64,000 nucleotides of DNA, taken from positions 476 to 64,475 of the forward strand of contig JAFDEK010000004.1 of assembly GCA_019310385.1 (NCBI GenBank). The letters run 5' to 3'. The notes beneath the pieces are model-generated. The model did not search any database. It had not been told where the DNA came from and saw nothing but the letters and a program-made list of their open reading frames with translations. How positions within the stretch are numbered: position 1 is the first letter of the stretch; each line of letters opens with the position of its first letter. Shown piece by piece: positions 1-64,000 of the stretch. A program made the translations under genes and the position numbers. This DNA comes from Deltaproteobacteria bacterium. Lineage in GTDB: Bacteria > Myxococcota_A > UBA9160 > UBA4427.

Positions 1-274
1 TAGCTCGTAGGGCATGTCCGTGGCGCTCGCGATCACCGCGTAACCCGCGGCCTTCTCGAGCTTCGCCTTCTCGCCCGGCCGCTCTTGCTCGACCGCCGCC
101 ACGGCCCGACCCCGGGTCATGAGCGCATGGGAGCGCTTGGCTTGTTTGCTCCTCGGAGCGATGCCTTCGCAACCAACCGAAGCGACCAGCAAGGCCAGAA
201 CGAGGACTCCGGCCAGGGGGGCGGAGATCTCGTTCTGGAGCTGGGAAGGGCCGGGGCGATTCATGCTGGCTCCG
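1..274 (-). CDS. putative lipoprotein, N-terminal fragment (gene continues past window edge)
   Basis: The minus-strand ATG at 274 reads MNRPGPSQLQNEISAPLAGVLVLALLVASVGCEG..., a signal peptide plus lipobox-like VGC. The frame stays open to position 1 with high third-position GC. It is missing from the ORF track because there is no stop in the window. Confidence 0.4.
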
Positions 275-508
275 TGGCTCCGTAGTTTCGGGGACCCGAC
301 TGCGCAGGAGTTCAGGGCGGCGCCCACTATAGCGACGGAGCGGCGGCGGGGCTCGGTTCTCGAGGCCGGTACGAAGATTCGGCGCCGGGCACGAGGCAGC
401 TTCCCATCCCGGGGTTCGGGTGTCATGATACCGACAGGGGTCCGGGTCTGTGCTTCTCCCACAGGGAGCCACACGCCCCTGAGCCAACCTTGGAGGCTCT
501 CGGATTTC

Positions 509-904
509 GTGACGAGTCAAGAAAGCTTTGGGAGTCTCTGCCAGCGGGTCTGCGACACCCGGGGCTGGGAGCTGCAGCCGACCGGCGTCGTATTACGCTT
601 GGGCGACGGGCGGCACCAGGTCGTCTCTCTGGAGATATTCGAGTACCAGGACGAGAAGCTGGTGCGTCTGCTCAGCGAAATCGGGAGCGCGGAGGAGCTG
701 GGAAGGGAACGGCTCACCATGGCGTTGAGCGCCAATGCCGAGCTTGCCCACGGTGCTCTCGCGTTCAGGGACGGTCAGCTCTGCATGACCGATACCCTCA
801 TGCTGGAAGACATCGAGACGGAGCAGCTCGAGGCCGCCATCTCGTATCTCGCCGAGACCGCCGACTTCTACGAGCGGAGCATCTTCGGAACCGACGAGCA
901 CTAA
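509..904 (+). CDS. small acidic protein, YbjN / secretion-chaperone-like fold (hypothetical)
   Basis: This is the C-terminal ~130 aa of ORF 119..904, starting at an in-frame GTG at 509. The tail ...DTLMLEDIETEQLEAAISYLAETADFYERSIFG resembles the YbjN/CesT-like family. The upstream part of the ORF is an Arg/Pro-rich shadow. Confidence 0.4.
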   Translation: MTSQESFGSLCQRVCDTRGWELQPTGVVLRLGDGRHQVVSLEIFEYQDEKLVRLLSEIGSAEELGRERLTMALSANAELAHGALAFRDGQLCMTDTLMLEDIETEQLEAAISYLAETADFYERSIFGTDEH

Positions 905-934
905 CCCCGCAGCACCGCGGCGAGTCCGGCTCGC

Positions 935-1498
935 TCAGGCCCGCCCGCGTGATTCTCCGCGAACGAGGGCGCGAGCGATCAGGTGGGCCAGCCGCAGCGG
1001 CTCGGGCCACCGGGCTTTGTGGAGGGTGGCTTGCAGCAGCCGCCGGGCCGCCTCCGGCTCGACGCCGGCGGCCGCAAGGTAGAGTCCTTCGTCGATTCGC
1101 GCGGCGGGCGGCGTTCGCTCGAGGATTTCCAGGCGCTCTGGCAGCCCTGCGGCGTGCAGCGCCTCCCGCAGCTGGCTCCGCCCCGGGTCCTTGCGGTTGA
1201 CGACGAGCACCGGTCGCTCGAGGCGCGCCGCCACGGCCGCGATGTCGACGATCCCCAGTCCGCCGATGGTGATCCCGCCCAGCATGAGGGCTTGGGTGGA
1301 GGCGTGGAAACGCAGCCCCGAGATCCAATCGACGATGAAGTCGGTGGCGTCGGCACCGTCCACCTCCATGGAGTGGATCGCGACGCCCTCGGTGAGATCC
1401 GCCCCTTCCATCATTACGGCGACGACCGGTACCGGGTCGCTCTGCCCCTTGGAGAAGGGGCCGTCGTCGATGCCGATCACATGCGGGCGTCGGGTCAT
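935..1498 (-). CDS. DUF99 (UPF0215) family protein, endonuclease-V-like fold
   Basis: An internal ATG at 1498 gives MTRRPHVIGIDDGPFSKG..., with the GIDDGPF signature of DUF99. The longer ORF 935..1831 is an upstream shadow. The start overlaps the upstream gene's stop (ATGA). Confidence 0.7.
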   Translation of the reverse strand: MTRRPHVIGIDDGPFSKGQSDPVPVVAVMMEGADLTEGVAIHSMEVDGADATDFIVDWISGLRFHASTQALMLGGITIGGLGIVDIAAVAARLERPVLVVNRKDPGRSQLREALHAAGLPERLEILERTPPAARIDEGLYLAAAGVEPEAARRLLQATLHKARWPEPLRLAHLIARALVRGESRGRA

Positions 1499-2130
1499 CT
1501 CTCGAGCTCGCGCGCTGTCGTCTCGCCGGGGCCGCTGGCCCGTTCGGATAGCAGCTTCTCCAGGAGCCCCTCCATGCGCTGGATGTGGGAGCCCGCCCAG
1601 TACACGCGATCGCAGTGCGTACAGCGCTGGAAGCGGTCGTGGCGCGCGAGTACGCGCGCGGGGACCTGACCGTCGACTTCTCCTCTCGACGCGGCTACCA
1701 GGGGCGCGTTGCAGCGATTGCAACGCGTGAAGGGGCGGGCGGCGCCGCCCAGATCGAAGGCCTCGACAACTTCGCGCAGCTGCTCGAAGGGACGCTCGGC
1801 CGCAACCACGTAGACGCCCGAAACCCGCCACTCCAGCGGCAGGGCACGATCGCGGGTGAGGATCTGCCGTCCCTGCTCGACAGCGCGCCGGGCCAGCTCG
1901 CCGTCGGCGATGTGTGCCTCGTAGGCGACATCGAAGCCGAGAATGCGCAGCCAGCGCGCGAGACGGCCCAGCATCGCGTCGGCGAAGAAGCGGGGCGGCG
2001 ACCCGCCATCCACGCCCCGGACCCGGACTTCGAGCCCCACCCGTCGTCCGCAGGTGCAGTGGATCGTGCGGCCGAACGCGAATAGCGCGACGTCGTACTC
2101 CCGGTCACACCCCGGACAGGGAACTCCCAT
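1495..2130 (-). CDS. Mut7-C (DUF82) PIN-like RNase domain protein with N- and C-terminal zinc ribbons
   Basis: The N-terminus has CPGC...CTC. The core reads FFADAMLGRLARWLRILGFDV. The C-terminal ribbon is CNRCN...CTHCDRVYWAGSH, typical of Mut7-C. Confidence 0.7.
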   Translation of the reverse strand: MGVPCPGCDREYDVALFAFGRTIHCTCGRRVGLEVRVRGVDGGSPPRFFADAMLGRLARWLRILGFDVAYEAHIADGELARRAVEQGRQILTRDRALPLEWRVSGVYVVAAERPFEQLREVVEAFDLGGAARPFTRCNRCNAPLVAASRGEVDGQVPARVLARHDRFQRCTHCDRVYWAGSHIQRMEGLLEKLLSERASGPGETTARELER

Positions 2131-2221
2131 GACCCTTCCTCGACCCTGGGGCGACGCGATTTCCGGCCCGGAACCCGCCCCTCGATGCGCGGCCCGGGCC
2201 GTGTGTCCCCATCCCGGGTCA

Positions 2222-2230
2222 TGATACTAT
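2222..2230 (+). promoter_or_regulatory. possible extended -10 promoter element (TGATACTAT) for the HMA gene
   Basis: This is a rare AT-rich patch in GC-rich DNA. TGnTACTAT lies about 40 nt upstream of the ATG at 2270, and AAGGAG sits 7 nt before that ATG. No convincing -35 is present. Confidence 0.25.
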
Positions 2231-2269
2231 TTCGCGGTGCGATTGAATTGTGTTCCAAGGAGTCCACCG

Positions 2270-2560
2270 ATGATTCGAAGAAGTTTTCTGCTCGGCCTGC
2301 TGGCTGTGCTCTTCGCCGCGACCGCAGCCGCGGCGCCGGTGACCTACGTCCTGCAGACGCCCGGCATCGTCTGAGGTGGCACCTCCGCGAAGGCCCGTGC
2401 GGCCGTCAAGCAGGTAGAAGGGGTGAGCCAGGTCGAGACCGACATGGATCACCACACGGTGACGGTGGGTTTCGACGACGGGGTGGCCTCCCTGGACCAG
2501 ATCGTCGGCGCGCTCAACGACGCCGGCTACGTGGTGAAGGAGCGTCGGGAGATTCCTTGA
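2270..2560 (+). CDS. secreted MerP/CopZ-like heavy-metal-associated (HMA) domain protein with in-frame TGA (candidate selenocysteine, otherwise a pseudogene)
   Basis: AAGGAG RBS, then MIRRSFLLGLLAVLFAATAAAAPVTYVLQTPGIV-TGA-GGTSAKARAAVKQVEGVSQVETDMDHHTVTVGFDDGVASLDQIVGALNDAGYVVKERREIP. The TGA (2372-2374) sits exactly where the first Cys of the GMTCxxC metal loop belongs. The same frame continues as a complete HMA fold. Confidence 0.5.
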
Positions 2561-2678
2561 TCCGGGCGGGCGTTGCGGACGCGGCGCGCGCGCCGGCGCT
2601 TGGCCCCGAGCCGGCAAGGTCGCAGGCCCGGAAAGGTCGCAGGCCCGGCGGGGTCGAGCAGCCAGGAGTGGCGAGTCC

Positions 2679-3026
2679 ATGGCGGAGAGCGGCTGGAAGG
2701 TGTTCGATCTCGAAGAGCTCTTGCAAAAGAAGAGCTCGATCGAGGCGCCCTATCTCGAGTTTCTGCGTGTCCCCGCCTTGAGCTGCGGTGTATTCACTCT
2801 GAAGGCCGGCTCCAGGGACATGCAGAATCCCCACGATGAGGATGAGGTCTATTATGTCGTGAGCGGGTGCGCCCGGGTGCGGGTCGGAGAGGAGGAGCGT
2901 GCGGTCCGATCGGGCTCGATCCTCTACATCCGCGCCACCGCGGAGCATTCCTTCTTCGAGATCGAGGAGGACATGACCATGCTCGTCTTCTTCGCCTCGG
3001 GGGGTCCCAGCGACGACAACGAATGA
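2679..3026 (+). CDS. cupin domain protein
   Basis: 115 aa. HDEDEVYYVVSG...G..LYI.A...H matches the cupin motif 1/2 pattern. Confidence 0.8.
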   Translation: MAESGWKVFDLEELLQKKSSIEAPYLEFLRVPALSCGVFTLKAGSRDMQNPHDEDEVYYVVSGCARVRVGEEERAVRSGSILYIRATAEHSFFEIEEDMTMLVFFASGGPSDDNE

Positions 3027-3108
3027 GCGCGCGGCCTTGGTGCCGCGCCGGCAACGATGCTCGAGAGTGACGCGCCCGGCGGGCGATCGATCACGGAGGT
3101 TCCAGAAC

Positions 3109-3612
3109 GTGGACAGCAATGCCAAGAAGACCGCCTTGCGGATGATTCCCTACGGCTTGTACGTGTTGACCGCCGGCTCCGAAGACGGACGCGTCGCCGC
3201 GGCGACGGTCAACTGGGTCACCCAGGCCTCCTTCGAGCCGCCCCTCGTGGTGGTGGGCGTGAAGGCGGACTCCGAGACCCATGCCCTCATCAAGGACACC
3301 GGGAGCTTCGCGCTCAACGTGCTGGGGAAGGAGCAGCAGTCGCTAGCTTTCGCCTTCTTCAAGCCCGCACAGGTCGAGGGCAACACGATCAGCGGCGAGC
3401 CTTTCCGCACCGGCAAGAGCGGCGCGCCCTTGCTCGAGAACACTCCCGCCTTCGTGGAGTGCAATCTCGTGGGCAGCGTGGAGAAGGGCGACCACTCGGT
3501 CTTCGTTGGCGAGGTGGTGGAGGCTGGTGTCGCGGTGCAGCCGCCGGGACGCCCCGACCTCGCGACCCTGCACCTGAGCGACCTCGGCGAGAAGACTTTT
3601 TATGGCGGCTGA
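3109..3612 (+). CDS. flavin reductase-like (FMN-binding split-barrel) protein
   Basis: GTG at 3109 with GGAGG 9 nt upstream. The sequence ...MIPYGLYVLTAG..DGRVAAATVNWVTQASFEPPLVVVGV... is typical of the flavin reductase domain. The start is uncertain (ORF opens at 3037). Confidence 0.75.
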   Translation: MDSNAKKTALRMIPYGLYVLTAGSEDGRVAAATVNWVTQASFEPPLVVVGVKADSETHALIKDTGSFALNVLGKEQQSLAFAFFKPAQVEGNTISGEPFRTGKSGAPLLENTPAFVECNLVGSVEKGDHSVFVGEVVEAGVAVQPPGRPDLATLHLSDLGEKTFYGG

Positions 3613-3658
3613 GGGCTCTTGCCGCGGCTGAGGGCTCTAACCGCGGCTGAAGGCCGCG
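3607..3658. repeat. 19-bp tandem repeat (2.7 units) spanning the stop codon of the flavin reductase gene
   Basis: Units are GGCTGAGGGCTCTTGCCGC / GGCTGAGGGCTCTAACCGC / GGCTGAAGGCCGCG. Each unit carries a TGA. Confidence 0.8.
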
Positions 3659-3698
3659 CACCCGTTTCCAACCGATTCCGCGTCTCGAGGAGGAGTAA

Positions 3699-4145
3699 GT
3701 GGAGATCACTCAGCACCCTGCGTTTGCGACCTTTGCCTTCTGTGCAGCGTTTCTGGTGCTGAAGATGCTGGTCGTGGGTCACATCTCGGGCATCTGGCGC
3801 ATTCGGAAGCTCGCCTATCTGAATCCCGAGGATGCGAAGGCCTTCAGTCAGATCGAGGAAACCCGGCTGGAGGAGGATCCCGACATCGCGCGCACCCTGC
3901 GCGCCCATCGCAACGACCTCGAGAGCACCCTGCCCTTTCTCGCCATCGGGCTCGTCTACCTCGCCGTCGATCCCTCACCCGGTCTCGCCAAGGGGCTGAT
4001 CATTACCTTCACGGTATTCCGTACGCTCTTCTCGGTCTTCTACCTGGCCGCCATCCAGCCCTGGCGGTCCCTGAGCTTCATCGTGGGCGAGCTGTGTGTG
4101 ATCGTGATGCTGGGTCAGATATTCTGGTGGGCCGTCGCGGGCTGA
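3699..4145 (+). CDS. MAPEG family membrane protein (microsomal glutathione S-transferase-like)
   Basis: 148 aa with 4 predicted TM segments. It has the RAHRNDLE motif characteristic of MAPEG/MGST. GGAGGAG RBS, GTG start. Confidence 0.7.
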   Translation: MEITQHPAFATFAFCAAFLVLKMLVVGHISGIWRIRKLAYLNPEDAKAFSQIEETRLEEDPDIARTLRAHRNDLESTLPFLAIGLVYLAVDPSPGLAKGLIITFTVFRTLFSVFYLAAIQPWRSLSFIVGELCVIVMLGQIFWWAVAG

Positions 4146-4195
4146 AGCCGTCCGCCTGCCTGCCTGCCTGTCGCTACGTCTCGTAAGGGAGAGCC

Positions 4196-4417
4196 GTGAA
4201 CGAGCCCCGCGACCCCAACGCTCCCTTGCGCGGTCCGACCTTCGCGGTCGTGGCGCCGGCGCTCGGGGTGGTGGTCGTCCTCATCGTCCTGGCCTTGCGT
4301 AGCTGTGCGCCGTCGGGCTCGCAGGAGGCCGAGGTCCCCGAACTGGGTCGCCTCGTGTCTCCCGCCGCCCTCGAGCTGGCCGCGCGCGAGCGGACAGCGG
4401 GATCCGTCATCCCGTGA
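4196..4417 (+). CDS. small single-TM hypothetical protein
   Basis: 73 aa with one hydrophobic helix (FAVVAPALGVVVVLIVLAL). Its stop overlaps the next gene's start. No recognisable family. Confidence 0.3.
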   Translation: MNEPRDPNAPLRGPTFAVVAPALGVVVVLIVLALRSCAPSGSQEAEVPELGRLVSPAALELAARERTAGSVIP

Positions 4418-4935
4418 GGCGAGCCCGAGCCCCCGTGGCGGCTTCTGCGTCGGCCGGGCTGCTGGTCCTGGTCGCCCTCGTCGCCCTGCCGCTGCTCCGC
4501 GCCGACGCCCAGGTGGTCCCGGCCGAGCAGGAGATCCTGCCCCTCGCCGAGGCAGACCGGAAGCGCCTCGAAAAACAGCGCGACCGGGTGGCCGAGCTGG
4601 CGCGTCGCCACATCGGAACTCCCACCGGCGGCGGCGCCACGAGCGATCTGCGCATTCTCCAGGAGCTCATCGACAGCAAGGTGGTACGCCGCGACCAGGT
4701 CTACGATCTCCAGGCCATGGGGGTGGTGCTGGGGGACGTCATGGTCCAGAACCTCGGCCTCCACTGGGTTGTGGTCGTGGACCGATACGGGCGCAGCCGT
4801 GCCCTGCGCAGCCCCCAGCGCGACGATCTCGTCTTTCCCGTCACCATGATCTCGAAGCGCGTCGTGGCGGGGGTGCCGGTGGAGGTGCGCAAGCTCTACG
4901 AGTCCATTGCGGCTTCTTTCGCGAGTCCGGGCTGA
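4414..4935 (+). CDS. secreted DUF3806-like protein
   Basis: Signal peptide, then ...AMGVVLGDVMVQNLGLHWVVVVDRYGRSRALRSPQRDDLVFPVTMISKRV, which resembles the DUF3806 core as I remember it. Confidence 0.5.
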   Translation: MRRARAPVAASASAGLLVLVALVALPLLRADAQVVPAEQEILPLAEADRKRLEKQRDRVAELARRHIGTPTGGGATSDLRILQELIDSKVVRRDQVYDLQAMGVVLGDVMVQNLGLHWVVVVDRYGRSRALRSPQRDDLVFPVTMISKRVVAGVPVEVRKLYESIAASFASPG

Positions 4936-4983
4936 GCGCCGGGGTCACGCCGACACGCCGCTGACAGCGCCTCGTTGCCGCAC

Positions 4984-5295
4984 TCAGCGGAGGATGCGGA
5001 AGGCCTCGGCCCGAGGGCTTCCCGCCCCTTCGACCTCTTCGGGCGGAGCGACCTCCTCGAGCGGGGCGACCTCGCAGGCTTCGACCCGGGCGTGCTCGGG
5101 CCCGCACTTCACGAATTCCAGGGCGGCGAGGACCGCGGCCTTCGCACCTACGAGCTCGGCCTCGACGCGGCCGTCGGGCAGGTTGCGCACCCAGCCCTGC
5201 AGCCCCAGCTCCTCGGCGCAGCGGCGCGTGGACTCCCGGAACCAGACCCCCTGCACTCGGCCCGAGACGACGACGCGGGTGCGGACCCGCCTCAT
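4984..5295 (-). CDS. acyP: acylphosphatase
   Basis: VVSGRVQGVWFRESTRRCAEELGLQGWVRNLPDGRVE is the canonical acylphosphatase signature. Confidence 0.85.
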   Translation of the reverse strand: MRRVRTRVVVSGRVQGVWFRESTRRCAEELGLQGWVRNLPDGRVEAELVGAKAAVLAALEFVKCGPEHARVEACEVAPLEEVAPPEEVEGAGSPRAEAFRILR

Positions 5296-5435
5296 TCCGC
5301 GCTCCAGCTCGGCGCCACGGCGGCCACCATGGCGAGATCGCTCTCGCGCACTTTCTGCATGTCGAACTTCCGGGCCTTCTTCGCTGCCTGCTTCCTCGCC
5401 GGCGCCTCTCGCGCGGCCTTCTTCTTCACCGCCAT
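5292..5435 (-). CDS. possible small basic protein (47 aa) translationally coupled to acyP
   Basis: Reads MAVKKKAAREAPARKQAAKKARKFDMQKVRESDLAMVAAVAPSWSAE. Its TGA overlaps the acyP ATG (ATGA). It is below the ORF-track length cutoff and has no family recognised. Confidence 0.2.
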   Translation of the reverse strand: MAVKKKAAREAPARKQAAKKARKFDMQKVRESDLAMVAAVAPSWSAE

Positions 5436-5521
5436 GCCGTCACCGCCCTGCCCCGTGACATCGAGTCTAGCGGCCTCGATCCCGGCTCTCCCCCCGCGTA
5501 ATCCGGGCTAGTCTCCTGCGC

Positions 5522-7393
5522 GTGGAAGCCCAGCACGCCACCTTCTCCCTGGTGACTGCCGCCGCGGCGGGCATGGTGGCCCAGATTGCCGCCCGGCACC
5601 TCCGCATACCGGGGATCGTCGTGCTGCTCGCCGCGGGCGCCGCCCTCGGGCCGGATCTCCTGGGCTGGGTGCAGCCGCGCGACCTCGGAAGCGGGTTGTT
5701 CGCCATCGTGGACATCGCGGTGGCGGTGATCCTCTTCGAGGGCGGCCTCAACCTGCGCATCTCGCAGCTGCGACGCGAGCAGGCGGCCATCCGCCGCCTC
5801 GTTACCTGGGGCGCCCTCGTGACCCTCGCGGGTGGCAGCGCGGCCGCCCACCTGTTGCTGGGCTGGGGCTGGCAGCAGGCGATCCTCTTCGGAAGCCTGG
5901 TCACCGTCACCGGACCCACGGTGGTGGGGCCCTTGATCTCGGAGCTGCGCCTCAAGACGCGACCGGCCACGGTGCTCGAGGCCGAGGGCGTCCTCATCGA
6001 CCCGATCGGTGCGATCCTGGCGGTGCTGGTTCTCTCCATCGCCCTCGAGCCCGAAGCCGGTGCGCTGGCCGGGGGCCAGGATCTCGCGACGCGGGTGGGT
6101 GTCGGGCTGGTGGCGGGTGTCGCGGCCGCCTACGCGCTGGCGGGCCTGCTGAAGGCGCAGCGGATCCTTCCCGAGGAGTACGTCAACGTATTCGTACTGG
6201 CCGCAGTGCTGCTCCTCTTCCAGGGCTGCGAAGAGCTGGTGTCGCACAGCGGGATCCTGGCCGTCACGGTGGCGGGCGTGGTGCTCGGGAACCTGCCGGC
6301 CGCCGTCGATCGCGACCTGCGCGAGTTCAAGGACCAGCTCACGGTTCTCCTGATCGGCCTCCTCTTCGTTCTGCTCGCCGCTGACGTGCGCTTTGCCGAG
6401 CTCTACGATCTCGGCTGGATGGGTCTCGGGGTGGTGGCTGTGCTGGTCGTGGTCGTGCGGCCGCTGGGCGTGTGGCTCTGCACCCTGGGCACCGAGCTCA
6501 GTCTGCGCGAGCGGCTCTTCATTGCTTGGGTCGCGCCGCGGGGCATCGTGGCCGCAGCCGTCGCCTCCCTGGTCGCCAGCGCCCTCGAGAGCAGCGGTAT
6601 CCCGGGTGGCGGCGAGATCCGGGCGATGGTCTTCGTTACCGTCGCGGGAACCGTGACCCTGGCCGGGCTCACGGCGGCGCCCGTGGCGGGCTGGCTCGGT
6701 GTGCGGCTGCCCGGCCGTGACACGGTCGCGATCCTCGGCGCTGGGCAGCTCGGGCTGGCCCTGGCGAGGGAGCTGCACAGCGCAGGTACGCCCGTGGTGT
6801 TCATCGACTCGAATCCGCAGAACTGTCGGCACGTCGAAGAGGCGGGCTTCGTGGTCGTGTACGGCAACGCGCTGCGTGAGCAGACCCTGCGTCGCGCGCG
6901 CATCGAGCGGGTCGAGAGCGTCGTTGCGCTCACCGCCAACGACACCTTGAACGGTGTCTTCGTCGAGCGCGCAAGAACGCTATTCGGTGTACCCCGCAGC
7001 CTGGTGGCGGCCGGTCGCGTGGACACCGGCCTGGTTGCCGAGGTGGTGGAGCGGCGCGAGACCAACGCGCTCTTCGAGGGGCCCCACGACGTCGAGCGTT
7101 GGGACGGGCGACTACGGGGCGGAGAGGTGGAGATCCAGCACTGGACTCTGGGCGAGGGGGAGTCGGACGGGGAATCGGACGGGGAATCGGAGGGGGACAG
7201 GGAGACCTTCCCCCAGCCTGCGGAGGTGGGGGAGCGCTTCGTCGTGCTCACGCTGCGCCGGGGCGAGAGCGCCTTTCCCATGTCGGCCGGCAGTACCCCC
7301 CGGCCCGGCGATGTCGCGACGGTCGCGGTGTACTTGCCGGAGCGGGAGCGGGTGGCCTCCATGCTCCGGGAGCGGGGCTGGGAGCCGGCATGA
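5522..7393 (+). CDS. cation:proton antiporter (CPA1-type Na+/H+ exchanger) fused to RCK/TrkA-N and TrkA-C-like domains
   Basis: About 12 TM segments in the N-terminal 400 aa. The Rossmann motif TVAILGAGQLGLALARELHSAG follows. Confidence 0.85.
   Translation: MEAQHATFSLVTAAAAGMVAQIAARHLRIPGIVVLLAAGAALGPDLLGWVQPRDLGSGLFAIVDIAVAVILFEGGLNLRISQLRREQAAIRRLVTWGALVTLAGGSAAAHLLLGWGWQQAILFGSLVTVTGPTVVGPLISELRLKTRPATVLEAEGVLIDPIGAILAVLVLSIALEPEAGALAGGQDLATRVGVGLVAGVAAAYALAGLLKAQRILPEEYVNVFVLAAVLLLFQGCEELVSHSGILAVTVAGVVLGNLPAAVDRDLREFKDQLTVLLIGLLFVLLAADVRFAELYDLGWMGLGVVAVLVVVVRPLGVWLCTLGTELSLRERLFIAWVAPRGIVAAAVASLVASALESSGIPGGGEIRAMVFVTVAGTVTLAGLTAAPVAGWLGVRLPGRDTVAILGAGQLGLALARELHSAGTPVVFIDSNPQNCRHVEEAGFVVVYGNALREQTLRRARIERVESVVALTANDTLNGVFVERARTLFGVPRSLVAAGRVDTGLVAEVVERRETNALFEGPHDVERWDGRLRGGEVEIQHWTLGEGESDGESDGESEGDRETFPQPAEVGERFVVLTLRRGESAFPMSAGSTPRPGDVATVAVYLPERERVASMLRERGWEPA
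7160..7195 (+). repeat. 12-bp coding microsatellite (ESDG x3) in the antiporter C-terminal tail
   Basis: gagtcggacggg gaatcggacggg gaatcggagggg. Confidence 0.8.
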
Positions 7394-8880
7394 GACTCTT
7401 CCGAAATCCGGGGCTCCGGGCCCTGCTCTCGTCAGGGTCGGGCTCGCCGATGCGCACCGCATTGCAGCTCGGCCTGCTGGCTCTTCTTTCCCTCGTTGCG
7501 ATCAGCTGCCGCGAAGAAGAGGAGCCGCGGCCCAGCGTGCTCCTCGTCTACATCGACACCCTGCGCGCCGATCACCTTGCGAGCTACGGCTACCCGCGCG
7601 AGACCTCGCCCTTCTTCGACCGGCTGGCCCGGGAAGGTGTCCGCTTCACGCGCGCCTATGCGCCCTCACCGTGGACCTACCCCTCCTCGGCTTCGCTCAT
7701 GACCGGGCTCTATCCCGCGACCCACGGCGCCATCCGCCCCGGAAAGGTGCGCAAACGCTTCAAGGACATGGCCCCCATCAAGCTGGCCCCCGAGTTCACC
7801 ACCATGGCCGAAGTGCTCGAGGGCGCCGGCATCCGCACGGCGCTCTTTGCGGCGAATGCCTATCTGGGCTTCGGAGTGCAGCAGGGCTTCGGCACCTACG
7901 AGTTCACGAGCGCGAAGGCCGCGGAGCAGAGCGATTACGTGATCCGCTGGCTGCAGGGTCTCGGGGCGGACGAGCGCTTCATGCTGGTCGCCCACTACAT
8001 CGACGTCCATGCCCCCAATGCTCCGCCCCTCAACGACGTGAGCGAGTTCTACGAGGGCGAGGGCGAGCTGAACGAGGCGGAGGCGCGCTACTACGGGCGG
8101 ATGCAGAAGCAGTTCGGGGACGGTGCGCCGGAGGCCCTGCCGGGCTTCGAGATCTTTCGCCGCAATCGCCTGGCCCTCTACGACGCGTCGATACGCCACG
8201 TGGACCGCGAGGTGGAGCGGATCTGGGACACGCTGGCCGAGCTCGGCCGCAGCGAAGACACTCTCGTCATTCTCACTGCAGACCACGGAGAGGCGTTCTG
8301 GGAGCACGCTGCCCTGGAGAAGGCGCGCGAGGAGTACCCGCGCGATCGCCACGGCATGGGGCACGGCCACAGCTTCTTCGAGGAGCTGGTGCGTATTCCC
8401 CTGATCCTGCGCCACCCCTCCTTCCATGGCGGGGACACGATCCCGGTGAAGGTCTCCCTCGTGGATCTGCGGCCCACGGTCCTCGACTTCATGGGGGTCG
8501 ACGATCCGTCGCCCGTCGAGGGGCACTCGCTGCTGCCCTGGATGCGAGGCGTGCCGGCGCCGAAGCGACCCCTGCTATTCGATGCGGTCGCGTACGGGCG
8601 CAACAAGTCTGCAATCCTCTATGGGGGGCGCAAGCTCGTGGTCAGCGAGGGCGCCCCGCCTCTGCTCTTCAACCTGCGCGAGGATCCCGGCGAGAGTCGC
8701 GATCTTGCCGCCGAGGATTCCGCAACGCTGGAGCGCCTGCGCGTCGAGCTGGCAGAGCGCCTGGAGCGCTCCCGGGAGTTGGGCGAGCGCATTCGTCGTG
8801 GCGCGGCCCTGGAGACTGGCGAGCTCTCTGCGGAGCAGCGCGAATCATTGAAGGCCCTGGGATACCTGGAGGAGGATTGA
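7390..8880 (+). CDS. sulfatase-fold (alkaline phosphatase superfamily) lipoprotein lacking the formylglycine motif
   Basis: The ATG overlaps the antiporter stop (ATGA). Lipobox LVAISC. LLVYIDTLRADHL and SPWTYPSSASLMTG align to the sulfatase SxxCxPSRxxxxTG box, but with Thr for Cys and Ser for Arg. An alternative start is at 7450. Confidence 0.8.
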   Translation: MRLFRNPGLRALLSSGSGSPMRTALQLGLLALLSLVAISCREEEEPRPSVLLVYIDTLRADHLASYGYPRETSPFFDRLAREGVRFTRAYAPSPWTYPSSASLMTGLYPATHGAIRPGKVRKRFKDMAPIKLAPEFTTMAEVLEGAGIRTALFAANAYLGFGVQQGFGTYEFTSAKAAEQSDYVIRWLQGLGADERFMLVAHYIDVHAPNAPPLNDVSEFYEGEGELNEAEARYYGRMQKQFGDGAPEALPGFEIFRRNRLALYDASIRHVDREVERIWDTLAELGRSEDTLVILTADHGEAFWEHAALEKAREEYPRDRHGMGHGHSFFEELVRIPLILRHPSFHGGDTIPVKVSLVDLRPTVLDFMGVDDPSPVEGHSLLPWMRGVPAPKRPLLFDAVAYGRNKSAILYGGRKLVVSEGAPPLLFNLREDPGESRDLAAEDSATLERLRVELAERLERSRELGERIRRGAALETGELSAEQRESLKALGYLEED

Positions 8881-8883
8881 GAG

Positions 8884-10560
8884 ATGAGTGAAGCCAAGTC
8901 GAGCGCGCGCGAGAGCTTCGACGCCATCGTAGTCGGATCGGGGCTCGGAGGGCTGTGTACGGCAGCCTACCTGTGCGCGTCCGGCCGACGCACCCTGGTG
9001 CTCGAGGGCCACTACATCGCCGGCGGCAACTCCCAGGTCTTCCGTCGCAAGCACGGGGGGCGGGAGTTCGAGTTCGACGTCGGCATCCACTACATCGGTG
9101 AATGTGGGCGCGACGGCTCGATTACCGCTGTGCTGAACGGGGTGGGTCTGGCCGAGCGGGTGATCTTCCGGCCCCTGGACTCCGATGGCTATTCGAATCT
9201 GCATCTGCCCGACTTCTCCTTCCGTATCCCCTTTGGCTGGGACCGCTATCGGGCCCGGCTACTCGAGACCTTCCCGGGCGAGCACGCGGGGCTGACGCCG
9301 GTTCTCGACGTCATGCAGGGGGTCGCCGAGGCGAGCCACCGGCTCGGCCGGGGCGAGCTGGACTTCGCCGACATGGCCGACGAGTCGCCGATCTTCCTCC
9401 AGTGGGGCCTGCGGCCGGTGACCGAGCTCTTCGCCGAGCACCGCATCTCGGACCGGGCCGCCACCGTGCTCCTGGGCGAGCAGGGCTGCTACGCGGTTCG
9501 CCCCTCCGAGACGCCGGTGGTGATGGCCGCGGGGCTCACCGATCACTTCTTGCGCGGCGCCTATTACCCGGTCGGAGGTGGCCAGGTGATCGCCGCCCGG
9601 CTCGTCGAGGCCATCCGCGCCTACGGGGGCGAGGTGCGTACCCAGTGCCCCGTGCAGCGCATTCGCGTGGAAAAGGGAAGAGTACTCGGTGTGGTCGCGG
9701 GCAAGAAGAACCAGCGGCCCATGGAGATCGACGCGCCCGTGGTGGTCTCGGGTGCGGACCTGAAGCGAACCTTCAGCGAGCTGGTGGGTGAAGAGCACTG
9801 GGCCCCCGAGAGCCTCGAGCGAGTTCGCTCCCTCGAGATGGCGGTGCCCCTCTTCTGCGCGTATCTGATGTTGGACGTCGACCTCGCCGACCTCGGCATG
9901 ACGAACAGCAACCACTTCATCCTGGGCGACTACGACCTCGAGGGAATCTACGACGAGCTGGACCGGGGCGAGATCTCCTCGAAAGCCATGTGCTACCTCA
10001 CCGCCGCGAGCCTCAAGGACCCCGCGAGCCGCAACATTGCGCCCGCCGGCTACACGAACCTGCAGATCATGACTCTCGTGCCGCGCAGCTATGACGTATG
10101 GGGCGTCGAGCGCGGTCCCGCGGAGGGCGGCCGCTACCACCGCGATCCCGAGTACCGCAAGCGCAAGAATGCGTTGATGGATCAGCTGATCCAGAGCTCG
10201 GAGCAGCTCATCCCCGATCTGCGCAAGCACATCGTGTGGAAGGAGGCCGCGACGCCGGTGAGCCAGGAGCGTTTCACCCATTCCACCGGCGGCACCTCCT
10301 ATGGCGTCGAGATGTCGTGCAGTCAGGTGGGACCCATGCGGGTGGGTCCGCGCACGGAGATCGAAGGCCTCTTCCTGTGCGGCGCCAGCACGCCCTCGGG
10401 CCCGGGCATCTCGGGCGTCATGCGCGGCGGCGTGGCGACCGCGGCTGAAGTGCTCGAGACCGATCTGCTGAAGCCCATCCTGGCCGGCGAGGTCTTCGGT
10501 GACCGAAGCGCGTTGCCGGAGCTACGCGAGGACTGGGATGCGTGGCGGGAGAGCCACTGA
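8884..10560 (+). CDS. FAD-dependent oxidoreductase, phytoene desaturase (CrtI)/retinol saturase-like family
   Basis: FDAIVVGSGLGGLCTAAYLCASGRRTLVLEGHYIAGG dinucleotide-binding motif. The length and C-terminal GGTSYG... pattern fit the CrtI family. Confidence 0.8.
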   Translation: MSEAKSSARESFDAIVVGSGLGGLCTAAYLCASGRRTLVLEGHYIAGGNSQVFRRKHGGREFEFDVGIHYIGECGRDGSITAVLNGVGLAERVIFRPLDSDGYSNLHLPDFSFRIPFGWDRYRARLLETFPGEHAGLTPVLDVMQGVAEASHRLGRGELDFADMADESPIFLQWGLRPVTELFAEHRISDRAATVLLGEQGCYAVRPSETPVVMAAGLTDHFLRGAYYPVGGGQVIAARLVEAIRAYGGEVRTQCPVQRIRVEKGRVLGVVAGKKNQRPMEIDAPVVVSGADLKRTFSELVGEEHWAPESLERVRSLEMAVPLFCAYLMLDVDLADLGMTNSNHFILGDYDLEGIYDELDRGEISSKAMCYLTAASLKDPASRNIAPAGYTNLQIMTLVPRSYDVWGVERGPAEGGRYHRDPEYRKRKNALMDQLIQSSEQLIPDLRKHIVWKEAATPVSQERFTHSTGGTSYGVEMSCSQVGPMRVGPRTEIEGLFLCGASTPSGPGISGVMRGGVATAAEVLETDLLKPILAGEVFGDRSALPELREDWDAWRESH

Positions 10561-10648
10561 GCCGGCGAGCCCGGTAGCGGTTTCACGACGGCTCGTCGGC
10601 GTGGGGCGACCGTCGAGTCGTGGGCCCGATCCGGCCAGGCGAGTTCGA

Positions 10649-12511
10649 TCAGTCTGCGGGCCGCGGTGCGGCGGGTGTCGTGCTCGCTGCCGCCGCCGGC
10701 TCGCAGAGCGCGTAGTCTGCGACCTCGCGTTCGGTCGCCTGGGAGATGCCGTCGCCTTTGCGTTGAAACACCACCCGGTGTCGAACGCCGCTCTCGAGCT
10801 GCAATTCCAGCTCCTGGGGCGGACGGCTATCGAGCCGCACCCGGTAGGCGCCGGCGGGCAGCTGGAAGAGGTCGTCGGCTCCCAGGATCCCCCGAGCCAG
10901 TGGCTCGCTCTCTCCGGCTCGCCAGACTCGGAAAGGGGTCCCCACGCTGGTGCGCAAGGCGTGGCGCAGCTGGTCGGCGCTGCCGGCGGTGACGAAGACC
11001 CCGCCCGAAGCCCCCGCGATGGCGCGTAGGCTGGCGAGGTCTTCTTGCGCGGCGTCGCCGAGTCCGAAGCCGATCACGTGCACCGGGATGGGACCCATGG
11101 CCTGCAGGTCGTGTGCTGCGGCCGGTGCATCCCCGCCGCAGCTCTCGATGCCGTCGGTCACGAGGACGACGGCCCGCTCGCCCGCGAAGGACTCGAAGTC
11201 GCTCGCGATCTGCTGGAGCACGTAAGCAAGGGGCGTCTGCCCCATGGGCTCCAGGCCCGCGATGGCAATCCGGATCTGCTCGCGGTTGTTGGTGCCGGCG
11301 GCGACCAGGAGCTCCGTGTCCTGGCAGTCGCGTGCCTCGCGGCCCTGCCGGTGGCCGTAGGCGCGCAGGGAGAGCAGCAGGTCGGGAGGCAGCCAATCGA
11401 GGGAGTCGCTCGTGATCTGTTGGGCGATGGCGAGCTTGGTCTGCTCGCCCAACCGGCCCCCCATGCTCCCGGAGGCGTCGAAGACGATCTCGACGGCGCG
11501 CCGGGACACGGAGAGTGCGGGCTTGCCTCCCGCGGTGGCTTCGACCTGTAGCTCGGCACAGCCGGGTGGGCGCACCAGAACGCTGATGCCGCGGCTTGCC
11601 TGGTTCCCGGCGAGACTCACCGCGGTGGCGACGATTTCGTTCTCGCCCTCGCGCACGGGGACCCGGGCCTCGAAGGCGCCCAGACTCAGCTTGGCCGCGA
11701 TGGGCCGTTGCGATCCATTGACGCGCAGGGTCACCTTCTCGACGCCCGTCGTGCGCAGGTTGCGAAAGGCCTTCGGTAGGCGCCTCGGCTTCTTCACGTG
11801 GACGAACTCGCCCATGGTCGAGCCGGCGATCTCCTGAAGGATCCCGACTCCCTCTTCGTCCTTTCCGAGCTTGACGGTGTGGATCACCACGCCTTGCGTT
11901 CGGGCCTCGTCAGCGGCCTCGCGGGTCTCGTCTTCGTCTGACTTCCCGTCGGTGAAGAGCAGGATCACCCGCGAAGCACCTGCACGGCCCCCTGACTCGA
12001 AGCCCTCGAGCGCCTCGCGTATGCCCGCCGCGATGTCGGTGGTGCCCACCCGTCCGAGTGTGCGCAGAGCCTCGACCACCGCGCTGCGATCCTCGCTGAG
12101 GGGCGACAGGAGAAGCGCTCGGTGGTTGAAGCCCACCACACCGAGGCGCACGTCGCTCCAGGCCGGGATGCTGTCGACGAGGCGGACAACCCCTGTCTTG
12201 CGGTGGTCTTGCGGGTCGGTGCTGCGCAGGCTCTTCGAGGTGTCCATCACGAAGAAGAGGTCGAGTTGCTTCACGCCGCCGTGAATGGAAGCGCCGCCGC
12301 GGACCTGGATGGAGGTCTCGTCACCCGTGAAGACGGAGTCCGGCCGGGGATCGTGGATCTCGACCTCGAGCTCGCCGATGGGCTCGAGGGGAATGGAGCG
12401 GAACTGCCCCTGGGCCGCGGGTGCAGCCCCGAGCAGCAGGAGCGCGAAGCTGGCGAAAACGAGTGTTCTCACGGGGCCATGGACCTCCCGCCCGCCGAGG
12501 GCGCTCTTCAC
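10649..12511 (-). CDS. secreted protein with two von Willebrand factor A domains
   Basis: Signal peptide. Two MIDAS-type motifs are present: LFFVMDTSKSL and IVFDASGSMGG. Confidence 0.8.
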   Translation of the reverse strand: MKSALGGREVHGPVRTLVFASFALLLLGAAPAAQGQFRSIPLEPIGELEVEIHDPRPDSVFTGDETSIQVRGGASIHGGVKQLDLFFVMDTSKSLRSTDPQDHRKTGVVRLVDSIPAWSDVRLGVVGFNHRALLLSPLSEDRSAVVEALRTLGRVGTTDIAAGIREALEGFESGGRAGASRVILLFTDGKSDEDETREAADEARTQGVVIHTVKLGKDEEGVGILQEIAGSTMGEFVHVKKPRRLPKAFRNLRTTGVEKVTLRVNGSQRPIAAKLSLGAFEARVPVREGENEIVATAVSLAGNQASRGISVLVRPPGCAELQVEATAGGKPALSVSRRAVEIVFDASGSMGGRLGEQTKLAIAQQITSDSLDWLPPDLLLSLRAYGHRQGREARDCQDTELLVAAGTNNREQIRIAIAGLEPMGQTPLAYVLQQIASDFESFAGERAVVLVTDGIESCGGDAPAAAHDLQAMGPIPVHVIGFGLGDAAQEDLASLRAIAGASGGVFVTAGSADQLRHALRTSVGTPFRVWRAGESEPLARGILGADDLFQLPAGAYRVRLDSRPPQELELQLESGVRHRVVFQRKGDGISQATEREVADYALCEPAAAASTTPAAPRPAD

Positions 12512-12520
12512 CTCGACGCC

Positions 12521-13282
12521 TCAGCGTGCCACCGTTGCTCCGTCGACCAGCATGGATTCGCCCGAGACGAAGGAGGCTCGGTCCGAGCAGAGCCAGACCG
12601 CGGCCTCGGCGATCTCCTCCGCTTTGCCCAGACGGCCGCCCGGAAGGCTTCTCAGGATCATCTTCTCGACCTGGGGCGAAAGCTCCATGGAGGAGCGCAA
12701 GGCGGGCGTATCGGTGCTGCCGGGAAGGATCGCGTTGATGCGAACGCCCGTCGCGGCGTTCTCGACCGCGGCCGTCTTGGTGATGCCCAGCACGCCGTGC
12801 TTGGAGGCGCAGTAGGCCGCGAGGGCGGGAGTGGCGATCAGACCCGAGCCCGATGCCATGTTCACGATGGCGCCAGCGCCCTGTTGCTGCATCAGCGGGA
12901 TTTCGTGCTTCATGCACAGGAAGACGCCGGTAAGATTCACGTCCAGGGTGCGCCGCCACTGAGCGAGATCCATTTCGTGAAGCGGCGCCATGGGGCCCGT
13001 CATGCCCGCGTTGTTGAGCGCGCAGTCGAGCCGCCCGAAAGCTTCGACGCTGTACGCCACGAGGCCCGATACCGCGTCTTCATCGGAGACGTCGGCGAGA
13101 AAGAAGTTCGCCTCGCTGCCCGCGTCGCGGATCGCCTCGCAGACGGCGTTGCCCTTCGCGTCGTCGATGTCGGAGACCACCACGCGGGCGCCCTCGCGCG
13201 CGAAGGCCCGGGCCGCGGCCTCTCCGATGCCCGAACCCGCTCCGGTGACGAGAGCGACCTTGCCTTCGACGAGTCCCGCCAT
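12521..13282 (-). CDS. SDR family oxidoreductase
   Basis: KVALVTGAGSGIGEA (TGxxxGxG), NNAG, YCASKHG (YxxxK). Confidence 0.9.
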   Translation of the reverse strand: MAGLVEGKVALVTGAGSGIGEAAARAFAREGARVVVSDIDDAKGNAVCEAIRDAGSEANFFLADVSDEDAVSGLVAYSVEAFGRLDCALNNAGMTGPMAPLHEMDLAQWRRTLDVNLTGVFLCMKHEIPLMQQQGAGAIVNMASGSGLIATPALAAYCASKHGVLGITKTAAVENAATGVRINAILPGSTDTPALRSSMELSPQVEKMILRSLPGGRLGKAEEIAEAAVWLCSDRASFVSGESMLVDGATVAR

Positions 13283-13355
13283 TGCGTGCTCTCCTTCGCG
13301 GGGGCCGGATGCCGCAGCGTCTCATGCTCCGGCCCTGGGCGGAACAGGGTAGGAG

Positions 13356-14048
13356 ATGCCCGTGCGCTGTGGCACCCTGTCCCAGGCGTCGGCAGCCAGG
13401 GGTGAGGGCGGATTGGGTAGGGAGCTATCGCGGCGCGAGCTGTTTCGCAGGGCCACGCTCTACGGCGGGTCGGCCTATCTCGCCGCTTTGCTGCCGAGGC
13501 CGCGCGCCGCCGAGGCGGCCCGAGGCCCGACGGGTGCCGAGACCTTCAGCGTCTCTCAGTGGCGCACCGTGGAAGCCATCACGGCGCGGATCATTCCCAG
13601 CGGCCCCCGTGGCCCGAGTGGTGAGGTCGAGCCCGGCGCGCTGGAAGCCAACTGCGTGAACTTCATCGACAAGCTTCTCGCCAACGAGGATGAGGAGCTG
13701 CTCGAGGTCTACGAGGAGGGCATCGAGGGCATCGACGTCGTGGGCAAGCGCCTCTTCGGCAAGGACTTCAATTCCCTCATGAGCGACAACCAGGACCGCA
13801 TTCTCGCCGAGCTCGAGCGGGGCAAGGCGAGCGGCTGGCCCGCGGGCGCCCAGCGGGACTTCTTCGAGACCGTGCGGCTCCACACGATCCTGGGCTTCCT
13901 CGCCGACCCGAAGTACGGCGGCAACCGCGACTACGCGGGGTGGAAGCTCATGGGTTATCCGGGCCCCGCCCATCACGAGGGCGGTTACTCCGAGCTCGAG
14001 CAGCAGGGCCTGCGGCCTCTCCGCACGGTCTGGGGCGACGAGCTCTGA
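13356..14048 (+). CDS. gluconate 2-dehydrogenase subunit 3 family protein (Tat-exported small subunit)
   Basis: Twin-arginine motif SRRELFRRATLYGG. The C-terminal ...HTILGFLADPKYGGNRDYAGWKLMGYPG is typical of the family. The start is ambiguous (ATG 13356, GTG 13362 or TTG 13413). Confidence 0.75.
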   Translation: MPVRCGTLSQASAARGEGGLGRELSRRELFRRATLYGGSAYLAALLPRPRAAEAARGPTGAETFSVSQWRTVEAITARIIPSGPRGPSGEVEPGALEANCVNFIDKLLANEDEELLEVYEEGIEGIDVVGKRLFGKDFNSLMSDNQDRILAELERGKASGWPAGAQRDFFETVRLHTILGFLADPKYGGNRDYAGWKLMGYPGPAHHEGGYSELEQQGLRPLRTVWGDEL

Positions 14049-15889
14049 GCGCGCAGGACGCAAAAGCTTCGCTCGCGGCGGCCGCGGCGGCTGACCCTTC
14101 GGGCGAGCCCATCGAGGCGGGAGGGGCTGCAGCCGGCGTCGGGCGTGGGGAGCCGGGGGAGCAGCCCACCGAGCTCTCGGTCGGGAATGCGCCTGGGGAT
14201 GCGCCGGGCAGTGCCGCCCAGAATGCCCCCAAGAAGAAGATCTTCGACGTTTGCGTCATCGGCACCGGCGCGGGTGGCGGCGTCATGATTCAGCAGCTCA
14301 GCGAGGCGGGCTTCGAAGTAGTGGCACTGGAGCGGGGTCCGGAGATCGAGAGCTCTCGCTTCAGCGAAGACGAGCTCGAGGTCGTGGTGCGCGACCGCCT
14401 CTTCTCGCCTCATCAGCTCGAGACCTACCGCGCTGATGCCGAGAGCCCCGCCGTGCCCGGCCGCTACAACGCAACGGCGGATTGCCTGGGCGGCTCCATG
14501 ACGCTCTGGTCGGGCTGGTCGTGGCGTTTGCGGCCCGACGAGTTCAAGGTGCGCGATGTCGAGGGTCGGGTCGACGACGCGAGCCTGGCCAACTGGCCCA
14601 TCGGCTACGAAGAGCTCGAGCCCTGGTACGAGCAGGCCGAGCAGGACTTCGCCGTGGCGGGCGCCGCCGGGAGAAATCCCTTCGAGGCGCCGCGCAAGCG
14701 GGGCTATCCCCTGCCCCCGCACCCGGCGCGCCGGGCGGGCGAGCTCTTCGAGCAGGGTGCGGTGAAGGCCGGGCTCACGCCTTTCCCCCTGCCGGTGGCA
14801 ATCAACTCGAAGCCTCACGCGGGTCGGCCCCGCTGTCTCTACGGCGGTGCGTGCACGGGCTTCGGGTGTGAGGTCCACGCCAAGTCGACCTCTCTCGCGG
14901 TCTGCTTGCCGCGGGCGCGCAAGACCAAGAAGCTCGACCTGCGCACCGACGCCGAGGTCTTCGAGATCGTGGTCGGGAGCGACGGCCGCGCGAAGGGTGC
15001 GCGCTACTTCGACGCCGAGGGGGCGACCCACGAGGTATTGGCGCGGCAGGTCGTCGTGGCGTGCAACGCGGTGGGGTCGGCGCGCCTGCTCCTGCTCTCC
15101 ACTTCGAAGCGCTTTCCCGACGGCCTGGCGAATTCGAGTGGTCTCGTGGGACGCAACCTCATGCTCCACCACAGCGCCCTGGTTCGCTGCCTCGTCGACG
15201 GTCCGACCCGCGCGGTCACGGGCATCGAGGCCACCCGGGCCGTGGACGACTGGCACCCCAGCGACGATGGCCGCGGCTTCATCCGCGGAGGCGTCGTTGC
15301 CGAGGTTTCCGCCTTCACGCGGCAGCCCATCGTCTACGCTCTCACCGAGCCCTCCAGGCGCGGCGGCGCGCCGCGCTGGGGTCACAAGTTCAAGCGCTAC
15401 CTGCGCGACTTCCCACGCACCATGGTGATCGGCAGCGTGCTCGAGGACCTGCCCGTCGAGAGCAATCGGATCGACCTCGATCCCGGCGTGAAGGACCGCT
15501 TCGATCTGCCCGTGCCGCGTATCACGCGCCGGCAGCACGCCAACGACATCGCGATGAACCGCTGGTTCCGCGCCCGCCTGCTCGAGCTTGCAGCGTCCTG
15601 CGGAGGCCGGGACGCGACCTCCTTCGAGATGCCCGGGGTCGCGTATGTGGACGAGAACGACGCGGTGAAGGGCAGTGCGCATCTCATGGGCACCTGCCGC
15701 ATGGGCGAGCACGCGCAGTTCTCGGTGCTCGATCGCTGGTGCCGCGCCCACGACGTCCCGAACCTCTGGGTCGTGGATGGGAGCTGCTTCCCCACCTCGG
15801 CGGGCTACAACCCCACTCTGACCATTCTCGCCAACGCCTATCGGGTGGCGAATCGCCTCATCGTCGAAGCGCGGCGGATGAACCTGTGA
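14045..15889 (+). CDS. GMC family oxidoreductase (flavoprotein subunit); start codon unresolved
   Basis: FDVCVIGTGAGGGVMIQQLSEAGFEVVALERG FAD motif plus a GMC C-terminal region. There is no in-frame ATG/GTG/TTG between 14049 and the FAD motif (~14230). Third-position GC says the frame is coding from about 14049. The only candidate is CTG at 14045 overlapping the upstream TGA. Confidence 0.8.
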   Translation: MSAQDAKASLAAAAAADPSGEPIEAGGAAAGVGRGEPGEQPTELSVGNAPGDAPGSAAQNAPKKKIFDVCVIGTGAGGGVMIQQLSEAGFEVVALERGPEIESSRFSEDELEVVVRDRLFSPHQLETYRADAESPAVPGRYNATADCLGGSMTLWSGWSWRLRPDEFKVRDVEGRVDDASLANWPIGYEELEPWYEQAEQDFAVAGAAGRNPFEAPRKRGYPLPPHPARRAGELFEQGAVKAGLTPFPLPVAINSKPHAGRPRCLYGGACTGFGCEVHAKSTSLAVCLPRARKTKKLDLRTDAEVFEIVVGSDGRAKGARYFDAEGATHEVLARQVVVACNAVGSARLLLLSTSKRFPDGLANSSGLVGRNLMLHHSALVRCLVDGPTRAVTGIEATRAVDDWHPSDDGRGFIRGGVVAEVSAFTRQPIVYALTEPSRRGGAPRWGHKFKRYLRDFPRTMVIGSVLEDLPVESNRIDLDPGVKDRFDLPVPRITRRQHANDIAMNRWFRARLLELAASCGGRDATSFEMPGVAYVDENDAVKGSAHLMGTCRMGEHAQFSVLDRWCRAHDVPNLWVVDGSCFPTSAGYNPTLTILANAYRVANRLIVEARRMNL

Positions 15890-15913
15890 GAAGCTCTTGA
15901 TTCGAGAGACGGA

Positions 15914-16807
15914 ATGGAAATGCGCACGAGACTGATCGCCTACCTGGCACTGGCGGCCCTGTTGACGGGCGCGGCGGCACCCACTGGGGCCGCGCAATCT
16001 ACTGGGGCCGCGCAATCCACTGAGGCCGCGGCGCCCGCCGGCGGCGAGGGCGATGCCGCGGCCCGGGCGCTCCTCGAGCGATCCTTTCGCAATCTCTACG
16101 CTGACGACTACGTGCAGGTGCTGCGACTGAGCACCTCGTTCCGGGGCGGGCGGGAGATCTCCCGGGTGGTTCAGGTGACTCGTCGCCAGAGCGAGGTCCC
16201 GGGCAAGGCGCTCCTGCGATTCACCTGGCCGGAGAGCATTCGCCGCACCTCGGTGCTCATCCTCGAGAACGAGGATCGGAACGACGATCTCTTCATCTAT
16301 CTACCGTCCCTGAAACGGACCAAGCACCTGGCCTCGAGCCAGCGGGGAGACGCCTTCTTTGGCACGGACCTCGCCTACGAGGACGTCGAGCCGAAGACCA
16401 GCTCCGACTGGGAGATCGAGGCTGCGGGTGCGGGGAGTCACGAGGACCACGCGTGCCGCATTCTCGATCTGCGCCCGCGAGCCACCATCGAATCGACCTA
16501 CGAGCGCTTGCAGACCTGCATCGAGGACGAGCGCGGTGTGGCGCTGTGGACGGACTTCTACCGCAGGGGCGAGGTGGTGAAGCGCCTCGAGACCGACCCG
16601 GCCGACATCCGCCCCATCGCGGGTCGCTTCATCCCCTTCACGATGTGGGTGAGGACACCGGCGCGTCGCTCCCAGACCCGGGTGTCGACCGAGAGCTACG
16701 AGCTGCGCGACGAGATCCCCGACAGCCTCTTTTCGACGTGGAATCTCGAGGCGGGCGACGCGCGGCGCGATCGCAACCGCGCCGGCGAGCTGCGGGACAC
16801 CGAGTAG
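15914..16807 (+). CDS. outer membrane lipoprotein-sorting (LolA-like) protein
   Basis: Signal peptide, plus DDLFIYLPSLKRTKHL and FGTDLAYEDV motifs typical of the LolA-like family that often accompanies RND/MMPL exporters. Confidence 0.7.
   Translation: MEMRTRLIAYLALAALLTGAAAPTGAAQSTGAAQSTEAAAPAGGEGDAAARALLERSFRNLYADDYVQVLRLSTSFRGGREISRVVQVTRRQSEVPGKALLRFTWPESIRRTSVLILENEDRNDDLFIYLPSLKRTKHLASSQRGDAFFGTDLAYEDVEPKTSSDWEIEAAGAGSHEDHACRILDLRPRATIESTYERLQTCIEDERGVALWTDFYRRGEVVKRLETDPADIRPIAGRFIPFTMWVRTPARRSQTRVSTESYELRDEIPDSLFSTWNLEAGDARRDRNRAGELRDTE
15983..16030 (+). repeat. 18-bp coding tandem repeat (TGAAQS x2.7) just after the signal peptide
   Basis: actggggccgcgcaatct / actggggccgcgcaatcc / actgaggccgcg. 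Confidence 0.8.
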
Positions 16808-16832
16808 CGGTCCGGGGCTCTTCAGCGCCCTG

Positions 16833-17603
16833 CTAATCGGTGAGACGTCGCCCGGCGGTGAAGCCGCCGTCCACCACGAGGGAGTGGCCGGTTACGAAGG
16901 AGGCGTCGTCGGAGACGAGGAAGAGGGCCGCAGCGGCGACCTCTTCGGGCTTTCCCGCGCGCCCCAACATGTGGGAGCGCACGAACTTGTCGCGCATCTC
17001 CTTGAGCTCGTCCATGTGGAGGATGGCGGTCATGGGCGTGTCGATGAGGCCCGGGCACAGGCAGTTGACGCGGATGCCGAACTGACCGTAGTCGATTGCC
17101 ATGTTCTTCGTGAGGAGGACGACGCCGCCCTTGGAGGCGTTGTAGGCCGCCTGGGACGGGAAGGCCTCGAGGCCCTCGATGCTGGCGAGGTTCACGATGC
17201 TCCCCGAGCCCTGCTCGAGCATGTGCTTCACGACGTGCTTCGAGGCGATGTAGGTGCCCTTGAGATTGATATCGATCACACGGTCCCACTCGCTGACCTC
17301 GAGGTCGCCGACGGTGCCCGCGGCGCTCACGCCCGCGGAGTTCACCAGGATATCGATGCGGCCGAAGCGCTCCGCCGCGGCCCCCGCGGCGGCCTCGACG
17401 GACGCCTCGTCGCGCACGTCGCCCTCGCTGAAGTGGGCCTCGGGGTCGAGGGCGAGAAGCTCCTGCCATAGCTCGTCGGCGGGCTTGGCGATGTCGAAGC
17501 CCGCAATCTTCGCCCCCTCCCGGGCGAAGCGTTTCGCGCACGCCATGCCGATGCCAGAGGCCGCGCCGGTGATGAATGCAATCTGACCTTCGAGGCGTCC
17601 CAT
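16833..17603 (-). CDS. SDR family oxidoreductase
   Basis: An internal ATG at 17603 gives MGRLEGQIAFITGAASGIGMA...; YNASKGG is present. The longer ORF to 17876 runs through the repeat array and is a shadow. Confidence 0.9.
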   Translation of the reverse strand: MGRLEGQIAFITGAASGIGMACAKRFAREGAKIAGFDIAKPADELWQELLALDPEAHFSEGDVRDEASVEAAAGAAAERFGRIDILVNSAGVSAAGTVGDLEVSEWDRVIDINLKGTYIASKHVVKHMLEQGSGSIVNLASIEGLEAFPSQAAYNASKGGVVLLTKNMAIDYGQFGIRVNCLCPGLIDTPMTAILHMDELKEMRDKFVRSHMLGRAGKPEEVAAAALFLVSDDASFVTGHSLVVDGGFTAGRRLTD

Positions 17604-17720
17604 GCTCTCTCTCCTTGCTCTCGCGCTTCGCTGCAGCGCTCGGCTTGCTCGGGTCCGGTGCCGGGGCGACGGACGCCACGGCGGGACCGTGAGCATCACA
17701 GAGGCCCGGAGCGGGGGCAA

Positions 17721-17789
17721 GGCGGCCAAGATGCGTATCCTCGCCCGCCGCCGCGAGGCGGCAAGATGCGTATCCTCGCCCGCCGCCGC
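17721..17789 (+). repeat. hairpin-repeat array A1 (2 units of 35 bp; core GCGTATCCTCGCC + GCCGCC-GCGA-GGCGGC)
   Basis: Cores at 17733 and 17768. It lies between the divergent SDR (start 17603, minus) and ilvD (start 17894, plus). Confidence 0.9.
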
Positions 17790-17893
17790 TTCGCCCGGGC
17801 CCCTGGGGCGGGCTAAGCTTCCCGATCGGCCCCGCCACCCGGTCCCCGCGACCACTCCCACCGGCGTAGGTCTCACGGAGCAGGAATCCAGCC

Positions 17894-19576
17894 ATGACCC
17901 AGAAGCTCAACAAGTACAGCGCCCGCATCACCCAGGAGAAGGCCCAGGGGGCCTCCCAGGCCATGCTCTACGCGACTGGCCTCACCGATGCCGACATGGA
18001 CAAGGCCCAGGTGGGCATTTCGAGCGTCTGGTACGAAGGCAACTCCTGCAACATGCACCTGAACGACCTGGCCGCCAAGGTGAAGCAGGGCGTGGTGGCC
18101 GCGGATCTGGTGGGCATGCGTTTCAACACCATCGGGGTCTCCGATGGCATCTCCATGGGGACCCGGGGCATGAGCTACTCCCTGCAGTCCCGTGACCTCA
18201 TCGCCGACTCCATCGAGACGGTGATGTGCGCCCAGTGGTACGACGCCAACATTTCTCTGCCGGGCTGCGACAAGAACATGCCCGGGTGCCTGATGGCCAT
18301 GGCTCGGGTGAATCGTCCCGCGCTGATGGTCTACGGGGGAACGATCAAGCCCGGGACCAGTCGCTCGGGCGATCCCCTCGACGTCGTGTCGGCCTTTCAG
18401 TGCTATGGCGAGTTCCTGGCCGGGAACATCGACGAGGAGGAGCGCGGCCAGATCGTGCGACGCTCCTGCCCGGGGGCTGGGGCATGCGGGGGCATGTATA
18501 CGGCGAACACCATGGCGTGTGCGATCGAGGCGCTGGGGATGTCTCTGCCCTACAGCTCGTCGACTCCGGCCGAGGATCCGGGCAAGCTCGAAGAGTGCTT
18601 CCGGGCTGGCGAGGCGATCCGCATGCTGCTCGAGCGCGACATCAAGCCCAGTGACATCATGACGCGCGATGCCTTCGAGAACGCCATGGTGGTCGTGACG
18701 GTGCTCGGCGGATCGACCAACGCCGTTCTTCACCTCATCGCCATGGCGAAGGCCGTGGGGGTCGAGCTGGGGATCGAAGACTTCCAGAAGGTGAGCGACC
18801 GTACGCCCTTCCTGGGCGATCTGAAGCCCAGCGGGACCTACGTGATGGAGGACCTCCACAACGTGGGCGGAACGCCTGCGCTGATTCGCTACCTGCTCGA
18901 GCGGGGCGTGCTCCACGGCGACTGCCTCACGGTGACGGGCCAGACGCTGGCGGAAAACGTCGAGGGGCTTCCGGGCCTGAGTGAAGGGCAGAAGGTCATT
19001 CGCCCGTGGGACGACCCGATCCTCCCCAATGGCCACATCCAGATCCTGCGCGGCAATTTCGCGCCCGATGGCGCGGTGGCGAAGATCACCGGCAAGGAGG
19101 GGCTCAGCTTCTCCGGGCCCGCCCAGGTCTTCGACCAGGAAGAGGAGATGCTGGCCGCCGTCGAGCAGGGCAAGGTGAAGAAGGGCAACGTGATCGTGAT
19201 TCGTTACGAGGGGCCCAAGGGTGGGCCGGGCATGCCCGAGATGCTGACGCCGACCTCGGTCATCATGGGGGCCGGGCTCGGCCAGGACGTAGCGCTCATC
19301 ACCGACGGCCGCTTCTCGGGGGGCTCCCACGGCTTCATCATCGGCCACGTGACGCCCGAGGCCCAGGAGGGCGGCCCGATCGCCCTGGTGCAGGACGGCG
19401 ACCTGATCAGCATCGACGCCAAGACCCAATCCATCGAGGTGGACGTCAGCGACGACGAACTCGCCCGCCGCCGCGCCGCCTGGACCGCGCCCCCCCTACG
19501 CGCCACCCGAGGCACCCTCTACAAATATATCAAGACCGTAAAATCCGCCTCCGAAGGCTGCGTCACCGACGAATAA
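17894..19576 (+). CDS. ilvD: dihydroxy-acid dehydratase
   Basis: 560 aa. [14 protein letters not shown]..., CDKNMPG, ...[21 protein letters not shown] are all IlvD hallmarks. Confidence 0.95.
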
Positions 19577-19731
19577 CGCAAGGTCGGGGACGGTCCTTAA
19601 CGGAAGGCGGGGGAAATGGGGGGGGACGTTCCTTCCGAGGTTCCGTTCTGACGAGGCGTCACATCGGAAGTTCGGAAGGAACGTCCCCCCGTTTGTGGGC
19701 CTTCCGTTAAGGACCGTCCCCCCCGCTTGCG
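19577..19731. repeat. 155-bp nested imperfect palindrome filling the ilvD/SDR convergent gap (possible bidirectional terminator or palindromic element)
   Basis: Outer arms: CGCAAG...ACGGTCCTTAACGGAAGGC pairs with GCCTTCCGTTAAGGACCGT...CTTGCG. Inner arms: GGGGGGACGTTCCTTCCGA pairs with TCGGAAGGAACGTCCCCCC. Centre: TGACG-agg-CGTCA. Confidence 0.85.
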
Positions 19732-20496
19732 TTAGGAGAGGGCGCCGCCGTCGCAGCGGATTTCGGCGCCGTTGATGTGGGCGGCGTCGTCCGAGGCCAG
19801 GAAGGCGATGACGCTGGCGGCGTACTCGGGGCCGCGGAACTCGTCCAGGGGCATGACGCGCTGGAGTAGCGCGACGTCGGCGCCGTCGGGCAGCTTGAAC
19901 GCGCTCGTGATGGGGGTGGAGACGCTGCCCGGGCACACGGAGTTGGAGCGCAGCCCCTGCTTGCCGTACTCGACTGCGAGGCCCCGGGTGAAAGACAGCA
20001 CCCCGCCCTTGGCGGCCGCGTAGGCGGCCGTCCAGGGGTTGCCGCGCAGGGCCGAGGTGGACGACATGTTGACGATGTTTCCCTTGCTCTCGAGCAAGTG
20101 GGGAATCCCGGCCCGACACATCAGAAAGACGCCCGTGAGGTTCACGGCGATGAGCTGGTCCCACTTTTCGAGAGAGTGCTGATGGGTGTTCTCGAAATAG
20201 AGGATGCCCGCGATGTTGCACAGGGAGTCCAGGCGGCCAAAGTGCTCGACGGTCTTCTGCACCGTCGCCGCGCTCTCCTCGCGGCTGCTGACGTCGCAGG
20301 TCAGCGCAATGGCGTCGGCGCCCAGGGCTCGCGCCTCTTCGGCGGTGGCCTCGACGGCCTCCACCTGGACGTCCGCGCACGCAATAGAGGCGCCTTCCTC
20401 GGCCATGCGTAGGACGGTGGCCTTGCCGATCCCCGAGGCGGCACCGGTGAGAAGGACGACTCGGTCTTCGAAGCGTCGCATGAATGCTCCCTTCAT
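19732..20496 (-). CDS. SDR family oxidoreductase
   Basis: VVLLTGAASGIGKA, YAAAKGG. The start may be the second ATG at 20481. Confidence 0.85.
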   Translation of the reverse strand: MKGAFMRRFEDRVVLLTGAASGIGKATVLRMAEEGASIACADVQVEAVEATAEEARALGADAIALTCDVSSREESAATVQKTVEHFGRLDSLCNIAGILYFENTHQHSLEKWDQLIAVNLTGVFLMCRAGIPHLLESKGNIVNMSSTSALRGNPWTAAYAAAKGGVLSFTRGLAVEYGKQGLRSNSVCPGSVSTPITSAFKLPDGADVALLQRVMPLDEFRGPEYAASVIAFLASDDAAHINGAEIRCDGGALS

Positions 20497-21092
20497 GTTG
20501 GCGGCGTGAACTTGCGCAATTTGCGCTGGAGGCTCTGCCGGTGGATTCCGAGGCGTCGCGCCGCCTCGCTGATGTTACCCCCGCAGCGGGCCAGCACGTA
20601 CTCGATGTACTCGCGCTGGTGGCGGTCGAGGCTCTGGAACTCTTCGGGGATGTTCGAGGTGTCGAGGCCGCCCATGAGCAGCGCGCGCTCGAGCTCGTCG
20701 ATGTCGACGGGCTTGGTGAGGTAATCCACTGCCCCCTGCTTCACGGCCTGCACTGCCGTGGCGATGCTCGCATACCCGGTGAGGATGACGACCCGCGTCT
20801 GCGGCGAGCGCTCCCGGATGACCGCGATGGCGTCGAGGCCGCTGTCCTGACGCAGGCGCAGATCGACCACCGCATAGCCGATACCGGCGAGATCGAGGTC
20901 GTAGAGGGGCTCGATGGCGTTCACGTGCTCGACGTAATAGCCCCGGTCGCGGAATTCCTCCGCCAGGGTGTCGGCAAAGCGGTGGTCATCCTCGACGATG
21001 AGAAGCCCGGGGCTTTGCCGAGCGGCGGCTTCCCTTGCCCTTCCTCCGAGCTCGCCGTCGCTCCAGATGTCGTCCTGCTCTCGGTCTCTCAT
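20493..21092 (-). CDS. response regulator, RegA/PrrA/ActR-like (receiver + Fis-type HTH)
   Basis: Receiver domain (LLIVEDD...DLRL...LTGYASI..AV.A.K.GA.DYL.KP) with the C-terminal GGNISEAARRLGIHRQSLQRKL. It overlaps the kinase gene by 4 nt. Confidence 0.8.
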   Translation of the reverse strand: MRDREQDDIWSDGELGGRAREAAARQSPGLLIVEDDHRFADTLAEEFRDRGYYVEHVNAIEPLYDLDLAGIGYAVVDLRLRQDSGLDAIAVIRERSPQTRVVILTGYASIATAVQAVKQGAVDYLTKPVDIDELERALLMGGLDTSNIPEEFQSLDRHQREYIEYVLARCGGNISEAARRLGIHRQSLQRKLRKFTPPT

Positions 21093-22384
21093 CCGACGGC
21101 CTCTCGGGTGGTGAGGGCGGGCAGCGAGACGCGCGCCGTTGCGCCGCCACCCCTGCGATCCTCGAGGACCAGCTCGGCCCCCACCGCCTCCACGAAGCTG
21201 TGAACATAGTAGAGTCCGAGTCCTCCGCCCTCGGGCTTGGTGGTGACGAAGGGCTCGCCGAGGTGCTCGCGCACCACCTCGGGCCAGCCCGCTCCGCGGT
21301 CGTGTACGCAGACGTCGATGCGGTCACCGCGGCTGCGCACTTCCACGTCGACGTGCTCCTGGGCAGGCGTGGTTTCCTGGGCGTTCTCGATAAGGTTGAG
21401 GAGCGCATGGGAGAAGGCGAATTGGGGGAGCAGGGCGCGTCGCGGCATCTGATCCTGTCTCTCGAAGTGCACGTCGGCCAGTGCCTCTTGGGCCGCCCCG
21501 GTCACGCTCGCGCAGACGCTCTCCACCAGCGTGTCGACGTCGACGGCTTCGAGCTCCAGGGCTTCGGGCCGCAGCTGCGAGCCCGCCATGCGGCGTAGGA
21601 TGTCCCCGCAGCGCTCCAGGGCTTCGTTCGCCAGCTCGAGGTCGGGGTCGCTCGCGATGTTTCGATTGCGCGCCAGGCGCGTCAGCCGAAGCTGAGCGGT
21701 ATTGAGAGGCGTCGCGAATTCGTGGCAGGTGCCGGCCGCCAGTGCGCCCACGGCCCGGAGGCGGTCGACGCGGGTCTTGCGTTCGCTCAGCAAGGCGAAG
21801 CTGTTCTGCAATGCGATCAGCGTGCGGGATAGCGAAACGGTGAGCAGCCAGAACGCCACCGCGATGGCGAGCTGCGCGGGGATGAGGACACGCGGGGGAA
21901 GCAGTGCCTCCTCGAGGCCAGGGGGAATGTGGGGCCGGAGCTGGATGAGTCCCAGACAGGCGAGCAGCAAGCCGAAGAAGAAGAGGCCGAGTCCACCCTC
22001 GAGCAGCAGGGCGCCGAGGGCCACATGGACGAAGAGAATCGGGGCCAGGGGATTCCACGCGCCTCCCGTGATGCCCAGCAGCCCGGTCAGGGCCGCGACG
22101 TCGGCGCTCAGCTGCAGCAGCACCAAGCCGGGCTGGACCCGCCCGCCTCGCAGCAGGTAGACCCGGGTGCCGGCGTTGAGGATCACCAGTGAGGCCGTGA
22201 TGCCGAGGAAGGGGGGGAGCAGACGCGGCTCGAGGAGCCTCAGCTCCAAGGCCGGCGCGACCGCGAGCAGCTGGGCCGCCACGGCGATCCAGCGCAGGCG
22301 CACGATCCACACGAGCTTGGCGGCAGCGTGGGTGGGCGCAGCGGAGATGGGGGGCTCGAGGAAGGAGCGGATGGTTTCGGACAT
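21089..22384 (-). CDS. membrane sensor histidine kinase, RegB/PrrB/ActS-like
   Basis: An internal ATG at 22384 (MSETIRSF...) is followed by 6 TM segments. It has a GGAWNPL loop (compare the RegB quinone-site GGxxNPF), the H-box CHEFATPLN, a Cys in LERCGDIL, and an ATPase G-box GGGLGLY. Confidence 0.8.
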   Translation of the reverse strand: MSETIRSFLEPPISAAPTHAAAKLVWIVRLRWIAVAAQLLAVAPALELRLLEPRLLPPFLGITASLVILNAGTRVYLLRGGRVQPGLVLLQLSADVAALTGLLGITGGAWNPLAPILFVHVALGALLLEGGLGLFFFGLLLACLGLIQLRPHIPPGLEEALLPPRVLIPAQLAIAVAFWLLTVSLSRTLIALQNSFALLSERKTRVDRLRAVGALAAGTCHEFATPLNTAQLRLTRLARNRNIASDPDLELANEALERCGDILRRMAGSQLRPEALELEAVDVDTLVESVCASVTGAAQEALADVHFERQDQMPRRALLPQFAFSHALLNLIENAQETTPAQEHVDVEVRSRGDRIDVCVHDRGAGWPEVVREHLGEPFVTTKPEGGGLGLYYVHSFVEAVGAELVLEDRRGGGATARVSLPALTTREAVG

Positions 22385-22478
22385 TTCGACGGGGACCGGG
22401 GTTGCGCGCGGGGCTGCGGCGACGGGCAGCGTAGCGCAGGCGCGTGTCGGGCCGGTGGCGCTCGCTTCGAGCGTAGGG

Positions 22479-22501
22479 GTATAATTCTGACGATTCGTCA
22501 G
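22479..22501 (+). promoter_or_regulatory. perfect -10 box (TATAAT) abutting a 17-bp palindrome TCTGACGA-T-TCGTCAGA; candidate TetR operator
   Basis: TATAAT at 22479-22484 is exceptional in this GC context. A perfect 8+1+8 inverted repeat follows at 22485-22501. The site is about 140 nt upstream of the TetR gene and its downstream DUF35-thiolase gene. The -35 is weak. Confidence 0.45.
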
Positions 22502-22641
22502 ATTGCCTTTCGCGTCGAGTCGGCGACAGATCGGTGAAACCGGAAGGGCTCGAAGCTCGTAAAGAGCCCGTCTGGCATCGGGTTGGCGGCAGAGCGAAGG
22601 CGTCGAGGTGATCGCCTCGTCTGGCGAGCGGAGGTCGGGTC

Positions 22642-23328
22642 GTGATGCGAGCGGACACGAGAGGCGAAGAGCCGGCCGCAAAGGGCGGCGCCAAGGGTCT
22701 CGTGGATCAGAGCGGTCGCGTGCTGGGACCGCGCGCCCAGGAGACCCGCCAACGACTGCTCGACGCCACTTCTTCGCTGCTCGCCGAGCAGAGTCTGCGC
22801 GAGCTGCGCGTGATCGACATCGCGCGCAAGATCGGCGCGGCGCCCGCGACCTTCTACCAGTACTTCAAGGACGTGGAGGGCGCGGTTCTCACTCTCGCGG
22901 ATCAGGCCAGCGACGAGATGCCGGCGGTGATCACGCTGATCGAGGGGGACTGGGAGGGCGAGGCAGGAATGGAGCGGGCGCGTAGCGTCGTCGACGTCTT
23001 CATCGCCCACTGGGACGCCTATCACGCCATCCTGCGCGTGCGCAACCTGGCCGCCGACGAGGGCGATGTCCGCTTCCGGGCGGTGCGTGCCCGGGCCATG
23101 CGGCCCGTCATCGCGGCCCTCGCGAGTCGCGTCGCGGCCGCGCAGGCGGCAGGGAAGCTGCGCAGCGGCGATCATCCCCACGCTGCCGCGGCCGCCATGG
23201 CGGCCATCCTCGAGCGCCTCGCCGCCTACCACCGGGAGCTCGAAGTATTCGGAGTGACCCGGGAGGACCTGGTCGAAACCTCGGCCCATATTCTCTACCG
23301 CACGCTGACGGGTGAGAGCGCTCCCTGA
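22642..23328 (+). CDS. TetR/AcrR family transcriptional regulator
   Basis: GGAGG RBS. TRQRLLDATSSLLAEQSLRELRVIDIARKIGAAPATFYQYFKDVE is a TetR-type HTH. Confidence 0.85.
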   Translation: MMRADTRGEEPAAKGGAKGLVDQSGRVLGPRAQETRQRLLDATSSLLAEQSLRELRVIDIARKIGAAPATFYQYFKDVEGAVLTLADQASDEMPAVITLIEGDWEGEAGMERARSVVDVFIAHWDAYHAILRVRNLAADEGDVRFRAVRARAMRPVIAALASRVAAAQAAGKLRSGDHPHAAAAAMAAILERLAAYHRELEVFGVTREDLVETSAHILYRTLTGESAP

Positions 23329-23400
23329 CGGCGGGCACCCCGAAGCCGAGGCCCGCGAGGGCTCGAAACACGTCTCTTCGCCGGAGCCCGAGAGCGCCCC

Positions 23401-25116
23401 ATGACTGAGAAGCCCGTTCGCATCCTTCCCCTGGTCAATGACGAGAACCGTCACTTCTGGGAGGGCGGCGCCGAGGGCGAGCTGCGCTTCCTCTGCTGCG
23501 ACGCCTGCAGCTACTACGTGCACCCTCCCGCGCCGGTGTGCCCGGAGTGCCTCGGCCGCGAGCTCTCGCCTCGAGCGGTCTCGGGTCGGGGAGTGGTGCA
23601 CACCTACACGGTGAACCACCAGCCGTGGATCCCGGGCTTCGATCCCCCCTACGTGGTCGCGATCGTCGAGCTGGAGGATCAGCCCGGCCTGCGTCTTACC
23701 ACGAACCTCAGCCACTGCGAGATCGACGCGGTCTCCATCGGCATGCCGGTGCAGGTCTGCTTCGAAGAGATCGCCGACGACCTGTACCTTCCTCTCTTCG
23801 AGCCCGCCGCTGGCGCCTTCGAGCCCGCCGCTGGCGCCTTTGAGCCCGCCGCTGGCGCCGATTCCCCGCTGCCCTCCGCGCGGCTGCACCGCCCGACGCC
23901 GCCAAAGAGCGCGCGGGGCATGCACGCGGGGCTCGAGGGCAAGGCGGCCCTGACGGGCATCGGGCAGTCCCAGGTGGGACGGCGCCTCAATCGCGACCCC
24001 ATGGAGCTGACCATCGACGCCTGCCTCGAAGCCATCGCGGACGCCGGGCTGCGCCGCGAGGACATCGATGGGCTCTCCACCTACCCCGGTAGCGGGATCA
24101 CAGGCGCGCCGGGCTTCACCGGCGCCGGAGTCGTCGAGGTGCAGGACGCCCTGCGCCTCGAGCTGAACTGGTTCTGCGGCGGGCCGGAGCTGCCGGGTCA
24201 GCTCGGCTCGGTGATCAACGCCTGTGCGGCCGTGGCGACAGGCCTCGCCCGTCACGTGCTCTGCTTCCGAACGGTCTGGGAATCGACAGCCCAGGGTGGC
24301 GGTCGCCGGGCTGGGATCGGCGCAGGCGGCGGCGGGCGCTTCCGGGCCAGCGGCAACATGCAGTGGACCCTGCCCTTCGGCGCGGCCTCGGCCGCGGTGT
24401 GGATCGCCATGATGGCGCGCCGACACTTTCACGAGTACGGAACGACCCGGGAACAGATGGCGCAGATCGCCCTCAATGCGCGCCGCAACGCGGGGCTCAA
24501 CCCCAAGGCGATCTATCGCGACCCCATGAGTCTCGCTGACTACATGGACGTGCGCATGATTTCGACGCCCTTCTGCCTCTACGACTGCGATGCGCCCGTG
24601 GACGGCTCCACGGCGGTGATCGTGTCGGCCGTCGATGCCGCGCGGGATCTGCGCAGGCCGCCGCTGCGGGTCGAGGCCGTGGGCTCGGCGATCCACGGCC
24701 GGCCTTCCTGGGATCAGTGGGACGACCTCACCACCATGGCGCTGCGCGACGCCGGCGCCATGCTCTGGCGACGTACGGCCCTGGGGCCCGCGGACGTGGA
24801 TGTCGCCGAGCTCTACGACGGCTTCAGCTTCATCACCATGGCGTGGCTCGAAGCTCTGGGCTTCTGCGGCCAGGGCGAGAGCGGCGATTTCATCGCGGAC
24901 GGAAAGCGCATCGCCCTCGACGGGGAGCTGCCGCTCAACACCCACGGCGGCCAGCTCTCGGCCGGCCGCCTTCACGGCTACGGCTTCCTCCACGAGGCCT
25001 GCGTGCAGCTCTGGGGCGAGGGCGGGGAGCGCCAGGTGGGCGGGGATCCGCGGGTCGCCGTCGCGGCCGCGGGCGGCGGGCCCCTGGGCGGCTGCCTGCT
25101 GCTCTCGCGTTCCTGA
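23401..25116 (+). CDS. fusion of DUF35 (Zn-ribbon/OB-fold) domain with a thiolase-like (SCP-x/lipid-transfer type) domain
   Basis: The N-terminal ~130 aa has FWEG...LRFLCCDAC.YYVHPPAPVCPECLG...G.V.TYT (DUF35). A (FEPAAGA)x3 linker follows. Then comes the thiolase fold (...GLSTYPG..., ...PLNTHGGQLS.G..HG...). Confidence 0.85.
   Translation: MTEKPVRILPLVNDENRHFWEGGAEGELRFLCCDACSYYVHPPAPVCPECLGRELSPRAVSGRGVVHTYTVNHQPWIPGFDPPYVVAIVELEDQPGLRLTTNLSHCEIDAVSIGMPVQVCFEEIADDLYLPLFEPAAGAFEPAAGAFEPAAGADSPLPSARLHRPTPPKSARGMHAGLEGKAALTGIGQSQVGRRLNRDPMELTIDACLEAIADAGLRREDIDGLSTYPGSGITGAPGFTGAGVVEVQDALRLELNWFCGGPELPGQLGSVINACAAVATGLARHVLCFRTVWESTAQGGGRRAGIGAGGGGRFRASGNMQWTLPFGAASAAVWIAMMARRHFHEYGTTREQMAQIALNARRNAGLNPKAIYRDPMSLADYMDVRMISTPFCLYDCDAPVDGSTAVIVSAVDAARDLRRPPLRVEAVGSAIHGRPSWDQWDDLTTMALRDAGAMLWRRTALGPADVDVAELYDGFSFITMAWLEALGFCGQGESGDFIADGKRIALDGELPLNTHGGQLSAGRLHGYGFLHEACVQLWGEGGERQVGGDPRVAVAAAGGGPLGGCLLLSRS
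23797..23859 (+). repeat. 21-bp coding tandem repeat x3 (FEPAAGA) forming the inter-domain linker
   Basis: ttcgagcccgccgctggcgcc repeated three times with one substitution. Confidence 0.9.
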
Positions 25117-25131
25117 GGCCCCTCTCTTCGA

Positions 25132-25151
25132 CCCAAGGGCCTGCGCTTGGG
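25132..25151 (+). terminator. possible stem-loop terminator after the DUF35-thiolase gene
   Basis: CCCAAG-ggcctgcg-CTTGGG begins 16 nt after the stop. There is no U-tract. Confidence 0.25.
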
Positions 25152-25346
25152 CCGGCAGTTGCGCAATCCTGCGCTTCGCCTGCGCGATACATGCGTGTGC
25201 TGACGCTCACATTCTCGCTACGGCGGGGAACCCGTCGTACCGATGGATTTCAAGGGGACTCGCGGTCGCGCTTCGGCGCCTTCCGCCGGGTCGTCCGAGG
25301 ACCGCCGGGGCCTTCGAGTACCACCGGGGCTCCCACGGAGAGTCGC

Positions 25347-25874
25347 ATGCAGAGGTCGGGGCGCGCTGGCGCCGGATTCACCATGATCGAACTCATGATC
25401 GTCATCGCGATCGTGGGTATGCTCGCCGCCGTGGCGATTCCCAACTACCTCCGCTTCCAGATGAAGGCCAAATCCTCCGAGGCCAAGGTGAATCTGGCCG
25501 CGATCCACACCGCGGAGGAGTCCTACTTCTCCGAGTTCGGCACCTATCTGCCTGCCACCGCCGAGCCGCCGGCGATTCCCGGCACCACGCGCACCGTTTT
25601 CGACATCGCGAACCCAGGCTTCCTGACCCTGGGCTGGCAGCCGGAAGGGACGGTCTTCTTCTCCTACGGGGTCGCGGTGTCCGGAGACAACACGGCGTAC
25701 ACGGCCGACGCCGGCGCAGACATCGACGGCAACAGCACGCCCCAGTACTGGGGCGTCGCGAAGCTCGATGCTGGCGGCTCGCCCGTTGCAGCCGAGGTCG
25801 GTTGCCCGGTGGCGACCCTCAGGCCCAGCCAGGTCGGCCCCTGCACGCCCCAGGCGGGCCAGAGCGTCTTCTAG
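25347..25874 (+). CDS. type IV pilin (prepilin with N-terminal methylation motif)
   Basis: An internal ATG at 25347 with GGAG upstream gives MQRSGRAGAGFTMIELMIVIAIVGMLAAVAIPNY, the class III signal G/FTxxE, plus a C-terminal Cys pair. Confidence 0.8.
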   Translation: MQRSGRAGAGFTMIELMIVIAIVGMLAAVAIPNYLRFQMKAKSSEAKVNLAAIHTAEESYFSEFGTYLPATAEPPAIPGTTRTVFDIANPGFLTLGWQPEGTVFFSYGVAVSGDNTAYTADAGADIDGNSTPQYWGVAKLDAGGSPVAAEVGCPVATLRPSQVGPCTPQAGQSVF

Positions 25875-26025
25875 CTCCCCGAGCAAGTCCAGCACCCCAG
25901 GCTAGACTCGCCGACCGACGTCCGCTTGCCGCTCCGGTGTGCGGGCAGGACCATGGCGCGCGCCCGACGCTCGGCTCGGGTGGTGTGCGCGAGGGCGCTG
26001 TGTGGCCCGAGGCCGGAGGAGAGGC

Positions 26026-27594
26026 ATGACGGAGGATGGCGGTTCCCGAGACGAGCGAGGCAGGGGAGCAAAGTTAGGGGAGCGGGCCGCCTGGGCGTCC
26101 CTGATCGAGGGTCTGGAGCGGCGTCGCACGGCCGCTCGCGCCATGGGGGGTGCGGAGAAGCTCGCAAAGCGCCACGCCGAGGGCCGGCTCGACGCGCGCC
26201 AACGTCTGGAGACGCTGCTGGACCCGGGGAGCTTTCGCGAGCTCGGTACGCTCGTGGGCGCCATGGATCGCGTGCTGCCCGGTGTGCCCGCCGATGCCCT
26301 GGTAGCGGGTACCGGGCGCATCGAAGGGCGGCCCGTGGTGGCGGCCGCCGAGGACTTCACGTGCAAGGGCGGCTCCATCGGCCTCGGCGCCCATGCGAAG
26401 CGCATCCGGATCGCGAAGCTCGCCGCCCAGGAGCGCGTTCCCCTGGTGATGCTGCTGGAAGGCGCCGGAGAGCGTGTCACCAACTCTCTCGAGCGCTACC
26501 CCTACGCGCCCAACGACCTGCAGGCGCTGGTCGAGCTCTCGGGCATCGTGCCCTCGGTTGCGGTCGTCATGGGGCCGTCCGCGGGCCACGGCGCCCTCAC
26601 CGCGCCTTTGATGGACTTCGTCGTCATGGTCGAGGGCGCCGCGATCTTCTCCGCCGGGCCGCCCCTGGTCGTGGAGGCGACCGGCGAAGAAGTGAGCATG
26701 GAGGAGCTCGGCGGCGCCAGGATTCACACTGGGCACAGCGGCGTCGCCCACAACGCGACCCCGGACGACGCGGCAGCCCTGGCGCTCGTGCGTCGCTATC
26801 TCGCCTACTTTCCATCCAGTGCCTGGCAGCGCACCCCTCGCAAGGTCGACGGTGACCTGGGCGAGCGCAGCCTCGACGCGCTCCTCGACCTCATTCCGCC
26901 CAACCCGCGCAAGCCCTACGACATGCGCAAGGTGGTCGCGCTGCTGGCCGACGAAGGCAGCGTCCTCGAGGTGCAGCCCCGCTTCGGGAGCTCCATGGTG
27001 ACGGCCCTCGCCTTCCTGGGCGGTCGCTCCGTCGCCATCGTGGCGAACCAGCCCATGGTGAAGGCGGGCGCCATCGACCGGGACGCCGCCGACAAGGCCG
27101 CCCGCTTCCTGGAGATCGCGGATGCCTTTCATCTGCCGGCAATCTTCCTGGCCGACAACCCGGGCGTGATGGCGGGCACCGCGGCCGAGCGCGAGGGCGT
27201 TCTGCGCCACGCGGCGCGCATGTTCGCCGCCCAATCGCGCATGCGCGTGCCGAAAGTCCACGTCACCCTGCGCAAGGCTTACGGCTTCGGCAGCTCCCTC
27301 ATGGCGATGAATCCCTTCGATCGCCAGACCCTCAGCCTCGCCTTCCCGGGCGCCACCCTGGGCGCCATGCCGGCCAAAGGCGGCGGGGCCGCGGCGGGGG
27401 CCGACAGCGCGACCCAGGAGCAGCTCGACGTCGGCGAGTCGGCCGGGCCCTGGGCTACCGCGGACACCATGAGCTACGACGAGGTGATCGATCCCCGGGA
27501 GCTGCGCAACGTCCTACTCGACGCTCTCGAGCTGGCGTCGGGCCGAGACGCCGAGTCGCCCGGTCCGGCAGTGCGTCCGGGCCTGCTTCCTTGA
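26026..27594 (+). CDS. acyl-CoA carboxylase carboxyltransferase (beta) subunit
   Basis: ...HAEGRLDARQRLETLLDPGSFRELG... and ...AEDFTCKGGSIG... fit the two-lobed carboxyl_trans architecture. The start is taken at an internal ATG (MTEDGG...). Confidence 0.9.
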   Translation: MTEDGGSRDERGRGAKLGERAAWASLIEGLERRRTAARAMGGAEKLAKRHAEGRLDARQRLETLLDPGSFRELGTLVGAMDRVLPGVPADALVAGTGRIEGRPVVAAAEDFTCKGGSIGLGAHAKRIRIAKLAAQERVPLVMLLEGAGERVTNSLERYPYAPNDLQALVELSGIVPSVAVVMGPSAGHGALTAPLMDFVVMVEGAAIFSAGPPLVVEATGEEVSMEELGGARIHTGHSGVAHNATPDDAAALALVRRYLAYFPSSAWQRTPRKVDGDLGERSLDALLDLIPPNPRKPYDMRKVVALLADEGSVLEVQPRFGSSMVTALAFLGGRSVAIVANQPMVKAGAIDRDAADKAARFLEIADAFHLPAIFLADNPGVMAGTAAEREGVLRHAARMFAAQSRMRVPKVHVTLRKAYGFGSSLMAMNPFDRQTLSLAFPGATLGAMPAKGGGAAAGADSATQEQLDVGESAGPWATADTMSYDEVIDPRELRNVLLDALELASGRDAESPGPAVRPGLLP

Positions 27595-28796
27595 TTCGCA
27601 GTTCACTGCCCGCTTCGGGGTTACGCGGGTCATGGTTGCGTGGGATCGACAGCCCGGCCCTGACCTGCGCGGTGACGCTGATCGCGTACGCGATCTTCGT
27701 CGCCGCCCGGCTCGCGAATCACGAGTCCGACCCCTCGATATTCGTGGTGGCGGGTGACGGTTTTTCGAATCCCGCGGAGGCGCCGGACACCTTGACGGTG
27801 CTCCCGGACTCCGCAGGCTACGACGGTCAGTTCTTCTACCGGCTGGCCCTCGATCCCTTTACCAGCGTGCAGAAGGACCACGGCATCACCCTCGACGCCC
27901 CGGCTTGGAGACAGCAGCGCATCTTCTATCCGCTTCTGGTGTGGTGCCTCGCGCGGGGCGACCCGGCGCGGACCGCGATCTGGATGATCGGGGTCAACCT
28001 CGTCGCACTCGCGCTGGTGGGCTGGCTCGCGGGGCACCTGGCCCAGCTGCTGGGCCGGCACGCCGCGGCCGGCCTTCCCGTCGCCTTCTATCCGGGCTTT
28101 CTCTATTCCCTGTCGCGTGACCTCGCAGAGCCCGTTACGGCGTCGCTGGTGCTGCTCGGCATCGCCCTCTTCCTGCGCGGTCGCCACGCGGGCGCTGCCT
28201 TGGCGACGTCCCTTGCCGTGCTCACCCGTGAAACCTCCCTGTTGGTTCCAGCCGGGATGGGAATCGGCCTGCTCTGGCAGGCGTGGCGAGCGCGTGGCGA
28301 GGCGCGCTGGCAGACAGCTCTCTATTATCTTGTGCCCCTCTTCGTCTATGCGGGAGTCCAGGTCCTGCTCGCCCGGGCTTGGGGTCAGCTGCCGGCGGGC
28401 TACGGAGACCATCACTTCCACATTCCCTTCGCGGGTATCTGGGAATTCGCGTCTGCCAACAGCGCGCCGCAGAATCGGCACCAACGCGTCATGCTCTTCG
28501 ACTTCGTGTTCGTGGTCGGCTTCTCCTTCGCTGTCGCGCGGGCCAGCATCGCGGCCAGGGGCCTCGAGGCTCTGAAGATCTCCTGTCTACTCTATGGAGT
28601 GTTGGCCGTGTGCCTGAGCGGGGTCATCTGGTCGACGGATCTCGGGTTCCTTCGCGCTCTGACCGAATACTGGCTCCTGGGAGCCGTGCTCGTCGTGGCG
28701 GTCGGGCGGAGCCAGCCGCGTCTCTGGTGGAGCTTCTGCGCCGCCACGGCGTGGATCTGGCTGGTCGTCTACAGGACGCGGACGCATTGGATATGA
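27591..28796 (+). CDS. polytopic membrane protein, possible GT-C-like glycopolymer/glycosyl transferase
   Basis: About 10 TM helices. A YDGQFFYRLALDP loop resembles that of DUF2029-type surface-glycopolymer membrane proteins. TTG start overlaps the upstream stop. The function is uncertain. Confidence 0.6.
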   Translation: MIRSSLPASGLRGSWLRGIDSPALTCAVTLIAYAIFVAARLANHESDPSIFVVAGDGFSNPAEAPDTLTVLPDSAGYDGQFFYRLALDPFTSVQKDHGITLDAPAWRQQRIFYPLLVWCLARGDPARTAIWMIGVNLVALALVGWLAGHLAQLLGRHAAAGLPVAFYPGFLYSLSRDLAEPVTASLVLLGIALFLRGRHAGAALATSLAVLTRETSLLVPAGMGIGLLWQAWRARGEARWQTALYYLVPLFVYAGVQVLLARAWGQLPAGYGDHHFHIPFAGIWEFASANSAPQNRHQRVMLFDFVFVVGFSFAVARASIAARGLEALKISCLLYGVLAVCLSGVIWSTDLGFLRALTEYWLLGAVLVVAVGRSQPRLWWSFCAATAWIWLVVYRTRTHWI

Positions 28797-28865
28797 CCGC
28801 CCTGCCGCTACTCCGCGGGGACCTGGAAGGCAGTCCCGGGATCGGGTCTTGAAGGGAGTCCTGTA

Positions 28866-29921
28866 TTGAAGAAGGGTCCCCGCATCGCTGCGCTCAGGGC
28901 TGCGCTCTTCGTCGCGTCCTTTGCACTCTCGCTTCTCGCGCTCGAGCTTGTAGTGACACTCACGGGCTTCCGCTACTCGCCCGTCCAGATCGACGTGCAG
29001 GGAGGCGGCACCGACTGGCGCTACCGCCATGCCTTCGAGGACGACCACTTCGAGTTCGACCCGCAGCAGATCTGGCGGCCCAGGGCTGGCGAGAAGGTCT
29101 TCAACGGCCAGGGGTTCCGGGGCCGGGAGCTCCACGGCTCTGCGGGGCCCGGAGAGCTCCGGCTGCTCGCGCTCGGCGATTCGAATACGCTCGGCTGGGG
29201 CGGGGCGTCCATTCACTGGCCGGGCTATCTCGAGGAGGAACTCGAGCCCGCTGATCTCGAAGTCAACGTGATCAACGCGGGTGTGTGGGGGCATTCCTCC
29301 TACCAGGGTGTGGCGCGTCTCGAGGCTTATCTCTCCTTCGAGCCCGACGTCGTGCTCATCAGCTACGGGGCCAACGACGCCCATCGCGTCTATGTGAGCG
29401 ATGCGCGCTACGTGGAGCAGGCCGCCCGCTCGACCCTGCGTCGCTTCCTCTACCGCTACTCCTTTGGAATCGGCCAGCTCGCCCTGAAGGCACTCGACGC
29501 TCTCGAGGGTGTGGACTCTCCTGCCGAGGGCCGGGAGCTCGTGTTCCGGGTCAGTCCCGAGGAGTACCGCGCGAACCTGAGCAAGATGGTGCAGATCTCG
29601 CGCGCTCAGGGTGCCCGGGTCTATCTCCTGACCCGCCCCTACACGGGCGAGTCGCCGAGTGAATCCTGGTGGAAGAGCTTCGCTCCCCACTACCGGGAAG
29701 CCACCCGCGAGGTGGGGCGCGAGCTCGACGTTCGCGTGATCGACGTCTACCAGCTCTTCGTGGATCGGCCCCAGGACTTCGCGGACGAGTCGCACTTCAC
29801 GGAGTCGGGCTATCGCCGTGCGGCGCGGCTGATCGGCGAGCGAATCGCGCCCGAGCTCGAGGCGGCTCCGGCGCGCCGAGGCCCGGCCGCGCGGGATTCG
29901 ATCAATACAAGTCGGCGCTGA
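28866..29921 (+). CDS. SGNH/GDSL hydrolase family protein with N-terminal membrane anchor
   Basis: Block I LLALGDSNTLGWG, block III GANDA, block V DESHFTESGY. Confidence 0.8.
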   Translation: MKKGPRIAALRAALFVASFALSLLALELVVTLTGFRYSPVQIDVQGGGTDWRYRHAFEDDHFEFDPQQIWRPRAGEKVFNGQGFRGRELHGSAGPGELRLLALGDSNTLGWGGASIHWPGYLEEELEPADLEVNVINAGVWGHSSYQGVARLEAYLSFEPDVVLISYGANDAHRVYVSDARYVEQAARSTLRRFLYRYSFGIGQLALKALDALEGVDSPAEGRELVFRVSPEEYRANLSKMVQISRAQGARVYLLTRPYTGESPSESWWKSFAPHYREATREVGRELDVRVIDVYQLFVDRPQDFADESHFTESGYRRAARLIGERIAPELEAAPARRGPAARDSINTSRR

Positions 29922-30798
29922 CCGCGACCTGGGCGGAGTCGCGCAGGCCGTCGAGATAATCGCGCAGGGCCGCGTCGCCCTTGCGCCGGCGCCAATCGCT
30001 GCCCACCTGCTCGGCGACCTCCTCGAAGGGGGGCACCCGGGCGGGCTCTCGATCGACCAGCTGAATCACGTGGACGCCCGTGCCCGAGCGAATCGGCTCG
30101 CTCACCTCACCCACCGCGAGCTCGAGGGTGCTACGCAGGGCGGTGGGGCCGACGTACTCGCGTAGCTTCGTGGCGGGGAGCAGCGTGTCGGGCAGTGGCG
30201 AGACCTCATCGTCACCCAGCGCCGTCTTGACCTCTCCCCACGTTTCGCCGGCCGCGAGGCGGTCGCGAGCGGCTTCGGCCTTCACCCGAGCCGCCGCTTC
30301 ACCCCCTTCGCCTCCCACGCGGAAGAAGATTTGGCGCGCTCGCAAGCGGCCCGGGTTCGTAAAGAAGTCTCCGTTCTCCGCGTAGAAGCGGCGCAGCTCG
30401 GCCTCGCTGGCCTGGCGTTGCTCCGCCTCGGCGACCACCGATGCGATGAGGCTGGAGGTGAGGTTGGCCCGTACCCGGCGATCGACAGAGACAAGGCCGA
30501 GATCGACGGCGCGCTGGACGAGGAGCTCCTCCTCGATCATGCGATCGAGAACGTGGACGCGAGCCTCGGGGCTGATCGGGGATCGGGTGTCGCTCTCGAG
30601 GCCGGCGAGCAGACGCTCGTAGTCATTCCGACGGATCTCCACCCCGTTGACCCGGGCCACCACCTCAGGAGGCAGCTCGCCGTCGCGCTCAGGGGCATCG
30701 AGGAGGCCGAGTGCGGCGAGGGCGAGGCCCGCGCTGGCGCCGATCCCCAGGAGCAGGGTGGCCCGGCCTTCGCTCCTGCTCTGCCCCGTCTGGCCCAA
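29902..30798 (-). CDS. peptidyl-prolyl cis-trans isomerase, parvulin (PpiC/SurA-like) type, membrane-anchored
   Basis: N-terminal TM segment. SurA-like chaperone region (VNGVEIRRNDY...). PpiC-type domain (LRARQIFF...GVHVIQLVDRE). Confidence 0.75.
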   Translation of the reverse strand: MGQTGQSRSEGRATLLLGIGASAGLALAALGLLDAPERDGELPPEVVARVNGVEIRRNDYERLLAGLESDTRSPISPEARVHVLDRMIEEELLVQRAVDLGLVSVDRRVRANLTSSLIASVVAEAEQRQASEAELRRFYAENGDFFTNPGRLRARQIFFRVGGEGGEAAARVKAEAARDRLAAGETWGEVKTALGDDEVSPLPDTLLPATKLREYVGPTALRSTLELAVGEVSEPIRSGTGVHVIQLVDREPARVPPFEEVAEQVGSDWRRRKGDAALRDYLDGLRDSAQVAVSADLY

Positions 30799-30820
30799 TG
30801 CTGTCCCCTATCCTGGCCCT

Positions 30821-30896
30821 CCGCCATGAGGCGGCAAGATGCGTATCCTCGCCCGCCGCCGCGAGGCGGCAAGATGCGTATCTTCGCCCGCTGCCG
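30821..30896 (+). repeat. hairpin-repeat array A2 (2 units of 35 bp), near-identical to A1
   Basis: Cores at 30841 and 30876 (the second is GCGTATCTTCGCC). It lies between the divergent PPIase (start 30798, minus) and SDR (start 30999, plus). Confidence 0.9.
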
Positions 30897-30998
30897 AGGG
30901 GTGACCCCTCGACCCGCGGCGCGGTAAGAGTAGAGGGTCGCGGCGCTGCTTCAATGCGACCCTGCGACGGGCCGCGATGACGCGGGGAAGGGGAATCG

Positions 30999-31811
30999 AT
31001 GGCAGGTCTGCGAGATCTGAAGGGGCGGGTAGCGGTCGTGACCGGGGCCTCGAGCGGGATCGGGGCCGCCCTCGCCCGGGAGCTGGCGCGCCGGGGTGCG
31101 CGGGTCGCCCTGGTGGCGCGCCGGGAAGATCGTCTGGAGGCCCTGGCTCGTGAGATCGCCGAGGCGGGCGGCGAGGCTTCCGTGCATCCCTGCGACGTGG
31201 CCGAGGGCGGCTCCGTCGAGGCGGCGGCGAAGGCGGTGGTCGAGCGCTGGCAGAAGATCGATCTGCTGATCAACAACGCGGGCTACGTGCGCCACGTCCT
31301 CTTCGCGGATCACGCCGTGGACGATATCGAGCGCATGATGCGCACCAACTACATGGGGGCCGTGCACTGGATCAAGCAGGTCCTGCCCGGCATGCGCGAG
31401 CAGGGGCAGGGCTGGATCGTGAATGTCGGCTCCTTTGCGGGCAAGGCGGGACAGCCCGACGAGTCCGCGTACTCGGCGACCAAGTTCGCCCTCGCGGGGC
31501 TCTCCGAGGCCCTCGGGCCGGAGCTCGCGCCCTACGGGATCTCGCTCCTCTGCGTGCACCCGGTGCTGGTGCAAACCGAGATGTTCACGCCCGAGGTGAT
31601 GGCCCGGATGCCTCGCGGCAGCGAGAAGCGCTTCATGACGCCCGAGCGATTCGCGAGCGAAACCCTCGCGGCGCTCGGGCGCGGCGACGTGGACGTCGTG
31701 ATCCCCCGCCGTTTTCGCGGCGTCCTCCTGCTGCGCGCCCTGCTCCCCGGCCCCATGCGCCGGGTCATGGGGCGCGTGAAGATGGCCGCGCTGCCCGAAG
31801 CCGGCCCCTGA
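30999..31811 (+). CDS. SDR family oxidoreductase
   Basis: VAVVTGASSGIGAA, YSATKFA. Confidence 0.9.
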   Translation: MAGLRDLKGRVAVVTGASSGIGAALARELARRGARVALVARREDRLEALAREIAEAGGEASVHPCDVAEGGSVEAAAKAVVERWQKIDLLINNAGYVRHVLFADHAVDDIERMMRTNYMGAVHWIKQVLPGMREQGQGWIVNVGSFAGKAGQPDESAYSATKFALAGLSEALGPELAPYGISLLCVHPVLVQTEMFTPEVMARMPRGSEKRFMTPERFASETLAALGRGDVDVVIPRRFRGVLLLRALLPGPMRRVMGRVKMAALPEAGP

Positions 31812-31881
31812 GGCAAGACGCCACAGCCCCGGGCCCGGAGGGCTGGCTGCGGCCAATCCGGGTCTGCGGCACACTGGAGCC

Positions 31882-33135
31882 ATGATTTCCTGGGCCTTTC
31901 TCATCGTCACGCTCATCGGAGCGCTCTTCACTTTCAACGCCTACGTCCCCCACAAGCGGACCGGGCCCCTCATCGTTCCCAGCTTCTTCGCGGGCTGGTT
32001 GACCTCGGAGCTCTCGGGCCACCACTTCGCATGGCAGCTCGGCGCCACCGTGCTCTTCGTGTGGGCCGGCGCACTGGATGCCTGGCCCGGCTGGGTGGGC
32101 CTGGGAATCACCCTGGCGTCGTGGGGAGGCCTGCTGGCCCTCGTGCCCGTGTCGCGCGCGGCGGCGCCCGTGGTGGAGGCCGCCCTCGCGGCGGGTCTCG
32201 GGAAGAACTACAAGGATCAGGTCCGGCCGGAAATTGCCGAGCGCATGAATCGGCCCTTCCGAACCGGAGTGCTCCTCAACCCCTTCAGCTTCAGCGATCC
32301 CGACGTGAGCGTCACCCGGGACATCCCCTACCTGCCAGACGGTGGGCCCAAGCACCAGCTCGACATCTATCGGCCCAAAGCGGGATCGGAGCGGGCGCCC
32401 GTGCTACTGCAGATCCATGGCGGTGGTTGGACCATCGGCAACAAGCGCGAGCAGGCCCTGCCGCTCATGAATCATCTGGCGGCCCGGGGCTGGGTCTGCG
32501 TCGCCGCGAACTACCGACTGAGCCCGAACGCAACCTTCCCCGATCACCTCATCGACAACAAGCGCGCCATCGCGTGGATACGCGAGAACATCGCCGAATA
32601 CGGCGGCGACCCCGACTTCATCGTGGCCACCGGTGGATCGGCGGGCGGTCACCTCTCCTCCATGGTGGGCCTGACCGCCAACGACCCCGAGTACCAGCCG
32701 GGCTTCGAGGATGTGGACACCCGTGTGCACGGCTGCGTGCCCTTCTACGGCGTATTCGACTTTACGAACGAATACGGCCTGCAGTCCCAGTCGGGGATCG
32801 ACTACTTCCTCGAACGCTACGTGATGAAGAAGAAGCTGGCGGACGACACCGAGGCCTACCGGCGCGCCTCACCCATGCACCGCATCACGCCCGACGCGCC
32901 GCCTTTCTTCATCATCCACGGCAGCCACGACAGTCTGGCCTCGGTCGAGGAGGCGCGGCACTTCGCCCAGCTGCTGCGGGAGAGCTCCAAGTCTCCGGTG
33001 GCCTATGCCGAGATCCCGGGCGCCCAGCACGCCTTCGAGATCTTCCATTCCCTGCGCACCACGACCGTGGTGCGAGCGGTCGATCGCTTCCTGAGCTGGG
33101 TCTACTCGGATTACCTCCGTCAGACCGGGCGCTGA
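31882..33135 (+). CDS. alpha/beta hydrolase (esterase/lipase, HGGG type) with N-terminal TM segments
   Basis: LLQIHGGGWTIGNK oxyanion motif and nucleophile elbow ATGGSAGGHL. Confidence 0.85.
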   Translation: MISWAFLIVTLIGALFTFNAYVPHKRTGPLIVPSFFAGWLTSELSGHHFAWQLGATVLFVWAGALDAWPGWVGLGITLASWGGLLALVPVSRAAAPVVEAALAAGLGKNYKDQVRPEIAERMNRPFRTGVLLNPFSFSDPDVSVTRDIPYLPDGGPKHQLDIYRPKAGSERAPVLLQIHGGGWTIGNKREQALPLMNHLAARGWVCVAANYRLSPNATFPDHLIDNKRAIAWIRENIAEYGGDPDFIVATGGSAGGHLSSMVGLTANDPEYQPGFEDVDTRVHGCVPFYGVFDFTNEYGLQSQSGIDYFLERYVMKKKLADDTEAYRRASPMHRITPDAPPFFIIHGSHDSLASVEEARHFAQLLRESSKSPVAYAEIPGAQHAFEIFHSLRTTTVVRAVDRFLSWVYSDYLRQTGR

Positions 33136-33177
33136 GCGGGGCCTGGGGCGCGCGGCCGGACCGGGGAGGGTCGAGCG

Positions 33178-34017
33178 GTGTGGGCCGAGGCTGCTCCCGA
33201 GATCGTTGGAATCTTGAACTGCAGTGAGGATTCCTTCTCGGACGGGGGGCTCTACCTGCAGCCCGAGCGGGCTCTCGAGCACGCGCGGCGCCTCCACGCC
33301 GACGGCGCCCGCTACGTCGAGCTGGGCCCCGCCTCGAGCCACCCCGACGCGAAAGAGGTGAGCGCGAGCGAGGAGATCCGCCGTCTCGAGCCCCTGGTGG
33401 AGGCCCTGGCGCGCGAAGGGATCGCCACCGGGGTGGACAGCTTCCGGCTCGAGACTCAGCGCTGGTGCCTCGAGCGGGGTGTCGCGCTGCTGAACGACAT
33501 CGACGGCTTCGCCGAGCCGCAGCTCTGGCCCCAGCTCGCGCGGGCATCCTGCCGCCTGGTCGTCATGCACTCGATCCAGGATCGCGGTCGTGCCACCCGG
33601 GCGCCCGGCGATCCCGATACCGTGCTCGAGCGGATCGAGTCCTTCTTCGCGGAGCGGCTGGCGGGCCTCGAGGCCGCCGGCGTCGCTCGGGACCGGCTGA
33701 TCCTCGACCCGGGCATGGGTTTCTTCCTGGGCGTAAAGCCCGACTCCTCCCTGGCGGTCCTGCGCGGCCTGGGCCGACTGCGCGAGCGCTTCGGGCTCCC
33801 GCTGCTGGTGTCCGTGTCGCGCAAGTCCTTCCTCGGCGGCCTGCTCGCCGGCCCCGAGAGCGGCGAGTCGCGGGCAGTCGCCGAGCGTGGTGCCGGGACC
33901 CTGGCGGCCGAGCTCTGGCTGGCGCAGTGCGGCGTGGAGTGGATCCGCACCCACGACGTCCGGGCGTTGAGCGACGCGCTACGCGTGCTCCGCGCCGTGG
34001 AAGGGCCGCCGCCGTGA
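33178..34017 (+). CDS. folP: dihydropteroate synthase
   Basis: GILNCSEDSFSDGG, ...DPGMGFF..., ...SVSRKSF... are DHPS signatures. GTG start. Confidence 0.9.
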   Translation: MWAEAAPEIVGILNCSEDSFSDGGLYLQPERALEHARRLHADGARYVELGPASSHPDAKEVSASEEIRRLEPLVEALAREGIATGVDSFRLETQRWCLERGVALLNDIDGFAEPQLWPQLARASCRLVVMHSIQDRGRATRAPGDPDTVLERIESFFAERLAGLEAAGVARDRLILDPGMGFFLGVKPDSSLAVLRGLGRLRERFGLPLLVSVSRKSFLGGLLAGPESGESRAVAERGAGTLAAELWLAQCGVEWIRTHDVRALSDALRVLRAVEGPPP

Positions 34018-34085
34018 GGCGGCCCTGCGTATCCTCGCCGCCGCCGTGAGGCCGCCATTGCGTATCCTCGCCGCCGCGGTGAGCG
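34005..34085 (+). repeat. hairpin-repeat array B (about 2.5 units of 33 bp; loop GTGA)
   Basis: Cores at 34027 and 34060. The first hairpin GCCGCC-GTGA-GGCGGC contains the folP stop codon. Confidence 0.9.
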
Positions 34086-34138
34086 TTTTCGCTTCGGGGC
34101 GCGGATTTCTGGTAGATTGAGCGCAAGGGGGAGATCCC

Positions 34139-35629
34139 ATGAGCCTGAATCTCGGTTGCATTCTCCAGGCGGGCGCCGCCGGTTGTCCCGACGCTCCGCT
34201 GCTGCGCATGGGCGAGCAGGTGATGACCTACGCAGAGGTGGACCGGGCGGCCCGCGGCATCGCGGCGGCGCTGCGTGAGCGGGGGATCCAGCCCGGCGAC
34301 ACGGTCGCGCTCCTGATCCCCAACGTGCCCGAGTTCACCACGGCGTACTTCGGCATCCTCTACGCGGGCGCCGCGGTGGTGACCATCAACGTCCTGGCTT
34401 CGTCGGCCGAGGTCGCCTACTTCATCGACGACTCGGGCTCGCGCATGCTCATCGCCCACCCCTTCTTCGGCGAGGTCGCCAAGGGCGGCGCCGAGGAGGC
34501 GGGCGTGCCCCTGGTGATGGCCGGCAGCGAGGGCAGTGACAGCCTCGGCGAGATGGCGAAGAGCGATCCCATCGACGCCCTGCACGCTACGCGTCCCGAC
34601 GACACCGCGGTGATCCTCTACACCTCGGGCACTACGGGCAAGCCCAAGGGTGCCGAACTCACCCACTCGAACCTCTTCGTGAACTGTGCCGTCGTGGTGC
34701 CGAAGCTGTTACCTGATCCGCCCGGTGGCGTGGTCGCCCTCGCGACTCTCCCCCTCTTTCACTCCTTCGGACAGACCTGCATCCAGAACGCCACCATCGC
34801 CCAGGGTGGCAGCTTCGTCTTGCTGCCGCGCTTCACGCCCGAAGAGGCTCTGGCGCTCATGGAGGAGCACGCCGTTACGGTCTTCGCCGGTGTTCCCACC
34901 ATGTACTTCGCCATGCTCCACGCCGAGACCGATCGCACCCACGACCTTTCGAGTCTGCACTACTGCATGACGGGCGGCGCTCCAATGCCCGCTGAAGTGA
35001 TGAGCGCTGTCGAGAAGAAGTTCGGTGTCTCGGTGCTCGAGGGATACGGGCTCTCGGAGACCTCGCCCGTGGCGAGCTTCACGGTCTTGGGAAGGCCCCG
35101 CAAGGCGGGCTCCATCGGCTATCCCGTCTGGGGGGTCGAGATGCAGATCGTCGACGACGCGGACGTCGCGCTACCCGACACCGAGCGGGGCGAGATCTGC
35201 ATTCGCGGCCACAACGTGATGAAGGGCTATCTCAACCGCCCCGAGGCCTCCAAGGAGACTCTCAAGGGTGGCTGGTTCCACACCGGAGACATCGGCTGTC
35301 GGGACGAGGACGGCTGCTACTGGATCGTCGACCGCAAGAAGGACATGATCCTGCGCGGCGGCTTCAACGTCTATCCGCGGGAAGTGGAGGAGGTCCTCTA
35401 CAGCCACGAGGCGATCGCCGAGGCAGCGGTCGTCGGCATTCCCCACGACAGCCACGGCGAGGAGGTCAAGGCGGCAGTCGCCTTCGCGCCCGGCAAGTCG
35501 GCGAGCGAAGACGAGATCATCGCCTTCTGCAAGGAGCGACTCGCGGCCTACAAGTACCCGCGCGTGGTCGAGATCCGAGAAGCGCTTCCCAAGGGCCCGA
35601 CCGGAAAGATCCTGAAGCGCGAGCTGTAG
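34139..35629 (+). CDS. long-chain acyl-CoA synthetase (AMP-binding enzyme)
   Basis: ILYTSGTTGKPKGAELTH, GYGLSETS, and the C-terminal ...LPKGPTGKILKREL. Confidence 0.9.
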   Translation: MSLNLGCILQAGAAGCPDAPLLRMGEQVMTYAEVDRAARGIAAALRERGIQPGDTVALLIPNVPEFTTAYFGILYAGAAVVTINVLASSAEVAYFIDDSGSRMLIAHPFFGEVAKGGAEEAGVPLVMAGSEGSDSLGEMAKSDPIDALHATRPDDTAVILYTSGTTGKPKGAELTHSNLFVNCAVVVPKLLPDPPGGVVALATLPLFHSFGQTCIQNATIAQGGSFVLLPRFTPEEALALMEEHAVTVFAGVPTMYFAMLHAETDRTHDLSSLHYCMTGGAPMPAEVMSAVEKKFGVSVLEGYGLSETSPVASFTVLGRPRKAGSIGYPVWGVEMQIVDDADVALPDTERGEICIRGHNVMKGYLNRPEASKETLKGGWFHTGDIGCRDEDGCYWIVDRKKDMILRGGFNVYPREVEEVLYSHEAIAEAAVVGIPHDSHGEEVKAAVAFAPGKSASEDEIIAFCKERLAAYKYPRVVEIREALPKGPTGKILKREL

Positions 35630-35718
35630 CGGGCGGCCATCAAGGGAAGCCGCGAATCCCTTCTCCCGACGCCGCGGAAGCTCCAGGCACGCAGCGGCCA
35701 ACGGGCTGGCTGGAGGCC

Positions 35719-35929
35719 CTAGGAGCCTGACCCAAGGCTCGCCGCGACGCCCGACCGCCGACGCATCACCGCTGACTGCGTTGGGGGCCCAGCCAAAGGC
35801 TGGGCTTCCCGGTGACTGCGTCGACCGCGAAACCTTGCTGTAGCCCTGCTACAGCTGCGGCTCCGCGCCTTGTCAGCGGCGCGCCTCGACGCTCAGGCTT
35901 CCCACGGGAGTCTTGGGTCAGGCTCCTAG
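35719..35929. mobile_element. 211-bp element bounded by 18-bp perfect (22-bp imperfect) terminal inverted repeats; MITE-like or structured RNA
   Basis: CTAGGAGCCTGACCCAAG (35719-35736) is matched by CTTGGGTCAGGCTCCTAG (35912-35929). Internal hairpins are CCCAGCC-aaa-GGCTGGG and CTGTAG-ccctg-CTACAG. TGACTGCGT is duplicated. No ORF. Confidence 0.55.
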
Positions 35930-36270
35930 CTCTCGGTCTCGCTCTCGCCCTCGCGGATCGAATCGCGCGAACCTCGATGGTCGCGGCGCTTCTTGCGCAT
36001 CTGTCGAACCTGCTGAACGAAGTTCTCGACGGCGTCGTGCAGCGCCTGGTCGAGGCTGTCCGAAGTGCGCACGGCGACGATCTCCTTGCCGCGGGCCTCG
36101 CAGGTGATGCGCACCTCCTGCTCGCCGTGGCCCTGACGTGCAGAGCTGCCCGAGATGCGAACGTCGATGATGTCGTTGCTGCCCTGCTCGGCGAGCTCGC
36201 GGATGCGGCCTTCGATCTCCTCGCGGCCGTCTTCGGACAGCCATTGCGTGTGGTGCCAGTGAATCTCCAA
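35926..36270 (-). CDS. hpf: ribosome hibernation promoting factor / RaiA family (short form)
   Basis: TTG start at 36270, 4 nt after AGGAGA. ...VRITCEARGKEIVAVRTSDSLDQALHDAVENFVQQVRQMRKKRR matches the S30AE/HPF C-terminal pattern. Confidence 0.65.
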   Translation of the reverse strand: MEIHWHHTQWLSEDGREEIEGRIRELAEQGSNDIIDVRISGSSARQGHGEQEVRITCEARGKEIVAVRTSDSLDQALHDAVENFVQQVRQMRKKRRDHRGSRDSIREGESETES

Positions 36271-36694
36271 GACGTCTCCTAGGTGGTCCGTCGCGTTTCG
36301 GTCGACGCGATCGGCGCAGATTCGACTCCTGCTCGCCGAGCGGCGGCCCGTGACAATGGCCCGCTTCGCGCGCTCTCGCAATCCCAAGAGCGATTCGCCA
36401 TCGGCAAATGGGGCAATTTGACCCCATGGCGTTTCGCCGATTCTGATCTCGGTCGCTCTGCAGTGCGGGAGGCGAAAGAAAGGCGTATATCCATGACCTC
36501 ATGTGTCACGTCTTTTCGGTTGAATGTCCAGGTACCGGGAGTGTCGCCCCCCACGACCCGCAGCCTTCCGGGGGAGCCCACATGAGGCGGCAGCCTCGCC
36601 GGGCTCCCCCGGGAGCACAAGCCGCCGTGAGACGCCGCAAGGCGAGAGGCCAGACGAGAGACCCGATGAGAGATCCAATGAGAGGTGAGAACCC

Positions 36695-36946
36695 ATGACG
36701 AGCCACCACTACCAGTCTACCTGCGAGGCGTGTCCGGTCTGCGGCAGCACCACGGTCGAGACCGACCGGGTCGAGTGCCGGGGGGAGCTCCTGCTCGGTG
36801 AGTGCCTTCGCTGCGAGCATCGTTGGACCCGGGCGCTCGGCGCGGTTCCGCTCCAGGGCAGCCATCTCCAGAGCAGCCATGGGGCCTCTGCGCCGCAGGC
36901 CCGCGGGGCGTGGACCGGAGACCGGGAGGTTGCGAGCGCGGCGTGA
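36695..36946 (+). CDS. small zinc-ribbon protein (hypothetical)
   Basis: 83 aa with CEACPVC...C(x9)CLRC Cys clusters. It sits directly upstream of the ArsA-like pair. No family recognised. Confidence 0.4.
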   Translation: MTSHHYQSTCEACPVCGSTTVETDRVECRGELLLGECLRCEHRWTRALGAVPLQGSHLQSSHGASAPQARGAWTGDREVASAA

Positions 36947-36961
36947 TACGTTCAGGCCGCC

Positions 36962-38215
36962 ATGCGGCTCGTACTCTACACAGGAAAGGGTGGCGTCGGA
37001 AAGACGACCACGGCTGCGACCACCGCGGTCTGCGCCGCTCAGCGCGGGCGGCGCACCCTGATCGTGTCGGCGGACGCCGCCCACAGCCTGGGCGACGTGC
37101 TCGATCACCCTCTCGGCAGCGATCCTGTCCCCCTCACCGGGAATCTCACCGCGCTCGAGATCGACGCGCGGGTCGAGATGGCGCGCCACTGGGGCCAGAT
37201 CCGCGACTACCTGGTGTCGCTGTTCCGCTATCAGGGCATCGACGAGGTGGTGGCGGAAGAGCTTGCCCTGCTACCGGGAGCCGAAGAGCTCACGACCTTG
37301 TTCGCGGTGGAGGAGGCGGCGCGCAGCGGCAGCTACGACTTCATCGTCGTCGACTGCGCACCCACCGACACCACCTTGCGGCTCCTCACCCTTCCCGACG
37401 TTGCCCACGGTGCGCTGCGGCTGCTGCTGAGGCTCCAGCGCTCCATTGCCCGGGTCGTCACCCCCCTGGCGCGCAGTCTGGTGCCGATTCCCATGCCTGG
37501 CTCGGAGGTCTTCGCCGACGCCGAGCGACTGCTCTACGACAAGCTGCGCGGTCTGCGGCGTCGCGTCACCTCGTCGGACACGAGCGTACGCCTCGTCGTC
37601 ACGCCCGAACGCATGGTGATCGACGAGGCGCGGCGCGCGTTCACGGACCTCTGCCTCTTCGATCTCAGCTGCGACGGGGTGGTGATGAACCGACTGCTTC
37701 CCGAGGCCGCCCTGCGCGAGGAGTTCTTTCGTCATTGGGGGCGCTTGCAGGCGGAGCGCGTGGAGGAGGTGAAGGGGGTCTTCGCTCCCCTGCGCGTCTT
37801 GAACGCGCGGCTGCAGGACGACGAGGTCGTTGGCCTGCAACGCCTCGAGGCCCACGGCCGCGAGCTCTTCGCCGCCTGCGAGCCCGACGCGGTGCTCTCC
37901 CGCATGGAGCGAATCCGCTTCTCCCGGGATCCGGATGCCTACCGGGTCCACCTCCCTTTGCCCGGGGCCAGGGTCGAGGAGCTCGACGTCGCGAAGGTGG
38001 AGGACGAGCTCGTCGTGCGTGCCGGATCCATGCGCCGCGCGCTCAAGCTGCCACGCCGAATCGCGCCCCTGGCTCTCGGATCCGCGCGCCTTGCGGATGG
38101 CCAGCTCGAGGTCGTCTTTCCTCGGGAGCGAAAGGACGCCCGGGAGCGAAGGGATGCCCGGGAGCGAAAGGGTCGTCGCGAGAGCAAGGACGGCCCGCCG
38201 GTGTGGGAGGCCTGA
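36962..38215 (+). CDS. ArsA/Get3-family ATPase with C-terminal HSP20-like domain (paralog 1)
   Basis: P-loop LYTGKGGVGKTT, SADAAHSLGD, DCAPTDTTLRLL. C-terminal YRVHLPLPGARVEELDVAKVEDELVVRAG (alpha-crystallin-like). Confidence 0.85.
   Translation: MRLVLYTGKGGVGKTTTAATTAVCAAQRGRRTLIVSADAAHSLGDVLDHPLGSDPVPLTGNLTALEIDARVEMARHWGQIRDYLVSLFRYQGIDEVVAEELALLPGAEELTTLFAVEEAARSGSYDFIVVDCAPTDTTLRLLTLPDVAHGALRLLLRLQRSIARVVTPLARSLVPIPMPGSEVFADAERLLYDKLRGLRRRVTSSDTSVRLVVTPERMVIDEARRAFTDLCLFDLSCDGVVMNRLLPEAALREEFFRHWGRLQAERVEEVKGVFAPLRVLNARLQDDEVVGLQRLEAHGRELFAACEPDAVLSRMERIRFSRDPDAYRVHLPLPGARVEELDVAKVEDELVVRAGSMRRALKLPRRIAPLALGSARLADGQLEVVFPRERKDARERRDARERKGRRESKDGPPVWEA
38123..38176 (+). repeat. 18-bp coding tandem repeat x3 (RERKDA/RERRDA/RERKGR) in the tail of ArsA-like paralog 1
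   Basis: cgggagcgaaaggacgcc / cgggagcgaagggatgcc / cgggagcgaaagggtcgt. Confidence 0.85.
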
Positions 38216-38217
38216 GC

Positions 38218-39381
38218 GTGCGGGTGATTCTGCATACCGGCAAGGGAGGAGTCGGAAAGACCACCATGGCGCTCGCTACGGCGCTCGGCGCGGCTCGCCA
38301 CGGGCACCGGGTCTTCGTGCTCTCCACCGACGCAGCGCACAGCGTGGGCGATGCGCTGGGGCGACCCATCGGATCCTCGCCGGTGGAGGTGGCCCAGGGC
38401 GTAGTCGCTCAGGAGGTGGGAGTTCTCGACGAGCTCGATCGTGCCTGGTCGGAGATCCAGGAATGGCTGCGCGAGCTGCTGCACGACGAGACCGACGAGA
38501 TGGTCGCCGAGGAGCTGCTGGTCTTTCCCGGTATGGAGGAGCTGATCTCCTTGCGCGCGGTGCGCGAGGTCGAGGCCACCGGTGACTTCGACGTCTGCGT
38601 GGTGGATTGCGCGCCTACGGGCGCCACCCTGCGCATGCTGCGCTTTCCCGATGCCCTGCGCATCTTCATGGAGAGCTTCTTCGACATCGAGCGCCGGGGC
38701 GTGCGTATTCTGCGGCCGCTGCTGGACAAGGTGAGCGCGGGCCGCCTGCTGCCGCGAGAGGAGTTCTTCGATGCCTTCGAGCGGCTCTACGGGGAGGTCG
38801 AGGATGTTCGCCAGATCCTCCTGGACAACCAGCGCACGAGCGCGCGGCTCGTCGTGAACCCGGCCCGGGTGGTGGTCGACGAGGCCCGACGCTCCTTTGC
38901 GTACCTGAGCCTCTACGGTGTCGCGACGGACGCCGTCCTGGTGAACCGGGTGCTCCCCGAGCAGGCCGCCGGCGGCTACTTCGCCCAGTGGGCCAAGCGC
39001 GAGCAGGAGGAGCTCGCCGAGATCGAGCACTGCTTCCCCGAGGTTCCCCTGCTGCGGGCTCCCCTCTACCCGAATGAGCTCGTGGGTGCGCCGGCCATCG
39101 CCGAGCTGGCGCGCGAGGTCTACGGAGATCGCGACCCCGCCGAGGTCTTCACGACGGATCGGCCCATCCGCCTGCGCAAGCAAGGCAGCAAGACGGTCCT
39201 CGAGATTCTCTTGCGCGGAGTGTCGAAGGAAGAGGTGGATGTCGTCGTCGCGGGTGAGGATCTCCACGTGCAGGTGCGCGACGCCCAGCGGCGCATCGCG
39301 CTGCCCGCATCCCTGGTCGGCTGCCCGGTCGACACGGCGCGCTTCTCGGGCGACGTGCTGCAGGTCGTGTTTTCCCCGTGA
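38218..39381 (+). CDS. ArsA/Get3-family ATPase with C-terminal HSP20-like domain (paralog 2)
   Basis: GTG begins 2 nt after the upstream stop. LHTGKGGVGKTT, STDAAHSVGD, DCAPTGATLRML. C-terminal TVLEILLRGVSKEEVDVVVAGEDLHVQV. Confidence 0.85.
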   Translation: MRVILHTGKGGVGKTTMALATALGAARHGHRVFVLSTDAAHSVGDALGRPIGSSPVEVAQGVVAQEVGVLDELDRAWSEIQEWLRELLHDETDEMVAEELLVFPGMEELISLRAVREVEATGDFDVCVVDCAPTGATLRMLRFPDALRIFMESFFDIERRGVRILRPLLDKVSAGRLLPREEFFDAFERLYGEVEDVRQILLDNQRTSARLVVNPARVVVDEARRSFAYLSLYGVATDAVLVNRVLPEQAAGGYFAQWAKREQEELAEIEHCFPEVPLLRAPLYPNELVGAPAIAELAREVYGDRDPAEVFTTDRPIRLRKQGSKTVLEILLRGVSKEEVDVVVAGEDLHVQVRDAQRRIALPASLVGCPVDTARFSGDVLQVVFSP

Positions 39382-39427
39382 ACGGCGGCGAGACACCGAT
39401 CCGCCGCCGCTTGCCTCCGGCCCCCCC

Positions 39428-40354
39428 GTGACCCGAACCGAACACGCCCGGGATGAAGAGCCGCTCCGGGATTTCCTACGCGTCGATCCGGAGGGCCTGC
39501 CTTGGGATCCCTCGGCGCCGCCGCGTCGTATCGTCAGCCTGGTGCCGAGCATTACCGAGTCGCTCTTCGCGCTGGGCTTGGGGGATCGCCTCGTCGCCGT
39601 GACGCAGTGGTGTGTGCATCCCGCCGACGGGGTGGCGGAGCTGCCCAAGGTGGGAGGGACGAAGAACCCCGATCTCGCGGCCATCACCGCCCTGGTACCG
39701 GAGCTCGTGATCGCCAACCACGAGGAGAACACCCACCGCGCCGTCACGCGCCTCGAAGCCGCGGGTGTCCCCGTCTGGGTCACCTACCCGCGGCGCGTTC
39801 GCGACGGGGCGCGGCTGCTCGCCGAGCTGGCGCAGCTCGGCGGCGAGTCCGGACGCGAGCGCTGCGCCCGGGTGGTGGAGGAGGTCGCGGCCGAGCTCGA
39901 GGCGGCCGAGCAGCGACTTGCCGAGCGCTCCGCTGGCGCAGCCGCTTCCGCGCCCCGGATCTTCTGCCCCATCTGGCGCGATCCGTGGATGACCGTGGGA
40001 CGCGACACCTACGTTCACGACATGCTCGAGCTGTGCGGCGGAGCCAACGTCTTCGCGGACGCAGGAGACCGTCGCTATCCGGTGGTCGATGTCGAGGTCA
40101 TCGTGGCGTCGGCTCCGGACATCGTTCTGCTGCCCGACGAGCCCTATGCGTTCGGACCCGAGGAGCGCCGGGAGCTCGAGGCCCTCGCGCTCCCGGCGGC
40201 GCGCAGCGGGCGGATCCACCTGATCGACGGCACTTGGGTGTCGTGGTACGGTCCGCGAATCGGGCCCGCGATCCGTGTATTGGGGGGGCTGATTGCGGAT
40301 AGACCGGCCGGGCGCACGCGTCCCGCAGCGCAGTCGCGGCGTCAAAGCGGGTGA
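39428..40354 (+). CDS. BtuF/TroA-like (helical-backbone) binding protein without signal peptide, possible cobalamin-binding protein
   Basis: RIVSLVPSITESLFALGLGDRLVAVT...PDLAAITALVPELVIAN... fits the class III periplasmic-binding-protein fold. No export signal is visible. GTG start is inferred. Confidence 0.7.
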   Translation: MTRTEHARDEEPLRDFLRVDPEGLPWDPSAPPRRIVSLVPSITESLFALGLGDRLVAVTQWCVHPADGVAELPKVGGTKNPDLAAITALVPELVIANHEENTHRAVTRLEAAGVPVWVTYPRRVRDGARLLAELAQLGGESGRERCARVVEEVAAELEAAEQRLAERSAGAAASAPRIFCPIWRDPWMTVGRDTYVHDMLELCGGANVFADAGDRRYPVVDVEVIVASAPDIVLLPDEPYAFGPEERRELEALALPAARSGRIHLIDGTWVSWYGPRIGPAIRVLGGLIADRPAGRTRPAAQSRRQSG

Positions 40355-40591
40355 ATTTAGCCACGGACTGCCGGGATTTCGGTAGGGCTCGCCCCCCGAG
40401 CCACTCCGTATGGGGGCCGCCGGGAAATCATGGTTAAAGCCGTGCATCATCCACCCGAAAAGGAACGTGCAGGTCGTGGATTTTGGGCCCGAAAGACTGT
40501 GGGAAATCGCGGGACGACGTGGAGGGGCCCGGGACGTCTCGCCGAGCATCGCGCAAGTTGGTCTTCGCGCGTACTAGAGGTCGCTAGGGAA

Positions 40592-42217
40592 ATGAGAATC
40601 AATCCTCACACTCGATGGAGTGGGGGCGAAGACGCGAGGTGGCGAAGGCCGGCGCGATCGGGGGCAGGTCGCGGAGCTACGCTACGCGGTCCGGCGCTAT
40701 TGGCCGCCATCGCGATCGCGCTCAGTGCCGCGCTGCCCGCGTGGTCTGCCAGCGTGGTGGAGGTGCGGGTCGGTCGCCACGCGGAGTTTACTCGCGTGGT
40801 CTTCGAACTCGATGCGCCGGCGGGCTACAGCCTGCAGCGGCACGCACCCGCCCCGGGTATCTCCGAGCTCGTGGTCTCGCTCGATGCTGGCGCCACGGCC
40901 CAGGAGATCAAGACCGGCAAGGCGATGATCACGGGCGTCGAGATCTCGCCCCGGAACTCGAAGAGGTCGGTCGCGCACATTCGACTCACCCAGGATGGGC
41001 TGCGGGTGAAGGAGATGATCCTCGCCAGTCCGCCGCGCATCGTGCTCGATGTGCTCGGGCCGGCGAAGCCGAAGGCCGCTGTTACGCCGGCGTCGAGCAA
41101 GCCGAAGCCGGTCGAGCCCAGTGTGCCGGTCGCGACGGCAACGCCGGCGGTGGTACCCGATACGAGCAAGCCGAAGCCGGCTCCGGTAGCGCGCTCGCCG
41201 AAGGTCGTCGAAAAGCCCGCAGCCAAGGCAACGCAGCCCGCACCCGAGACCAGCAAGCCGACCGATCAAGTGATCCCGCCGCCCGTCGCGCCGGTGGATG
41301 TGACGAAGCCGGCGTTGGCAGAGGATCCTGCGACTCCGCAGAAGCTCGCGATCGCGAAGCCTCCAGCGGAGCCGCCCGCGACGAGCGGCGCTGTCCCGCC
41401 GTCGCCCGACACGACTACTCCGCTCGCCATGGCGAAGCCGCGCGCAAAGGTACCACCGCCGCCTCGCGAGAAGCGAGTGGCGCCCAAGCCGGTGCCGGCG
41501 CGCAAGGTTCCGGCGCCCGCGCCGGTCGAGGAATCCGCCTTCGACATGAAGATCGTCGGCGGAGGGCTCGCGGCCGTCGCAGTGGTGGGTCTCCTGGTCT
41601 TCGCGGTTCTTCGCCGCCGCGCGAGCTACGAAGTCATGGACGGCGACGAGTTCGACGTCGACCCCCTTGCGGCCGACAACCCCTTCGCGGAGCTGGGCGA
41701 CGACCTGGCGGTCGGCGGGGACGCAGCGCAAGAGAGCAGCGAATCGGCACTCGCCGGGGAGCCGCTTGGCGATTTTGGAGCGGAGGCCTCTTCGGGCCTC
41801 CAGGAAGATCTGTTCGGAGCCGCCCCTGCAGAGGCGGACAAGGGCGAGGTTCCCAAGGAATCCGTCGCCGCAGGAGAGACCATGGACAGCTTGAGCGAGA
41901 TGCCCACCACCCCGATCATGGATGGCGTGGGGGCAATGGTCGGCGCCGGTGCAGCCGGCGAGGACGTCATGGGCATGCTGCGCGCTTTCGAACAGCGAAT
42001 CGCAAGCCTGGAGTCGAGGCTCGACGAGGCGAGCGAGGCCAAGGAGCGCCTCGAGCGCCAGGTGGCCGCGCAGACCGAGGAGCTGCGTGTACAGCGCGCC
42101 GCCATTGCGCGCACCCAGCGCGCAGTGCGCAACCTGAATCGCCCGGAGGACGAGGCGCCGACGGAGCCGGCGCTGCGTGATCCCAGTCGCCCGGATGGTC
42201 CGCGCACCGACGTGTAG
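40592..42217 (+). CDS. AMIN-domain bitopic membrane protein with Pro-rich linker and C-terminal coiled coil
   Basis: Signal/anchor, then VVEVRVGRHAEFTRVVFELDAP...SPPRIVLDVLG (AMIN). About 200 aa of PxKP-rich linker follow. TM segment IVGGGLAAVAVVGLLVFAVL, then an acidic tail plus heptad region. Confidence 0.65.
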   Translation: MRINPHTRWSGGEDARWRRPARSGAGRGATLRGPALLAAIAIALSAALPAWSASVVEVRVGRHAEFTRVVFELDAPAGYSLQRHAPAPGISELVVSLDAGATAQEIKTGKAMITGVEISPRNSKRSVAHIRLTQDGLRVKEMILASPPRIVLDVLGPAKPKAAVTPASSKPKPVEPSVPVATATPAVVPDTSKPKPAPVARSPKVVEKPAAKATQPAPETSKPTDQVIPPPVAPVDVTKPALAEDPATPQKLAIAKPPAEPPATSGAVPPSPDTTTPLAMAKPRAKVPPPPREKRVAPKPVPARKVPAPAPVEESAFDMKIVGGGLAAVAVVGLLVFAVLRRRASYEVMDGDEFDVDPLAADNPFAELGDDLAVGGDAAQESSESALAGEPLGDFGAEASSGLQEDLFGAAPAEADKGEVPKESVAAGETMDSLSEMPTTPIMDGVGAMVGAGAAGEDVMGMLRAFEQRIASLESRLDEASEAKERLERQVAAQTEELRVQRAAIARTQRAVRNLNRPEDEAPTEPALRDPSRPDGPRTDV

Positions 42218-42317
42218 CCGCGTGCGCGGCGTCCCTGCAGCTCGCGCCGCTTCGCCACGGTCGCCGCGCCAGCGCGGCCCGCAGCGTCTCGCAGCCGGCC
42301 AGGTCGCTACGCCGCGC

Positions 42318-43214
42318 TCAGGGCGCTCCGTTTCTCGCCAGCTCGAGGGCGCCCAGGGCGCCGCCGAACTCGCCGTCGGGCAGGAAGTGGGCGTTGCGCC
42401 CGATCATCGCCGTCACGCCTTCGAGGACCGTCACGAGAGCGGGATTGCTGCGCAGGGTCGAGCCTCCGAAGACGATCGTCTCCGCCTGGGTCGCCGCAGC
42501 GAGCCCGCCGCAGATCAGAGCGACGTTTTCCCCGACCAGCCCCATGATGGCCGCCGCAAGGTGCTCCGGAGACTTGCCGTCGGTGTCCGCCGACGAGGGG
42601 TCGGAGGCCTCGGGGGTCAGGCCCAGCTTGCCGAACGAGGCCGCAGTGAGGTCTCCCGGCAGCGGGAGCTCGCCGCTCGAGTAGATGTCCGAGACCACGA
42701 GGTCCACATGGCGGCGGGAGCCCTTGCTGGCCAGCAGGCAGAGTTCTTCGAAGCTGTTCGCCCCTGTGAGCGCGGAGCCGAGACCGAGCACCGTGCCCCC
42801 GCCCAGCGCGGTGCCGCCCACTCGCACTGCTCGGCCGCCGTCGATGAGAAGCACCGAAGTCCCGGTGCCGAGGGAGACCAGCAGGTAGCGAGAGCCCTGC
42901 GCGATGAGCTCCGGGTCGAGCAGGCGGTCGGCGCCGGCACCCCAGGCGTCGAACTCAGCCACCGTGTGGCTGGGCAGTTCGAGCAGATTCGCCAGGCGGG
43001 CGGCGCCTCCGCCGGTGAGACCGATGCTCGCCGGACCCAGTGCGCTGACCTTGGCCACGATCGGATCGACGGCGCGGGAAGGCATCAGCTCGAGGTGGTA
43101 GCGCCCCTCGTGGTCGCGCTGGGCGATCTTCGTCAGGGTGGCGCCGAGATCCACTCCGACGGCGGGCGCGCGGCCCTGGCGGCCGCTGGATATCGGGGAT
43201 CGCGAACTCTCCAT
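42318..43214 (-). CDS. type II pantothenate kinase-like (ASKHA/Fumble fold) protein
   Basis: An internal ATG at 43214 gives VGVDLGATLTKIA, LTGGGAARL, LVSLGTGTSVLLIDG, GGTALGGGTVLGLG and DLVVSDIY, matching the PanK-II motif order. Confidence 0.75.
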   Translation of the reverse strand: MESSRSPISSGRQGRAPAVGVDLGATLTKIAQRDHEGRYHLELMPSRAVDPIVAKVSALGPASIGLTGGGAARLANLLELPSHTVAEFDAWGAGADRLLDPELIAQGSRYLLVSLGTGTSVLLIDGGRAVRVGGTALGGGTVLGLGSALTGANSFEELCLLASKGSRRHVDLVVSDIYSSGELPLPGDLTAASFGKLGLTPEASDPSSADTDGKSPEHLAAAIMGLVGENVALICGGLAAATQAETIVFGGSTLRSNPALVTVLEGVTAMIGRNAHFLPDGEFGGALGALELARNGAP

Positions 43215-43295
43215 CCGCCTTCTCTCCGGCCCCCCGGGTTTGGCTAATGTCTTTTTGATTCGGTGGGTTACATTCCCACCCGGAACTCTGCCGCC

Positions 43296-45326
43296 ATGTA
43301 TACCGCGTTTTACGGGCTTCGCGAGAAGCCTTTCTCCCTGAGCCCCGACCCCCGTTTTCTGTACCTCGCGGACTCTCACCGTGAGGCGCTCGCGCATCTC
43401 TTGTACGGAATCGACCAGGGCGAAGGCTTCATGGCGATCACCGGTGAGGTGGGGACCGGGAAGACCACCATCTGCCGCACCCTGCTCGAGCGGCTCGGGT
43501 CCGGGACCGAGGTCGCCTTTCTCTTCAACCCCAGCCGCTCGGCCGCGGAGCTGCTGCAGTCCATCGCGGTCGAGTTCGGACTCAGTGGCGGCGGTCAGAG
43601 CCGCCACGAGCTCAACGATCAGCTGAATCGCTTCCTGCTCCGCAAGCGGAGCGAAGGCAACAAGGTGTTGCTGATCGTCGACGAGGCGCAGAACCTCGGG
43701 TCCGACACCCTCGAGGAGATCCGGCTGCTCTCCAATCTCGAGACCTCGACCTCGAAGTTGATCCAGATTCTGCTCCTCGGACAGCCGGAGCTCGACCGCA
43801 AGCTGGACTCGGACGAGCTGCGGCAGCTGCGCCAGCGCATCAGCGTGCGCTGGAACCTCGCTCCCCTGTCGCGGCGGGAGACCGCCGATTACGTGCGTCA
43901 CCGCTTGAAGGTGGCGGCCGGCGCCGAGCGCGAGATCTTCGACGCCGGCGCCCTCGAGGAGATCCACCGGCGCAGCCGGGGCATCCCGCGGCTCGTCAAC
44001 GTCTTGTGTGACCGCAGCTTGCTCGCCGGCTATGCGGACGGAGTACACGGAATCGGGGCGAAGCTCGTGAAGCGGGCCGCGCGGGAGATCCCCGACACGA
44101 CATCGCGTCAGCGCGCACGATCGCCGCGCACTGCTTCGAGGCGCCGGGCCGGCCTCGCGGCCGGGGTCGTCGCGGCTGCGCTGCTGGCGGGCTTCATCGT
44201 CGGCGAGCGAGCGGGGCTCTTGAGCGAGGCGGCGGTATGGAGCCACGAGACCGTGGGCGAGAGCCGCTTCATGGGCATGCTGACGCGCTCCGGTGCGCAA
44301 AGCGACGAGCCCGTCGACCCGGGCGCGCCTGGTGAGCAACAGGGAATGGGCGGCCCGGGGATGGGCGGCCCGGATGTGCGACTACTCGAGGCGGTCGATG
44401 CCGCGGCGGTCCACGTGCCGGTCTCGTCGCCTCCTCCCCTGCAGGCCGCGCTGCAGCCGGATTCCATACCCTCGGTTCAGGAGGCCGTGGGCAGTCGGGG
44501 TGAGCGGCTGCTCAACACCCAGCCCGGGAGCTTCCTCGGGCGGATGCTGGACGCTCAGGGTGTCGCGTCGGCGCGCCTCCATGCCGTGAACGCGATTCTC
44601 GACTCCTACGGGCTCGAGGGCATCGACTCTGCGCCGGAATCCGACGAGGAGGCGCTGGCGATCTTCAGCGATCGCGGCTTCGGCCTGCTGACTCTGACCA
44701 CGCCCGACCTCGCCGCCCTCCGCGCCCTCGATCACCCCGCTCTTCTCGTGCTGCGCAGCGAGCTCGACGATTGGCGCCTCGTGGCTCTGCGCGGCCTGGA
44801 CGCGGACCTGGGGCTCATCGTCGGAGCCAACGGAGAGAACGAGCTGCGCGTGCCGGTGAGCGAGCTCGAGCTGCAGTGGGAGGGAGAGGCCTGGGTGGTG
44901 TGGGATGCCGTAGAAGGCCTTCCCGGGATGCTGACCCTGGGTGACGAGGGCGGCGGCGTGGCGTGGCTGCAGGGCGCCCTGACGGAGCTCGGTTACTACC
45001 CCGGCGAGGCTTCGGGCTTCTTCGATGGTTCGACCCGTGCCGGCGTGATGGCGCTGCAGCTGGATCGCGGCCTCACGCCGGATGGAGTCGTCGGGCCCCG
45101 CACCCAGATGGTCATCTACGCACTCATCGATCGCTACGGAGTGCCGCGCCTGACGATCGCGAGCGAGGATACGCTTGGCACCCTGTCGGGTGCCGGCGAG
45201 GATACGCTGGGCGATATCCGCGAGGACAGGCCGATCACCCTTCCGGCTGTCGGCGCGGATCTCGAGAGCGATTTCGAGGGCTCGGAGGCGGAGCCTCCCC
45301 TCTCGGCGGAGGATGGATCGCGATGA
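43296..45326 (+). CDS. gspA: GspA/ExeA-like AAA ATPase with TM segment and C-terminal peptidoglycan-binding domain
   Basis: MYTAFYGLREKPF, Walker A ITGEVGTGKTT, Walker B LLIVDEAQNL. PG_binding_1-like LQGALTELGYYPGEASGFFDGSTRAGVMALQLDRGLTPDGVVGPRT. Confidence 0.85.
   Translation: MYTAFYGLREKPFSLSPDPRFLYLADSHREALAHLLYGIDQGEGFMAITGEVGTGKTTICRTLLERLGSGTEVAFLFNPSRSAAELLQSIAVEFGLSGGGQSRHELNDQLNRFLLRKRSEGNKVLLIVDEAQNLGSDTLEEIRLLSNLETSTSKLIQILLLGQPELDRKLDSDELRQLRQRISVRWNLAPLSRRETADYVRHRLKVAAGAEREIFDAGALEEIHRRSRGIPRLVNVLCDRSLLAGYADGVHGIGAKLVKRAAREIPDTTSRQRARSPRTASRRRAGLAAGVVAAALLAGFIVGERAGLLSEAAVWSHETVGESRFMGMLTRSGAQSDEPVDPGAPGEQQGMGGPGMGGPDVRLLEAVDAAAVHVPVSSPPPLQAALQPDSIPSVQEAVGSRGERLLNTQPGSFLGRMLDAQGVASARLHAVNAILDSYGLEGIDSAPESDEEALAIFSDRGFGLLTLTTPDLAALRALDHPALLVLRSELDDWRLVALRGLDADLGLIVGANGENELRVPVSELELQWEGEAWVVWDAVEGLPGMLTLGDEGGGVAWLQGALTELGYYPGEASGFFDGSTRAGVMALQLDRGLTPDGVVGPRTQMVIYALIDRYGVPRLTIASEDTLGTLSGAGEDTLGDIREDRPITLPAVGADLESDFEGSEAEPPLSAEDGSR
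45163..45207 (-). repeat. hairpin-repeat array E (2 cores, 33-bp unit, reverse orientation) inside the gspA 3' coding region
   Basis: Read on the minus strand: GCGTATCCTCGCC-GGCACCC-GACA-GGGTGCC-AA-GCGTATCCTCGCT. On the plus strand it is in frame and encodes EDTLGTLSGAGEDTLG. Confidence 0.85.
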
Positions 45327-46237
45327 GCACCATCCTCAAGGCCCTTCGCCGCCTCGAAGACGACGAGGCCAGCCAGCGGGAGGAGCAGCGGACAGAGCTG
45401 CGCGAGCATCTGGTGAGCGATCCCCCGGCCGCGCAGCCGCGGCGTGTGCGCACCCTGGCGTGGCTGCTCGCGATCCCCGCGGCCGGGCTCATGGGGGCTC
45501 TGGTGGCCTCTCTGCTGCTTCCGGTGTTGCTGGGTCGCGATCTTCCGGACGCCTCTCCGGCGCCCGGTGCGGATGTGGCCTCGGTGTCGCCGGAACCCAC
45601 GCAGGGGGTCGACACCGCTTCGCCAGAGCCTGCAGCGTCCGCGCCACAACCCGCGCCACAGCCCACGCCGAGCGAAGGCGTCTCCCCTGCGGCGCTCGCG
45701 GCGACCGGCAGGGCCGACCCGCCCGGCTCCGCCGCGGTCGAGCGCGAACCCGCGACCTCGCTCGCCAGTGTCACGAGCGTCACGCTGCCCCAGCCCGCAA
45801 GGGCTGCAAGCGTATCCTCGCCAGAGCCCGCAAGGGCTGCAAGCGTATCCTCGCCAGAGCCCGCAAGGGCTGCAAGCGTATCCTCGCCAACGTCCGAGCC
45901 CACGGAGCTGCCGCCGGTGGCGGCCGCGTCACGCCCATCGACGCAGACGCGCGAGCGAGTCGTGCCACCCCTCGAGATCGAGATCAGCGACGACGTCGCG
46001 GTCATCGAACGCAATCCCGTGCCCGCGGTGCTGGTGACCCAGACCATCTGGCATCCCCGGGCCGAGCGGCGGGTTGCGGTGATCGAGCGTCTCGACGTGT
46101 CGGAGGGCTCGCAGCCTCTGCGCATGCGCGAGGGAGACCGGGTGGGCTCCCTGCAGCTCGTCTCCATCGAGCCCACCGGAGTGGTCTTCGTCCACAACGG
46201 CAGCGAGCTGCGTCGCCGCGTCGGCGATCGGCCCTGA
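45323..46237 (+). CDS. gspB: GspB/ExeB-like protein
   Basis: The ATG overlaps the gspA stop (ATGA). N-terminal MSTILKALRRLEDDE is like the GspB MSYILDALRK motif. One TM segment, a Pro/Ala-rich linker, and a C-terminal ...LRMREGDRVGSLQLVSIEPTGVVF... domain. Confidence 0.65.
   Translation: MSTILKALRRLEDDEASQREEQRTELREHLVSDPPAAQPRRVRTLAWLLAIPAAGLMGALVASLLLPVLLGRDLPDASPAPGADVASVSPEPTQGVDTASPEPAASAPQPAPQPTPSEGVSPAALAATGRADPPGSAAVEREPATSLASVTSVTLPQPARAASVSSPEPARAASVSSPEPARAASVSSPTSEPTELPPVAAASRPSTQTRERVVPPLEIEISDDVAVIERNPVPAVLVTQTIWHPRAERRVAVIERLDVSEGSQPLRMREGDRVGSLQLVSIEPTGVVFVHNGSELRRRVGDRP
45791..45888 (+). repeat. hairpin-repeat array C (3 units of 33 bp; AGCCC-GCAA-GGGCT) in frame inside gspB
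   Basis: Cores at 45810, 45843 and 45876. The array encodes (PARAASVSSPE)x3 in the linker. Confidence 0.9.
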
Positions 46238-46255
46238 TCCGGGTCGTAACGCGAT

Positions 46256-47161
46256 TCAGCGGACGGAGACGGTTCCGTTCGACGTTCGTAGCTTGATGGG
46301 CGGACCGCCGCGGCCGAGCCTGCCACGGACGTGACCGCCGGAGGCGACGTTCTCGCCGCTGAGCTCGCGGCTGTTCCGGATGACGCCGTTCTCGACCCGG
46401 ATGTCGACGTCGCCGTTTGCCTCTTCGGGCAGCTCGAGGATGATGCGGCCGTTGCTGGTCGCCAGCCGCACGCCCTCGCGTGAGATTTCCTTGAGCGCTG
46501 CTCGAATCATCCCGTTGGACGTCGAGGCATCGACGGAGCCGCAGTGGTCGCCCAGCTCGATCTTGCCGTTGCTCGAGCGGGCGACGAGACGGCCGCAGGT
46601 ATTGCTGCAGCGCACCTTGGCGTTGGCGGTGATGACCTGGACGTCGCCGATGACGTCACGCACGCTCACCGAGCCGTTGCTGGAGCGCGCCCGGACCGTG
46701 CCGCGAATCCCCTCCAGACACATGCGCCCGTTCGCTGAGGTGACCTCGACCCGCATGTCGGTGGGGATGCGGATGCTGAGGTTCACTCTCCCGTGCCGGT
46801 TCCACTTCTTGGGAATATCGACATCGAGCTCGAGATGGTCGCCGCTCCATCGGTTGTGGAGCTTCATCTCGTCGATCATGCTCTGGGCGGCCGCCTTCGA
46901 CTCGGCGCGGGACGACTTGTGGGCGCGGATCTCGATGTTCTCGCGCTCCTCCCCGACGATATTGCTGCGACCATTGGCGTTGTGGATGAGGACCGCGGCG
47001 CCGCGAGGAACGGGCAGCTCGAGAAGCTCCTCTTCCTCGGCGGACTCGCTCCAGGGGATGCCCGCCATGAGGCTGCGCAGCAGACCGCCCAGGCGCCCGG
47101 TGTTGCGGGTGCTTCGGTCTTCGTCCTCTTCACCGAACAGGCCCAGGGTCAAGCCCTCCAC
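46256..47161 (-). CDS. DUF4097-type beta-strand repeat protein (putative adhesin fold)
   Basis: It has repeated ...SSNGSVSV.., ..SSNGKIEL.., ..TSNGMIRA.., ..TSNGRIIL.., ..TSNGTVSV.. strands. The start is uncertain: the ORF opens at 47308 but overlaps the rhomboid gene by 53 nt, so GTG 47161 is used here. Confidence 0.65.
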   Translation of the reverse strand: MEGLTLGLFGEEDEDRSTRNTGRLGGLLRSLMAGIPWSESAEEEELLELPVPRGAAVLIHNANGRSNIVGEERENIEIRAHKSSRAESKAAAQSMIDEMKLHNRWSGDHLELDVDIPKKWNRHGRVNLSIRIPTDMRVEVTSANGRMCLEGIRGTVRARSSNGSVSVRDVIGDVQVITANAKVRCSNTCGRLVARSSNGKIELGDHCGSVDASTSNGMIRAALKEISREGVRLATSNGRIILELPEEANGDVDIRVENGVIRNSRELSGENVASGGHVRGRLGRGGPPIKLRTSNGTVSVR

Positions 47162-47255
47162 CGACGCCGCGTGGATCTGCGGGCGTCGTTCCTGCGTGCA
47201 TCGGGCGGCAAGTGGTTCGGCATCACGATCGCACCGTCCGCGAAGGCGGTCGTGC

Positions 47256-48014
47256 TCAGTGGAACCGGCGGTCGTTGTCGCGTTTCTGTCGTTCGCGGCG
47301 CTCTTCATCGTGCACCGCGCGCAACTTCTGACGCATCTGGTGGCGCTTCCACTTCAGCTTGAGGCTCTCGATGGTCGGGGCGCCGGGCGTCCGCCCTTCC
47401 CGCACGAGATAGATCCAGCCCACCACGACGCCGCCGAGGTGTCCGAGGTGGCTGACGTTGTTCGGCCCCGAGCTCAGCTCCATGAAGAGAAGGAAGGGAA
47501 TGAGCCAGATCGCCTTCAGGGGAATCGGCGGGAAGAGGAGCTGGATGGTGCGGTTGGGCCAGGTGAACGAGTAGGCGAGCAGTACGCCCATCACTGCACC
47601 GGAGGCGCCCAGGGTCGGGACCCCGAGATGCGGATGGTAGCTCGATCCCATGATGTAGGGCAGGAAGGGAAGCGTGGCGATCAGGACCCCGGCGCCGACT
47701 CCGCAGACGAGGTAGAAGCGCAGGAAGCGCTGCTCGCCCCAGGCGAGGGCCAGTGTGGAGCCGAACATCCAGAGCGCGAACATGTTGAAGATGATGTGGA
47801 GCGGCGAGCTCGGGCTGTGGAGCCACATGTAGGTGAAGGGGCGCCAGAGCTCGAAGCCCAACCACACTCGCTCGGGCGAAACCACGCCGTAGTTGGTCAC
47901 CGCGCCGGACACCTGCTGCCCCAGAAAGACAACGATATTGGCGATGATGATGCTCTTGATGACCTGGGGCGTAACGGGCGGACCGAAGCCGATCTGGTTG
48001 CCACGACCGTTCAC
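47256..48014 (-). CDS. rhomboid family intramembrane serine protease
   Basis: WRPFTYMWLH, catalytic GASGAVMGV, HLGHLGG. Confidence 0.9.
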   Translation of the reverse strand: MNGRGNQIGFGPPVTPQVIKSIIIANIVVFLGQQVSGAVTNYGVVSPERVWLGFELWRPFTYMWLHSPSSPLHIIFNMFALWMFGSTLALAWGEQRFLRFYLVCGVGAGVLIATLPFLPYIMGSSYHPHLGVPTLGASGAVMGVLLAYSFTWPNRTIQLLFPPIPLKAIWLIPFLLFMELSSGPNNVSHLGHLGGVVVGWIYLVREGRTPGAPTIESLKLKWKRHQMRQKLRAVHDEERRERQKRDNDRRFH

Positions 48015-48081
48015 GATGTGAGACTCCTCGGGGCGCTGATTCTACTCTTGCCTGCGGCGCACGGCGGCCCCGCGATCAAAA

Positions 48082-48110
48082 AAGCTAGGGATCTTCGATA
48101 CTTCAGTCAA
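48082..48110 (-). promoter_or_regulatory. sigma-70-like promoter for the rhomboid operon (TTGACT-17 nt-TAGCTT on the minus strand)
   Basis: The -35 is at 48110-48105 and the -10 at 48087-48082, with 17-nt spacing. It sits in an AT-rich patch about 70 nt upstream of the start at 48014. Confidence 0.35.
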
Positions 48111-48147
48111 CTTTGCCGGCCCCGCCTGGCGACATCCGGCTCATCGA

Positions 48148-48669
48148 TCACCCCAGGCGCCCCGCACGGCGCGCGGCGTGGAGCAGGGCCAGGCAGCTCT
48201 TGGCGTCGTCGATGGCTCCCGACCAGACCCACTCGAGGGCCTGGTCGAGGGGCGTGGGGACGATTTCGATCACCTCGTCGTCATCGGGTCGCCGGGGGAC
48301 CGGGCTGAGGTCGTAGGCGGCGAAGAGGTGGATGCGTTCGTCGGTGAAGCCCGGCGTAGTGAGAATGGAGCCGAGGGTCTCGATGCGGCCGGCCCGCTGC
48401 CCGGCCTCCTCCTCGAGCTCCCGCGCGGCACACAGTGCAGGCTCTTCGCCGCCCTCGAGCTTGCCCGCCGGCACCTCGTAGATTTCGCCGCCGACCGCAT
48501 AGCGGTATTGCCGGATCAGCAGCACCTCGTCGTCGCTGAGGAAGGGCACCACCGCCGAGGCGCCCGGGTGGCGGATCACGTCGAGGGTGGCGCGGTGGCC
48601 GTTGGGGAGGTCGACCTCCTCGGTCACCACCTCGATGAACGCGCCTCGGTAGATCTGCCGCTCTGCCAT
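48148..48669 (-). CDS. NUDIX hydrolase (ADP-ribose pyrophosphatase-like)
   Basis: An internal ATG at 48669 gives MAERQIYRG... Nudix box GKLEGGEEPALCAARELEEEAG. The longer ORF to 48906 is read through the repeat array. Confidence 0.9.
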   Translation of the reverse strand: MAERQIYRGAFIEVVTEEVDLPNGHRATLDVIRHPGASAVVPFLSDDEVLLIRQYRYAVGGEIYEVPAGKLEGGEEPALCAARELEEEAGQRAGRIETLGSILTTPGFTDERIHLFAAYDLSPVPRRPDDDEVIEIVPTPLDQALEWVWSGAIDDAKSCLALLHAARRAGRLG

Positions 48670-48720
48670 CCGGGGCTCCTGTCGGGCTCGGGGAGCGAGC
48701 AGGGTAGCCGTGGCCGGGCC

Positions 48721-48868
48721 GAGGCGGCAATCTTGGGGCCACACCCCTCGCCGGAGCCCGCGAGGGCTCGAAGAGCGTATCTTCGCCGGAGCCCGCGAGG
48801 GCTCGAAGAGCGTATCTTCGCCGGAGCCCGCGAGGGCTCGAAGAGCGTATCCTCGCCGGAGCCCGCCA
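48721..48868 (+). repeat. hairpin-repeat array D (degenerate unit + 3 units of 35 bp; GAGCCC-GCGA-GGGCTC)
   Basis: Cores at 48775, 48810 (both GCGTATCTTCGCC) and 48845. It lies between the divergent NUDIX (start 48669, minus) and hydrolase (ATG 48872, plus). Confidence 0.9.
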
Positions 48869-48871
48869 GAG

Positions 48872-49519
48872 ATGCCCGCAATGAAGCTCGAGCGCCCCGC
48901 CACCATCGCCCTGCCCGAAGGGGGCCGCGCTACCGGCTTGGCGCTGGAGGGCCTCTACCGGCCTGCCCATGACACGGATCGCGGCGGCGCCGTGATCGCT
49001 CCTCCCCATCCCCTCTATGGCGGCAGCATGGAGTCGCCGGTGGTGGGCGAGATGGCACACGGCTTCGAGCGCGCCGGCATCGCGACCCTGCGCTTCAACT
49101 GGCGCGGCGTGGGGGCGAGCGCAGGTGAGGTGAGCGGGGATCTCGCCGTCGGGCAGGAGGACTACCTGGCCGCGCTGGACTTTCTCGCGGACACGCTGCC
49201 GCCGCCCCTGATCGCCAGCGGCTACTCCTTCGGCGCCGCCGCGGCGCTGGCCGCGAGTGCGGGGCCCCTGGTTCGCCGTCTGGTTCTCGTCTCGCCTCCC
49301 CCGGCCCTGCTCGACCGTGATCGGCTGGCGGACTTTCACGGCAAGATCTTGATTGCCACCGGAGCGTGGGACGAGGTCGCGCCCGCCCGGGAGCTGGAGG
49401 GTCTCGAGGCACCCCATGCGGAGCTCGAGCTGCGGGTGCTCGAGGAGACGGACCATTTCTTCATGGGCGGGCCGGGGCTGCGCGAGCTCGCAGCGGCCCT
49501 CGTCGACTGGCTGGGCTGA
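48872..49519 (+). CDS. alpha/beta hydrolase (COG2945-like)
   Basis: AVIAPPHPLYGGSMESPVV and GYSFGA nucleophile elbow. The start may be ATG 48872 or 48881. Confidence 0.7.
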   Translation: MPAMKLERPATIALPEGGRATGLALEGLYRPAHDTDRGGAVIAPPHPLYGGSMESPVVGEMAHGFERAGIATLRFNWRGVGASAGEVSGDLAVGQEDYLAALDFLADTLPPPLIASGYSFGAAAALAASAGPLVRRLVLVSPPPALLDRDRLADFHGKILIATGAWDEVAPARELEGLEAPHAELELRVLEETDHFFMGGPGLRELAAALVDWLG

Positions 49520-49554
49520 TCCTCTTTGCAGCGGGGCGCCACGGGGGGAGAACC

Positions 49555-51753
49555 ATGAACTGCGGATCCCATTTTCACCGCATCGGGCCATCGATGCTGC
49601 TCATCGCCGCGTTCGGGATGGCGCTCGGCTGTGCATCGATTTCCGGTCGGGTTCCGGCCCGCGAGGAGGCTGAGCGGTCTGTCTTCTTCGCTGGCGCCCA
49701 GGCGGGGCGCAGTGAGGGTATCCTCGCCGGTGCCGGGAAGGCCGAGCTGACCCCCACTATCGGTTATCCGATGGGCGGACACTCCGCCATGGGACAGACC
49801 TCGCGCGGGCAGTTCGCCCGCCTCTACGCCCGGGCGATCTATCTCGAAGACCCCGACGGCCACGGCTTCGCCCTGGTCGCCACCGACCTGTGGTCCATGG
49901 CTTCCGGGCTCGCTGACGAGGTCGCCGAGCTGCTCTCGCAGCCTCCCTATGTCGCCCGCCTCGGCGGCCGGCGCCTCGGGCGCGAGCAGGTCCTTCTGAC
50001 CGCGACCCACACCCACCAGAGCCCGGCGCTCTTCTCGTCGGACCGCTTCTTCTCGGTCTTCGCCGCCAATGCGCCGGGTTTCGACCCGGATCTGCTGCGC
50101 TTCCTCGCAATGCGGATTGCCTGGGCGGTCACCGAGGCCGTCGAGAACGCCGAGCCCGCCCGGGTGCTCCTGGAGGAGCGGCGGGTGGGCGGCGCTTTCC
50201 GAAATCGGAGCGTCATCCCCTTCCTCGCCAATGCCGAGGCCGGGCAGGTGATGCAGGAGAGCGGGCTTGCCGAGTGCGCGCCCCACCCCCTCTACCCCGA
50301 TCCACGATCGTGTCAGGCCGTGGACAACCGCGTGCGGGTCCTGCGCGTACTGCGCGGCTCCGGGCCTGACGAGGGTGAGCTCATGGCCGCGGGGGTCTTC
50401 CTCGCGAGCCATCCCGAGACCCTGTCCCACCACCTCGACGTATACAGCAGCGACCTCTTCGGCGCCGTGGCCCTGGGCGCGGAGCGCCGCCTGCAGGCGA
50501 GTGCCCCGCAATCGCGTCCCGCTGTGGTGGCGATCTTCAACGGCGCCGAAGGCGATATTTCGGCGCTCTTCGAAGACCAGGATCGGGAAGACTTGCAGAG
50601 GATTGCAGCCCATCTCACCGGCGAAGTGCTCGACATGGCCTCGGGCGGCGGGCGTGAGGTTGGCGGCGAGATCTCATGGGCTTTCGACGCCAACGCACGC
50701 CTGGGGGGGCGCTGGCTGAAGGACGAGCTGGGAAACCACCGCATGACGGCGTGGTTGCCCATGACGGGCCGGGCCACGGCGGCGGGCGCCGAGGACGGCC
50801 CCTCGACCCTCCCCGGCTGGCTCTTCTACGAGGGGGGCCCCGGCTTCGGGCTCGGGCCCCAGGGTCGCAAGCTCGGCACCCTCGATGTCTTCGGCTGGCT
50901 GGCGCGAATCCGTCTGCCCTTGATTTCGCTCACCCGCACGGCGTTGATCGGGATCTCGCCGCCGCGAACGGTCGCTCTCGGCGTGTACCAGCTGGGGCCG
51001 CTGCGCTTTGCCACGCTGCCCGGTGAGTTCACCACCGTGATGGGTCGCCGCATCGCAGACGGGGTCGCCCAGGCTGCGGGAGTCGATCGCGCTGACGTCG
51101 TGCTCCTCGGTCTCGCCCACTCCTACGGCTACTACTTCGCGACTCCCGAGGAGTATCGATTGCAGCACTACGAAGGCTCGGGGACCTTGTTCGGCCGATT
51201 TTCGGGGGCGTTGGTCGCGAAGGACCTGACGCGGCTCGCGGGAGAGTTGCGCGACGCGCCCGCCGCCGGCAAGGAGCACCGCTACCTCTATCTCCCGTGG
51301 CTCAGCCCGCGCCTGCAATCCGACTGGGGCCCCAGGAGAATCGAGATCGAGCCGGAGCTCGAGGGACAGGACGTGCACGATGTGACGCTGCGGGTACCCG
51401 GTGACCTCGAGCTGGACTTCCTGCCCCGGGCTTGCTGGGAGGACGCCCTGCCGAGCTTTCCTGTCTCGGCCGCGCCCCCGAGCGCGGGCTCCGACGGCGT
51501 GACACCCCGGATCGCGATCCAGCAGCAGGGCAGCGCGGGCTGGCGCACCCTCGAGATCGAGCCGGGAATCCCGGAGGACGACGACTCCCTGCGCATTTTG
51601 ACCCTCGGCAGCCTCGCGCAGGGCGACGAGGAACGCACGAGCTGGTGCACCTACTGGATTCCACCGGCCCAGGTGGACCGGAGCAGGCCGCTGCGCTTCA
51701 AGATCATGAAGCTGGACGGGGATACGGTCGTTTCGGACCTCGCGCTTCCCTGA
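49555..51753 (+). CDS. neutral/alkaline ceramidase-like lipoprotein
   Basis: An internal ATG at 49555 (GGGGGGAG RBS). Lipobox MALGC. AGAGKAELTPTIGYPMGGH...LYARAIYLED...LVATDLW matches the ceramidase N-terminal domain. Confidence 0.75.
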   Translation: MNCGSHFHRIGPSMLLIAAFGMALGCASISGRVPAREEAERSVFFAGAQAGRSEGILAGAGKAELTPTIGYPMGGHSAMGQTSRGQFARLYARAIYLEDPDGHGFALVATDLWSMASGLADEVAELLSQPPYVARLGGRRLGREQVLLTATHTHQSPALFSSDRFFSVFAANAPGFDPDLLRFLAMRIAWAVTEAVENAEPARVLLEERRVGGAFRNRSVIPFLANAEAGQVMQESGLAECAPHPLYPDPRSCQAVDNRVRVLRVLRGSGPDEGELMAAGVFLASHPETLSHHLDVYSSDLFGAVALGAERRLQASAPQSRPAVVAIFNGAEGDISALFEDQDREDLQRIAAHLTGEVLDMASGGGREVGGEISWAFDANARLGGRWLKDELGNHRMTAWLPMTGRATAAGAEDGPSTLPGWLFYEGGPGFGLGPQGRKLGTLDVFGWLARIRLPLISLTRTALIGISPPRTVALGVYQLGPLRFATLPGEFTTVMGRRIADGVAQAAGVDRADVVLLGLAHSYGYYFATPEEYRLQHYEGSGTLFGRFSGALVAKDLTRLAGELRDAPAAGKEHRYLYLPWLSPRLQSDWGPRRIEIEPELEGQDVHDVTLRVPGDLELDFLPRACWEDALPSFPVSAAPPSAGSDGVTPRIAIQQQGSAGWRTLEIEPGIPEDDDSLRILTLGSLAQGDEERTSWCTYWIPPAQVDRSRPLRFKIMKLDGDTVVSDLALP

Positions 51754-51784
51754 GGCCGCCGGCTCCACCCGGACCACCTTGCGC

Positions 51785-52429
51785 TCAGCGCGCTTCGAGG
51801 CTCGCGAAGAGCTCACCGATGGGCTGATCGCCGCCCAGCAGGTCGATGCTGTGCCCCCGGGATCCGGGCTGGCCGAGGCTGGCGAGGATGCACAAGGCGA
51901 CGTTCTCCCGGGAGATCTCCATACCGTGTCCGGCAGCCGGGTCCGTGCGCACCCGGCCGCTGCCAGGCTCGTCGCCGAGGCGCCCGGGCCGCAGGATCGT
52001 GTAGGGGACGCTGCTGGTGCGCAGCCGCTCGTCGGCGAGCTGCTTGGCTACCAGGTAGTGGCGGATGGCGGGCGGCCCATCGAGGGGATGGTCTGCCCGC
52101 ATGGCGCTCACCATGACGAAGTGATCCAGGCGGCGCTCCTCACTCTCTTCGATGGCCCGGATGGCGCCGTAGAGGTCCACCAGCAGGGTCTTGTCGCCGC
52201 CGGTGTGGCCGCCCGAGCCGGCGGTGAAGACCACGCGACTGCAGTCCTCGAAGCCGTGGCCGAACTCACCTTCGAGGTCGCCGAGCACCGTCTCCACGCC
52301 CAGGGACTCGAAGAAGGAGCGTTGGGCCGGGTCGCGCAGCATGGCGCGTACAGCCAGCCCCTGGGCGGCCGCCCGCTCGCAGAAGATGCGTCCGATCTTT
52401 CCGTTGGCGCCGATGACGAGGGTCTTCAC
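51785..52429 (-). CDS. NAD(P)H-binding (NmrA/atypical SDR) protein
   Basis: GTG start at 52429 gives VKTLVIGANGKIGR... Confidence 0.8.
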   Translation of the reverse strand: MKTLVIGANGKIGRIFCERAAAQGLAVRAMLRDPAQRSFFESLGVETVLGDLEGEFGHGFEDCSRVVFTAGSGGHTGGDKTLLVDLYGAIRAIEESEERRLDHFVMVSAMRADHPLDGPPAIRHYLVAKQLADERLRTSSVPYTILRPGRLGDEPGSGRVRTDPAAGHGMEISRENVALCILASLGQPGSRGHSIDLLGGDQPIGELFASLEAR

Positions 52430-52581
52430 GGAAAGCGAAGATAGCGGCTCGATCGCGAAGGTCGCGACGCGAGAGGAAATGCAAATTCGCACTCAACGAG
52501 TACCCTACTGACAATTGCGGTCGCGCTGCGCCAGCGCTACGCGATATGCGTCGGCCGGCCCAGCAGAAGCGAGGTGGACCC

Positions 52582-52953
52582 ATGAGCGAGAAGTCCCTTT
52601 ACGAACGTCTCGGCGGATACGATGCCCTTGCGGCAGTGGCCGGCACCCTCTTGCCCCGACTCCAGGGGGACTCGCAGCTGGGTCGCTTTTGGGAGCATCG
52701 GGGGACGGATGGGATCGAGAGGGAGAAGCAGCTCCTCGTCGATTTCCTCGCCTCGAGCGCAGGCGGGCCCATGTTCTACACGGGGAGGGACATGAAGATC
52801 TCTCACGAGGGTATGCAGATCAGCGAGAGTGACTGGTCGGCCTTCATGTCGCACCTGGGCGCCACTCTCGATGCCTTCGAGCTTCCTCAGCGCGAGCGTG
52901 ACGACGTGGTCGCATTCATCGAGAGCACGAAGTCCGACATCGTCGAGGTCTAG
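52582..52953 (+). CDS. group I truncated hemoglobin
   Basis: MSEKSLYERLGGYDALAAV... and ...M...H.GM.I... (proximal His region). About 123 aa. Confidence 0.8.
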   Translation: MSEKSLYERLGGYDALAAVAGTLLPRLQGDSQLGRFWEHRGTDGIEREKQLLVDFLASSAGGPMFYTGRDMKISHEGMQISESDWSAFMSHLGATLDAFELPQRERDDVVAFIESTKSDIVEV

Positions 52954-52964
52954 CCCGGCTCGAG

Positions 52965-55319
52965 GTGACCTCGCCCTCTCCCGCACATCGATTCTTCTCG
53001 GAGCTGGCCGCGCAGCTGATCCAGCGGCGCTGGCTCGTGCTCGCGTTGGTGGCGGCGCTGACCGCCTTCATGGCGGCGCAGACGCCTCGACTCGAGCTGA
53101 ACACCAACAACGACATCTGGTTCGTCGAGGGAGACCGCACCCTCGAGCTCTCCGAGAAGTTCAAGGAGGCCTTCGGGAACGACGACTTCATCTACGTCCT
53201 CTTCGAGAGCGAGGACTTCTTCCGGCCCGAGAACATCCGGCGTCTGGGAGCCCTCGCCGAGGTGCTCGAGGAGGAGGTGCCCCACCTTCTCGACCTTACC
53301 TGGCTCGGCAACGTCGAGGACATCGAGGGTCTCGAGGATCTCATCGAGATCGAGGAGTTCCTGGGCGAGGTTCCGGAGGACCCCGCACGGCTAGCCGAGC
53401 TGCGCAGCAGGGCCCTCGCCGAGCCGTCCTTCGTCAACGCGCTGATCTCGAGCGACGGGCGCATCGCCGGGCTCCTGCTCGAGATGGACGCCTATCCCGA
53501 GGGCGAGATGGACCCCCGCAAGGAGGTGCCCCCCGTCGTCCGGGAGATCCTCGCCCGCCCGGAGTTCAACGACCTCGAGCTCCACGCCGTCGGCGGCCCC
53601 TTGATCGACTACGACATCGACGTCCTCACAGCGCAGGAGTCAGCGCTATTCACCGCCATCTGCATCCTCGTGCAGATGGCGATCCTGCTCTGGGTGGCGC
53701 GCGGGCCCCGCGGTGTGCTGGTTCCGGTGGTGGTCGTGGTCCTTGCGACCACGTGGGCCCTGGGGGCCATCGCGCTCTACGGCTTCAAGCTGAATATCTT
53801 CATCATCATGCTTCCCGTCCTGCTCATCTGCGTGGGGATCGGCGATTCCATGCACGTGATCGCGGAGTTCCAGGACCAGCAGGACCGGGGTCTCGCCCGG
53901 CGCGATGCGCTCCGGGAGGCCATGGGGGTGGTGGGTTGGCCCTGTCTCCTGACCAGCGTCACGACGGCGGCCGGCTTCCTCGCCTTTCTCGCCGCGCGCA
54001 TCAAGCCCTTTCGCGAGATGGGGATCTACGCCGCCACCGGGGTCATGATCGCGGTCGTCCTCACCTATCTGCTGGTCCCGGTGCTCTATTCCTGGGGCGC
54101 GGAGCGACCGCGATCGCGGGAGGGGCGAGGAGACGCGCCGCGAGACGACGTCTTCGACCGCCTGCTGGGCTGGGTCTATCGCGTCGTGGTCGCCCACCCG
54201 CTGCCCATCGTCGTGTTCTTCATCGGGCTCGCGGCGGTCGCCCTCGTGGGCTATTCCCGGCTCGAAATCGAGTCGAACTCCGTGGAGATGTTCTCGACCG
54301 ACGTGCCCATTCGCCGGGCCTACGACTACGTCGATGCGAACATGGGCGGATCCATGTCCATGGAGATCATGCTCGATACGGGCGTCACGGACGGCATCAC
54401 GGACGCCGATTTCCTGCACGCCATGGACGAGCTCGACCGCTTCGTGATCGACCACCCGTTGACCACGAAGACGACGAGTATTCTCGACGTCCTGCGCAAG
54501 ATGCGCCGGGCCTTCCACGAGAACCGGCCCGAGTTCTACGACATCCCCACGAGCCGGGAGGAGGCCTCCCAGTATCTCCTCCTCTACGAGAGCTCGGGCG
54601 GCGAGCAGAAGGAGAAGCTCGTCACCTTCGACCAGGACATCGCGCGCCTCACTGCCCGCACCCGCGCTCTGGATACCCGGGACGCGCGGCGCTTCGTCGC
54701 CGAGCTCGAGCACTTCGTCGCGCAGCGGCCGGAGCTCTCGGACCGGGTCGAGATTACCGGCATGCTTGCCTGGGTGCGTGCGATGAACGACCTCATCGGC
54801 CAGGGCCAGAAGCGCAGCTTCCTGACCGCCTTCGCGGTCATCACCGTCATCATGATGCTCGTCCTGCGCTCACCGGGTCTCGGCCTCATCAGCATGCTGC
54901 CCAACATCTTTCCGGTTCTGATCTCCCTGGGCCTCATGGGACTCGCGGGGGTCTACATGGACATGGGGATGATGACCTTCGCGGCCATCATCATCGGCGT
55001 GGCGGTCGACGATACGATCCACTTCTTCGTGCGCTATCGCCGGGAGTTCGAGCGCGCGGGGAGCTACGAGGTGGCGCTCCGGGAGACCCTCGCCAGCGTG
55101 GGGCGGCCCATCACCTTCACGACCCTGACCCTCACGCTCGGCTTCTCGGTGCTCACCCTCTCGGACATGCGCGGCCTCGTCCATTTCGGCGTGCTGGCGG
55201 GCTTCGCCTTCAGCTGGGCGCTGCTCGCGGACTTCTTCTTTGCTCCGGCCGTGCTGCTGCTGACCCGGCCGCTGGGGCCGGAGCGGGAGGCCGTGAAGGG
55301 GCGGGCGGGCGGAGACTGA
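52965..55319 (+). CDS. RND superfamily exporter, MMPL/HpnN-like (sterol-sensing-domain type)
   Basis: 784 aa built as two TM1 + periplasmic loop + TM2-6 modules. GIGDSMH and GVAVDDTIHF motifs. Confidence 0.85.
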   Translation: MTSPSPAHRFFSELAAQLIQRRWLVLALVAALTAFMAAQTPRLELNTNNDIWFVEGDRTLELSEKFKEAFGNDDFIYVLFESEDFFRPENIRRLGALAEVLEEEVPHLLDLTWLGNVEDIEGLEDLIEIEEFLGEVPEDPARLAELRSRALAEPSFVNALISSDGRIAGLLLEMDAYPEGEMDPRKEVPPVVREILARPEFNDLELHAVGGPLIDYDIDVLTAQESALFTAICILVQMAILLWVARGPRGVLVPVVVVVLATTWALGAIALYGFKLNIFIIMLPVLLICVGIGDSMHVIAEFQDQQDRGLARRDALREAMGVVGWPCLLTSVTTAAGFLAFLAARIKPFREMGIYAATGVMIAVVLTYLLVPVLYSWGAERPRSREGRGDAPRDDVFDRLLGWVYRVVVAHPLPIVVFFIGLAAVALVGYSRLEIESNSVEMFSTDVPIRRAYDYVDANMGGSMSMEIMLDTGVTDGITDADFLHAMDELDRFVIDHPLTTKTTSILDVLRKMRRAFHENRPEFYDIPTSREEASQYLLLYESSGGEQKEKLVTFDQDIARLTARTRALDTRDARRFVAELEHFVAQRPELSDRVEITGMLAWVRAMNDLIGQGQKRSFLTAFAVITVIMMLVLRSPGLGLISMLPNIFPVLISLGLMGLAGVYMDMGMMTFAAIIIGVAVDDTIHFFVRYRREFERAGSYEVALRETLASVGRPITFTTLTLTLGFSVLTLSDMRGLVHFGVLAGFAFSWALLADFFFAPAVLLLTRPLGPEREAVKGRAGGD

Positions 55320-55484
55320 GCAGGGCGAGTATGGCGCTCGCAGCGACCCGAGCCGGATCTGTCCCGGGCAGATCGGTCGATGTAGTATCCGTACGTCGGC
55401 TGTGCGTGTCGACGGCCGAGCCCATTGCGGGTGCGGACCATGCGGACGAGTAGCGGGCGAGTAGATGGAGTAGACCAAGTGGTA

Positions 55485-55937
55485 ATGATGTTCCGGCTGG
55501 GAATCTTTCTCCTCATCGCGGCGGCGTGGGGCTGTGAGCGGTTCCAACCCCCCAGCGGCGAGTACACGGCCTCTCACCCGCAGCTGATCGCCCTCGCTCT
55601 ACCGGAGCTTGCCGCCAGCAACCAACCCGGCACTACCGAAGCGCTGGCGCATCTCGAGCTGGCACTCTCGGATGTGGTGCGGTGCCTCGAAATGGACGAC
55701 CTCGAGATCGCGATGGTCTACCAGCCGCAGATCCAGGTGCACTACTTGGGCGATACCCACTCGTTCGGATTCGCAGACCCCGCCGCGCAGGACGCGACGG
55801 TCGCAGTCGTCCTCGTTGCCACCGATCGCCCTCCCGTTGGCGTATATCCTCAGATGGGCTCACGCTCGCTCCATCGGAGCCTGCGCGACGCGGTGGCTGA
55901 CTACTTCGGCAAGGAGAGATGTCGAATCGAGCGTTGA
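55485..55937 (+). CDS. hypothetical lipoprotein
   Basis: An internal ATG gives MMFRLGIFLLIAAAWGCE... (signal plus Cys). No family recognised. Confidence 0.45.
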   Translation: MMFRLGIFLLIAAAWGCERFQPPSGEYTASHPQLIALALPELAASNQPGTTEALAHLELALSDVVRCLEMDDLEIAMVYQPQIQVHYLGDTHSFGFADPAAQDATVAVVLVATDRPPVGVYPQMGSRSLHRSLRDAVADYFGKERCRIER

Positions 55938-55974
55938 CTGGTGCGGCCGGAGCCGCAACGTCACGAGGGTCGGC

Positions 55975-56313
55975 TCAGTTCTTCCCGGCCACGTCCATCA
56001 CGAGCGTGAAGTAGGCCTCGGGCGCGGATTCCAGCTCGAAGCCAAAGCCCGGCTGAGTGACCGCAACTGCCGAGCGGTGGGATTTTCGCATGCGAGCGAC
56101 TGTCCCGGTCAGAACGAGCGGCGGATCGCTGTCGCGTTCGATATTGATCACCAGCTTCGTGCCGGGCTTGATCGCAGCGCGGGTCTGGAGGAAGAGGCCC
56201 CCGGCCGAGAGGTCGGTCGCGAAGGCCTGGTAGGTGGTGTCGCCGTCTCGAAACGAGCACGAGAGTCGGCTCCGGTATCGCTCGAAACGCCGCCGCTGCT
56301 CGTCGCTCGCCAT
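55975..56313 (-). CDS. PilZ domain protein (c-di-GMP receptor type)
   Basis: RRRFERYR (RxxxR) and DLSAGGLFL (DxSxxG). Confidence 0.75.
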   Translation of the reverse strand: MASDEQRRRFERYRSRLSCSFRDGDTTYQAFATDLSAGGLFLQTRAAIKPGTKLVINIERDSDPPLVLTGTVARMRKSHRSAVAVTQPGFGFELESAPEAYFTLVMDVAGKN

Positions 56314-56374
56314 CCGCCCTGAATCGGCGCCCCCGGCCAGCCGCTTGAGGGCCCAGTCGCCTCAAGGGCATAGA

Positions 56375-57610
56375 TCATCCAGCCGGCAGAACCACCCGGA
56401 AGCGCGCGCCACCGCTGGGCGCGTCGTCGATCTCGATCGATCCGCCCGCCTCGTCGACCAGGCGCTTCGAGATGGCCAGACCGAGGCCGCCGGAGCGATC
56501 GCTGCGCGTCGTGAAGAAGGGCTCGAAGAGGTGGGGGCGGAGCTCTTCGGGTACGCCCGGGCCCCCGTCCTCGACGCTGAGCTCGATCCCGCTACCCCCT
56601 GCCCGGCGGGCCCGCAGGATCACCCTGCCGTCTCGGGGTGTCGCCTCGAGGGCGTTGAGGGTGAGGTTGAGGATCACCTGGCGAAAGCTGTCGCGATCCA
56701 TCGCGGCGGCGGGCAGCCCAACCTCGAGGGCGGTTTCGAGGTGGACCTGATGCTCGCTGGCGCGTTGCTCGAGAAGTCGCACGATGGAGGACAGGACATC
56801 CTCGATGTAGCAGTCGCTCCCGTTGCCCGAGGTGGGGAGGGACGGGCCCCGGGGCCGGGCGTGCGCCATCACGGTGTCGAGCAGCCGCTCCATGCGAGCG
56901 AGCTCGTCCATCACCACCTGGCGGAAGTCGGTCTGAAAGCTCTCGTCCTGCATGTGATCGGGCAGGAGCTGCATGAAGGTCTTCACCGAGACCAGCGGAT
57001 TGCGGACCTCGTGGACCACCTCGGAGAGCAGGTCGCCGAGGGAGGCCAGGCGGTCCAGGCGGCAGACCTTCTCGTCGAGCACGGCGAGGCGAGAGTAGGC
57101 GGCCGCTGCGGTGGCGGGCGTGCGGAGGCGCCGGATGGTGGCATCGAGGGCGGCCAGGCAGCGCGGCCGCACCCGACCGGGCGGATCTTCGGGGCCCCCG
57201 AGCAGTAGCATGGCGAGGCGTTGGCCGTCGCTGCCGAGGAGCGGTGCCGCAGCCGAGAAGCCGTGGCCTTCCACGAGCTCGCCGAGCGCCGTCGGCAGGC
57301 CGGGCTCCCCCAGGTCGGTCGGGGCGTCGCGCTGCCAGATCGGCTCGAGGGCGGCCACGCTCTCGGGCTTCGGCGTGATGGGTGAGGCATCGGAGAAGAC
57401 GGCCGCGGCGACGAAGAGCTCGCCACCGGGACGTACCGCCCACGCGGCGGCTTGTTCGGAGCCCGTCGCTTCGGTGAGTCGCGTCACGGCACCGGAGAGG
57501 AGGCTCTGCAGGTCCGGAAGTGGCGCTCCCGCGTCGGGCGGCGACGCGTGCGATCGCGTCGAGATCCCGCCGCTAGCCGGCGAGCGCTGCTCCAGGTTGC
57601 GGGCCCCCAT
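56375..57610 (-). CDS. soluble sensor histidine kinase with N-terminal GAF-like region
   Basis: H-box SEVVHEVRNPL, N-box NLTLNALEA, G-boxes EDGGPGV / GGLGLAI. No TM segment. Confidence 0.8.
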   Translation of the reverse strand: MGARNLEQRSPASGGISTRSHASPPDAGAPLPDLQSLLSGAVTRLTEATGSEQAAAWAVRPGGELFVAAAVFSDASPITPKPESVAALEPIWQRDAPTDLGEPGLPTALGELVEGHGFSAAAPLLGSDGQRLAMLLLGGPEDPPGRVRPRCLAALDATIRRLRTPATAAAAYSRLAVLDEKVCRLDRLASLGDLLSEVVHEVRNPLVSVKTFMQLLPDHMQDESFQTDFRQVVMDELARMERLLDTVMAHARPRGPSLPTSGNGSDCYIEDVLSSIVRLLEQRASEHQVHLETALEVGLPAAAMDRDSFRQVILNLTLNALEATPRDGRVILRARRAGGSGIELSVEDGGPGVPEELRPHLFEPFFTTRSDRSGGLGLAISKRLVDEAGGSIEIDDAPSGGARFRVVLPAG

Positions 57611-57694
57611 GGAGCGACTTGCTACCGCGCGTTGGGCTGGCCTGTCAAGCGTGAGACGAGGCTCGATCCCCTCGATCCATGGCCTCTGCGCGTC

Positions 57695-60331
57695 TCAGAA
57701 GAAATCTTCGCGGATGATTCGCTGGGTATCGCCGGCCGTGCGGTGGTGGGTCGTGGTCTCGGTGGGCTCGGTGCCCTCGAGGAAGGGCTGGAAGTAGGCG
57801 TCCTCGGAGCCGTCGTCTGCGAGCAGGCCCGAGGCCCGGTCGATCCGCACCTTCACGATGTGCTCCGGCTCCTCGAAGTCCCGGATGGGTCGGCCCTGGA
57901 GCGCGGCCTCCATGTACTCGACCCAGATGGGCGCCGCCGCGCGGGAGCCCGTCTCGCCCCAGCCGAGAGGGATGTTGTCGTCGCGACCCACCCAGACGCC
58001 CGTCGCAATGCTGGGCGAGAAGCCCATGAACCAGGCGTCGTTCTGGTCGTTGGTGGTTCCCGTCTTGCCTGCCAGCGGCCGGCCCAGTTGACGCAGGCGC
58101 CAGCCCGTCCCGCGCGGATCCTGGACGACGGCCTGGAGGAGATCGCACATCAGGTAGGCGGCCTCTTCGGAGATGACCTGGTTTGCGACGGGGGCTTCAG
58201 CGCCGGGCAGCTCGGCGGTGTCGATCAGGAGCGCCGCGTCTTCGGGGTTGACGTCGTCGATGAGAACTTCGCTGGCGATCGTTTCTCCGGCCTCGGGCGC
58301 GGCCGCGTCTTCTTCTTGCGCCGCAGGCGCTGCACCCAGGCCCACGTCCTCGAGGAGAATCTGTCCATTGCGATCGGTGACCCGGGTGATGAAGCGCGGG
58401 ATCACCTTCACGCCCTTGTTGGGATAGATCGCGTAGGCGGCAGTGAGCTCGGCGAGACCCACGCTGCTCGAGCCCAGGGCCAGGGAGAGATCCCGACTCA
58501 GCGGCGCCGAGATGCCCATGCGTCGCGAGTAGTCGATCACGTAGTCGACGCCGACATCCCGGAAGAGATGAACCGTGGCGTTGTTTACCGAACGCACCAG
58601 AGCCTGGCGCATGGGCATGGGACCGTAGAAGTGACGGCCGTAATTCTGCGGGCGCCACACGAAGCCCGACACCGGGTCCTCGTAGACGGCGGGCCGGTCC
58701 CAGAGGGTCGAGACCGGCGTGTAGTTCTGCTCGAGGGCGGCTCCGTAGATGAAGGGCTTGAAGGAGGATCCCGGCTGGCGCAGAGCCTGGGTGGCGCGGT
58801 TGAATTCGCTGCGGTCGTAGTCGTAGCCGCCAACCAGGGCGCGCACCTCGCCGGTATCGACCTCCATGGAGAGCAGGGCGCCCTCGCCGATGGGCTCCTG
58901 GAAGATCGAAACCCGGGCCAGGGGGTGGGGAGCGGGCTCGGGCCGGGCCTCGGGGTCCAGCGGCGGCTCCGCCCTCTCGTCGGCGATCTGCTCCGGCTCT
59001 TCTTCGCCGGCGCCTTCCACCGGGACCAGCGGATCACCCTCGAGGCGCTCGAAGCGCACGACGTCGCCCACGGCGAAGATCTCTTCGATCTGCTTCACGG
59101 GTCGCGGACGGCGCTTCGGGTCGGGCTCGCGGGCCCAGCTGACGTCCTCGAGGCCGACCTGCCCTTCGATCCCCGGCGCGAACACGATCCGGGTCGTTTC
59201 CATCTCCGCGTCGACCCGCACCACGACGCCGAGCTTGGGCTCGTCGAGCGTGAGCGGCGGCCGGACCCCCGTCTCCTCGTCGGCCAGAAGTTCGTTCTCC
59301 TCGGCGAGTCGAGCGACCTCCGCGTCGATCTCCCCGGCCGCGACCTGGCGCACCGGGCCCCGGTAGCCCATTCGCTTGTCGAGGTCGCGCAGCCCCTTGT
59401 GAACGGCTTCCACGGCGACCTTCTGCAGCTCGATGTCGAGAGTGGTCTCCACTACCAGTCCGCCCTCGAGCACAATCTCTCCGCCGAGGTGGTCGAAGAG
59501 GTAGCGGCGCACCTCTTCGGTGAAGTAGCGCGCGGCGAGCGTGTCTTCGGACTCCGCGGTGGAGGTCAGCTCCGGAGGCGCGGCGAGGGACTCCTCATAG
59601 ACGGCCTCGTCGATGAAGCCCTCGGTCTTCATGCGTCCCAGTACGTAGCGGCGGCGTCTCTCGGCTGCCTCGGGATCGCGGAAGGGCGAGTAGGCCGAGG
59701 GACGTTGGGGCAGACCGGCGAGCAGGGCCGACTCCGAGACCGTGAGCTCGCCCGGGGGCTTGCCAAAGTAGGTCTCCGCTGCCTCTCCGATTCCCCAGGC
59801 GCCCGCGCCAAAGTAGATCTGGTTCAGATAGAGATAGAGAATCTCCCGCTTGGTGAAATGGCTCTCGATCCGCTTGGCGAGGACCATCTCGCGGATCTTG
59901 CGACTGAAGTTCCGTTCGGGGCTGAGCAGCAGCTGCTTGACGAGCTGCATGGTGATCGTGCTGGCGCCCTGCTTGATGCCGCGGGCGCGTACGTCCACCC
60001 AGGCGGCCCGGACGATGGAGACATAGTCGATACCCGCGTGCTGGAAGAAGGAGGCGTCCTCCGCGGCCACGAAGGCAAGAGGGGCGTACTCGGGAAGGGC
60101 CTCGAGGGGGGTCAGCTGGCGGCGCTCGTTGGCGAAGAGCGCGATGGGGGTTCCGTTGCGGTCCACCACTCGGCTCGCCAGGGCGGGCTCGTAGTCCTCG
60201 ACCCGCTCGAGGTCGGGCAGGTTGCGCAGGAAGCTGAAATAGACCGCGAACGCGCCCGCCCCGGCCCCGAAGGCCAGCAGGCAGACGAGCACGAGAAGTA
60301 TCCGGAACCCCCCAGACCGGATGAAAGCCAT
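57695..60331 (-). CDS. mrcA: penicillin-binding protein 1A (bifunctional transglycosylase/transpeptidase)
   Basis: EDASFFQHAGID, GASTITMQL, RKIREM (GT51). SSFKP, SVN, KTGTTND (transpeptidase). Confidence 0.95.
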   Translation of the reverse strand: MAFIRSGGFRILLVLVCLLAFGAGAGAFAVYFSFLRNLPDLERVEDYEPALASRVVDRNGTPIALFANERRQLTPLEALPEYAPLAFVAAEDASFFQHAGIDYVSIVRAAWVDVRARGIKQGASTITMQLVKQLLLSPERNFSRKIREMVLAKRIESHFTKREILYLYLNQIYFGAGAWGIGEAAETYFGKPPGELTVSESALLAGLPQRPSAYSPFRDPEAAERRRRYVLGRMKTEGFIDEAVYEESLAAPPELTSTAESEDTLAARYFTEEVRRYLFDHLGGEIVLEGGLVVETTLDIELQKVAVEAVHKGLRDLDKRMGYRGPVRQVAAGEIDAEVARLAEENELLADEETGVRPPLTLDEPKLGVVVRVDAEMETTRIVFAPGIEGQVGLEDVSWAREPDPKRRPRPVKQIEEIFAVGDVVRFERLEGDPLVPVEGAGEEEPEQIADERAEPPLDPEARPEPAPHPLARVSIFQEPIGEGALLSMEVDTGEVRALVGGYDYDRSEFNRATQALRQPGSSFKPFIYGAALEQNYTPVSTLWDRPAVYEDPVSGFVWRPQNYGRHFYGPMPMRQALVRSVNNATVHLFRDVGVDYVIDYSRRMGISAPLSRDLSLALGSSSVGLAELTAAYAIYPNKGVKVIPRFITRVTDRNGQILLEDVGLGAAPAAQEEDAAAPEAGETIASEVLIDDVNPEDAALLIDTAELPGAEAPVANQVISEEAAYLMCDLLQAVVQDPRGTGWRLRQLGRPLAGKTGTTNDQNDAWFMGFSPSIATGVWVGRDDNIPLGWGETGSRAAAPIWVEYMEAALQGRPIRDFEEPEHIVKVRIDRASGLLADDGSEDAYFQPFLEGTEPTETTTHHRTAGDTQRIIREDFF

Positions 60332-60366
60332 TCGAACTCCAGTACTTAGCGAAACCTAGCCGAGAG

Positions 60367-60417
60367 CCGCCGGTCGCCGTCAGGCGGCCAGGCGTATCCT
60401 CGCCGGTCGCCGTCAAC
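60367..60417 (+). repeat. hairpin-repeat locus F (1.5 units, 33 bp; GGTCGCC-GTCA-GGCGGCC with T-G wobble)
   Basis: Core at 60392-60404. GCCGGTCGCCGTCA is duplicated 33 bp apart. It lies between the divergent mrcA (start 60331, minus) and gshB (start 60614, plus). Confidence 0.8.
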
Positions 60418-60613
60418 GCGGTGTATGCTTAGCAGCCCGGGGCTGCGATCCACAAAGCATACACTCCATCCGACCACCGGTGTCGGCAGCTCGGGACACT
60501 GACTGTAAGGCGCGCAACTCGCCCCACCGAGGGGCGTTGCCACAGCACCGCCGCCGCCCGCATTCCACCTCGATTCCCTGGCTTCGACACCCCTACCCCG
60601 CAGGAAGTTCTCA

Positions 60614-61579
60614 ATGCCCGCCTCCCCGCTCTCGATGGCCTTCGTGATGGACCCCATCGAGTCGATCTCCATCGACGCGGACACCACCTTCGCCCTCATG
60701 CTGGAGGCCCAGCGGCGGGGCCACGAGCTTCTCTACGTCGATCCAGGGGATCTGGGTGTGACGGATGGCCAGGCGGCCGCGCTCGCCACCCCCGTCACCC
60801 TGCGCCGGGAGCCGGGGCGCCATTTCGAGCTCGGAAGGCCCCGGCCGCTGATCCTCGACGAGTCCGTCGACGTGGCCTTCCAGCGCGTCGATCCCCCCGT
60901 CGACGAGGCTTACACCCTGGCGACCCAGATCCTGGGCACCTGCAGGCGCACCCTGGTCCTGAACCGGCCTCAGAGCGTGCTTGCCTTCAACGAGAAGCTC
61001 TTCGCCCTGCACTTCCGCGAGCTCATGACCGAGACCATGGTCTCCCGGAACATCGCCGAGCTCGAGGCCTTCATGGAGTCCCTGGGCGGCGAGATGATCG
61101 TGAAGCCCCTGACCGGGAAGGGAGGAGAGGGGATATTTCATTTGGTAAAAGGGGAGCGAAATCTCTCGTCGGTGCTCGAGCAGGCCACGCGCTTCGAGAC
61201 CCAGCTCACCATGGCCCAACGCTATCTTCCCGAGGTTCGGCGGGGGGACAAGCGCATCCTGCTCCTCGACGGCGAGTTCCTGGGAGCCGTGCTGCGCGTG
61301 CCCGCCGATGCCGAGGTCCGGGCCAATCTTCATATCGGTGGGCGGGCCGCTCGGGCCGAGCTGAGTGAGGCAGACAGGCGGATCCTGGAGCGCATCGGTC
61401 CCGTGCTGCGCAGCGAGGGCCTCTTCTTCGTTGGGATCGACGTGATCGGCGACTACCTGACAGAGATCAACGTGACGAGCCCGACGGGGGTGCAGGAGGT
61501 GAACGCGCTCGAAGGCACCCGCATCGAATCCAAGGTGATCGAGAGGGTGGAGTCCTGGGTTGCCGAGGGACGGCGCTGA
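60614..61579 (+). CDS. gshB: glutathione synthetase (ATP-grasp)
   Basis: MAFVMDPIESI..DTTFALMLEAQRRGHEL, KPL.G.GG.GIF, DKRILLLDGE, GIDVIGDYLTEINVTSPTG. Confidence 0.9.
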   Translation: MPASPLSMAFVMDPIESISIDADTTFALMLEAQRRGHELLYVDPGDLGVTDGQAAALATPVTLRREPGRHFELGRPRPLILDESVDVAFQRVDPPVDEAYTLATQILGTCRRTLVLNRPQSVLAFNEKLFALHFRELMTETMVSRNIAELEAFMESLGGEMIVKPLTGKGGEGIFHLVKGERNLSSVLEQATRFETQLTMAQRYLPEVRRGDKRILLLDGEFLGAVLRVPADAEVRANLHIGGRAARAELSEADRRILERIGPVLRSEGLFFVGIDVIGDYLTEINVTSPTGVQEVNALEGTRIESKVIERVESWVAEGRR

Positions 61580-61613
61580 GCGGCTCGTGAAGTATGCTCT
61601 TCTGCCTACCTTC

Positions 61614-61645
61614 ATCGTGCTTCGGTGACATCGTGCTTCGGTGAG
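61614..61645 (+). repeat. 16-bp tandem duplication CATCGTGCTTCGGTGA x2 upstream of the NtrC-type regulator
   Basis: Two perfect adjacent copies lie in the gshB/regulator intergenic region. Confidence 0.85.
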
Positions 61646-61746
61646 AAGACCAGTGAGTCGTAGCGCCCGCTCCGAACAGATCCCCAGCGTGATTGCCGTG
61701 CAGTCGTGCACCCTGGCAGCCAGCTCGCGGGTCGCACGAGGCGCCC

Positions 61747-63237
61747 ATGACTGAAATCGAGGGTGCACGCAGGGAGGGTGCCGAAGCGCCCTACGGGATT
61801 CTCCTCGTCGACGACGAGGAGGCCATCCTCGAATCCCTCGAGCTCACCCTCGGAAGCGAATACCGCGTCTTCACGGCGGGCAGCGGTGCGGAAGGTCTGG
61901 AGATCTTCGAGCGCGAGGACATCGCCCTGGTGATCGCCGACCAGGTGATGCCGGGAATGACCGGCGTCGAGTTCCTCGAAGAGGTGATCGAGCGAAACCC
62001 GCGCCCGATCCGCATGATGCTCACCGGCTACGCGGACATCTCCTCGCTGATGCGCGCCATCAACTCCGGCCGCATCTACCGCTACGTGACCAAGCCCTGG
62101 GAGCCCGACGAGCTGCGCGTGGACGTGAAGCGCGCCCTCGACGCCTATGCGCTCAGCAGCGAGAACGTGCAGCTGGCGGGCGCCCTCGCAGAGGCGAACG
62201 AGCGGCTGCGAGCCGAGAACCTCTATCTGCGGCGCGAGGTGGAGCGCCGCTACTCCTTCGATGAGCTGATCGGCGACAGCCCCGCCATGCAGCGCGTCTT
62301 CGACGTCACCGAGAAGGTGGCGGAGACCGACGCCACCGTGCTCATCAGCGGCGAGACCGGGACTGGCAAGGAGCTCGTGGCGCGCGCGATCCACTACTCG
62401 GGCCCGCGCCGCGAGCGGCGCTTCGTCACCCAGAACTGCGGTGCGCTGCCCGACACCCTGCTCGAGAGCGAGCTCTTCGGCCACAAGCGCGGCGCCTTCA
62501 CGGGGGCCCACGCGGACAAGAAGGGGCTCTTCGAGGCCGCCGACCGCGGCACGATCTTCCTCGACGAGATCGGCGAGACCGAGCCAGGCATGCAGGTGCG
62601 GCTGCTGCGGGTGCTGCAGGACGGCGAGATCCGGCCCATCGGCTCCTCGGAGACCCGCAAGGTGGACGTGCGGGTCGTGACCGCCACCAATCGCGACCTG
62701 CGCAAGGAGGTCGAAGAGGGCCGCTTCCGTGAAGATCTCTTCTATCGGCTGCGAGTCGTCGAGATCGTGCTGCCTCCCCTGCGCGAGCGTCGTGGCGATA
62801 TCCCCGCCCTTGCCCACCACTTTCTGGACCGCTCCAACACGCGGATGAAGCGTGCCCTCCAGGGATTCACCAACGCCGCAATGGATCGGCTCTACGCCTA
62901 CGCGTGGAAGGGCAACGTGCGCGAGCTCGAGAACGAGATCGAGCGGACGGTCGCCCTGGCGGGCGGCGAGGAGCGAGTCGGAGTGGAGATGCTCTCCGAG
63001 GAGGTCCGCGGCTCTTCGGAGTACAGCGTCCCGCTCCAGGGTGAGCGCGGTGAGATCACCGACTGGGACCTCAACCGCTCCGTGGACGCGCTGAAGCGCG
63101 GCATGATCGTGGCGGCCCTGCGCGAGGCGGGCAGCAAGACCCGGGCCGCCGAGCGCCTCGGCATTCCGCGGCAGTCGCTGCAGAAGATGATGAAGCGGCT
63201 CAAGCTCACCGACGCCGACGTCGCGGCAGAGGGCTGA
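61747..63237 (+). CDS. sigma-54-dependent response regulator (receiver + AAA+ + Fis HTH)
   Basis: An internal ATG gives MTEIEG...ILLVDDE...D..MPGM.G. Walker [16 protein letters not shown]-terminal [17 protein letters not shown]. Confidence 0.9.
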
Positions 63238-63340
63238 CGCGGAGCCGAGCGTCGACGCGAGAGTAGTTTCGAAGTCGTCGCGGTGAAGATTCCGACAATT
63301 CGATCTCCCGCTTTCGCGGCGCCGGTGTTATGGTGGGGAC

Positions 63341-63868
63341 GTGGCGGGGATCCTGTATACGGCCGACTTCGAGAGTGCCATCGGCACCCTGCGCGTCGCG
63401 TCGTCCGACAAGGGTCTCGCCTATGTCGAGCTGCCCCGTGCCAACGGGCGCGGCCTCATGGGCTGGCACCAGCGCCACGGCGAAGGGGCGAGGTTGCAAG
63501 AGGGCTACGAGCCCAACCGACCCTTCATCGCGCAGCTCGTCGACTTCCTCGAGGGCAAGCGCGAGGACTTCGATCTTCCTCTCGATCTGCGCTGCACGCC
63601 CTTTCAGACCACTGTCTACGAAGAGCTTCTCCGCATCGCCTACGGTGAGACGCACTCCTACGCGGAGGTCGCTGCCGCGGTGGGGCGACCCAAGGCGGTG
63701 CGCGCCGTGGGGGCCGCGGCGGGCAGCAACCCCATCCCCATCGTGATTCCCTGCCACCGGGTCATCGCCAGCGGGGGCAAGCTGCAGGGCTACGCGGGCG
63801 GACTCCACACCAAGGCGAGGCTCCTCGCCATGGAACGCTCGGGGACGGGGAACGGGCAGCTCTGCTAG
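63341..63868 (+). CDS. ogt: methylated-DNA--protein-cysteine methyltransferase
   Basis: PIPIVIPCHRVI active site. ...YGETHSYAEVAAAVGRPKAVRAVG... Confidence 0.9.
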   Translation: MAGILYTADFESAIGTLRVASSDKGLAYVELPRANGRGLMGWHQRHGEGARLQEGYEPNRPFIAQLVDFLEGKREDFDLPLDLRCTPFQTTVYEELLRIAYGETHSYAEVAAAVGRPKAVRAVGAAAGSNPIPIVIPCHRVIASGGKLQGYAGGLHTKARLLAMERSGTGNGQLC

Positions 63869-63891
63869 CAGGCTGCTAGAGGCCGGCTTCT

Positions 63892-64000
63892 TCAGCGAGC
63901 CGAGACAGCAAGCCGCCGCCGTCTCCGGTCCAGCCACAAGAGCAGGCCGAGGTCTCCCAGCAGCGGAACGGCGTCACACAGGCCAGAATCGAGCTCGTGT
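63892..64000 (-). CDS. C-terminal fragment of a protein ending in a PEP-CTERM-like anchor (gene begins beyond window end)
   Basis: The minus strand reads ...HELDSGLCDAVPLLGDLGLLLWLDRRRRRLAVSAR-stop, a hydrophobic helix followed by an Arg cluster at the extreme C-terminus. Only 36 codons are visible. Confidence 0.25.
   Translation of the reverse strand, partial: HELDSGLCDAVPLLGDLGLLLWLDRRRRRLAVSAR

Follow-up and report, generated by a model that had tools for sequence, protein, structure and literature searches.

Tagged REPs are reported from eight phyla, and REPs can also lie within genes (PMC3733652). In the 64,000-nt stretch of an uncultured Myxococcota genome analyzed here (the window), we found repeats whose unit combines a 13-nt core, GCGTATCCTCGCC, with a GC-rich hairpin and a short linker, copied head to tail. 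This family of core-plus-hairpin repeats was confirmed as real and, as a sequence-only reading of the window had suspected, it is apparently undescribed: no Rfam family was matched, even at E ≤ 1 to 5, and no paper containing GCGTATCCTCGCC was found in the literature.

With up to one mismatch allowed, the core occurred 17 times in the window compared with 0.19 times expected (the mean of 100 dinucleotide-preserving shuffles, none of which reached 17). Fifteen of these matches fell within seven tandem arrays, in line with the 15 copies at seven loci first proposed, while the other two (49716 and 54124) were isolated, intragenic, and carried one mismatch each, and are probably chance. Searching the whole window with an nhmmer profile of the unit gave 16 units at eight loci and no further match; the seven loci stood, but an eighth, decayed unit at 23345-23400 had been missed. 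Tandem Repeats Finder independently reported 17720-17789 and 30809-30895 (both period 35), 34005-34083 (period 33), 45792-45889 (period 33, 3.0 copies, 100% matches), and 48748-48866 (period 35, 3.4 copies). The spacer between cores, in this lineage a 20 to 22-nt GC-rich hairpin plus linker, is constant inside one array and different between arrays, and the stems and loops initially described were all found as written.

The arrays are flanked by unrelated housekeeping genes. At 17721-17789 (+ strand; 17.7k), two units of period 35 separate an SDR gene (−, start 17603) from ilvD (+, start 17894), in the order 3' arm GGCGGCC, AAGAT linker, core (17733-17745), hairpin CGCCGCC-GCGA-GGCGGC, second AAGAT linker, core (17768-17780), and partial 5' arm CGCCGCCGC. 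These units share 97% identity over 62 nt (direct-repeat family D1) with those at 30806-30896 (+; 30.8k), where three units of period 35 separate a PpiC/SurA-like gene (−, start 30798) from an SDR gene (+, start 30999). The 30.8k cores are decayed (30806-30818, CCCTATCCTGGCC), perfect (30841-30853), and a C8T variant (30876-30888), the decayed core placing the start of this array further upstream than had been proposed. At 34005-34088 (+; 34.0k), two units of period 33 share the hairpin GCCGCC-GTGA-GGCGGC, their cores occupying 34027-34039 and 34060-34072; the first hairpin loop contains the folP stop TGA (34015-34017), and the final partial unit fuses with a hairpin that resembles a terminator and precedes TTTT (34067-34093), with an acyl-CoA synthetase gene (+, 34139) downstream.

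The 48.8k array is a 131-nt insertion at 48741-48871 (+), limits that were corrected by reference to empty sites in relatives. Flanked by a NUDIX gene (−, start 48669) on one side and an alpha/beta-hydrolase gene (+, ATG 48872) on the other, it comprises a partial or decayed core ACACCCCTCGCC, three units of period 35 (GGAGCCC-GCGA-GGGCTC, linker GAAGA, core), and a partial unit GGAGCCCGCCAGAG. The cores of the three units are located at 48775 and 48810 (both C8T) and at 48845. The units of this array are 82% identical (direct-repeat family D3; nhmmer E = 2.4e-4) to the single decayed unit of the eighth locus (+; 23.3k), which reads GAGGCCC-GCGA-GGGCTC (23348-23364), linker GAAACA, a core ACGTCTCTTCGCC with three mismatches to GCGTATCCTCGCC (23370-23382), and partial 5' arm GGAGCCCG, after a TetR-family gene (+, ending at 23328) and before a thiolase-like gene (+, ATG 23401). 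Three loci, 23.3k, 45.8k, and 48.8k, have the (G)AGCCC stem type in common. Finally, at 60372-60415 (+; 60.4k), a single unit (GGTCGCC-GTCA-GGCGGCC, linker AG, core 60392-60404) is followed by a repeat of the 11-nt GGTCGCCGTCA, between the genes for PBP1A (−, start 60331) and glutathione synthetase (+, 60614).

Two arrays lie inside genes, and both keep the reading frame with a 33-nt period. The first, at 45162-45207 (−; 45.2k), starts at 45162 rather than at 45163 as originally given, and has a perfect core (45195-45207) and one with a single mismatch (45162-45174) on either side of GGCACCC-GACA-GGGTGCC, in the C-terminal tail of an ExeA/GspA-like gene (43263-45326, +), where its translation reads SEDTLGTLSGAGEDTLG. 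The second, at 45791-45888 (+; 45.8k), consists of three identical units (AGCCC-GCAA-GGGCT, linker GCAA, core, AG) encoding 3 × PARAASVSSPE in a Pro/Ala-rich linker of a GspB-like gene (45323-46237, +). Coding arrays in other genomes have periods of 15, 18, 30, 33, or 45 or give a net 39-nt insertion; their hosts include DXS, Mfd, Mur ligase, ABC-F, histidine kinases, and APH, and they are placed between Pfam domains or at domain edges. The intragenic copies were exclusively frame-preserving ones, within disordered or loop regions. Positions 43890-48377 of the window, which include both coding arrays, matched JGI 3300033147 Ga0366744_1045391 with 0 mismatches, although this separate record is also labeled as having an NCBI MAG source and may not be an independent assembly. 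The 45.8k array sequence is identical in this separate record (L076), and several other arrays recurred in records of different sources (L010 = L046, L022 = L048, L015 = L052 = L072, and L009 = L071).

Compensatory stem changes, as claimed earlier, were borne out: 91.7% of stem cells were paired versus 63.6% in shuffles, and five of six stem pairs differed on both sides between loci. At the 45.8k site, the window has AGCCC-GCAA-GGGCT and the related genome L078 has CACCC-GAAA-GGGTG, i.e., two double changes. The data thus support that compensatory change keeps the hairpin, both between loci and at a single site in two genomes. Read on the core strand, the loop is G-N-N-A; G..A loops occur on this strand only, indicating that one strand matters. 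The loops had been called mostly GNRA, which holds strictly for five of the seven loci noted (GCGA, GTGA, GCAA), whereas GACA and GTCA are merely G-N-N-A. Selection on the hairpin itself had also been suggested; as a functional RNA, this was not supported. Since the same 13-mer is arrayed elsewhere without a hairpin, the defining, constrained element is the core and not the hairpin.

Restriction of the copies to this contig, which would have spoken against the family, was not what we found. The identical 13-mer was present at 70 loci with >45 spacers (0 to 38 nt) in MAGs of at least five phyla, every cross-phylum match having been chosen by requiring the exact 13-mer twice, and five MAGs had several loci per genome, as in the window. 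Unit spacing ranges from 13 to 51 nt across the family. Some genomes carry arrays with 0 to 6-nt spacers and no hairpin (periods 13, 15, 16, 18, and 19). Units of 22 nt have GCGNAGC as their spacer (N being A, C, G, or T), a known stable DNA mini-hairpin in which N alone is free (PMC13037366). The placement between divergent genes that had been pointed out was correct for 17.7k, 30.8k, 48.8k, and 60.4k, but it does not apply family-wide, as crude gene calls at the other loci placed 7 between convergent genes, 8 between co-directional genes, none between divergent genes, and 18 arrays within ORFs (12 sense, 6 antisense); some arrays lay 0 to 2 nt from stop codons. Nor did the constant + orientation of the core generalize: relative to local GC skew, 18 of 35 loci were positive and 17 negative, showing no bias in this weak test with 8-kb windows. 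No arrays were found in viral contigs or plasmids, which were searched as possible carriers between hosts. The ends of mobile elements usually diverge between phyla, and a tag conserved at 13/13 positions is therefore hard to explain unless it spread horizontally very recently or depends on a host factor that is itself conserved.

Comparison with the orthologous regions of relatives, proposed earlier as a check, revealed syntenic empty sites at four loci (17.7k, 45.8k, 48.8k, and 60.4k). In L024, whose IlvD is 92% identical, the SDR-ilvD spacer retains both flanks and has no core. In three syntenic relatives (L079-L081), the 48.8k spacer is just 41 to 55 nt without an array (the orthologous start codon being taken from the protein alignment), the 60.4k unit is missing while the flanking motifs GTAGCCGAG and GGGCTGCG are retained, and no core at ≤1 mismatch was found across 21 kb in each. 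The 45.8k site is empty in L077 and carries four units in the closer relative L078, two decayed ones and then two perfect ones with a new compensated stem. The 45.2k array is the same in L078 and decayed in L077, and in the more distant L079-L081 the entire ExeA/GspA-like C-terminal tail is missing; this array has persisted since the ancestor of the window genome, L077, and L078 (ExeA 68 to 75% identical). Not all copies are thus ephemeral, which counts against a selfish repeat. Copy number changed between apparently orthologous arrays with the same flanks (L008/L047 versus L030, L017 versus L064, and L029 versus L045), and decayed copies were found at both array edges.

The explanation we favor, with roughly even confidence, is that these are small, non-autonomous, essentially selfish REP-like repeats of a tag plus hairpin, whose core is recognized by a trans-acting factor. 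Units arrive at new chromosomal sites where syntenic relatives are empty, several loci share a unit type, and arrays gain and lose copies; within one array, old copies decay and new perfect copies arise. An intact tag would be needed for insertion and tandem amplification, as the site that a sequence-specific factor, produced from a gene elsewhere in the genome, recognizes or cleaves, and the hairpin may be an accessory that aids this reaction or slippage and is dispensable in some lineages. Effects on adjacent genes would be by-products, e.g., at the hydrolase gene (48872), whose 5' leader is now made up of the 48.8k array. Several observations go against this explanation. The GC-skew strand bias expected for lagging-strand ssDNA transposition was absent (in a weak test), and no enzyme candidate was found, neither a RAYT or transposase among the ~50 ORFs of the window, as the sequence-only reading had stated, nor a candidate enzyme, Y1 transposases included, among 125 ORFs flanking other loci. 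Terminal inverted repeats were absent, target-site duplications were not consistent, and empty-site comparisons of the junctions found no common target sequence. The exact tag across phyla and the lack of arrays on viral contigs and plasmids also count against it.

It seems unlikely that the arrays are instead functional cis elements, i.e., binding platforms or structured leaders or trailers, acting as RNA or DNA, that tune the expression or mRNA stability of their neighbors. An exact 13-mer across phyla is most easily explained by a conserved host partner, such as a CsrA-like protein that binds the GGA of the complementary strand GGCGAGGAUACGC, a DNA-binding protein whose site is conserved, as ParB with parS, or, on the core strand, an anti-Shine-Dalgarno mimic (CCUC), and the G-N-N-A/GNRA loops are confined to a single strand. 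However, the sense and antisense intragenic arrays imply that no single transcript strand carries the motif, and the variable spacing is unsuited to cooperative binding. Many arrays adjoin start or stop codons, as does 34.0k, which extends over the folP stop, and as do 23.3k and 48.8k, which end 10 to 14 nt ahead of an ATG, the final partial unit providing GGAG. REPs at 3' ends protect mRNA, and hairpins of 3'-end arrays could do likewise. Yet divergent, convergent, co-directional, and coding contexts all occur, the neighboring genes have no common function, Rfam gave no match, and neither T-runs after the array hairpins nor sigma-70-like promoters within the arrays were found. Presence/absence among close relatives of equal gene order, copy-number variation, and in-frame insertion in unrelated housekeeping proteins argue for selfish DNA over a regulatory element.

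Quite unlikely, in our view, are plain slippage-prone minisatellites without a dedicated factor, expanded by replication slippage or unequal recombination and spread by ectopic recombination or gene conversion, with the cross-phylum 13-mer due to rare horizontal transfer or ascertainment. The copy-number differences and the decayed edges would fit, as would arrays closing with a partial unit in an m-X-m arrangement (at 60.4k, m is the 11-nt GGTCGCCGTCA), and by a rough estimate any 13-mer might be found in a few chance tandem repeats per ~600 Gb. Chance, however, cannot yield one 13-mer with so many spacers or multiple loci per genome, and slippage leaves unexplained both the first arrival at core-less sites and an exact core despite changing spacer and stem.

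An ordinary REP/REPIN family whose RAYT (TnpA-REP) would be encoded outside the window, with the 13-mer as a long REP head, is also quite unlikely: an unpaired conserved tag, a GC-rich stem-loop, and a short tail at eight loci in 64 kb match the tagged REPs in architecture and density (PMC3733652, PMC2817692), but no GTAG/GTGG or CGTC head lies beside the stem, units are solely head-to-tail without inverted REPIN-like pairs, many arrays lack the hairpin, and no Y1 transposase is present in the window or beside other loci. An assembly or chimera artefact, suggested by the many metagenome matches at contig ends and by all 23 matches among GTDB representative genomes being MAGs, or a CRISPR-like array, suggested by the superficial alternation of a constant block with another, is extremely improbable given the identical sequence in a separate record, the recurrence of arrays across sources, the related, non-identical array at the same site in L078, the frame-keeping arrays between domains, and, for CRISPR, two blocks that are both constant per array, a 13-nt 'spacer', and no cas genes in the window.

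The interpretation first offered is thus partly supported, and we return to the selfish REP-like repeat as the preferred explanation. Arrays of the same 13-mer in unrelated phyla, sometimes in essential genes, point to an unknown copying mechanism. By analogy with RAYT acting on GTAG-tagged REPs, a nuclease or transposase working on one strand is a candidate for the core-recognizing factor.

The 13-nt core GCGTATCCTCGCC (at most one mismatch) was found 17 times in the window, compared to 0.19 matches expected from shuffles. Fifteen of the 17 fell in the seven loci described in the sequence-only reading, and the remaining two (49716 and 54124) were single, one-mismatch copies within genes. Tandem Repeats Finder reported arrays with periods of 33 or 35 at 17.7k, 30.8k, 34.0k, 45.8k and 48.8k (loci named by position in kb), and a repeat search together with an nhmmer profile of the unit (core, hairpin, and linker) added a decayed first core of the 30.8k array at 30806-30818 and an extra decayed unit at 23345-23400, the eighth locus (23.3k). 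The window total is 16 units at eight loci, with nothing more recovered by these searches. The family is thus real, with one locus more, and richer than first described. The window has a G+C content of 66-71% and no tRNA genes. Rfam gave no match across the entire window at gathering thresholds, none at E ≤ 1 for 20 array-bearing loci, and, under permissive settings for 45000-49000, only chance-level matches far under the gathering score. Positions 43890-48377, two arrays included, were identical to a separate record (L076, labeled JGI 3300033147 and NCBI MAG) that may not be an independent assembly; the sequence thus also exists outside the window record, and arrays with the same core were found in other genomes. 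For IlvD and the ExeA-like protein, the best named matches were "MAG: Myxococcota / Deltaproteobacteria bacterium" records and JGI metagenomes; no database entry had exactly the IlvD sequence of the window.

Six of the loci are intergenic. Four lie between divergent genes: 17.7k between an SDR gene (-) and ilvD (+), 30.8k between a PpiC-like (-) and an SDR gene (+), 48.8k between a NUDIX (-) and a hydrolase gene (+), and 60.4k between PBP1A (-) and glutathione synthetase (+). The other two separate co-directional genes, 23.3k being between tetR-like (+) and thiolase-like (+) genes and 34.0k between folP (+) and an acyl-CoA synthetase gene (+). The divergent placement pointed out earlier therefore holds for four window spacers but not as a family trait, as intergenic arrays elsewhere occupy mainly convergent or co-directional spacers and in no case a divergent one (crude gene calls). 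The two coding arrays, in the C-terminal tail of the ExeA-like ATPase (45.2k) and in the linker of the GspB-like gene that follows it (45.8k), have a period of 33 nt and are in frame; the former is translated as SEDTLGTLSGAGEDTLG from the antisense strand of the core, the latter as PARAASVSSPE x3 from the sense strand. These two genes (43263-46237; AAA_22 and PG_binding_1 in the ExeA-like protein) overlap at an ATGA. In most relatives compared, the ExeA C-terminal end ..(E/D)G(S/P)(G/R)* is kept, and the window, L077, and L078 (two related contigs) have an additional tail of ~45-50 aa between VPRL and this end. By Pfam, the ~50 window ORFs are ordinary chromosomal genes with no transposase, integrase, or RAYT among them, in agreement with the earlier claim. 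Other, non-family tandem repeats lie at 23796-23859, 3605-3654, 15981-16030, and 38123-38171; the one in the thiolase-like gene has a 21-nt unit x3 with 97% matches, and the other three repeat a unit of 18-19 nt 2.6-2.8 times.

On reading the sequence, each stem and loop listed earlier was present, and the proposed compensated hairpin was borne out. Among 12 different hairpins with tetraloops, taken from the window and L078 and chosen by eye so that the test was not blind, 91.7% of cells were paired compared to 63.6% in shuffles, both sides had changed in five of six stem pairs, and the signal was lost when the partner was slid. A cleaner case of covariation is the 45.8k site in two genomes, where the window has AGCCC-GCAA-GGGCT and two young units of L078 have CACCC-GAAA-GGGTG, i.e., two compensated pair changes. 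The loop reads G-N-N-A on the core strand, and metagenome units of 22 nt have the spacer GCGNAGC with all four N occurring, which is a very stable DNA mini-hairpin already known, with N alone free (PMC13037366). Together, these loops and spacers point to one strand of the unit as the relevant one, as DNA or RNA. The single-strand emphasis of the sequence-only reading fared less well, as core orientation had no relation to local GC skew and no lagging-strand (ssDNA) bias was found. With standard folding, most window arrays had z-scores of about -2 to -5, and the decayed 23.3k unit was unstructured (z = +0.3). Generic DNA folding gave no significant structure for short-spacer arrays (periods 13 and 22), although standard parameters do not model GNA mini-hairpins. 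In the C8T core variant GCGTATCTTCGCC (48769-48822 and 30871-30888), the linker before the core pairs perfectly with the core (CGAAGA-GCGTA-TCTTCG at 48.8k, AAGAT-GCGT-ATCTT at 30.8k), possibly a second small hairpin per unit or possibly a coincidence.

Related contigs revealed empty sites and turnover. In L024 (IlvD 92% identical), both flanks of the 17.7k spacer are kept, with 29 unrelated nt in place of the window's 65-nt array. Three contigs (L079, L080, and L081) are syntenic with the window, sharing gene order from acyl-CoA synthetase to glutathione synthetase, and have no core (at most one mismatch) in 21 kb each, where the window counterpart holds five loci. Their NUDIX/hydrolase spacer is 41-55 nt, and alignment of hydrolase N-termini marks ATG 48872 as the orthologous start, so that the 48.8k array is a 131-nt insertion directly upstream of the ATG. 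The same three contigs have no 60.4k unit in the PBP1A/GshB spacer, and the ExeA tail bearing the 45.2k array is missing whole. In L077 (ExeA 75% identical), the 45.8k site is empty and the 45.2k array decayed. In L078, which comes from the same metagenome (ExeA 68% identical), the 45.2k array is present with its stem unchanged, and the 45.8k site holds four 33-nt units compared to three in the window; two are perfect with a new stem and two decayed, one of which retains the window-type linker GGGCTGCAA. Copy number also differs between arrays apparently orthologous by shared flanks (three in L008/L047 versus four in L030; five in L017 versus three in L064; three in L029 versus two in L045). 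Arrays therefore arrive, expand, and decay, and their renewal restores the core exactly while the spacer drifts.

In the relatives, the hydrolase ATG stands immediately 3' of ..GGCAATCTGGTGCC and the gene looks leaderless. In the window (48741-48872), the array insertion parts ..GGCAATCTGGTGCC from this ATG, and the last partial unit provides GGAG 10 nt before it; because the array intervenes and carries this GGAG, the gene has probably acquired both a structured 5' leader and a Shine-Dalgarno sequence from it. Such a change, from a leaderless-looking gene to a 131-nt structured leader, would amount to 5' leader rewiring by selfish DNA. On the minus strand in the relatives, GGCTACCCT forms a TAnnnT-type -10-like hexamer ~8 nt from the NUDIX ATG, which suggests leaderless transcription. 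Two motifs are common to the window and L079-L081, AGGGTAGCC in the NUDIX/hydrolase spacer (48701-48709) and CTCCAGTACTTAGCGAAACCTAGCCGAG in the PBP1A/GshB spacer (60337-60364), and both contain GTAGCC. Just 3' of the 60.4k unit (60420-60464), an inverted repeat, GGTGTATGCTT ... AAGCATACAC, surrounds a conserved CCCGGGGCTGCG and is not in the relatives.

GTDB was scanned with one genome per species (185,579 representatives) for pairs of exact cores separated by 12-40 nt. This returned 23 loci, every one in a MAG and none in an isolate, reflecting either hosts from uncultured lineages or a sampling effect. By record title, they belong to Spirochaetota (nine loci in seven MAGs), Anaerolineae/Chloroflexi (four), "Deltaproteobacteria" (four), unclassified bacteria or proteobacteria (three), Planctomycetaceae (one), Peptococcaceae (one), and an alphaproteobacterium (one). 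The last (L014:7375-7414) is an RTX-type calcium-binding repeat (GxGEDTL; ..GGEDTLVARMGEDTLIGG..) and probably a chance match outside the family, since its codons coincidentally read as the core's reverse complement. A metagenome scan added 47 loci. Beyond the window lineage, G+C at the loci ranges from 49% to 74%. The constant block is always the 13-mer, the spacer is constant per array with more than 45 forms overall, and periods are 13, 15, 16, 18, 19, 22, 26, 27, 29, 30, 33, 35-37, and 43-51. Five MAGs and several metagenomes each hold at least two independent loci. One 13-mer with so many spacers, and genomes with multiple loci, is a pattern that chance cannot produce, an argument to be read with the fact that all cross-phylum loci were chosen by exact core. 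Most of the longer spacers form hairpins (L003, L021, L039, L040, L045, and L075), which the short ones do not.

Identified proteins or ORFs carry 11 in-frame arrays, which fall between domains or at domain edges by Pfam: the inter-domain linker of DXS, the N-terminus of ABC-F, the ATP-lid of a histidine kinase, the N-terminal region of Mfd, a loop of a Mur ligase (period 26, net insertion 39 nt), linkers of hybrid kinases, and APH are among the sites. The core is translated as VSSP on the sense strand and GEDT on the antisense strand. All-against-all BLAST of ORFs from the 23 GTDB loci and the window, and Pfam on 125 flanking ORFs, gave only housekeeping families, with no shared neighbor gene or transposase and no protein family enriched around the loci. 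No arrays were found in IMG/VR viral contigs (two patterns) or PLSDB plasmids (synthetic multi-spacer query), and a protein search for GVSSP-repeat proteins gave no significant matches because the query is of low complexity. In one group of metagenome contigs (L066, L073, L051, L053, L049, L065, L036, L032, and L061), the arrays are part of a ~95-nt composite element, (C)TAGGAGyyTGCGCGGC-GAAGCAA-core-GCAGA-GCCGCGCaCTCC-GTAGnT-core-CTAG; its first core is in the loop of a 12-bp stem, and the bounding CTAG often provides the stop codons of convergent genes. At L037, L049, and L065, from the same metagenome group, a second hairpin repeat, TGCRCGGTAGAGC-GNNA-GCTCTGCCG, adjoins the arrays, with loops GATA, GCCA, and GACA.

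Taken together, the comparisons show a repeat that inserts at new sites, amplifies in tandem, and keeps its core exact and its stem paired, tolerated only where it is harmless. The explanation we favor, holding it about as firmly as we doubt it, is that a trans-acting, sequence-specific factor would bind the core on one strand, that this recognition would drive insertion or amplification of the arrays, and that the hairpin would serve as an accessory. A conserved host partner that gives the core a regulatory role seems somewhat unlikely. To E. coli 16S rRNA, tmRNA, RNase P RNA, and 4.5S RNA, the core would have 6-8 nt of complementarity only, and its resemblance to DnaA boxes, the IncP or R388 nic sites, and the GAAA tetraloop receptor would likewise be 6-8 nt; these are leads only. 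Slippage without a dedicated factor is unlikely: related genomes do differ in copy number, and the same 13-mer also stands at sites that are empty in relatives and beside many different spacers. All of these readings share one main weakness, as none accounts for 13/13 core identity across phyla. Fold-back templating, in which the 3' arm of the stem would be copied from local sequence at every insertion, was rejected at 48.8k, where nothing like GGAGCCC stands in the empty site and the unit type also occurs at 23.3k and 45.8k.

A broader form of the trans-acting reading, which we rate a real possibility somewhat short of an even chance, is that the 13-mer is the recognition sequence of a widespread, undescribed machinery, perhaps a mobile-element enzyme of a new type or a conserved factor of the host, that seeds and amplifies arrays in at least five phyla, including in frame in essential proteins. 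If so, this would be a new class of prokaryotic mobile minisatellite and not a lineage-specific REP. Bacterial repeat families are, as a rule, lineage-specific, and the exact core in Spirochaetota, Chloroflexota, Myxococcota, Planctomycetota, and a clostridial MAG implies a recognition system of either high mobility or strong conservation; we know of no such cross-phylum system. The family also offers natural examples of selfish DNA adding peptide segments to essential enzymes, with GVSSP or GEDTP repeats in DXS, Mfd, Mur ligase, ABC-F, and kinases. In practice, the arrays break short-read assemblies and could be used as strain markers in MAG populations.

Literature searches for the core and its encoded peptides returned unrelated primers only, and those on myxobacterial interspersed hairpin repeats found nothing relevant. 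Several described classes were rejected. There is no inverted copy of the core or unit ends and no common target-site duplication at junctions compared with empty sites, as a MITE would have; an 11-nt direct repeat at 60.4k belongs to the unit itself. Array hairpins have no T-run, and only native sequence at the 34.0k array end scores as terminator-like; no array contains a sigma-70 promoter-like site. The family appears to be undescribed; the sequence-only reading had not recognized it as a described one either.

The tagged REPs (GTAG, CGTC; PMC3733652; RAYT REPs, PMC2817692) share with this family a short unpaired conserved tag beside a GC-rich stem-loop and a short tail. Counting RAYT REPs, Neisseria dRS3, and Rickettsia palindromic elements (RPE), they are also dispersed in high copy number (tens to thousands), some intragenic, with stems that vary by subfamily yet remain paired and tags common to several phyla. 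In contrast, the tag here is 13 nt and neither GTAG nor CGTC, the units are strictly head-to-tail, the hairpin is dispensable (absent altogether at periods 13-19), and the exact tag occurs in Spirochaetota, Chloroflexota, Myxococcota, Planctomycetota, and a Peptococcaceae MAG. All 16 window units have ..CCTCGCC(N0-2) before the stem and a 2-6-nt linker after it; none has GTAG/GTGG beside the stem, the REP criterion, and GTAG stands 2 nt 5' of the core in some metagenome units only (e.g., GTAGAT, TGTAG). Known REPs favor inverted dimers, head-to-tail dimers being rare (PMC3733652). Here, all arrays are direct head-to-tail and each of the eight loci keeps its units on a single strand, with no inverted (HH or TT) pairs of the REPIN or BIME kind. 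The definition of CGTC REPs, among which RPE-4 and RPE-6 are classed, calls for a terminal tag of CGTC (or TGTC, CCTC), A/T pairs at the start of a stem of 8-9 bp, a loop of 4-5 nt, and a CCA-like tail (PMC3733652). CCTC is present in the core, 3 nt before its end, but the other features do not fit: stems are 5-7 bp and GC-rich without A/T first pairs, and tails are AAGAT, CCCT, GCAA, GAAGA, AA, or AG. An ordinary REP whose RAYT lies outside the window is unlikely. CGTC REPs have no associated transposase either (PMC3733652). The Y1 transposase domain PF01797 was found neither in the ~50 window ORFs nor in the 25 commonest Pfam families of the 125 flanking ORFs elsewhere. That the arrays are an artefact or CRISPR-like is very improbable. 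As regards CRISPR, both blocks are constant per array, the core is 13 nt, the units number one to three, and no cas domains were found in the window.

A CRISPR array combines constant 23-47-nt repeats and unique spacers with cas genes or a leader. RPE have been described as selfish DNA that enters protein-coding genes in frame, and here too frame-keeping insertions add a tolerated peptide to unrelated housekeeping proteins (DXS, Mfd, Mur ligase, ABC-F, histidine kinases, ExeA-like, and GspB-like). However, RPE are single elements of 100-150 bp, to our knowledge confined to Rickettsia, and this family forms arrays of 13-51-bp units. As a descriptive class, VNTR/minisatellites fit, as the repeats are head-to-tail and copy number differs between related genomes; mycobacterial MIRU (40-100-bp units, lineage-specific) and cyanobacterial STRR (7-nt units) are similarly dispersed short repeats with a shared unit, strain-variable copy number, and a mostly intergenic location. 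Neither, as far as we know, joins an invariant core to a locus-specific spacer or hairpin or is found in more than one phylum. At IS200/IS605 ends, relaxase nic sites, and DGR hairpins, a hairpin and adjoining sequence are the target of single-strand or retro-element enzymes; the R388 nic site has a GAAA-loop hairpin and then GCGTATTGTCT, and DGR variable repeats are flanked by GC-rich hairpins with G-R-N-A loops. The likeness, a resemblance only, lies in a GC-rich stem whose loop reads G..A on one strand and which stands a few nt from a conserved single-stranded recognition sequence, and the GCGTAT similarity, only 6 nt, may be chance; those sites are single and not tandem, and no such enzyme or element is nearby here. 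Judged by its layout, REP/RAYT is the closest kind, and the family is best filed as a variant of the tagged palindromic repeats.

Follow-up and report, generated by a model that had tools for sequence, protein, structure and literature searches.

Within the window, a 64-kb stretch of DNA, a gene for a GspB-like protein carries three perfect copies of a 33-bp unit, each made of a conserved core and a small hairpin. Units of the same build are also found between genes. This raises the question of how such a repeat came to lie in frame in a protein-coding gene and what keeps it there. We consider it likely that the block was the last part to form in an old head-to-tail array, which belongs to a dispersed REP-like repeat and resides in the disordered periplasmic linker of the GspB-like protein.

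The gspB array, its host gene and its repeat family

TRF finds the block with a period of 33, 3.0 (2.97) copies, 100% matches and a score of 196 (Table 1). This confirms the three in-frame 33-bp units of the earlier sequence-only reading, whose coordinates were one base off. Each unit consists of the 13-nt core GCGTATCCTCGCC and the hairpin AGCCC-GCAA-GGGCT. The encoded peptide had been given as PARAASVSSPE three times, and this is true for two full units, while the third reads PARAASVSSP followed by T in place of E. The three copies do not differ at any synonymous site. GC3 is 0.60 inside the block and 0.87-0.90 on both sides of the array. The unit can be read through in any of its six frames, and the least disruptive peptides come from the two that are used. 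A single uninterrupted ORF crosses the array with the conserved N- and C-terminal parts in that frame, and, judged from the open frame and the orthologs, the array is presumably translated. The location in a Pro/Ala-rich linker with preserved frame, as the earlier reading had it, agrees with this single ORF and with the predicted disorder at residues 157-189. Two decayed units precede the perfect ones; the core-like 13-mer of the first, at 45744, has 4 mismatches and that of the second, at 45777, has 5. The copy number in the window is known from one MAG assembly (one contig).

The start of the GspB-like protein was placed from its orthologs, which begin at MSTILKALRRLE. In the AF2 model, an N-terminal helix is followed by a TM helix (54-70), a disordered linker (about 71-230) and a C-terminal beta domain (236-300). 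The beta domain is predicted with pLDDT>90, the array residues with pLDDT of about 47-49. The Pfam T2SSB match of 20.2 bits is below the gathering cut-off of 28.4, and a profile search gave no PDB sequence match. Foldseek matches the model to GspC-HR, GspB and PilP, with TMt 0.82 for 3oss_C and an rmsd of 1.7 A for 4wfw GspB, at a probability of 1.0 but E-values of just 0.03-0.06. The model thus predicts a folded, GspB/GspC-HR-like C-terminal domain, and the protein has the architecture of GspB/ExeB in AF2, with one TM helix, a linker (periplasmic) and a small C-terminal beta domain of the GspB/GspC-HR/PilP fold. The genetic context also corresponds to GspB/ExeB, with a GspA/ExeA-like gene (Pfam E-values 2.8e-29 for AAA_22 and 3.1e-14 for PG_binding_1) immediately 5' and this pairing kept in orthologous loci. 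The C-terminal tail of gspA holds a second in-frame array (the GEDTLGTLSGAGEDTLGDIR region), in reverse orientation, which reads (S/G)EDTLGTLSGA, a peptide unlike that of the gspB array. Its copy number among orthologs ranges from 1 to 3, plus partial units.

Table 1. Positions of the repeat arrays, their parts and the two host genes in the window.
Feature	Position	Strand	Description	Basis
GspA/ExeA-like CDS (AAA_22 + PG_binding_1)	43263..45326	+	stop overlaps gspB start (ATGA)	Pfam, ORF list
In-frame array, gspA C-terminal tail	45162..45207	-	core (1 mismatch), hairpin GGCACCC-tgtc-GGGTGCC, core; 33-bp period	
GspB-like CDS	45323..46237	+	304 aa	ortholog starts, weak Pfam T2SSB match, AF2, Foldseek
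Decayed in-phase units, two	45744..45789	+	5' of the perfect copies	in-phase core scan, codon-shuffle control
Perfect head-to-tail array	45792..45889	+	33-bp unit AGCCCGCAAGGGCTGCAAGCGTATCCTCGCCAG, 2.97 units, in frame in the GspB-like CDS, residues ~157-189	TRF, translation
Hairpin AGCCC-GCAA-GGGCT	45792..45805, again 45825-45838 and 45858-45871	+		sequence, folds, family stem covariation
Core 1, GCGTATCCTCGCC	45810..45822	+	exact match; reads x-V-S-S-P	
Core 2, GCGTATCCTCGCC	45843..45855	+	exact match	
Core 3, GCGTATCCTCGCC	45876..45888	+	exact match	
Decayed hairpin remnant	45896..45910	+	past the last core; GAGCCCACGGAGCTG vs GAGCCCGCAAGGGCTG	sequence
Array A	17720..17789	+	2 units x 35 bp; divergent intergenic, SDR gene (-) / ilvD (+)	
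Array B	30809..30895	+	2.5 units x 35 bp; divergent intergenic region	
Array C	34005..34083	+	2.4 units x 33 bp; overlaps 3' end of folP-like gene; cores non-coding	
Array D	48748..48866	+	3.4 units x 35 bp; NUDIX gene (-) / + gene starting near 48873	
Locus G	60366..60415	+	1.5 units x 33 bp; divergent intergenic, PBP1A (-) / gshB (+)	

The core motif has 26 matches with at most 2 mismatches in the 64-kb window compared to 4.3 expected, and none of 100 shuffles reaches 26. Six more arrays in the window contain the core and a hairpin with a different, compensated stem, and the core is exact at seven loci despite unrelated stems. The earlier assignment of the gspB unit to a dispersed core-plus-hairpin family therefore holds, as do the 35-bp units that it gave for arrays A and D (TRF). 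The stems are 5-7 bp long with 4-nt loops (GCCGCC, GAGCCC, AGCCC, GCACCC). They covary, with 78.9% of cells paired compared to 24-40% when the partner is slid and with double changes in four of seven pairs; none of 500 shuffles matches the observed score. Closest to the gspB-array hairpin is that of array D, GAGCCC-GCGA-GGGCTC. Arrays A and B, 13 kb apart, have an exact stretch of 48 nt in common. All arrays are head-to-tail. At array C, the TGA stop of the folP-like gene (34015-34017) comes from the loop of the first hairpin, and the cores follow past the stop codon. Divergent promoter regions house four of the five intergenic arrays, which hints at a possible regulatory role outside the reach of our main explanation.

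Unit turnover among orthologs and a proposed coding filter

The sequence-only reading likened the block to palindromic elements that colonise coding genes and proposed an alignment of orthologs to recognise an insertion. The closest ortholog (P0002) and also P0003 are indeed without the block, but a fresh insertion is not what the other linkers suggest, since they hold decayed units. P0004-P0007 carry one or two intact and several decayed units at the equivalent linker position. In six of the seven orthologs, the linkers are full of core-like 13-mers that keep their phase at a step of 33 nt (P<=0.0005 versus codon shuffles). The orthologs are 242-311 aa long, and related units containing SVSSP recur among them. 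Those with related blocks carry the exact 13-nt core, so that no case was found of the peptide block without the nucleotide signature. Because ortholog linkers stack decayed in-phase 33-bp units, we conclude that the gspB array is an old resident with whole-unit turnover. Together with the two decayed units in the window, this replaces the view of colonisation.

At fourfold sites, the identity between the window and the others is 0.62-0.68, compared to 0.91-0.95 within the strain cluster. Within this cluster, the linkers differ by indels and replacements of whole units while the flanks are nearly identical, and the gspB copy number among close strains ranges from 0 to several. The gspB array thus evolves by acquiring, losing and replacing 33-bp units as wholes, and does so far more rapidly than point mutations alter the flanks. 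At the same time, the array is found at one linker position across lineages that differ at about one third of fourfold sites. Wherever a unit is pristine, its core is identical to the genome-wide one and its stem is perfect, and decayed units adjoin it. From these sequences, the three perfect copies appear as a recent re-expansion of the old resident array. In one strain (L001), gspB has pristine units of the gspA-tail type: out of 20 positions, their spacer has 15-17 in common with spacers of the gspA tail and 10-12 with gspB-type spacers. The comparison of spacers shows that a unit type has moved between the oppositely oriented gspA and gspB arrays.

In L063, the closest relative, no array occupies site A, and both flanks are conserved; the difference is a replacement (about 70 nt versus about 37 nt) and no clean insertion with target-site duplication. 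This unoccupied site and the 48 nt common to A and B speak for copying between loci. In the orthologous NUDIX intergenic region, a single core is kept in inverted orientation. Two relatives with 81-82% IlvD identity have 0 cores in 32 kb, compared to 2.7 per 10 kb in the window.

Non-coding DNA holds units with a 20-nt spacer (33 bp) as well as units with a 22-nt spacer (35 bp), and in genes the 3n class alone is found. The earlier suggestion that the unit length was adjusted to the frame is not supported, as 33-bp units are also non-coding at C and G. Given that 33-bp arrays exist outside genes, selection would simply keep the 35-bp class out of genes. The 3n-only occurrence in genes is best read as a selective filter.

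Origin of the perfect copies

In our preferred explanation, an old resident array with a young end, the number of units at a locus would grow by slippage during replication or by unequal exchange among identical copies. Spread between loci could occur by gene conversion or by a putative core-recognising activity. Within genes, selection would retain only arrays with a 3n unit length, a tolerant disordered location and a frame giving small hydrophilic residues, and the peptides PARAASVSSPE and GEDTLGTLSGA would be those kept under this filter. For the protein, the outcome would probably be no more than variation in linker length. Plain slippage alone leaves unexplained the exact genome-wide core of fresh units in diverged lineages. 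No trans-acting enzyme for the repeat was found. The 64-kb window encodes housekeeping genes only and, in its Pfam annotation, no transposase, HUH or recombinase genes. An all-vs-all BLAST of 784 ORFs from the loci compared gave no protein family recurring beside arrays on other contigs, just generic ABC ATPase, SDR and orthologous clusters.

The exactness of the core could also mean that the arrays are primarily functional nucleic-acid elements and that a conserved trans-acting factor recognises the 13-nt core, which we regard as unlikely. The core would be exposed as a single strand, either flanked by stems or within the loop of a hairpin, to an HUH/Y1-type nickase, as in REP-RAYT and rolling-circle origins, or to a DNA- or RNA-binding regulator. 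Amplification would depend on the core and be driven by this factor, which would also preserve the core sequence unchanged, and the in-gene arrays would be by-products or internal control sites of gspAB. A likeness of the core to relaxase/Rep nick sites was considered by inspection. Consistent with such a factor are the exact core beside unrelated stems at seven loci and in pristine units across the diverged lineages, and new units that are always consensus though decayed ones adjoin. Since decayed units adjoin pristine ones, not every unit is under purifying selection. The patchiness of the family among relatives is as expected with a dispensable factor, and the preference for divergent promoter regions and the single inverted core kept beside the NUDIX gene point the same way. 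So do arrays with the same core on Spirochaetota-like contigs, one contig with two different arrays, and one metagenome subfamily in which a long stem is capped by a loop that contains the core. Against it, neither the window nor the surroundings of arrays elsewhere hold a candidate gene, and Rfam has no match. A simple mRNA element is hard to reconcile with arrays that run sense to transcription in gspB and antisense in gspA. Moreover, cores seemed less variable than spacers in metagenome arrays (4.4% versus 11.2%), but this is an edge artefact, and in internal units they are no better conserved (1.9% versus 2.5%).

If instead selection acted on the peptide repeat, for example as a spacer in the GspB linker or as a modified module rich in Ser/Pro, the nucleotide likeness would be secondary. 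The Pro/Ala/Ser-rich location, the SVSSP-containing units of orthologs and the use of two frames with benign peptides would fit. The three copies, however, are identical at all synonymous sites and atypical in GC3 (0.60 versus 0.87 in the flanks). The DNA unit is also non-coding elsewhere, is reversed in gspA with an unrelated peptide, and on a Spirochaetota-like contig the core is used in a third frame, AYPR. With a copy number from 0 to several in close strains and no block in the closest ortholog, selection on the peptide is strongly disfavoured and extremely improbable. An assembly artefact, in which the copy number or the whole block stems from a mis-assembled short tandem repeat, is very unlikely as well. 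The window lies on a single MAG contig, and arrays do disturb assemblies, with 13 of 49 metagenome arrays of this core at contig ends and a scaffold gap at the array of one locus. Yet the block of 98 nt is under typical read length, its frame is intact, and independent assemblies from other samples show a similar array at the equivalent position with in-frame whole-unit differences.

Beyond this lineage, same-core arrays are found on Spirochaetota-like contigs, one of them in frame. A core common to Myxococcota and these contigs is suggestive, though seen without a proper control. Tandem core arrays number 5 in the genome collection and 49 in the metagenome collection, against a rough chance expectation of 0.3-1 and perhaps 8-30, respectively. 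The pattern of a conserved core and variable spacer across the collections is partly built in by the search pattern. Given this bias and the chance estimate, we treat the short-period Anaerolineae and Peptococcaceae arrays as possibly coincidental. No arrays were found on plasmids (BLAST, two array queries) or viral contigs (scan). The quick gene caller mislabelled known cases, and no statistics were drawn from the gene-context classes of metagenome arrays; a GC3-based intragenic test has low power because of the low-complexity flanks of known intragenic arrays. It is possible, though doubtful, that GCGTATCCTCGCC marks a new class of head-to-tail arrays, a third kind of tagged REP, in Myxococcota and Spirochaetota and possibly Chloroflexota/Firmicutes. 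It would be spread by a core-specific enzyme, horizontally mobile or repeatedly lost, acting on the core between stems or in the hairpin loop. The 33-bp form would repeatedly build or remodel disordered segments, as in the GspB linker and the GspA tail, in a lipoprotein of a spirochaete and at the N-terminal end of an ABC-F ATPase.

Most descriptions of translated palindromic repeats concern single insertions. The adjacent gspA and gspB, each with an in-frame array in opposite orientation, allow a finer view, as strain comparisons reveal birth, death and exchange of whole units with the proteins intact. The locus illustrates cleanly, in nature, how a repeat that is selfish or neutral can supply raw material for disordered linkers, and how selection can sort the variants of a repeat according to the length of the unit and its frame. 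If true, an exact core across phyla would imply a sequence-specific activity, a nickase/transposase or binding protein, that could be found by phylogenetic profiling.

Relation to known repeat systems

Intragenic REP clusters have already been described, and the gspB array is a variant of that kind (PMC3733652). Some REPs lie wholly within ORFs and are translated, with reported clusters encoding 43-82 aa, and REP unit ends can give stop codons to flanking ORFs (PMC3733652). What defines the short tagged REPs and RPE-4/6 is a GTAG or CGTC tag together with A-T-first stems and head-to-head dimers; for CGTC-class REPs, which count Spirochaetes among their hosts, no dedicated transposase is known (PMC3733652). 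The published families have stems of 8-9 bp, absent or negligible HT dimers and a preference for convergent and unidirectional regions (PMC3733652). The present repeat is similarly short (33 or 35 bp, within the 20-40 bp of REPs), capable of forming a stem-loop, palindromic, dispersed and in places translated, and array C supplies a stop codon. In contrast to GTAG and CGTC REPs, it has a conserved 13-nt core in place of a GTAG tag or a consistent CGTC tag, G-C stems of 5-7 bp, a strict head-to-tail arrangement and mostly divergent intergenic copies.

Membership in GTAG REPs or REPIN-RAYT was rejected, given head-to-tail and not inverted (HH/TT) dimers and no GTAG tag; neither GTAG nor CTAC occurs in any of the seven window arrays, and no RAYT (Y1 transposase) gene is among the about 50 ORFs of the 64-kb window. 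CGTC was found only at the B, E, F and G regions, inconsistently, and CCTC lies within the core, 3 nt from the stem (tag variants TGTC, CCTC). Without 8-9-bp A-T-first stems and HH dimers, the repeat also does not belong to the CGTC REPs, including RPE-4, RPE-6 and Neisseria dRS3. RPE-1-type elements are single in-frame inserts of about 150 bp (about 100-150 bp for the class) with a conserved peptide (PMC10969869), and the present 33-bp tandem unit with peptides differing by frame and orientation is none of these. The resemblance to Rickettsia palindromic elements proposed earlier is an analogy only, as size, stem and dimer features are not shared and no consistent tag is present. Both are in-frame palindromic repeats in unrelated coding genes, tolerated in permissive protein parts. 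The present repeat differs from RPEs by its 33-bp tandem form, variable copy number and different frames in different hosts.

The units are contiguous and unique spacers are absent, which led us to reject a CRISPR-like reading. Rfam gave nothing relevant for the whole window at the gathering threshold or for 45000-49100 by E-value, and the core string and its substrings match unrelated primers only in the literature. By inspection, TATCCT was considered as a sigma-70 promoter element and the reverse strand for a CsrA-type GGA hairpin.

With REPIN/RAYT systems, the repeat shares a conserved linear motif next to a hairpin with variable stem, and a dispersed, vertically persistent and patchy distribution among relatives. 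REPINs are inverted REP pairs with GTAG and an identifiable RAYT gene, none of which is seen in the DNA examined. Bacterial in-gene VNTRs, including the MIRU type, are head-to-tail arrays of 3n units with polymorphic copy number, at linker-like sites or intergenic sites overlapping gene ends. The gspB array behaves as an in-frame coding VNTR, with 33-bp units, an open frame and whole-unit indels at 0.91-0.95 fourfold-site identity. Ordinary VNTRs are locus-specific, whereas arrays started by the present core are found at many loci, and their spacers differ but keep the hairpin potential through compensated changes.

The gspB-like gene and the repeat family around it

Array E, the repeat array within the gspB-like gene, consists of 3.0 copies of a 33-bp unit with 100% matches (Tandem Repeats Finder score 196). 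Each unit comprises the fixed 13-nt core GCGTATCCTCGCC, starting at 45810, 45843 and 45876, and a spacer holding the hairpin AGCCC-GCAA-GGGCT. A single uninterrupted ORF crosses the array and is translated as PARAASVSSPE twice and then PARAASVSSP. Third-position GC in this frame is 0.87–0.90 on either side of the linker and 0.60 within the array, so the frame is kept, yet the block is unlike native coding sequence. The in-frame array of three 33-bp units proposed by the sequence-only reading is confirmed, with its coordinates shifted by one base.

The start of the host gene is placed at ATG 45323, which overlaps the stop of the upstream gene, because the orthologs all begin with the common N-terminus MSTILKALRRLE. 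Its 304-aa product is identical to the MAG protein JRG96_01645 ('Deltaproteobacteria bacterium'); judged by its IlvD relatives, the source organism falls within Myxococcota. The match to Pfam T2SSB is sub-threshold (20.2 bits, cut-off 28.4), and a PDB sequence search gave no match. In an AlphaFold2 model built from 67 homologs, the top structural matches of the confident beta domain are the GspC HR domain (3oss_C, TMt 0.82), Dickeya GspB (4wfw, rmsd 1.7 A), LspC/PulC and PilP. Synteny and fold together make the label 'GspB-like' reasonable. Array E (residues ~157–189) is predicted by this model to lie inside the disordered linker. The gspA/gspB-like pair does not adjoin a recognisable type II secretion operon; its upstream neighbourhood (36947–43247) encodes an ArsA-like ATPase, Pfam-less ORFs and a protein whose AMIN-like match is weak.

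Arrays and host genes in the window, segments of the GspB-like model, and in-gene arrays with a period divisible by three
Feature	Position	Strand or orientation	Period	Context or basis
Array A	17720–17789		35 bp	divergent intergenic
Array B	30809–30895		35 bp	divergent intergenic
Array C	34005–34083		33 bp	after folP-like gene
Array D	48748–48866		35 bp	divergent intergenic
Array E	45792–45889	sense	33 bp	in frame in gspB
Array F	45162–45207	- strand, reverse	33 bp	in frame in gspA tail
Array G	60366–60415		33 bp, 1.5 units	divergent intergenic
GspA/ExeA-like CDS (host of F)	43263–45326			AAA_22 + PG_binding_1 domains (GspA/ExeA architecture)
GspB-like CDS, 304 aa (host of E)	45323–46237			synteny and fold
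GspB-like model, N-terminal helix	residues 2–31			AlphaFold2
GspB-like model, TM helix	residues 54–70			AlphaFold2
GspB-like model, low-confidence segment	residues ~71–230			pLDDT ~47–55
GspB-like model, confident beta domain	residues 236–300			AlphaFold2
In-gene arrays, gspB and gspA			33 bp	window and all orthologs
In-gene array, lipoprotein ORF			33 bp	Spirochaetota-like
In-gene array, ABC-F ATPase			18 bp	N-terminal extension, Anaerolineae MAG

The core is enriched in the window, with 26 matches at ≤2 mismatches where 4.3 are expected, a count reached in 0 of 100 shuffles. Its seven arrays are all head-to-tail. As had been noticed, the core-plus-hairpin unit in gspB has counterparts in intergenic DNA. 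Arrays A, B, D and G are intergenic, and the cores of array C are non-coding as well. The stems vary among arrays (GCCGCC, GAGCCC, AGCCC, GCACCC) with pairing kept: across 13 distinct units, 78.9% of cells are paired compared to 24–40% with the partner slid, double changes occur in 4 of 7 pairs, and no shuffle attained the observed covariation score. Any two window arrays share only the core (13–16 nt), except A and B, whose intergenic regions are unrelated and 13 kb apart. The 48 identical nucleotides that these two have in common imply recent copying between loci. We found no transposase, HUH nuclease or recombinase gene among the ordinary housekeeping genes of the 64-kb window, no GTAG in any window array, and no match to the repeat in Rfam or in literature string searches.

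Array F encodes (S/G)EDTLGTLSGA in the acidic tail of GspA, C-terminal to PG_binding_1. The stop codon of the folP-like gene (TGA, 34015–34017) falls in the GTGA loop of array C's first hairpin, whose stem encodes the last residues (GPPP) of the product. Array D sits just upstream of a + strand gene with its ATG at ~48873 or 48882 (MKLERPATIALP...). Two single core-like 13-mers with 1 mismatch, at 49716–49728 (+) in a ceramidase-like ORF and at 54124–54136 (-) in an MMPL-family ORF, could be single-unit relics or chance matches.

Age and turnover of the gspB array

The block in gspB had been taken for an insertion, and comparison of the window with six full-length orthologs (P0002–P0007, seven loci) bears on this from both sides. 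The closest ortholog, P0002 (locus L003), and P0003 lack a PARAASVSSPE-type block, and the window exceeds L003 by three 33-bp units. However, L003 keeps one decayed core at this place, and 6 of the 7 loci, including that of P0003 despite its zero intact units, have linkers filled with core-like 13-mers that recur in phase every 33 nt (P≤0.0005, codon shuffles). In the window, two decayed units lie directly upstream of array E (45744, 45777) and a decayed hairpin lies downstream. In P0004–P0007, the corresponding linker position holds one or two intact 11-aa units with the exact nucleotide core, so it is not the peptide alone that is shared. The site of array E is not newly colonised. The in-phase decayed units instead mark the three perfect copies as a recent re-expansion of an array long resident there.

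Turnover of units can be followed among relatives. At fourfold-degenerate sites of the conserved N- and C-terminal parts, the window is 62–68% identical to other lineages (chance level 37%), and identity within a five-strain cluster is 91–95%. Within this cluster the linker flanks are near-identical, the interior differs by exact 33-bp indels, and decayed units are replaced by pristine ones in the same register. The GspB-like proteins are 256 to 311 aa long. In the orthologs, the gspA tail likewise varies, holding 1–3 cores plus partial units, with compensated stem changes (GGCACCC/GGGTGCC versus GGCGCCC/GGGCGCT). The gspA and gspB arrays have opposite orientations and are ~500 bp apart. In strain L001, the spacer of the two pristine gspB units matches gspA-tail spacers at 15–17 of 20 positions, compared to 10–12 of 20 for gspB-type spacers of sister strains, so a unit type was copied between the two opposite arrays. 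Local growth may proceed by slippage or unequal exchange, and copying between loci by gene conversion or a core-specific activity.

Other sites differ in occupancy. Array A is missing in the closest relative, L063, with both flanks of the site conserved: ~70 nt of array in the window correspond to ~37 unrelated nt. Where the window has array D, relatives (L002 3355–3380; L060 4205–4230) hold a single core in opposite orientation with no hairpin, in a 50-bp divergent intergenic region. L003 and L004 keep decayed cores only. No core at ≤1 mismatch occurs in 32 kb of the two Myxococcota relatives L065 (21.7 kb) and L066/L067, with 81–82% IlvD identity, compared to a density of 2.7 per 10 kb for the window. 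In some related lineages, the repeat family seems to have been lost or to be inactive. L004 (P0002 lineage) has an unrelated tandem repeat of ~10–11-bp units, GTCGGGCTCGC..., downstream of a rhomboid gene (2830–2890).

Unit length, reading frame and wider distribution

Spacers of 20 and 22 nt give units of 33 and 35 bp. The proposed contrast between 33 bp in the gene and 35 bp in intergenic DNA is true of arrays A and D, but C and G are non-coding with 33-bp units. All arrays demonstrably inside genes have a period divisible by three; where the period is 16 or 22 bp, the array sits upstream of the first Pfam domain of its neighbouring ORF. This is the pattern that a selective filter predicts, and the suggested adjustment of unit length to the frame is not needed. 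The 33-bp unit is open in all six frames; the two that are used encode small, hydrophilic peptides, and Arg, Cys or Trp abound in the remaining ones.

Scans of species-representative genomes and metagenomes for two exact cores 3–30 nt apart gave 5 and 49 loci, respectively, with periods of 13 to 43 bp and 49 to 74% G+C; their common core is partly built in, because the search demanded exact cores. By a rough background estimate, some of these loci could be chance matches. Independent support comes from several contigs that carry a further array or core beyond the search requirement, from the large 22-bp subfamily of core + GCGAAGCAA shared by many contigs, and from the Spirochaetota-like and Spirochaetota-labelled loci described below. 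Spacers within arrays at first seemed more variable than cores, a difference that disappeared once edge units were excluded. As 13 of the 49 metagenome arrays lie at contig ends, natural arrays may exceed their assembled length.

L011, L025 and L062, with ThiI closest to Spirochaetota MAGs, have two arrays each. One consists of three 33-bp units (L062 13882–13960) of core + AAAGACATTCCGATGTCCAG with the hairpin GACAT-TCCG-ATGTC, in frame in a lipoprotein-like ORF as (AYPRQRHSDVQ)n, a frame different from that of gspB. The other has a 30-bp period; in L011 and L025 it lies 2.3 kb from the first, and in L062 it coincides with a scaffold gap. In the genome collection, the 13-14-mer (G)GCGTATCCTCGCC forms 16–18-bp arrays in L006 (3660–3750) to L010, from MAGs labelled Anaerolineae, Spirochaetota (L008 and L010), Treponemataceae and Peptococcaceae. 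The L006 array is read in frame, as (GVSSPK)n, downstream of a strong SD+ATG and ahead of the ABC-F ATPase domain. These 16–18-bp arrays may partly be coincidence; sharing of core arrays across phyla is likely but unproven.

Two further groups stand out among the contigs. A composite subfamily (L032, L034, L040, L049, L057, L016/L042, L045; metagenome) has a long stem GGAGT.TGCGCGGC ... GCCGCGCA.CTCC with one core in the loop, then GTAG and another core, in many cases flanked by CTAG; this amounts to a REP-like body with a GTAG tag joined to the core. Eight contigs (L023, L029, L037, L043, L044, L046, L048, L059) hold 18–19-bp arrays with differing 3' flanks and 5–6-nt spacers and a common 5' segment GAGCGACAGCTCTGCCGCGT... 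with the hairpin AGAGC-gaca-GCTCT; this segment appears to belong to the element.

Comparison with known palindromic repeats

The finding of the sequence-only reading is real and its interpretation is partly right. Array E is best seen as the active end of an old in-frame array in which a REP-like core-plus-hairpin repeat runs head-to-tail; a disordered linker tolerates it, and unit length and frame act as filters. REPs wholly within ORFs are known, with clusters encoding 43–82 residues and REP ends supplying stop codons (Di Nocera et al., PMC3733652), so palindromic repeats that are translated already form a recognised category. The CGTC-tagged class, found in Spirochaetes and without a known transposase, includes the short Rickettsia RPEs (PMC3733652). 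The proposed likeness to palindromic elements in genes holds to this extent, but the defining features differ. RPE-1-type elements are single inserts of ~150 bp (PMC10969869). GTAG/CGTC REPs carry their tag where the window family has its 13-nt core. Published REP families have 8–9 bp stems with A-T first pairs and favour inverted dimers, whereas the window family has short, G-C rich stems, is exclusively head-to-tail and, unlike them, favours divergent regions for its intergenic copies.
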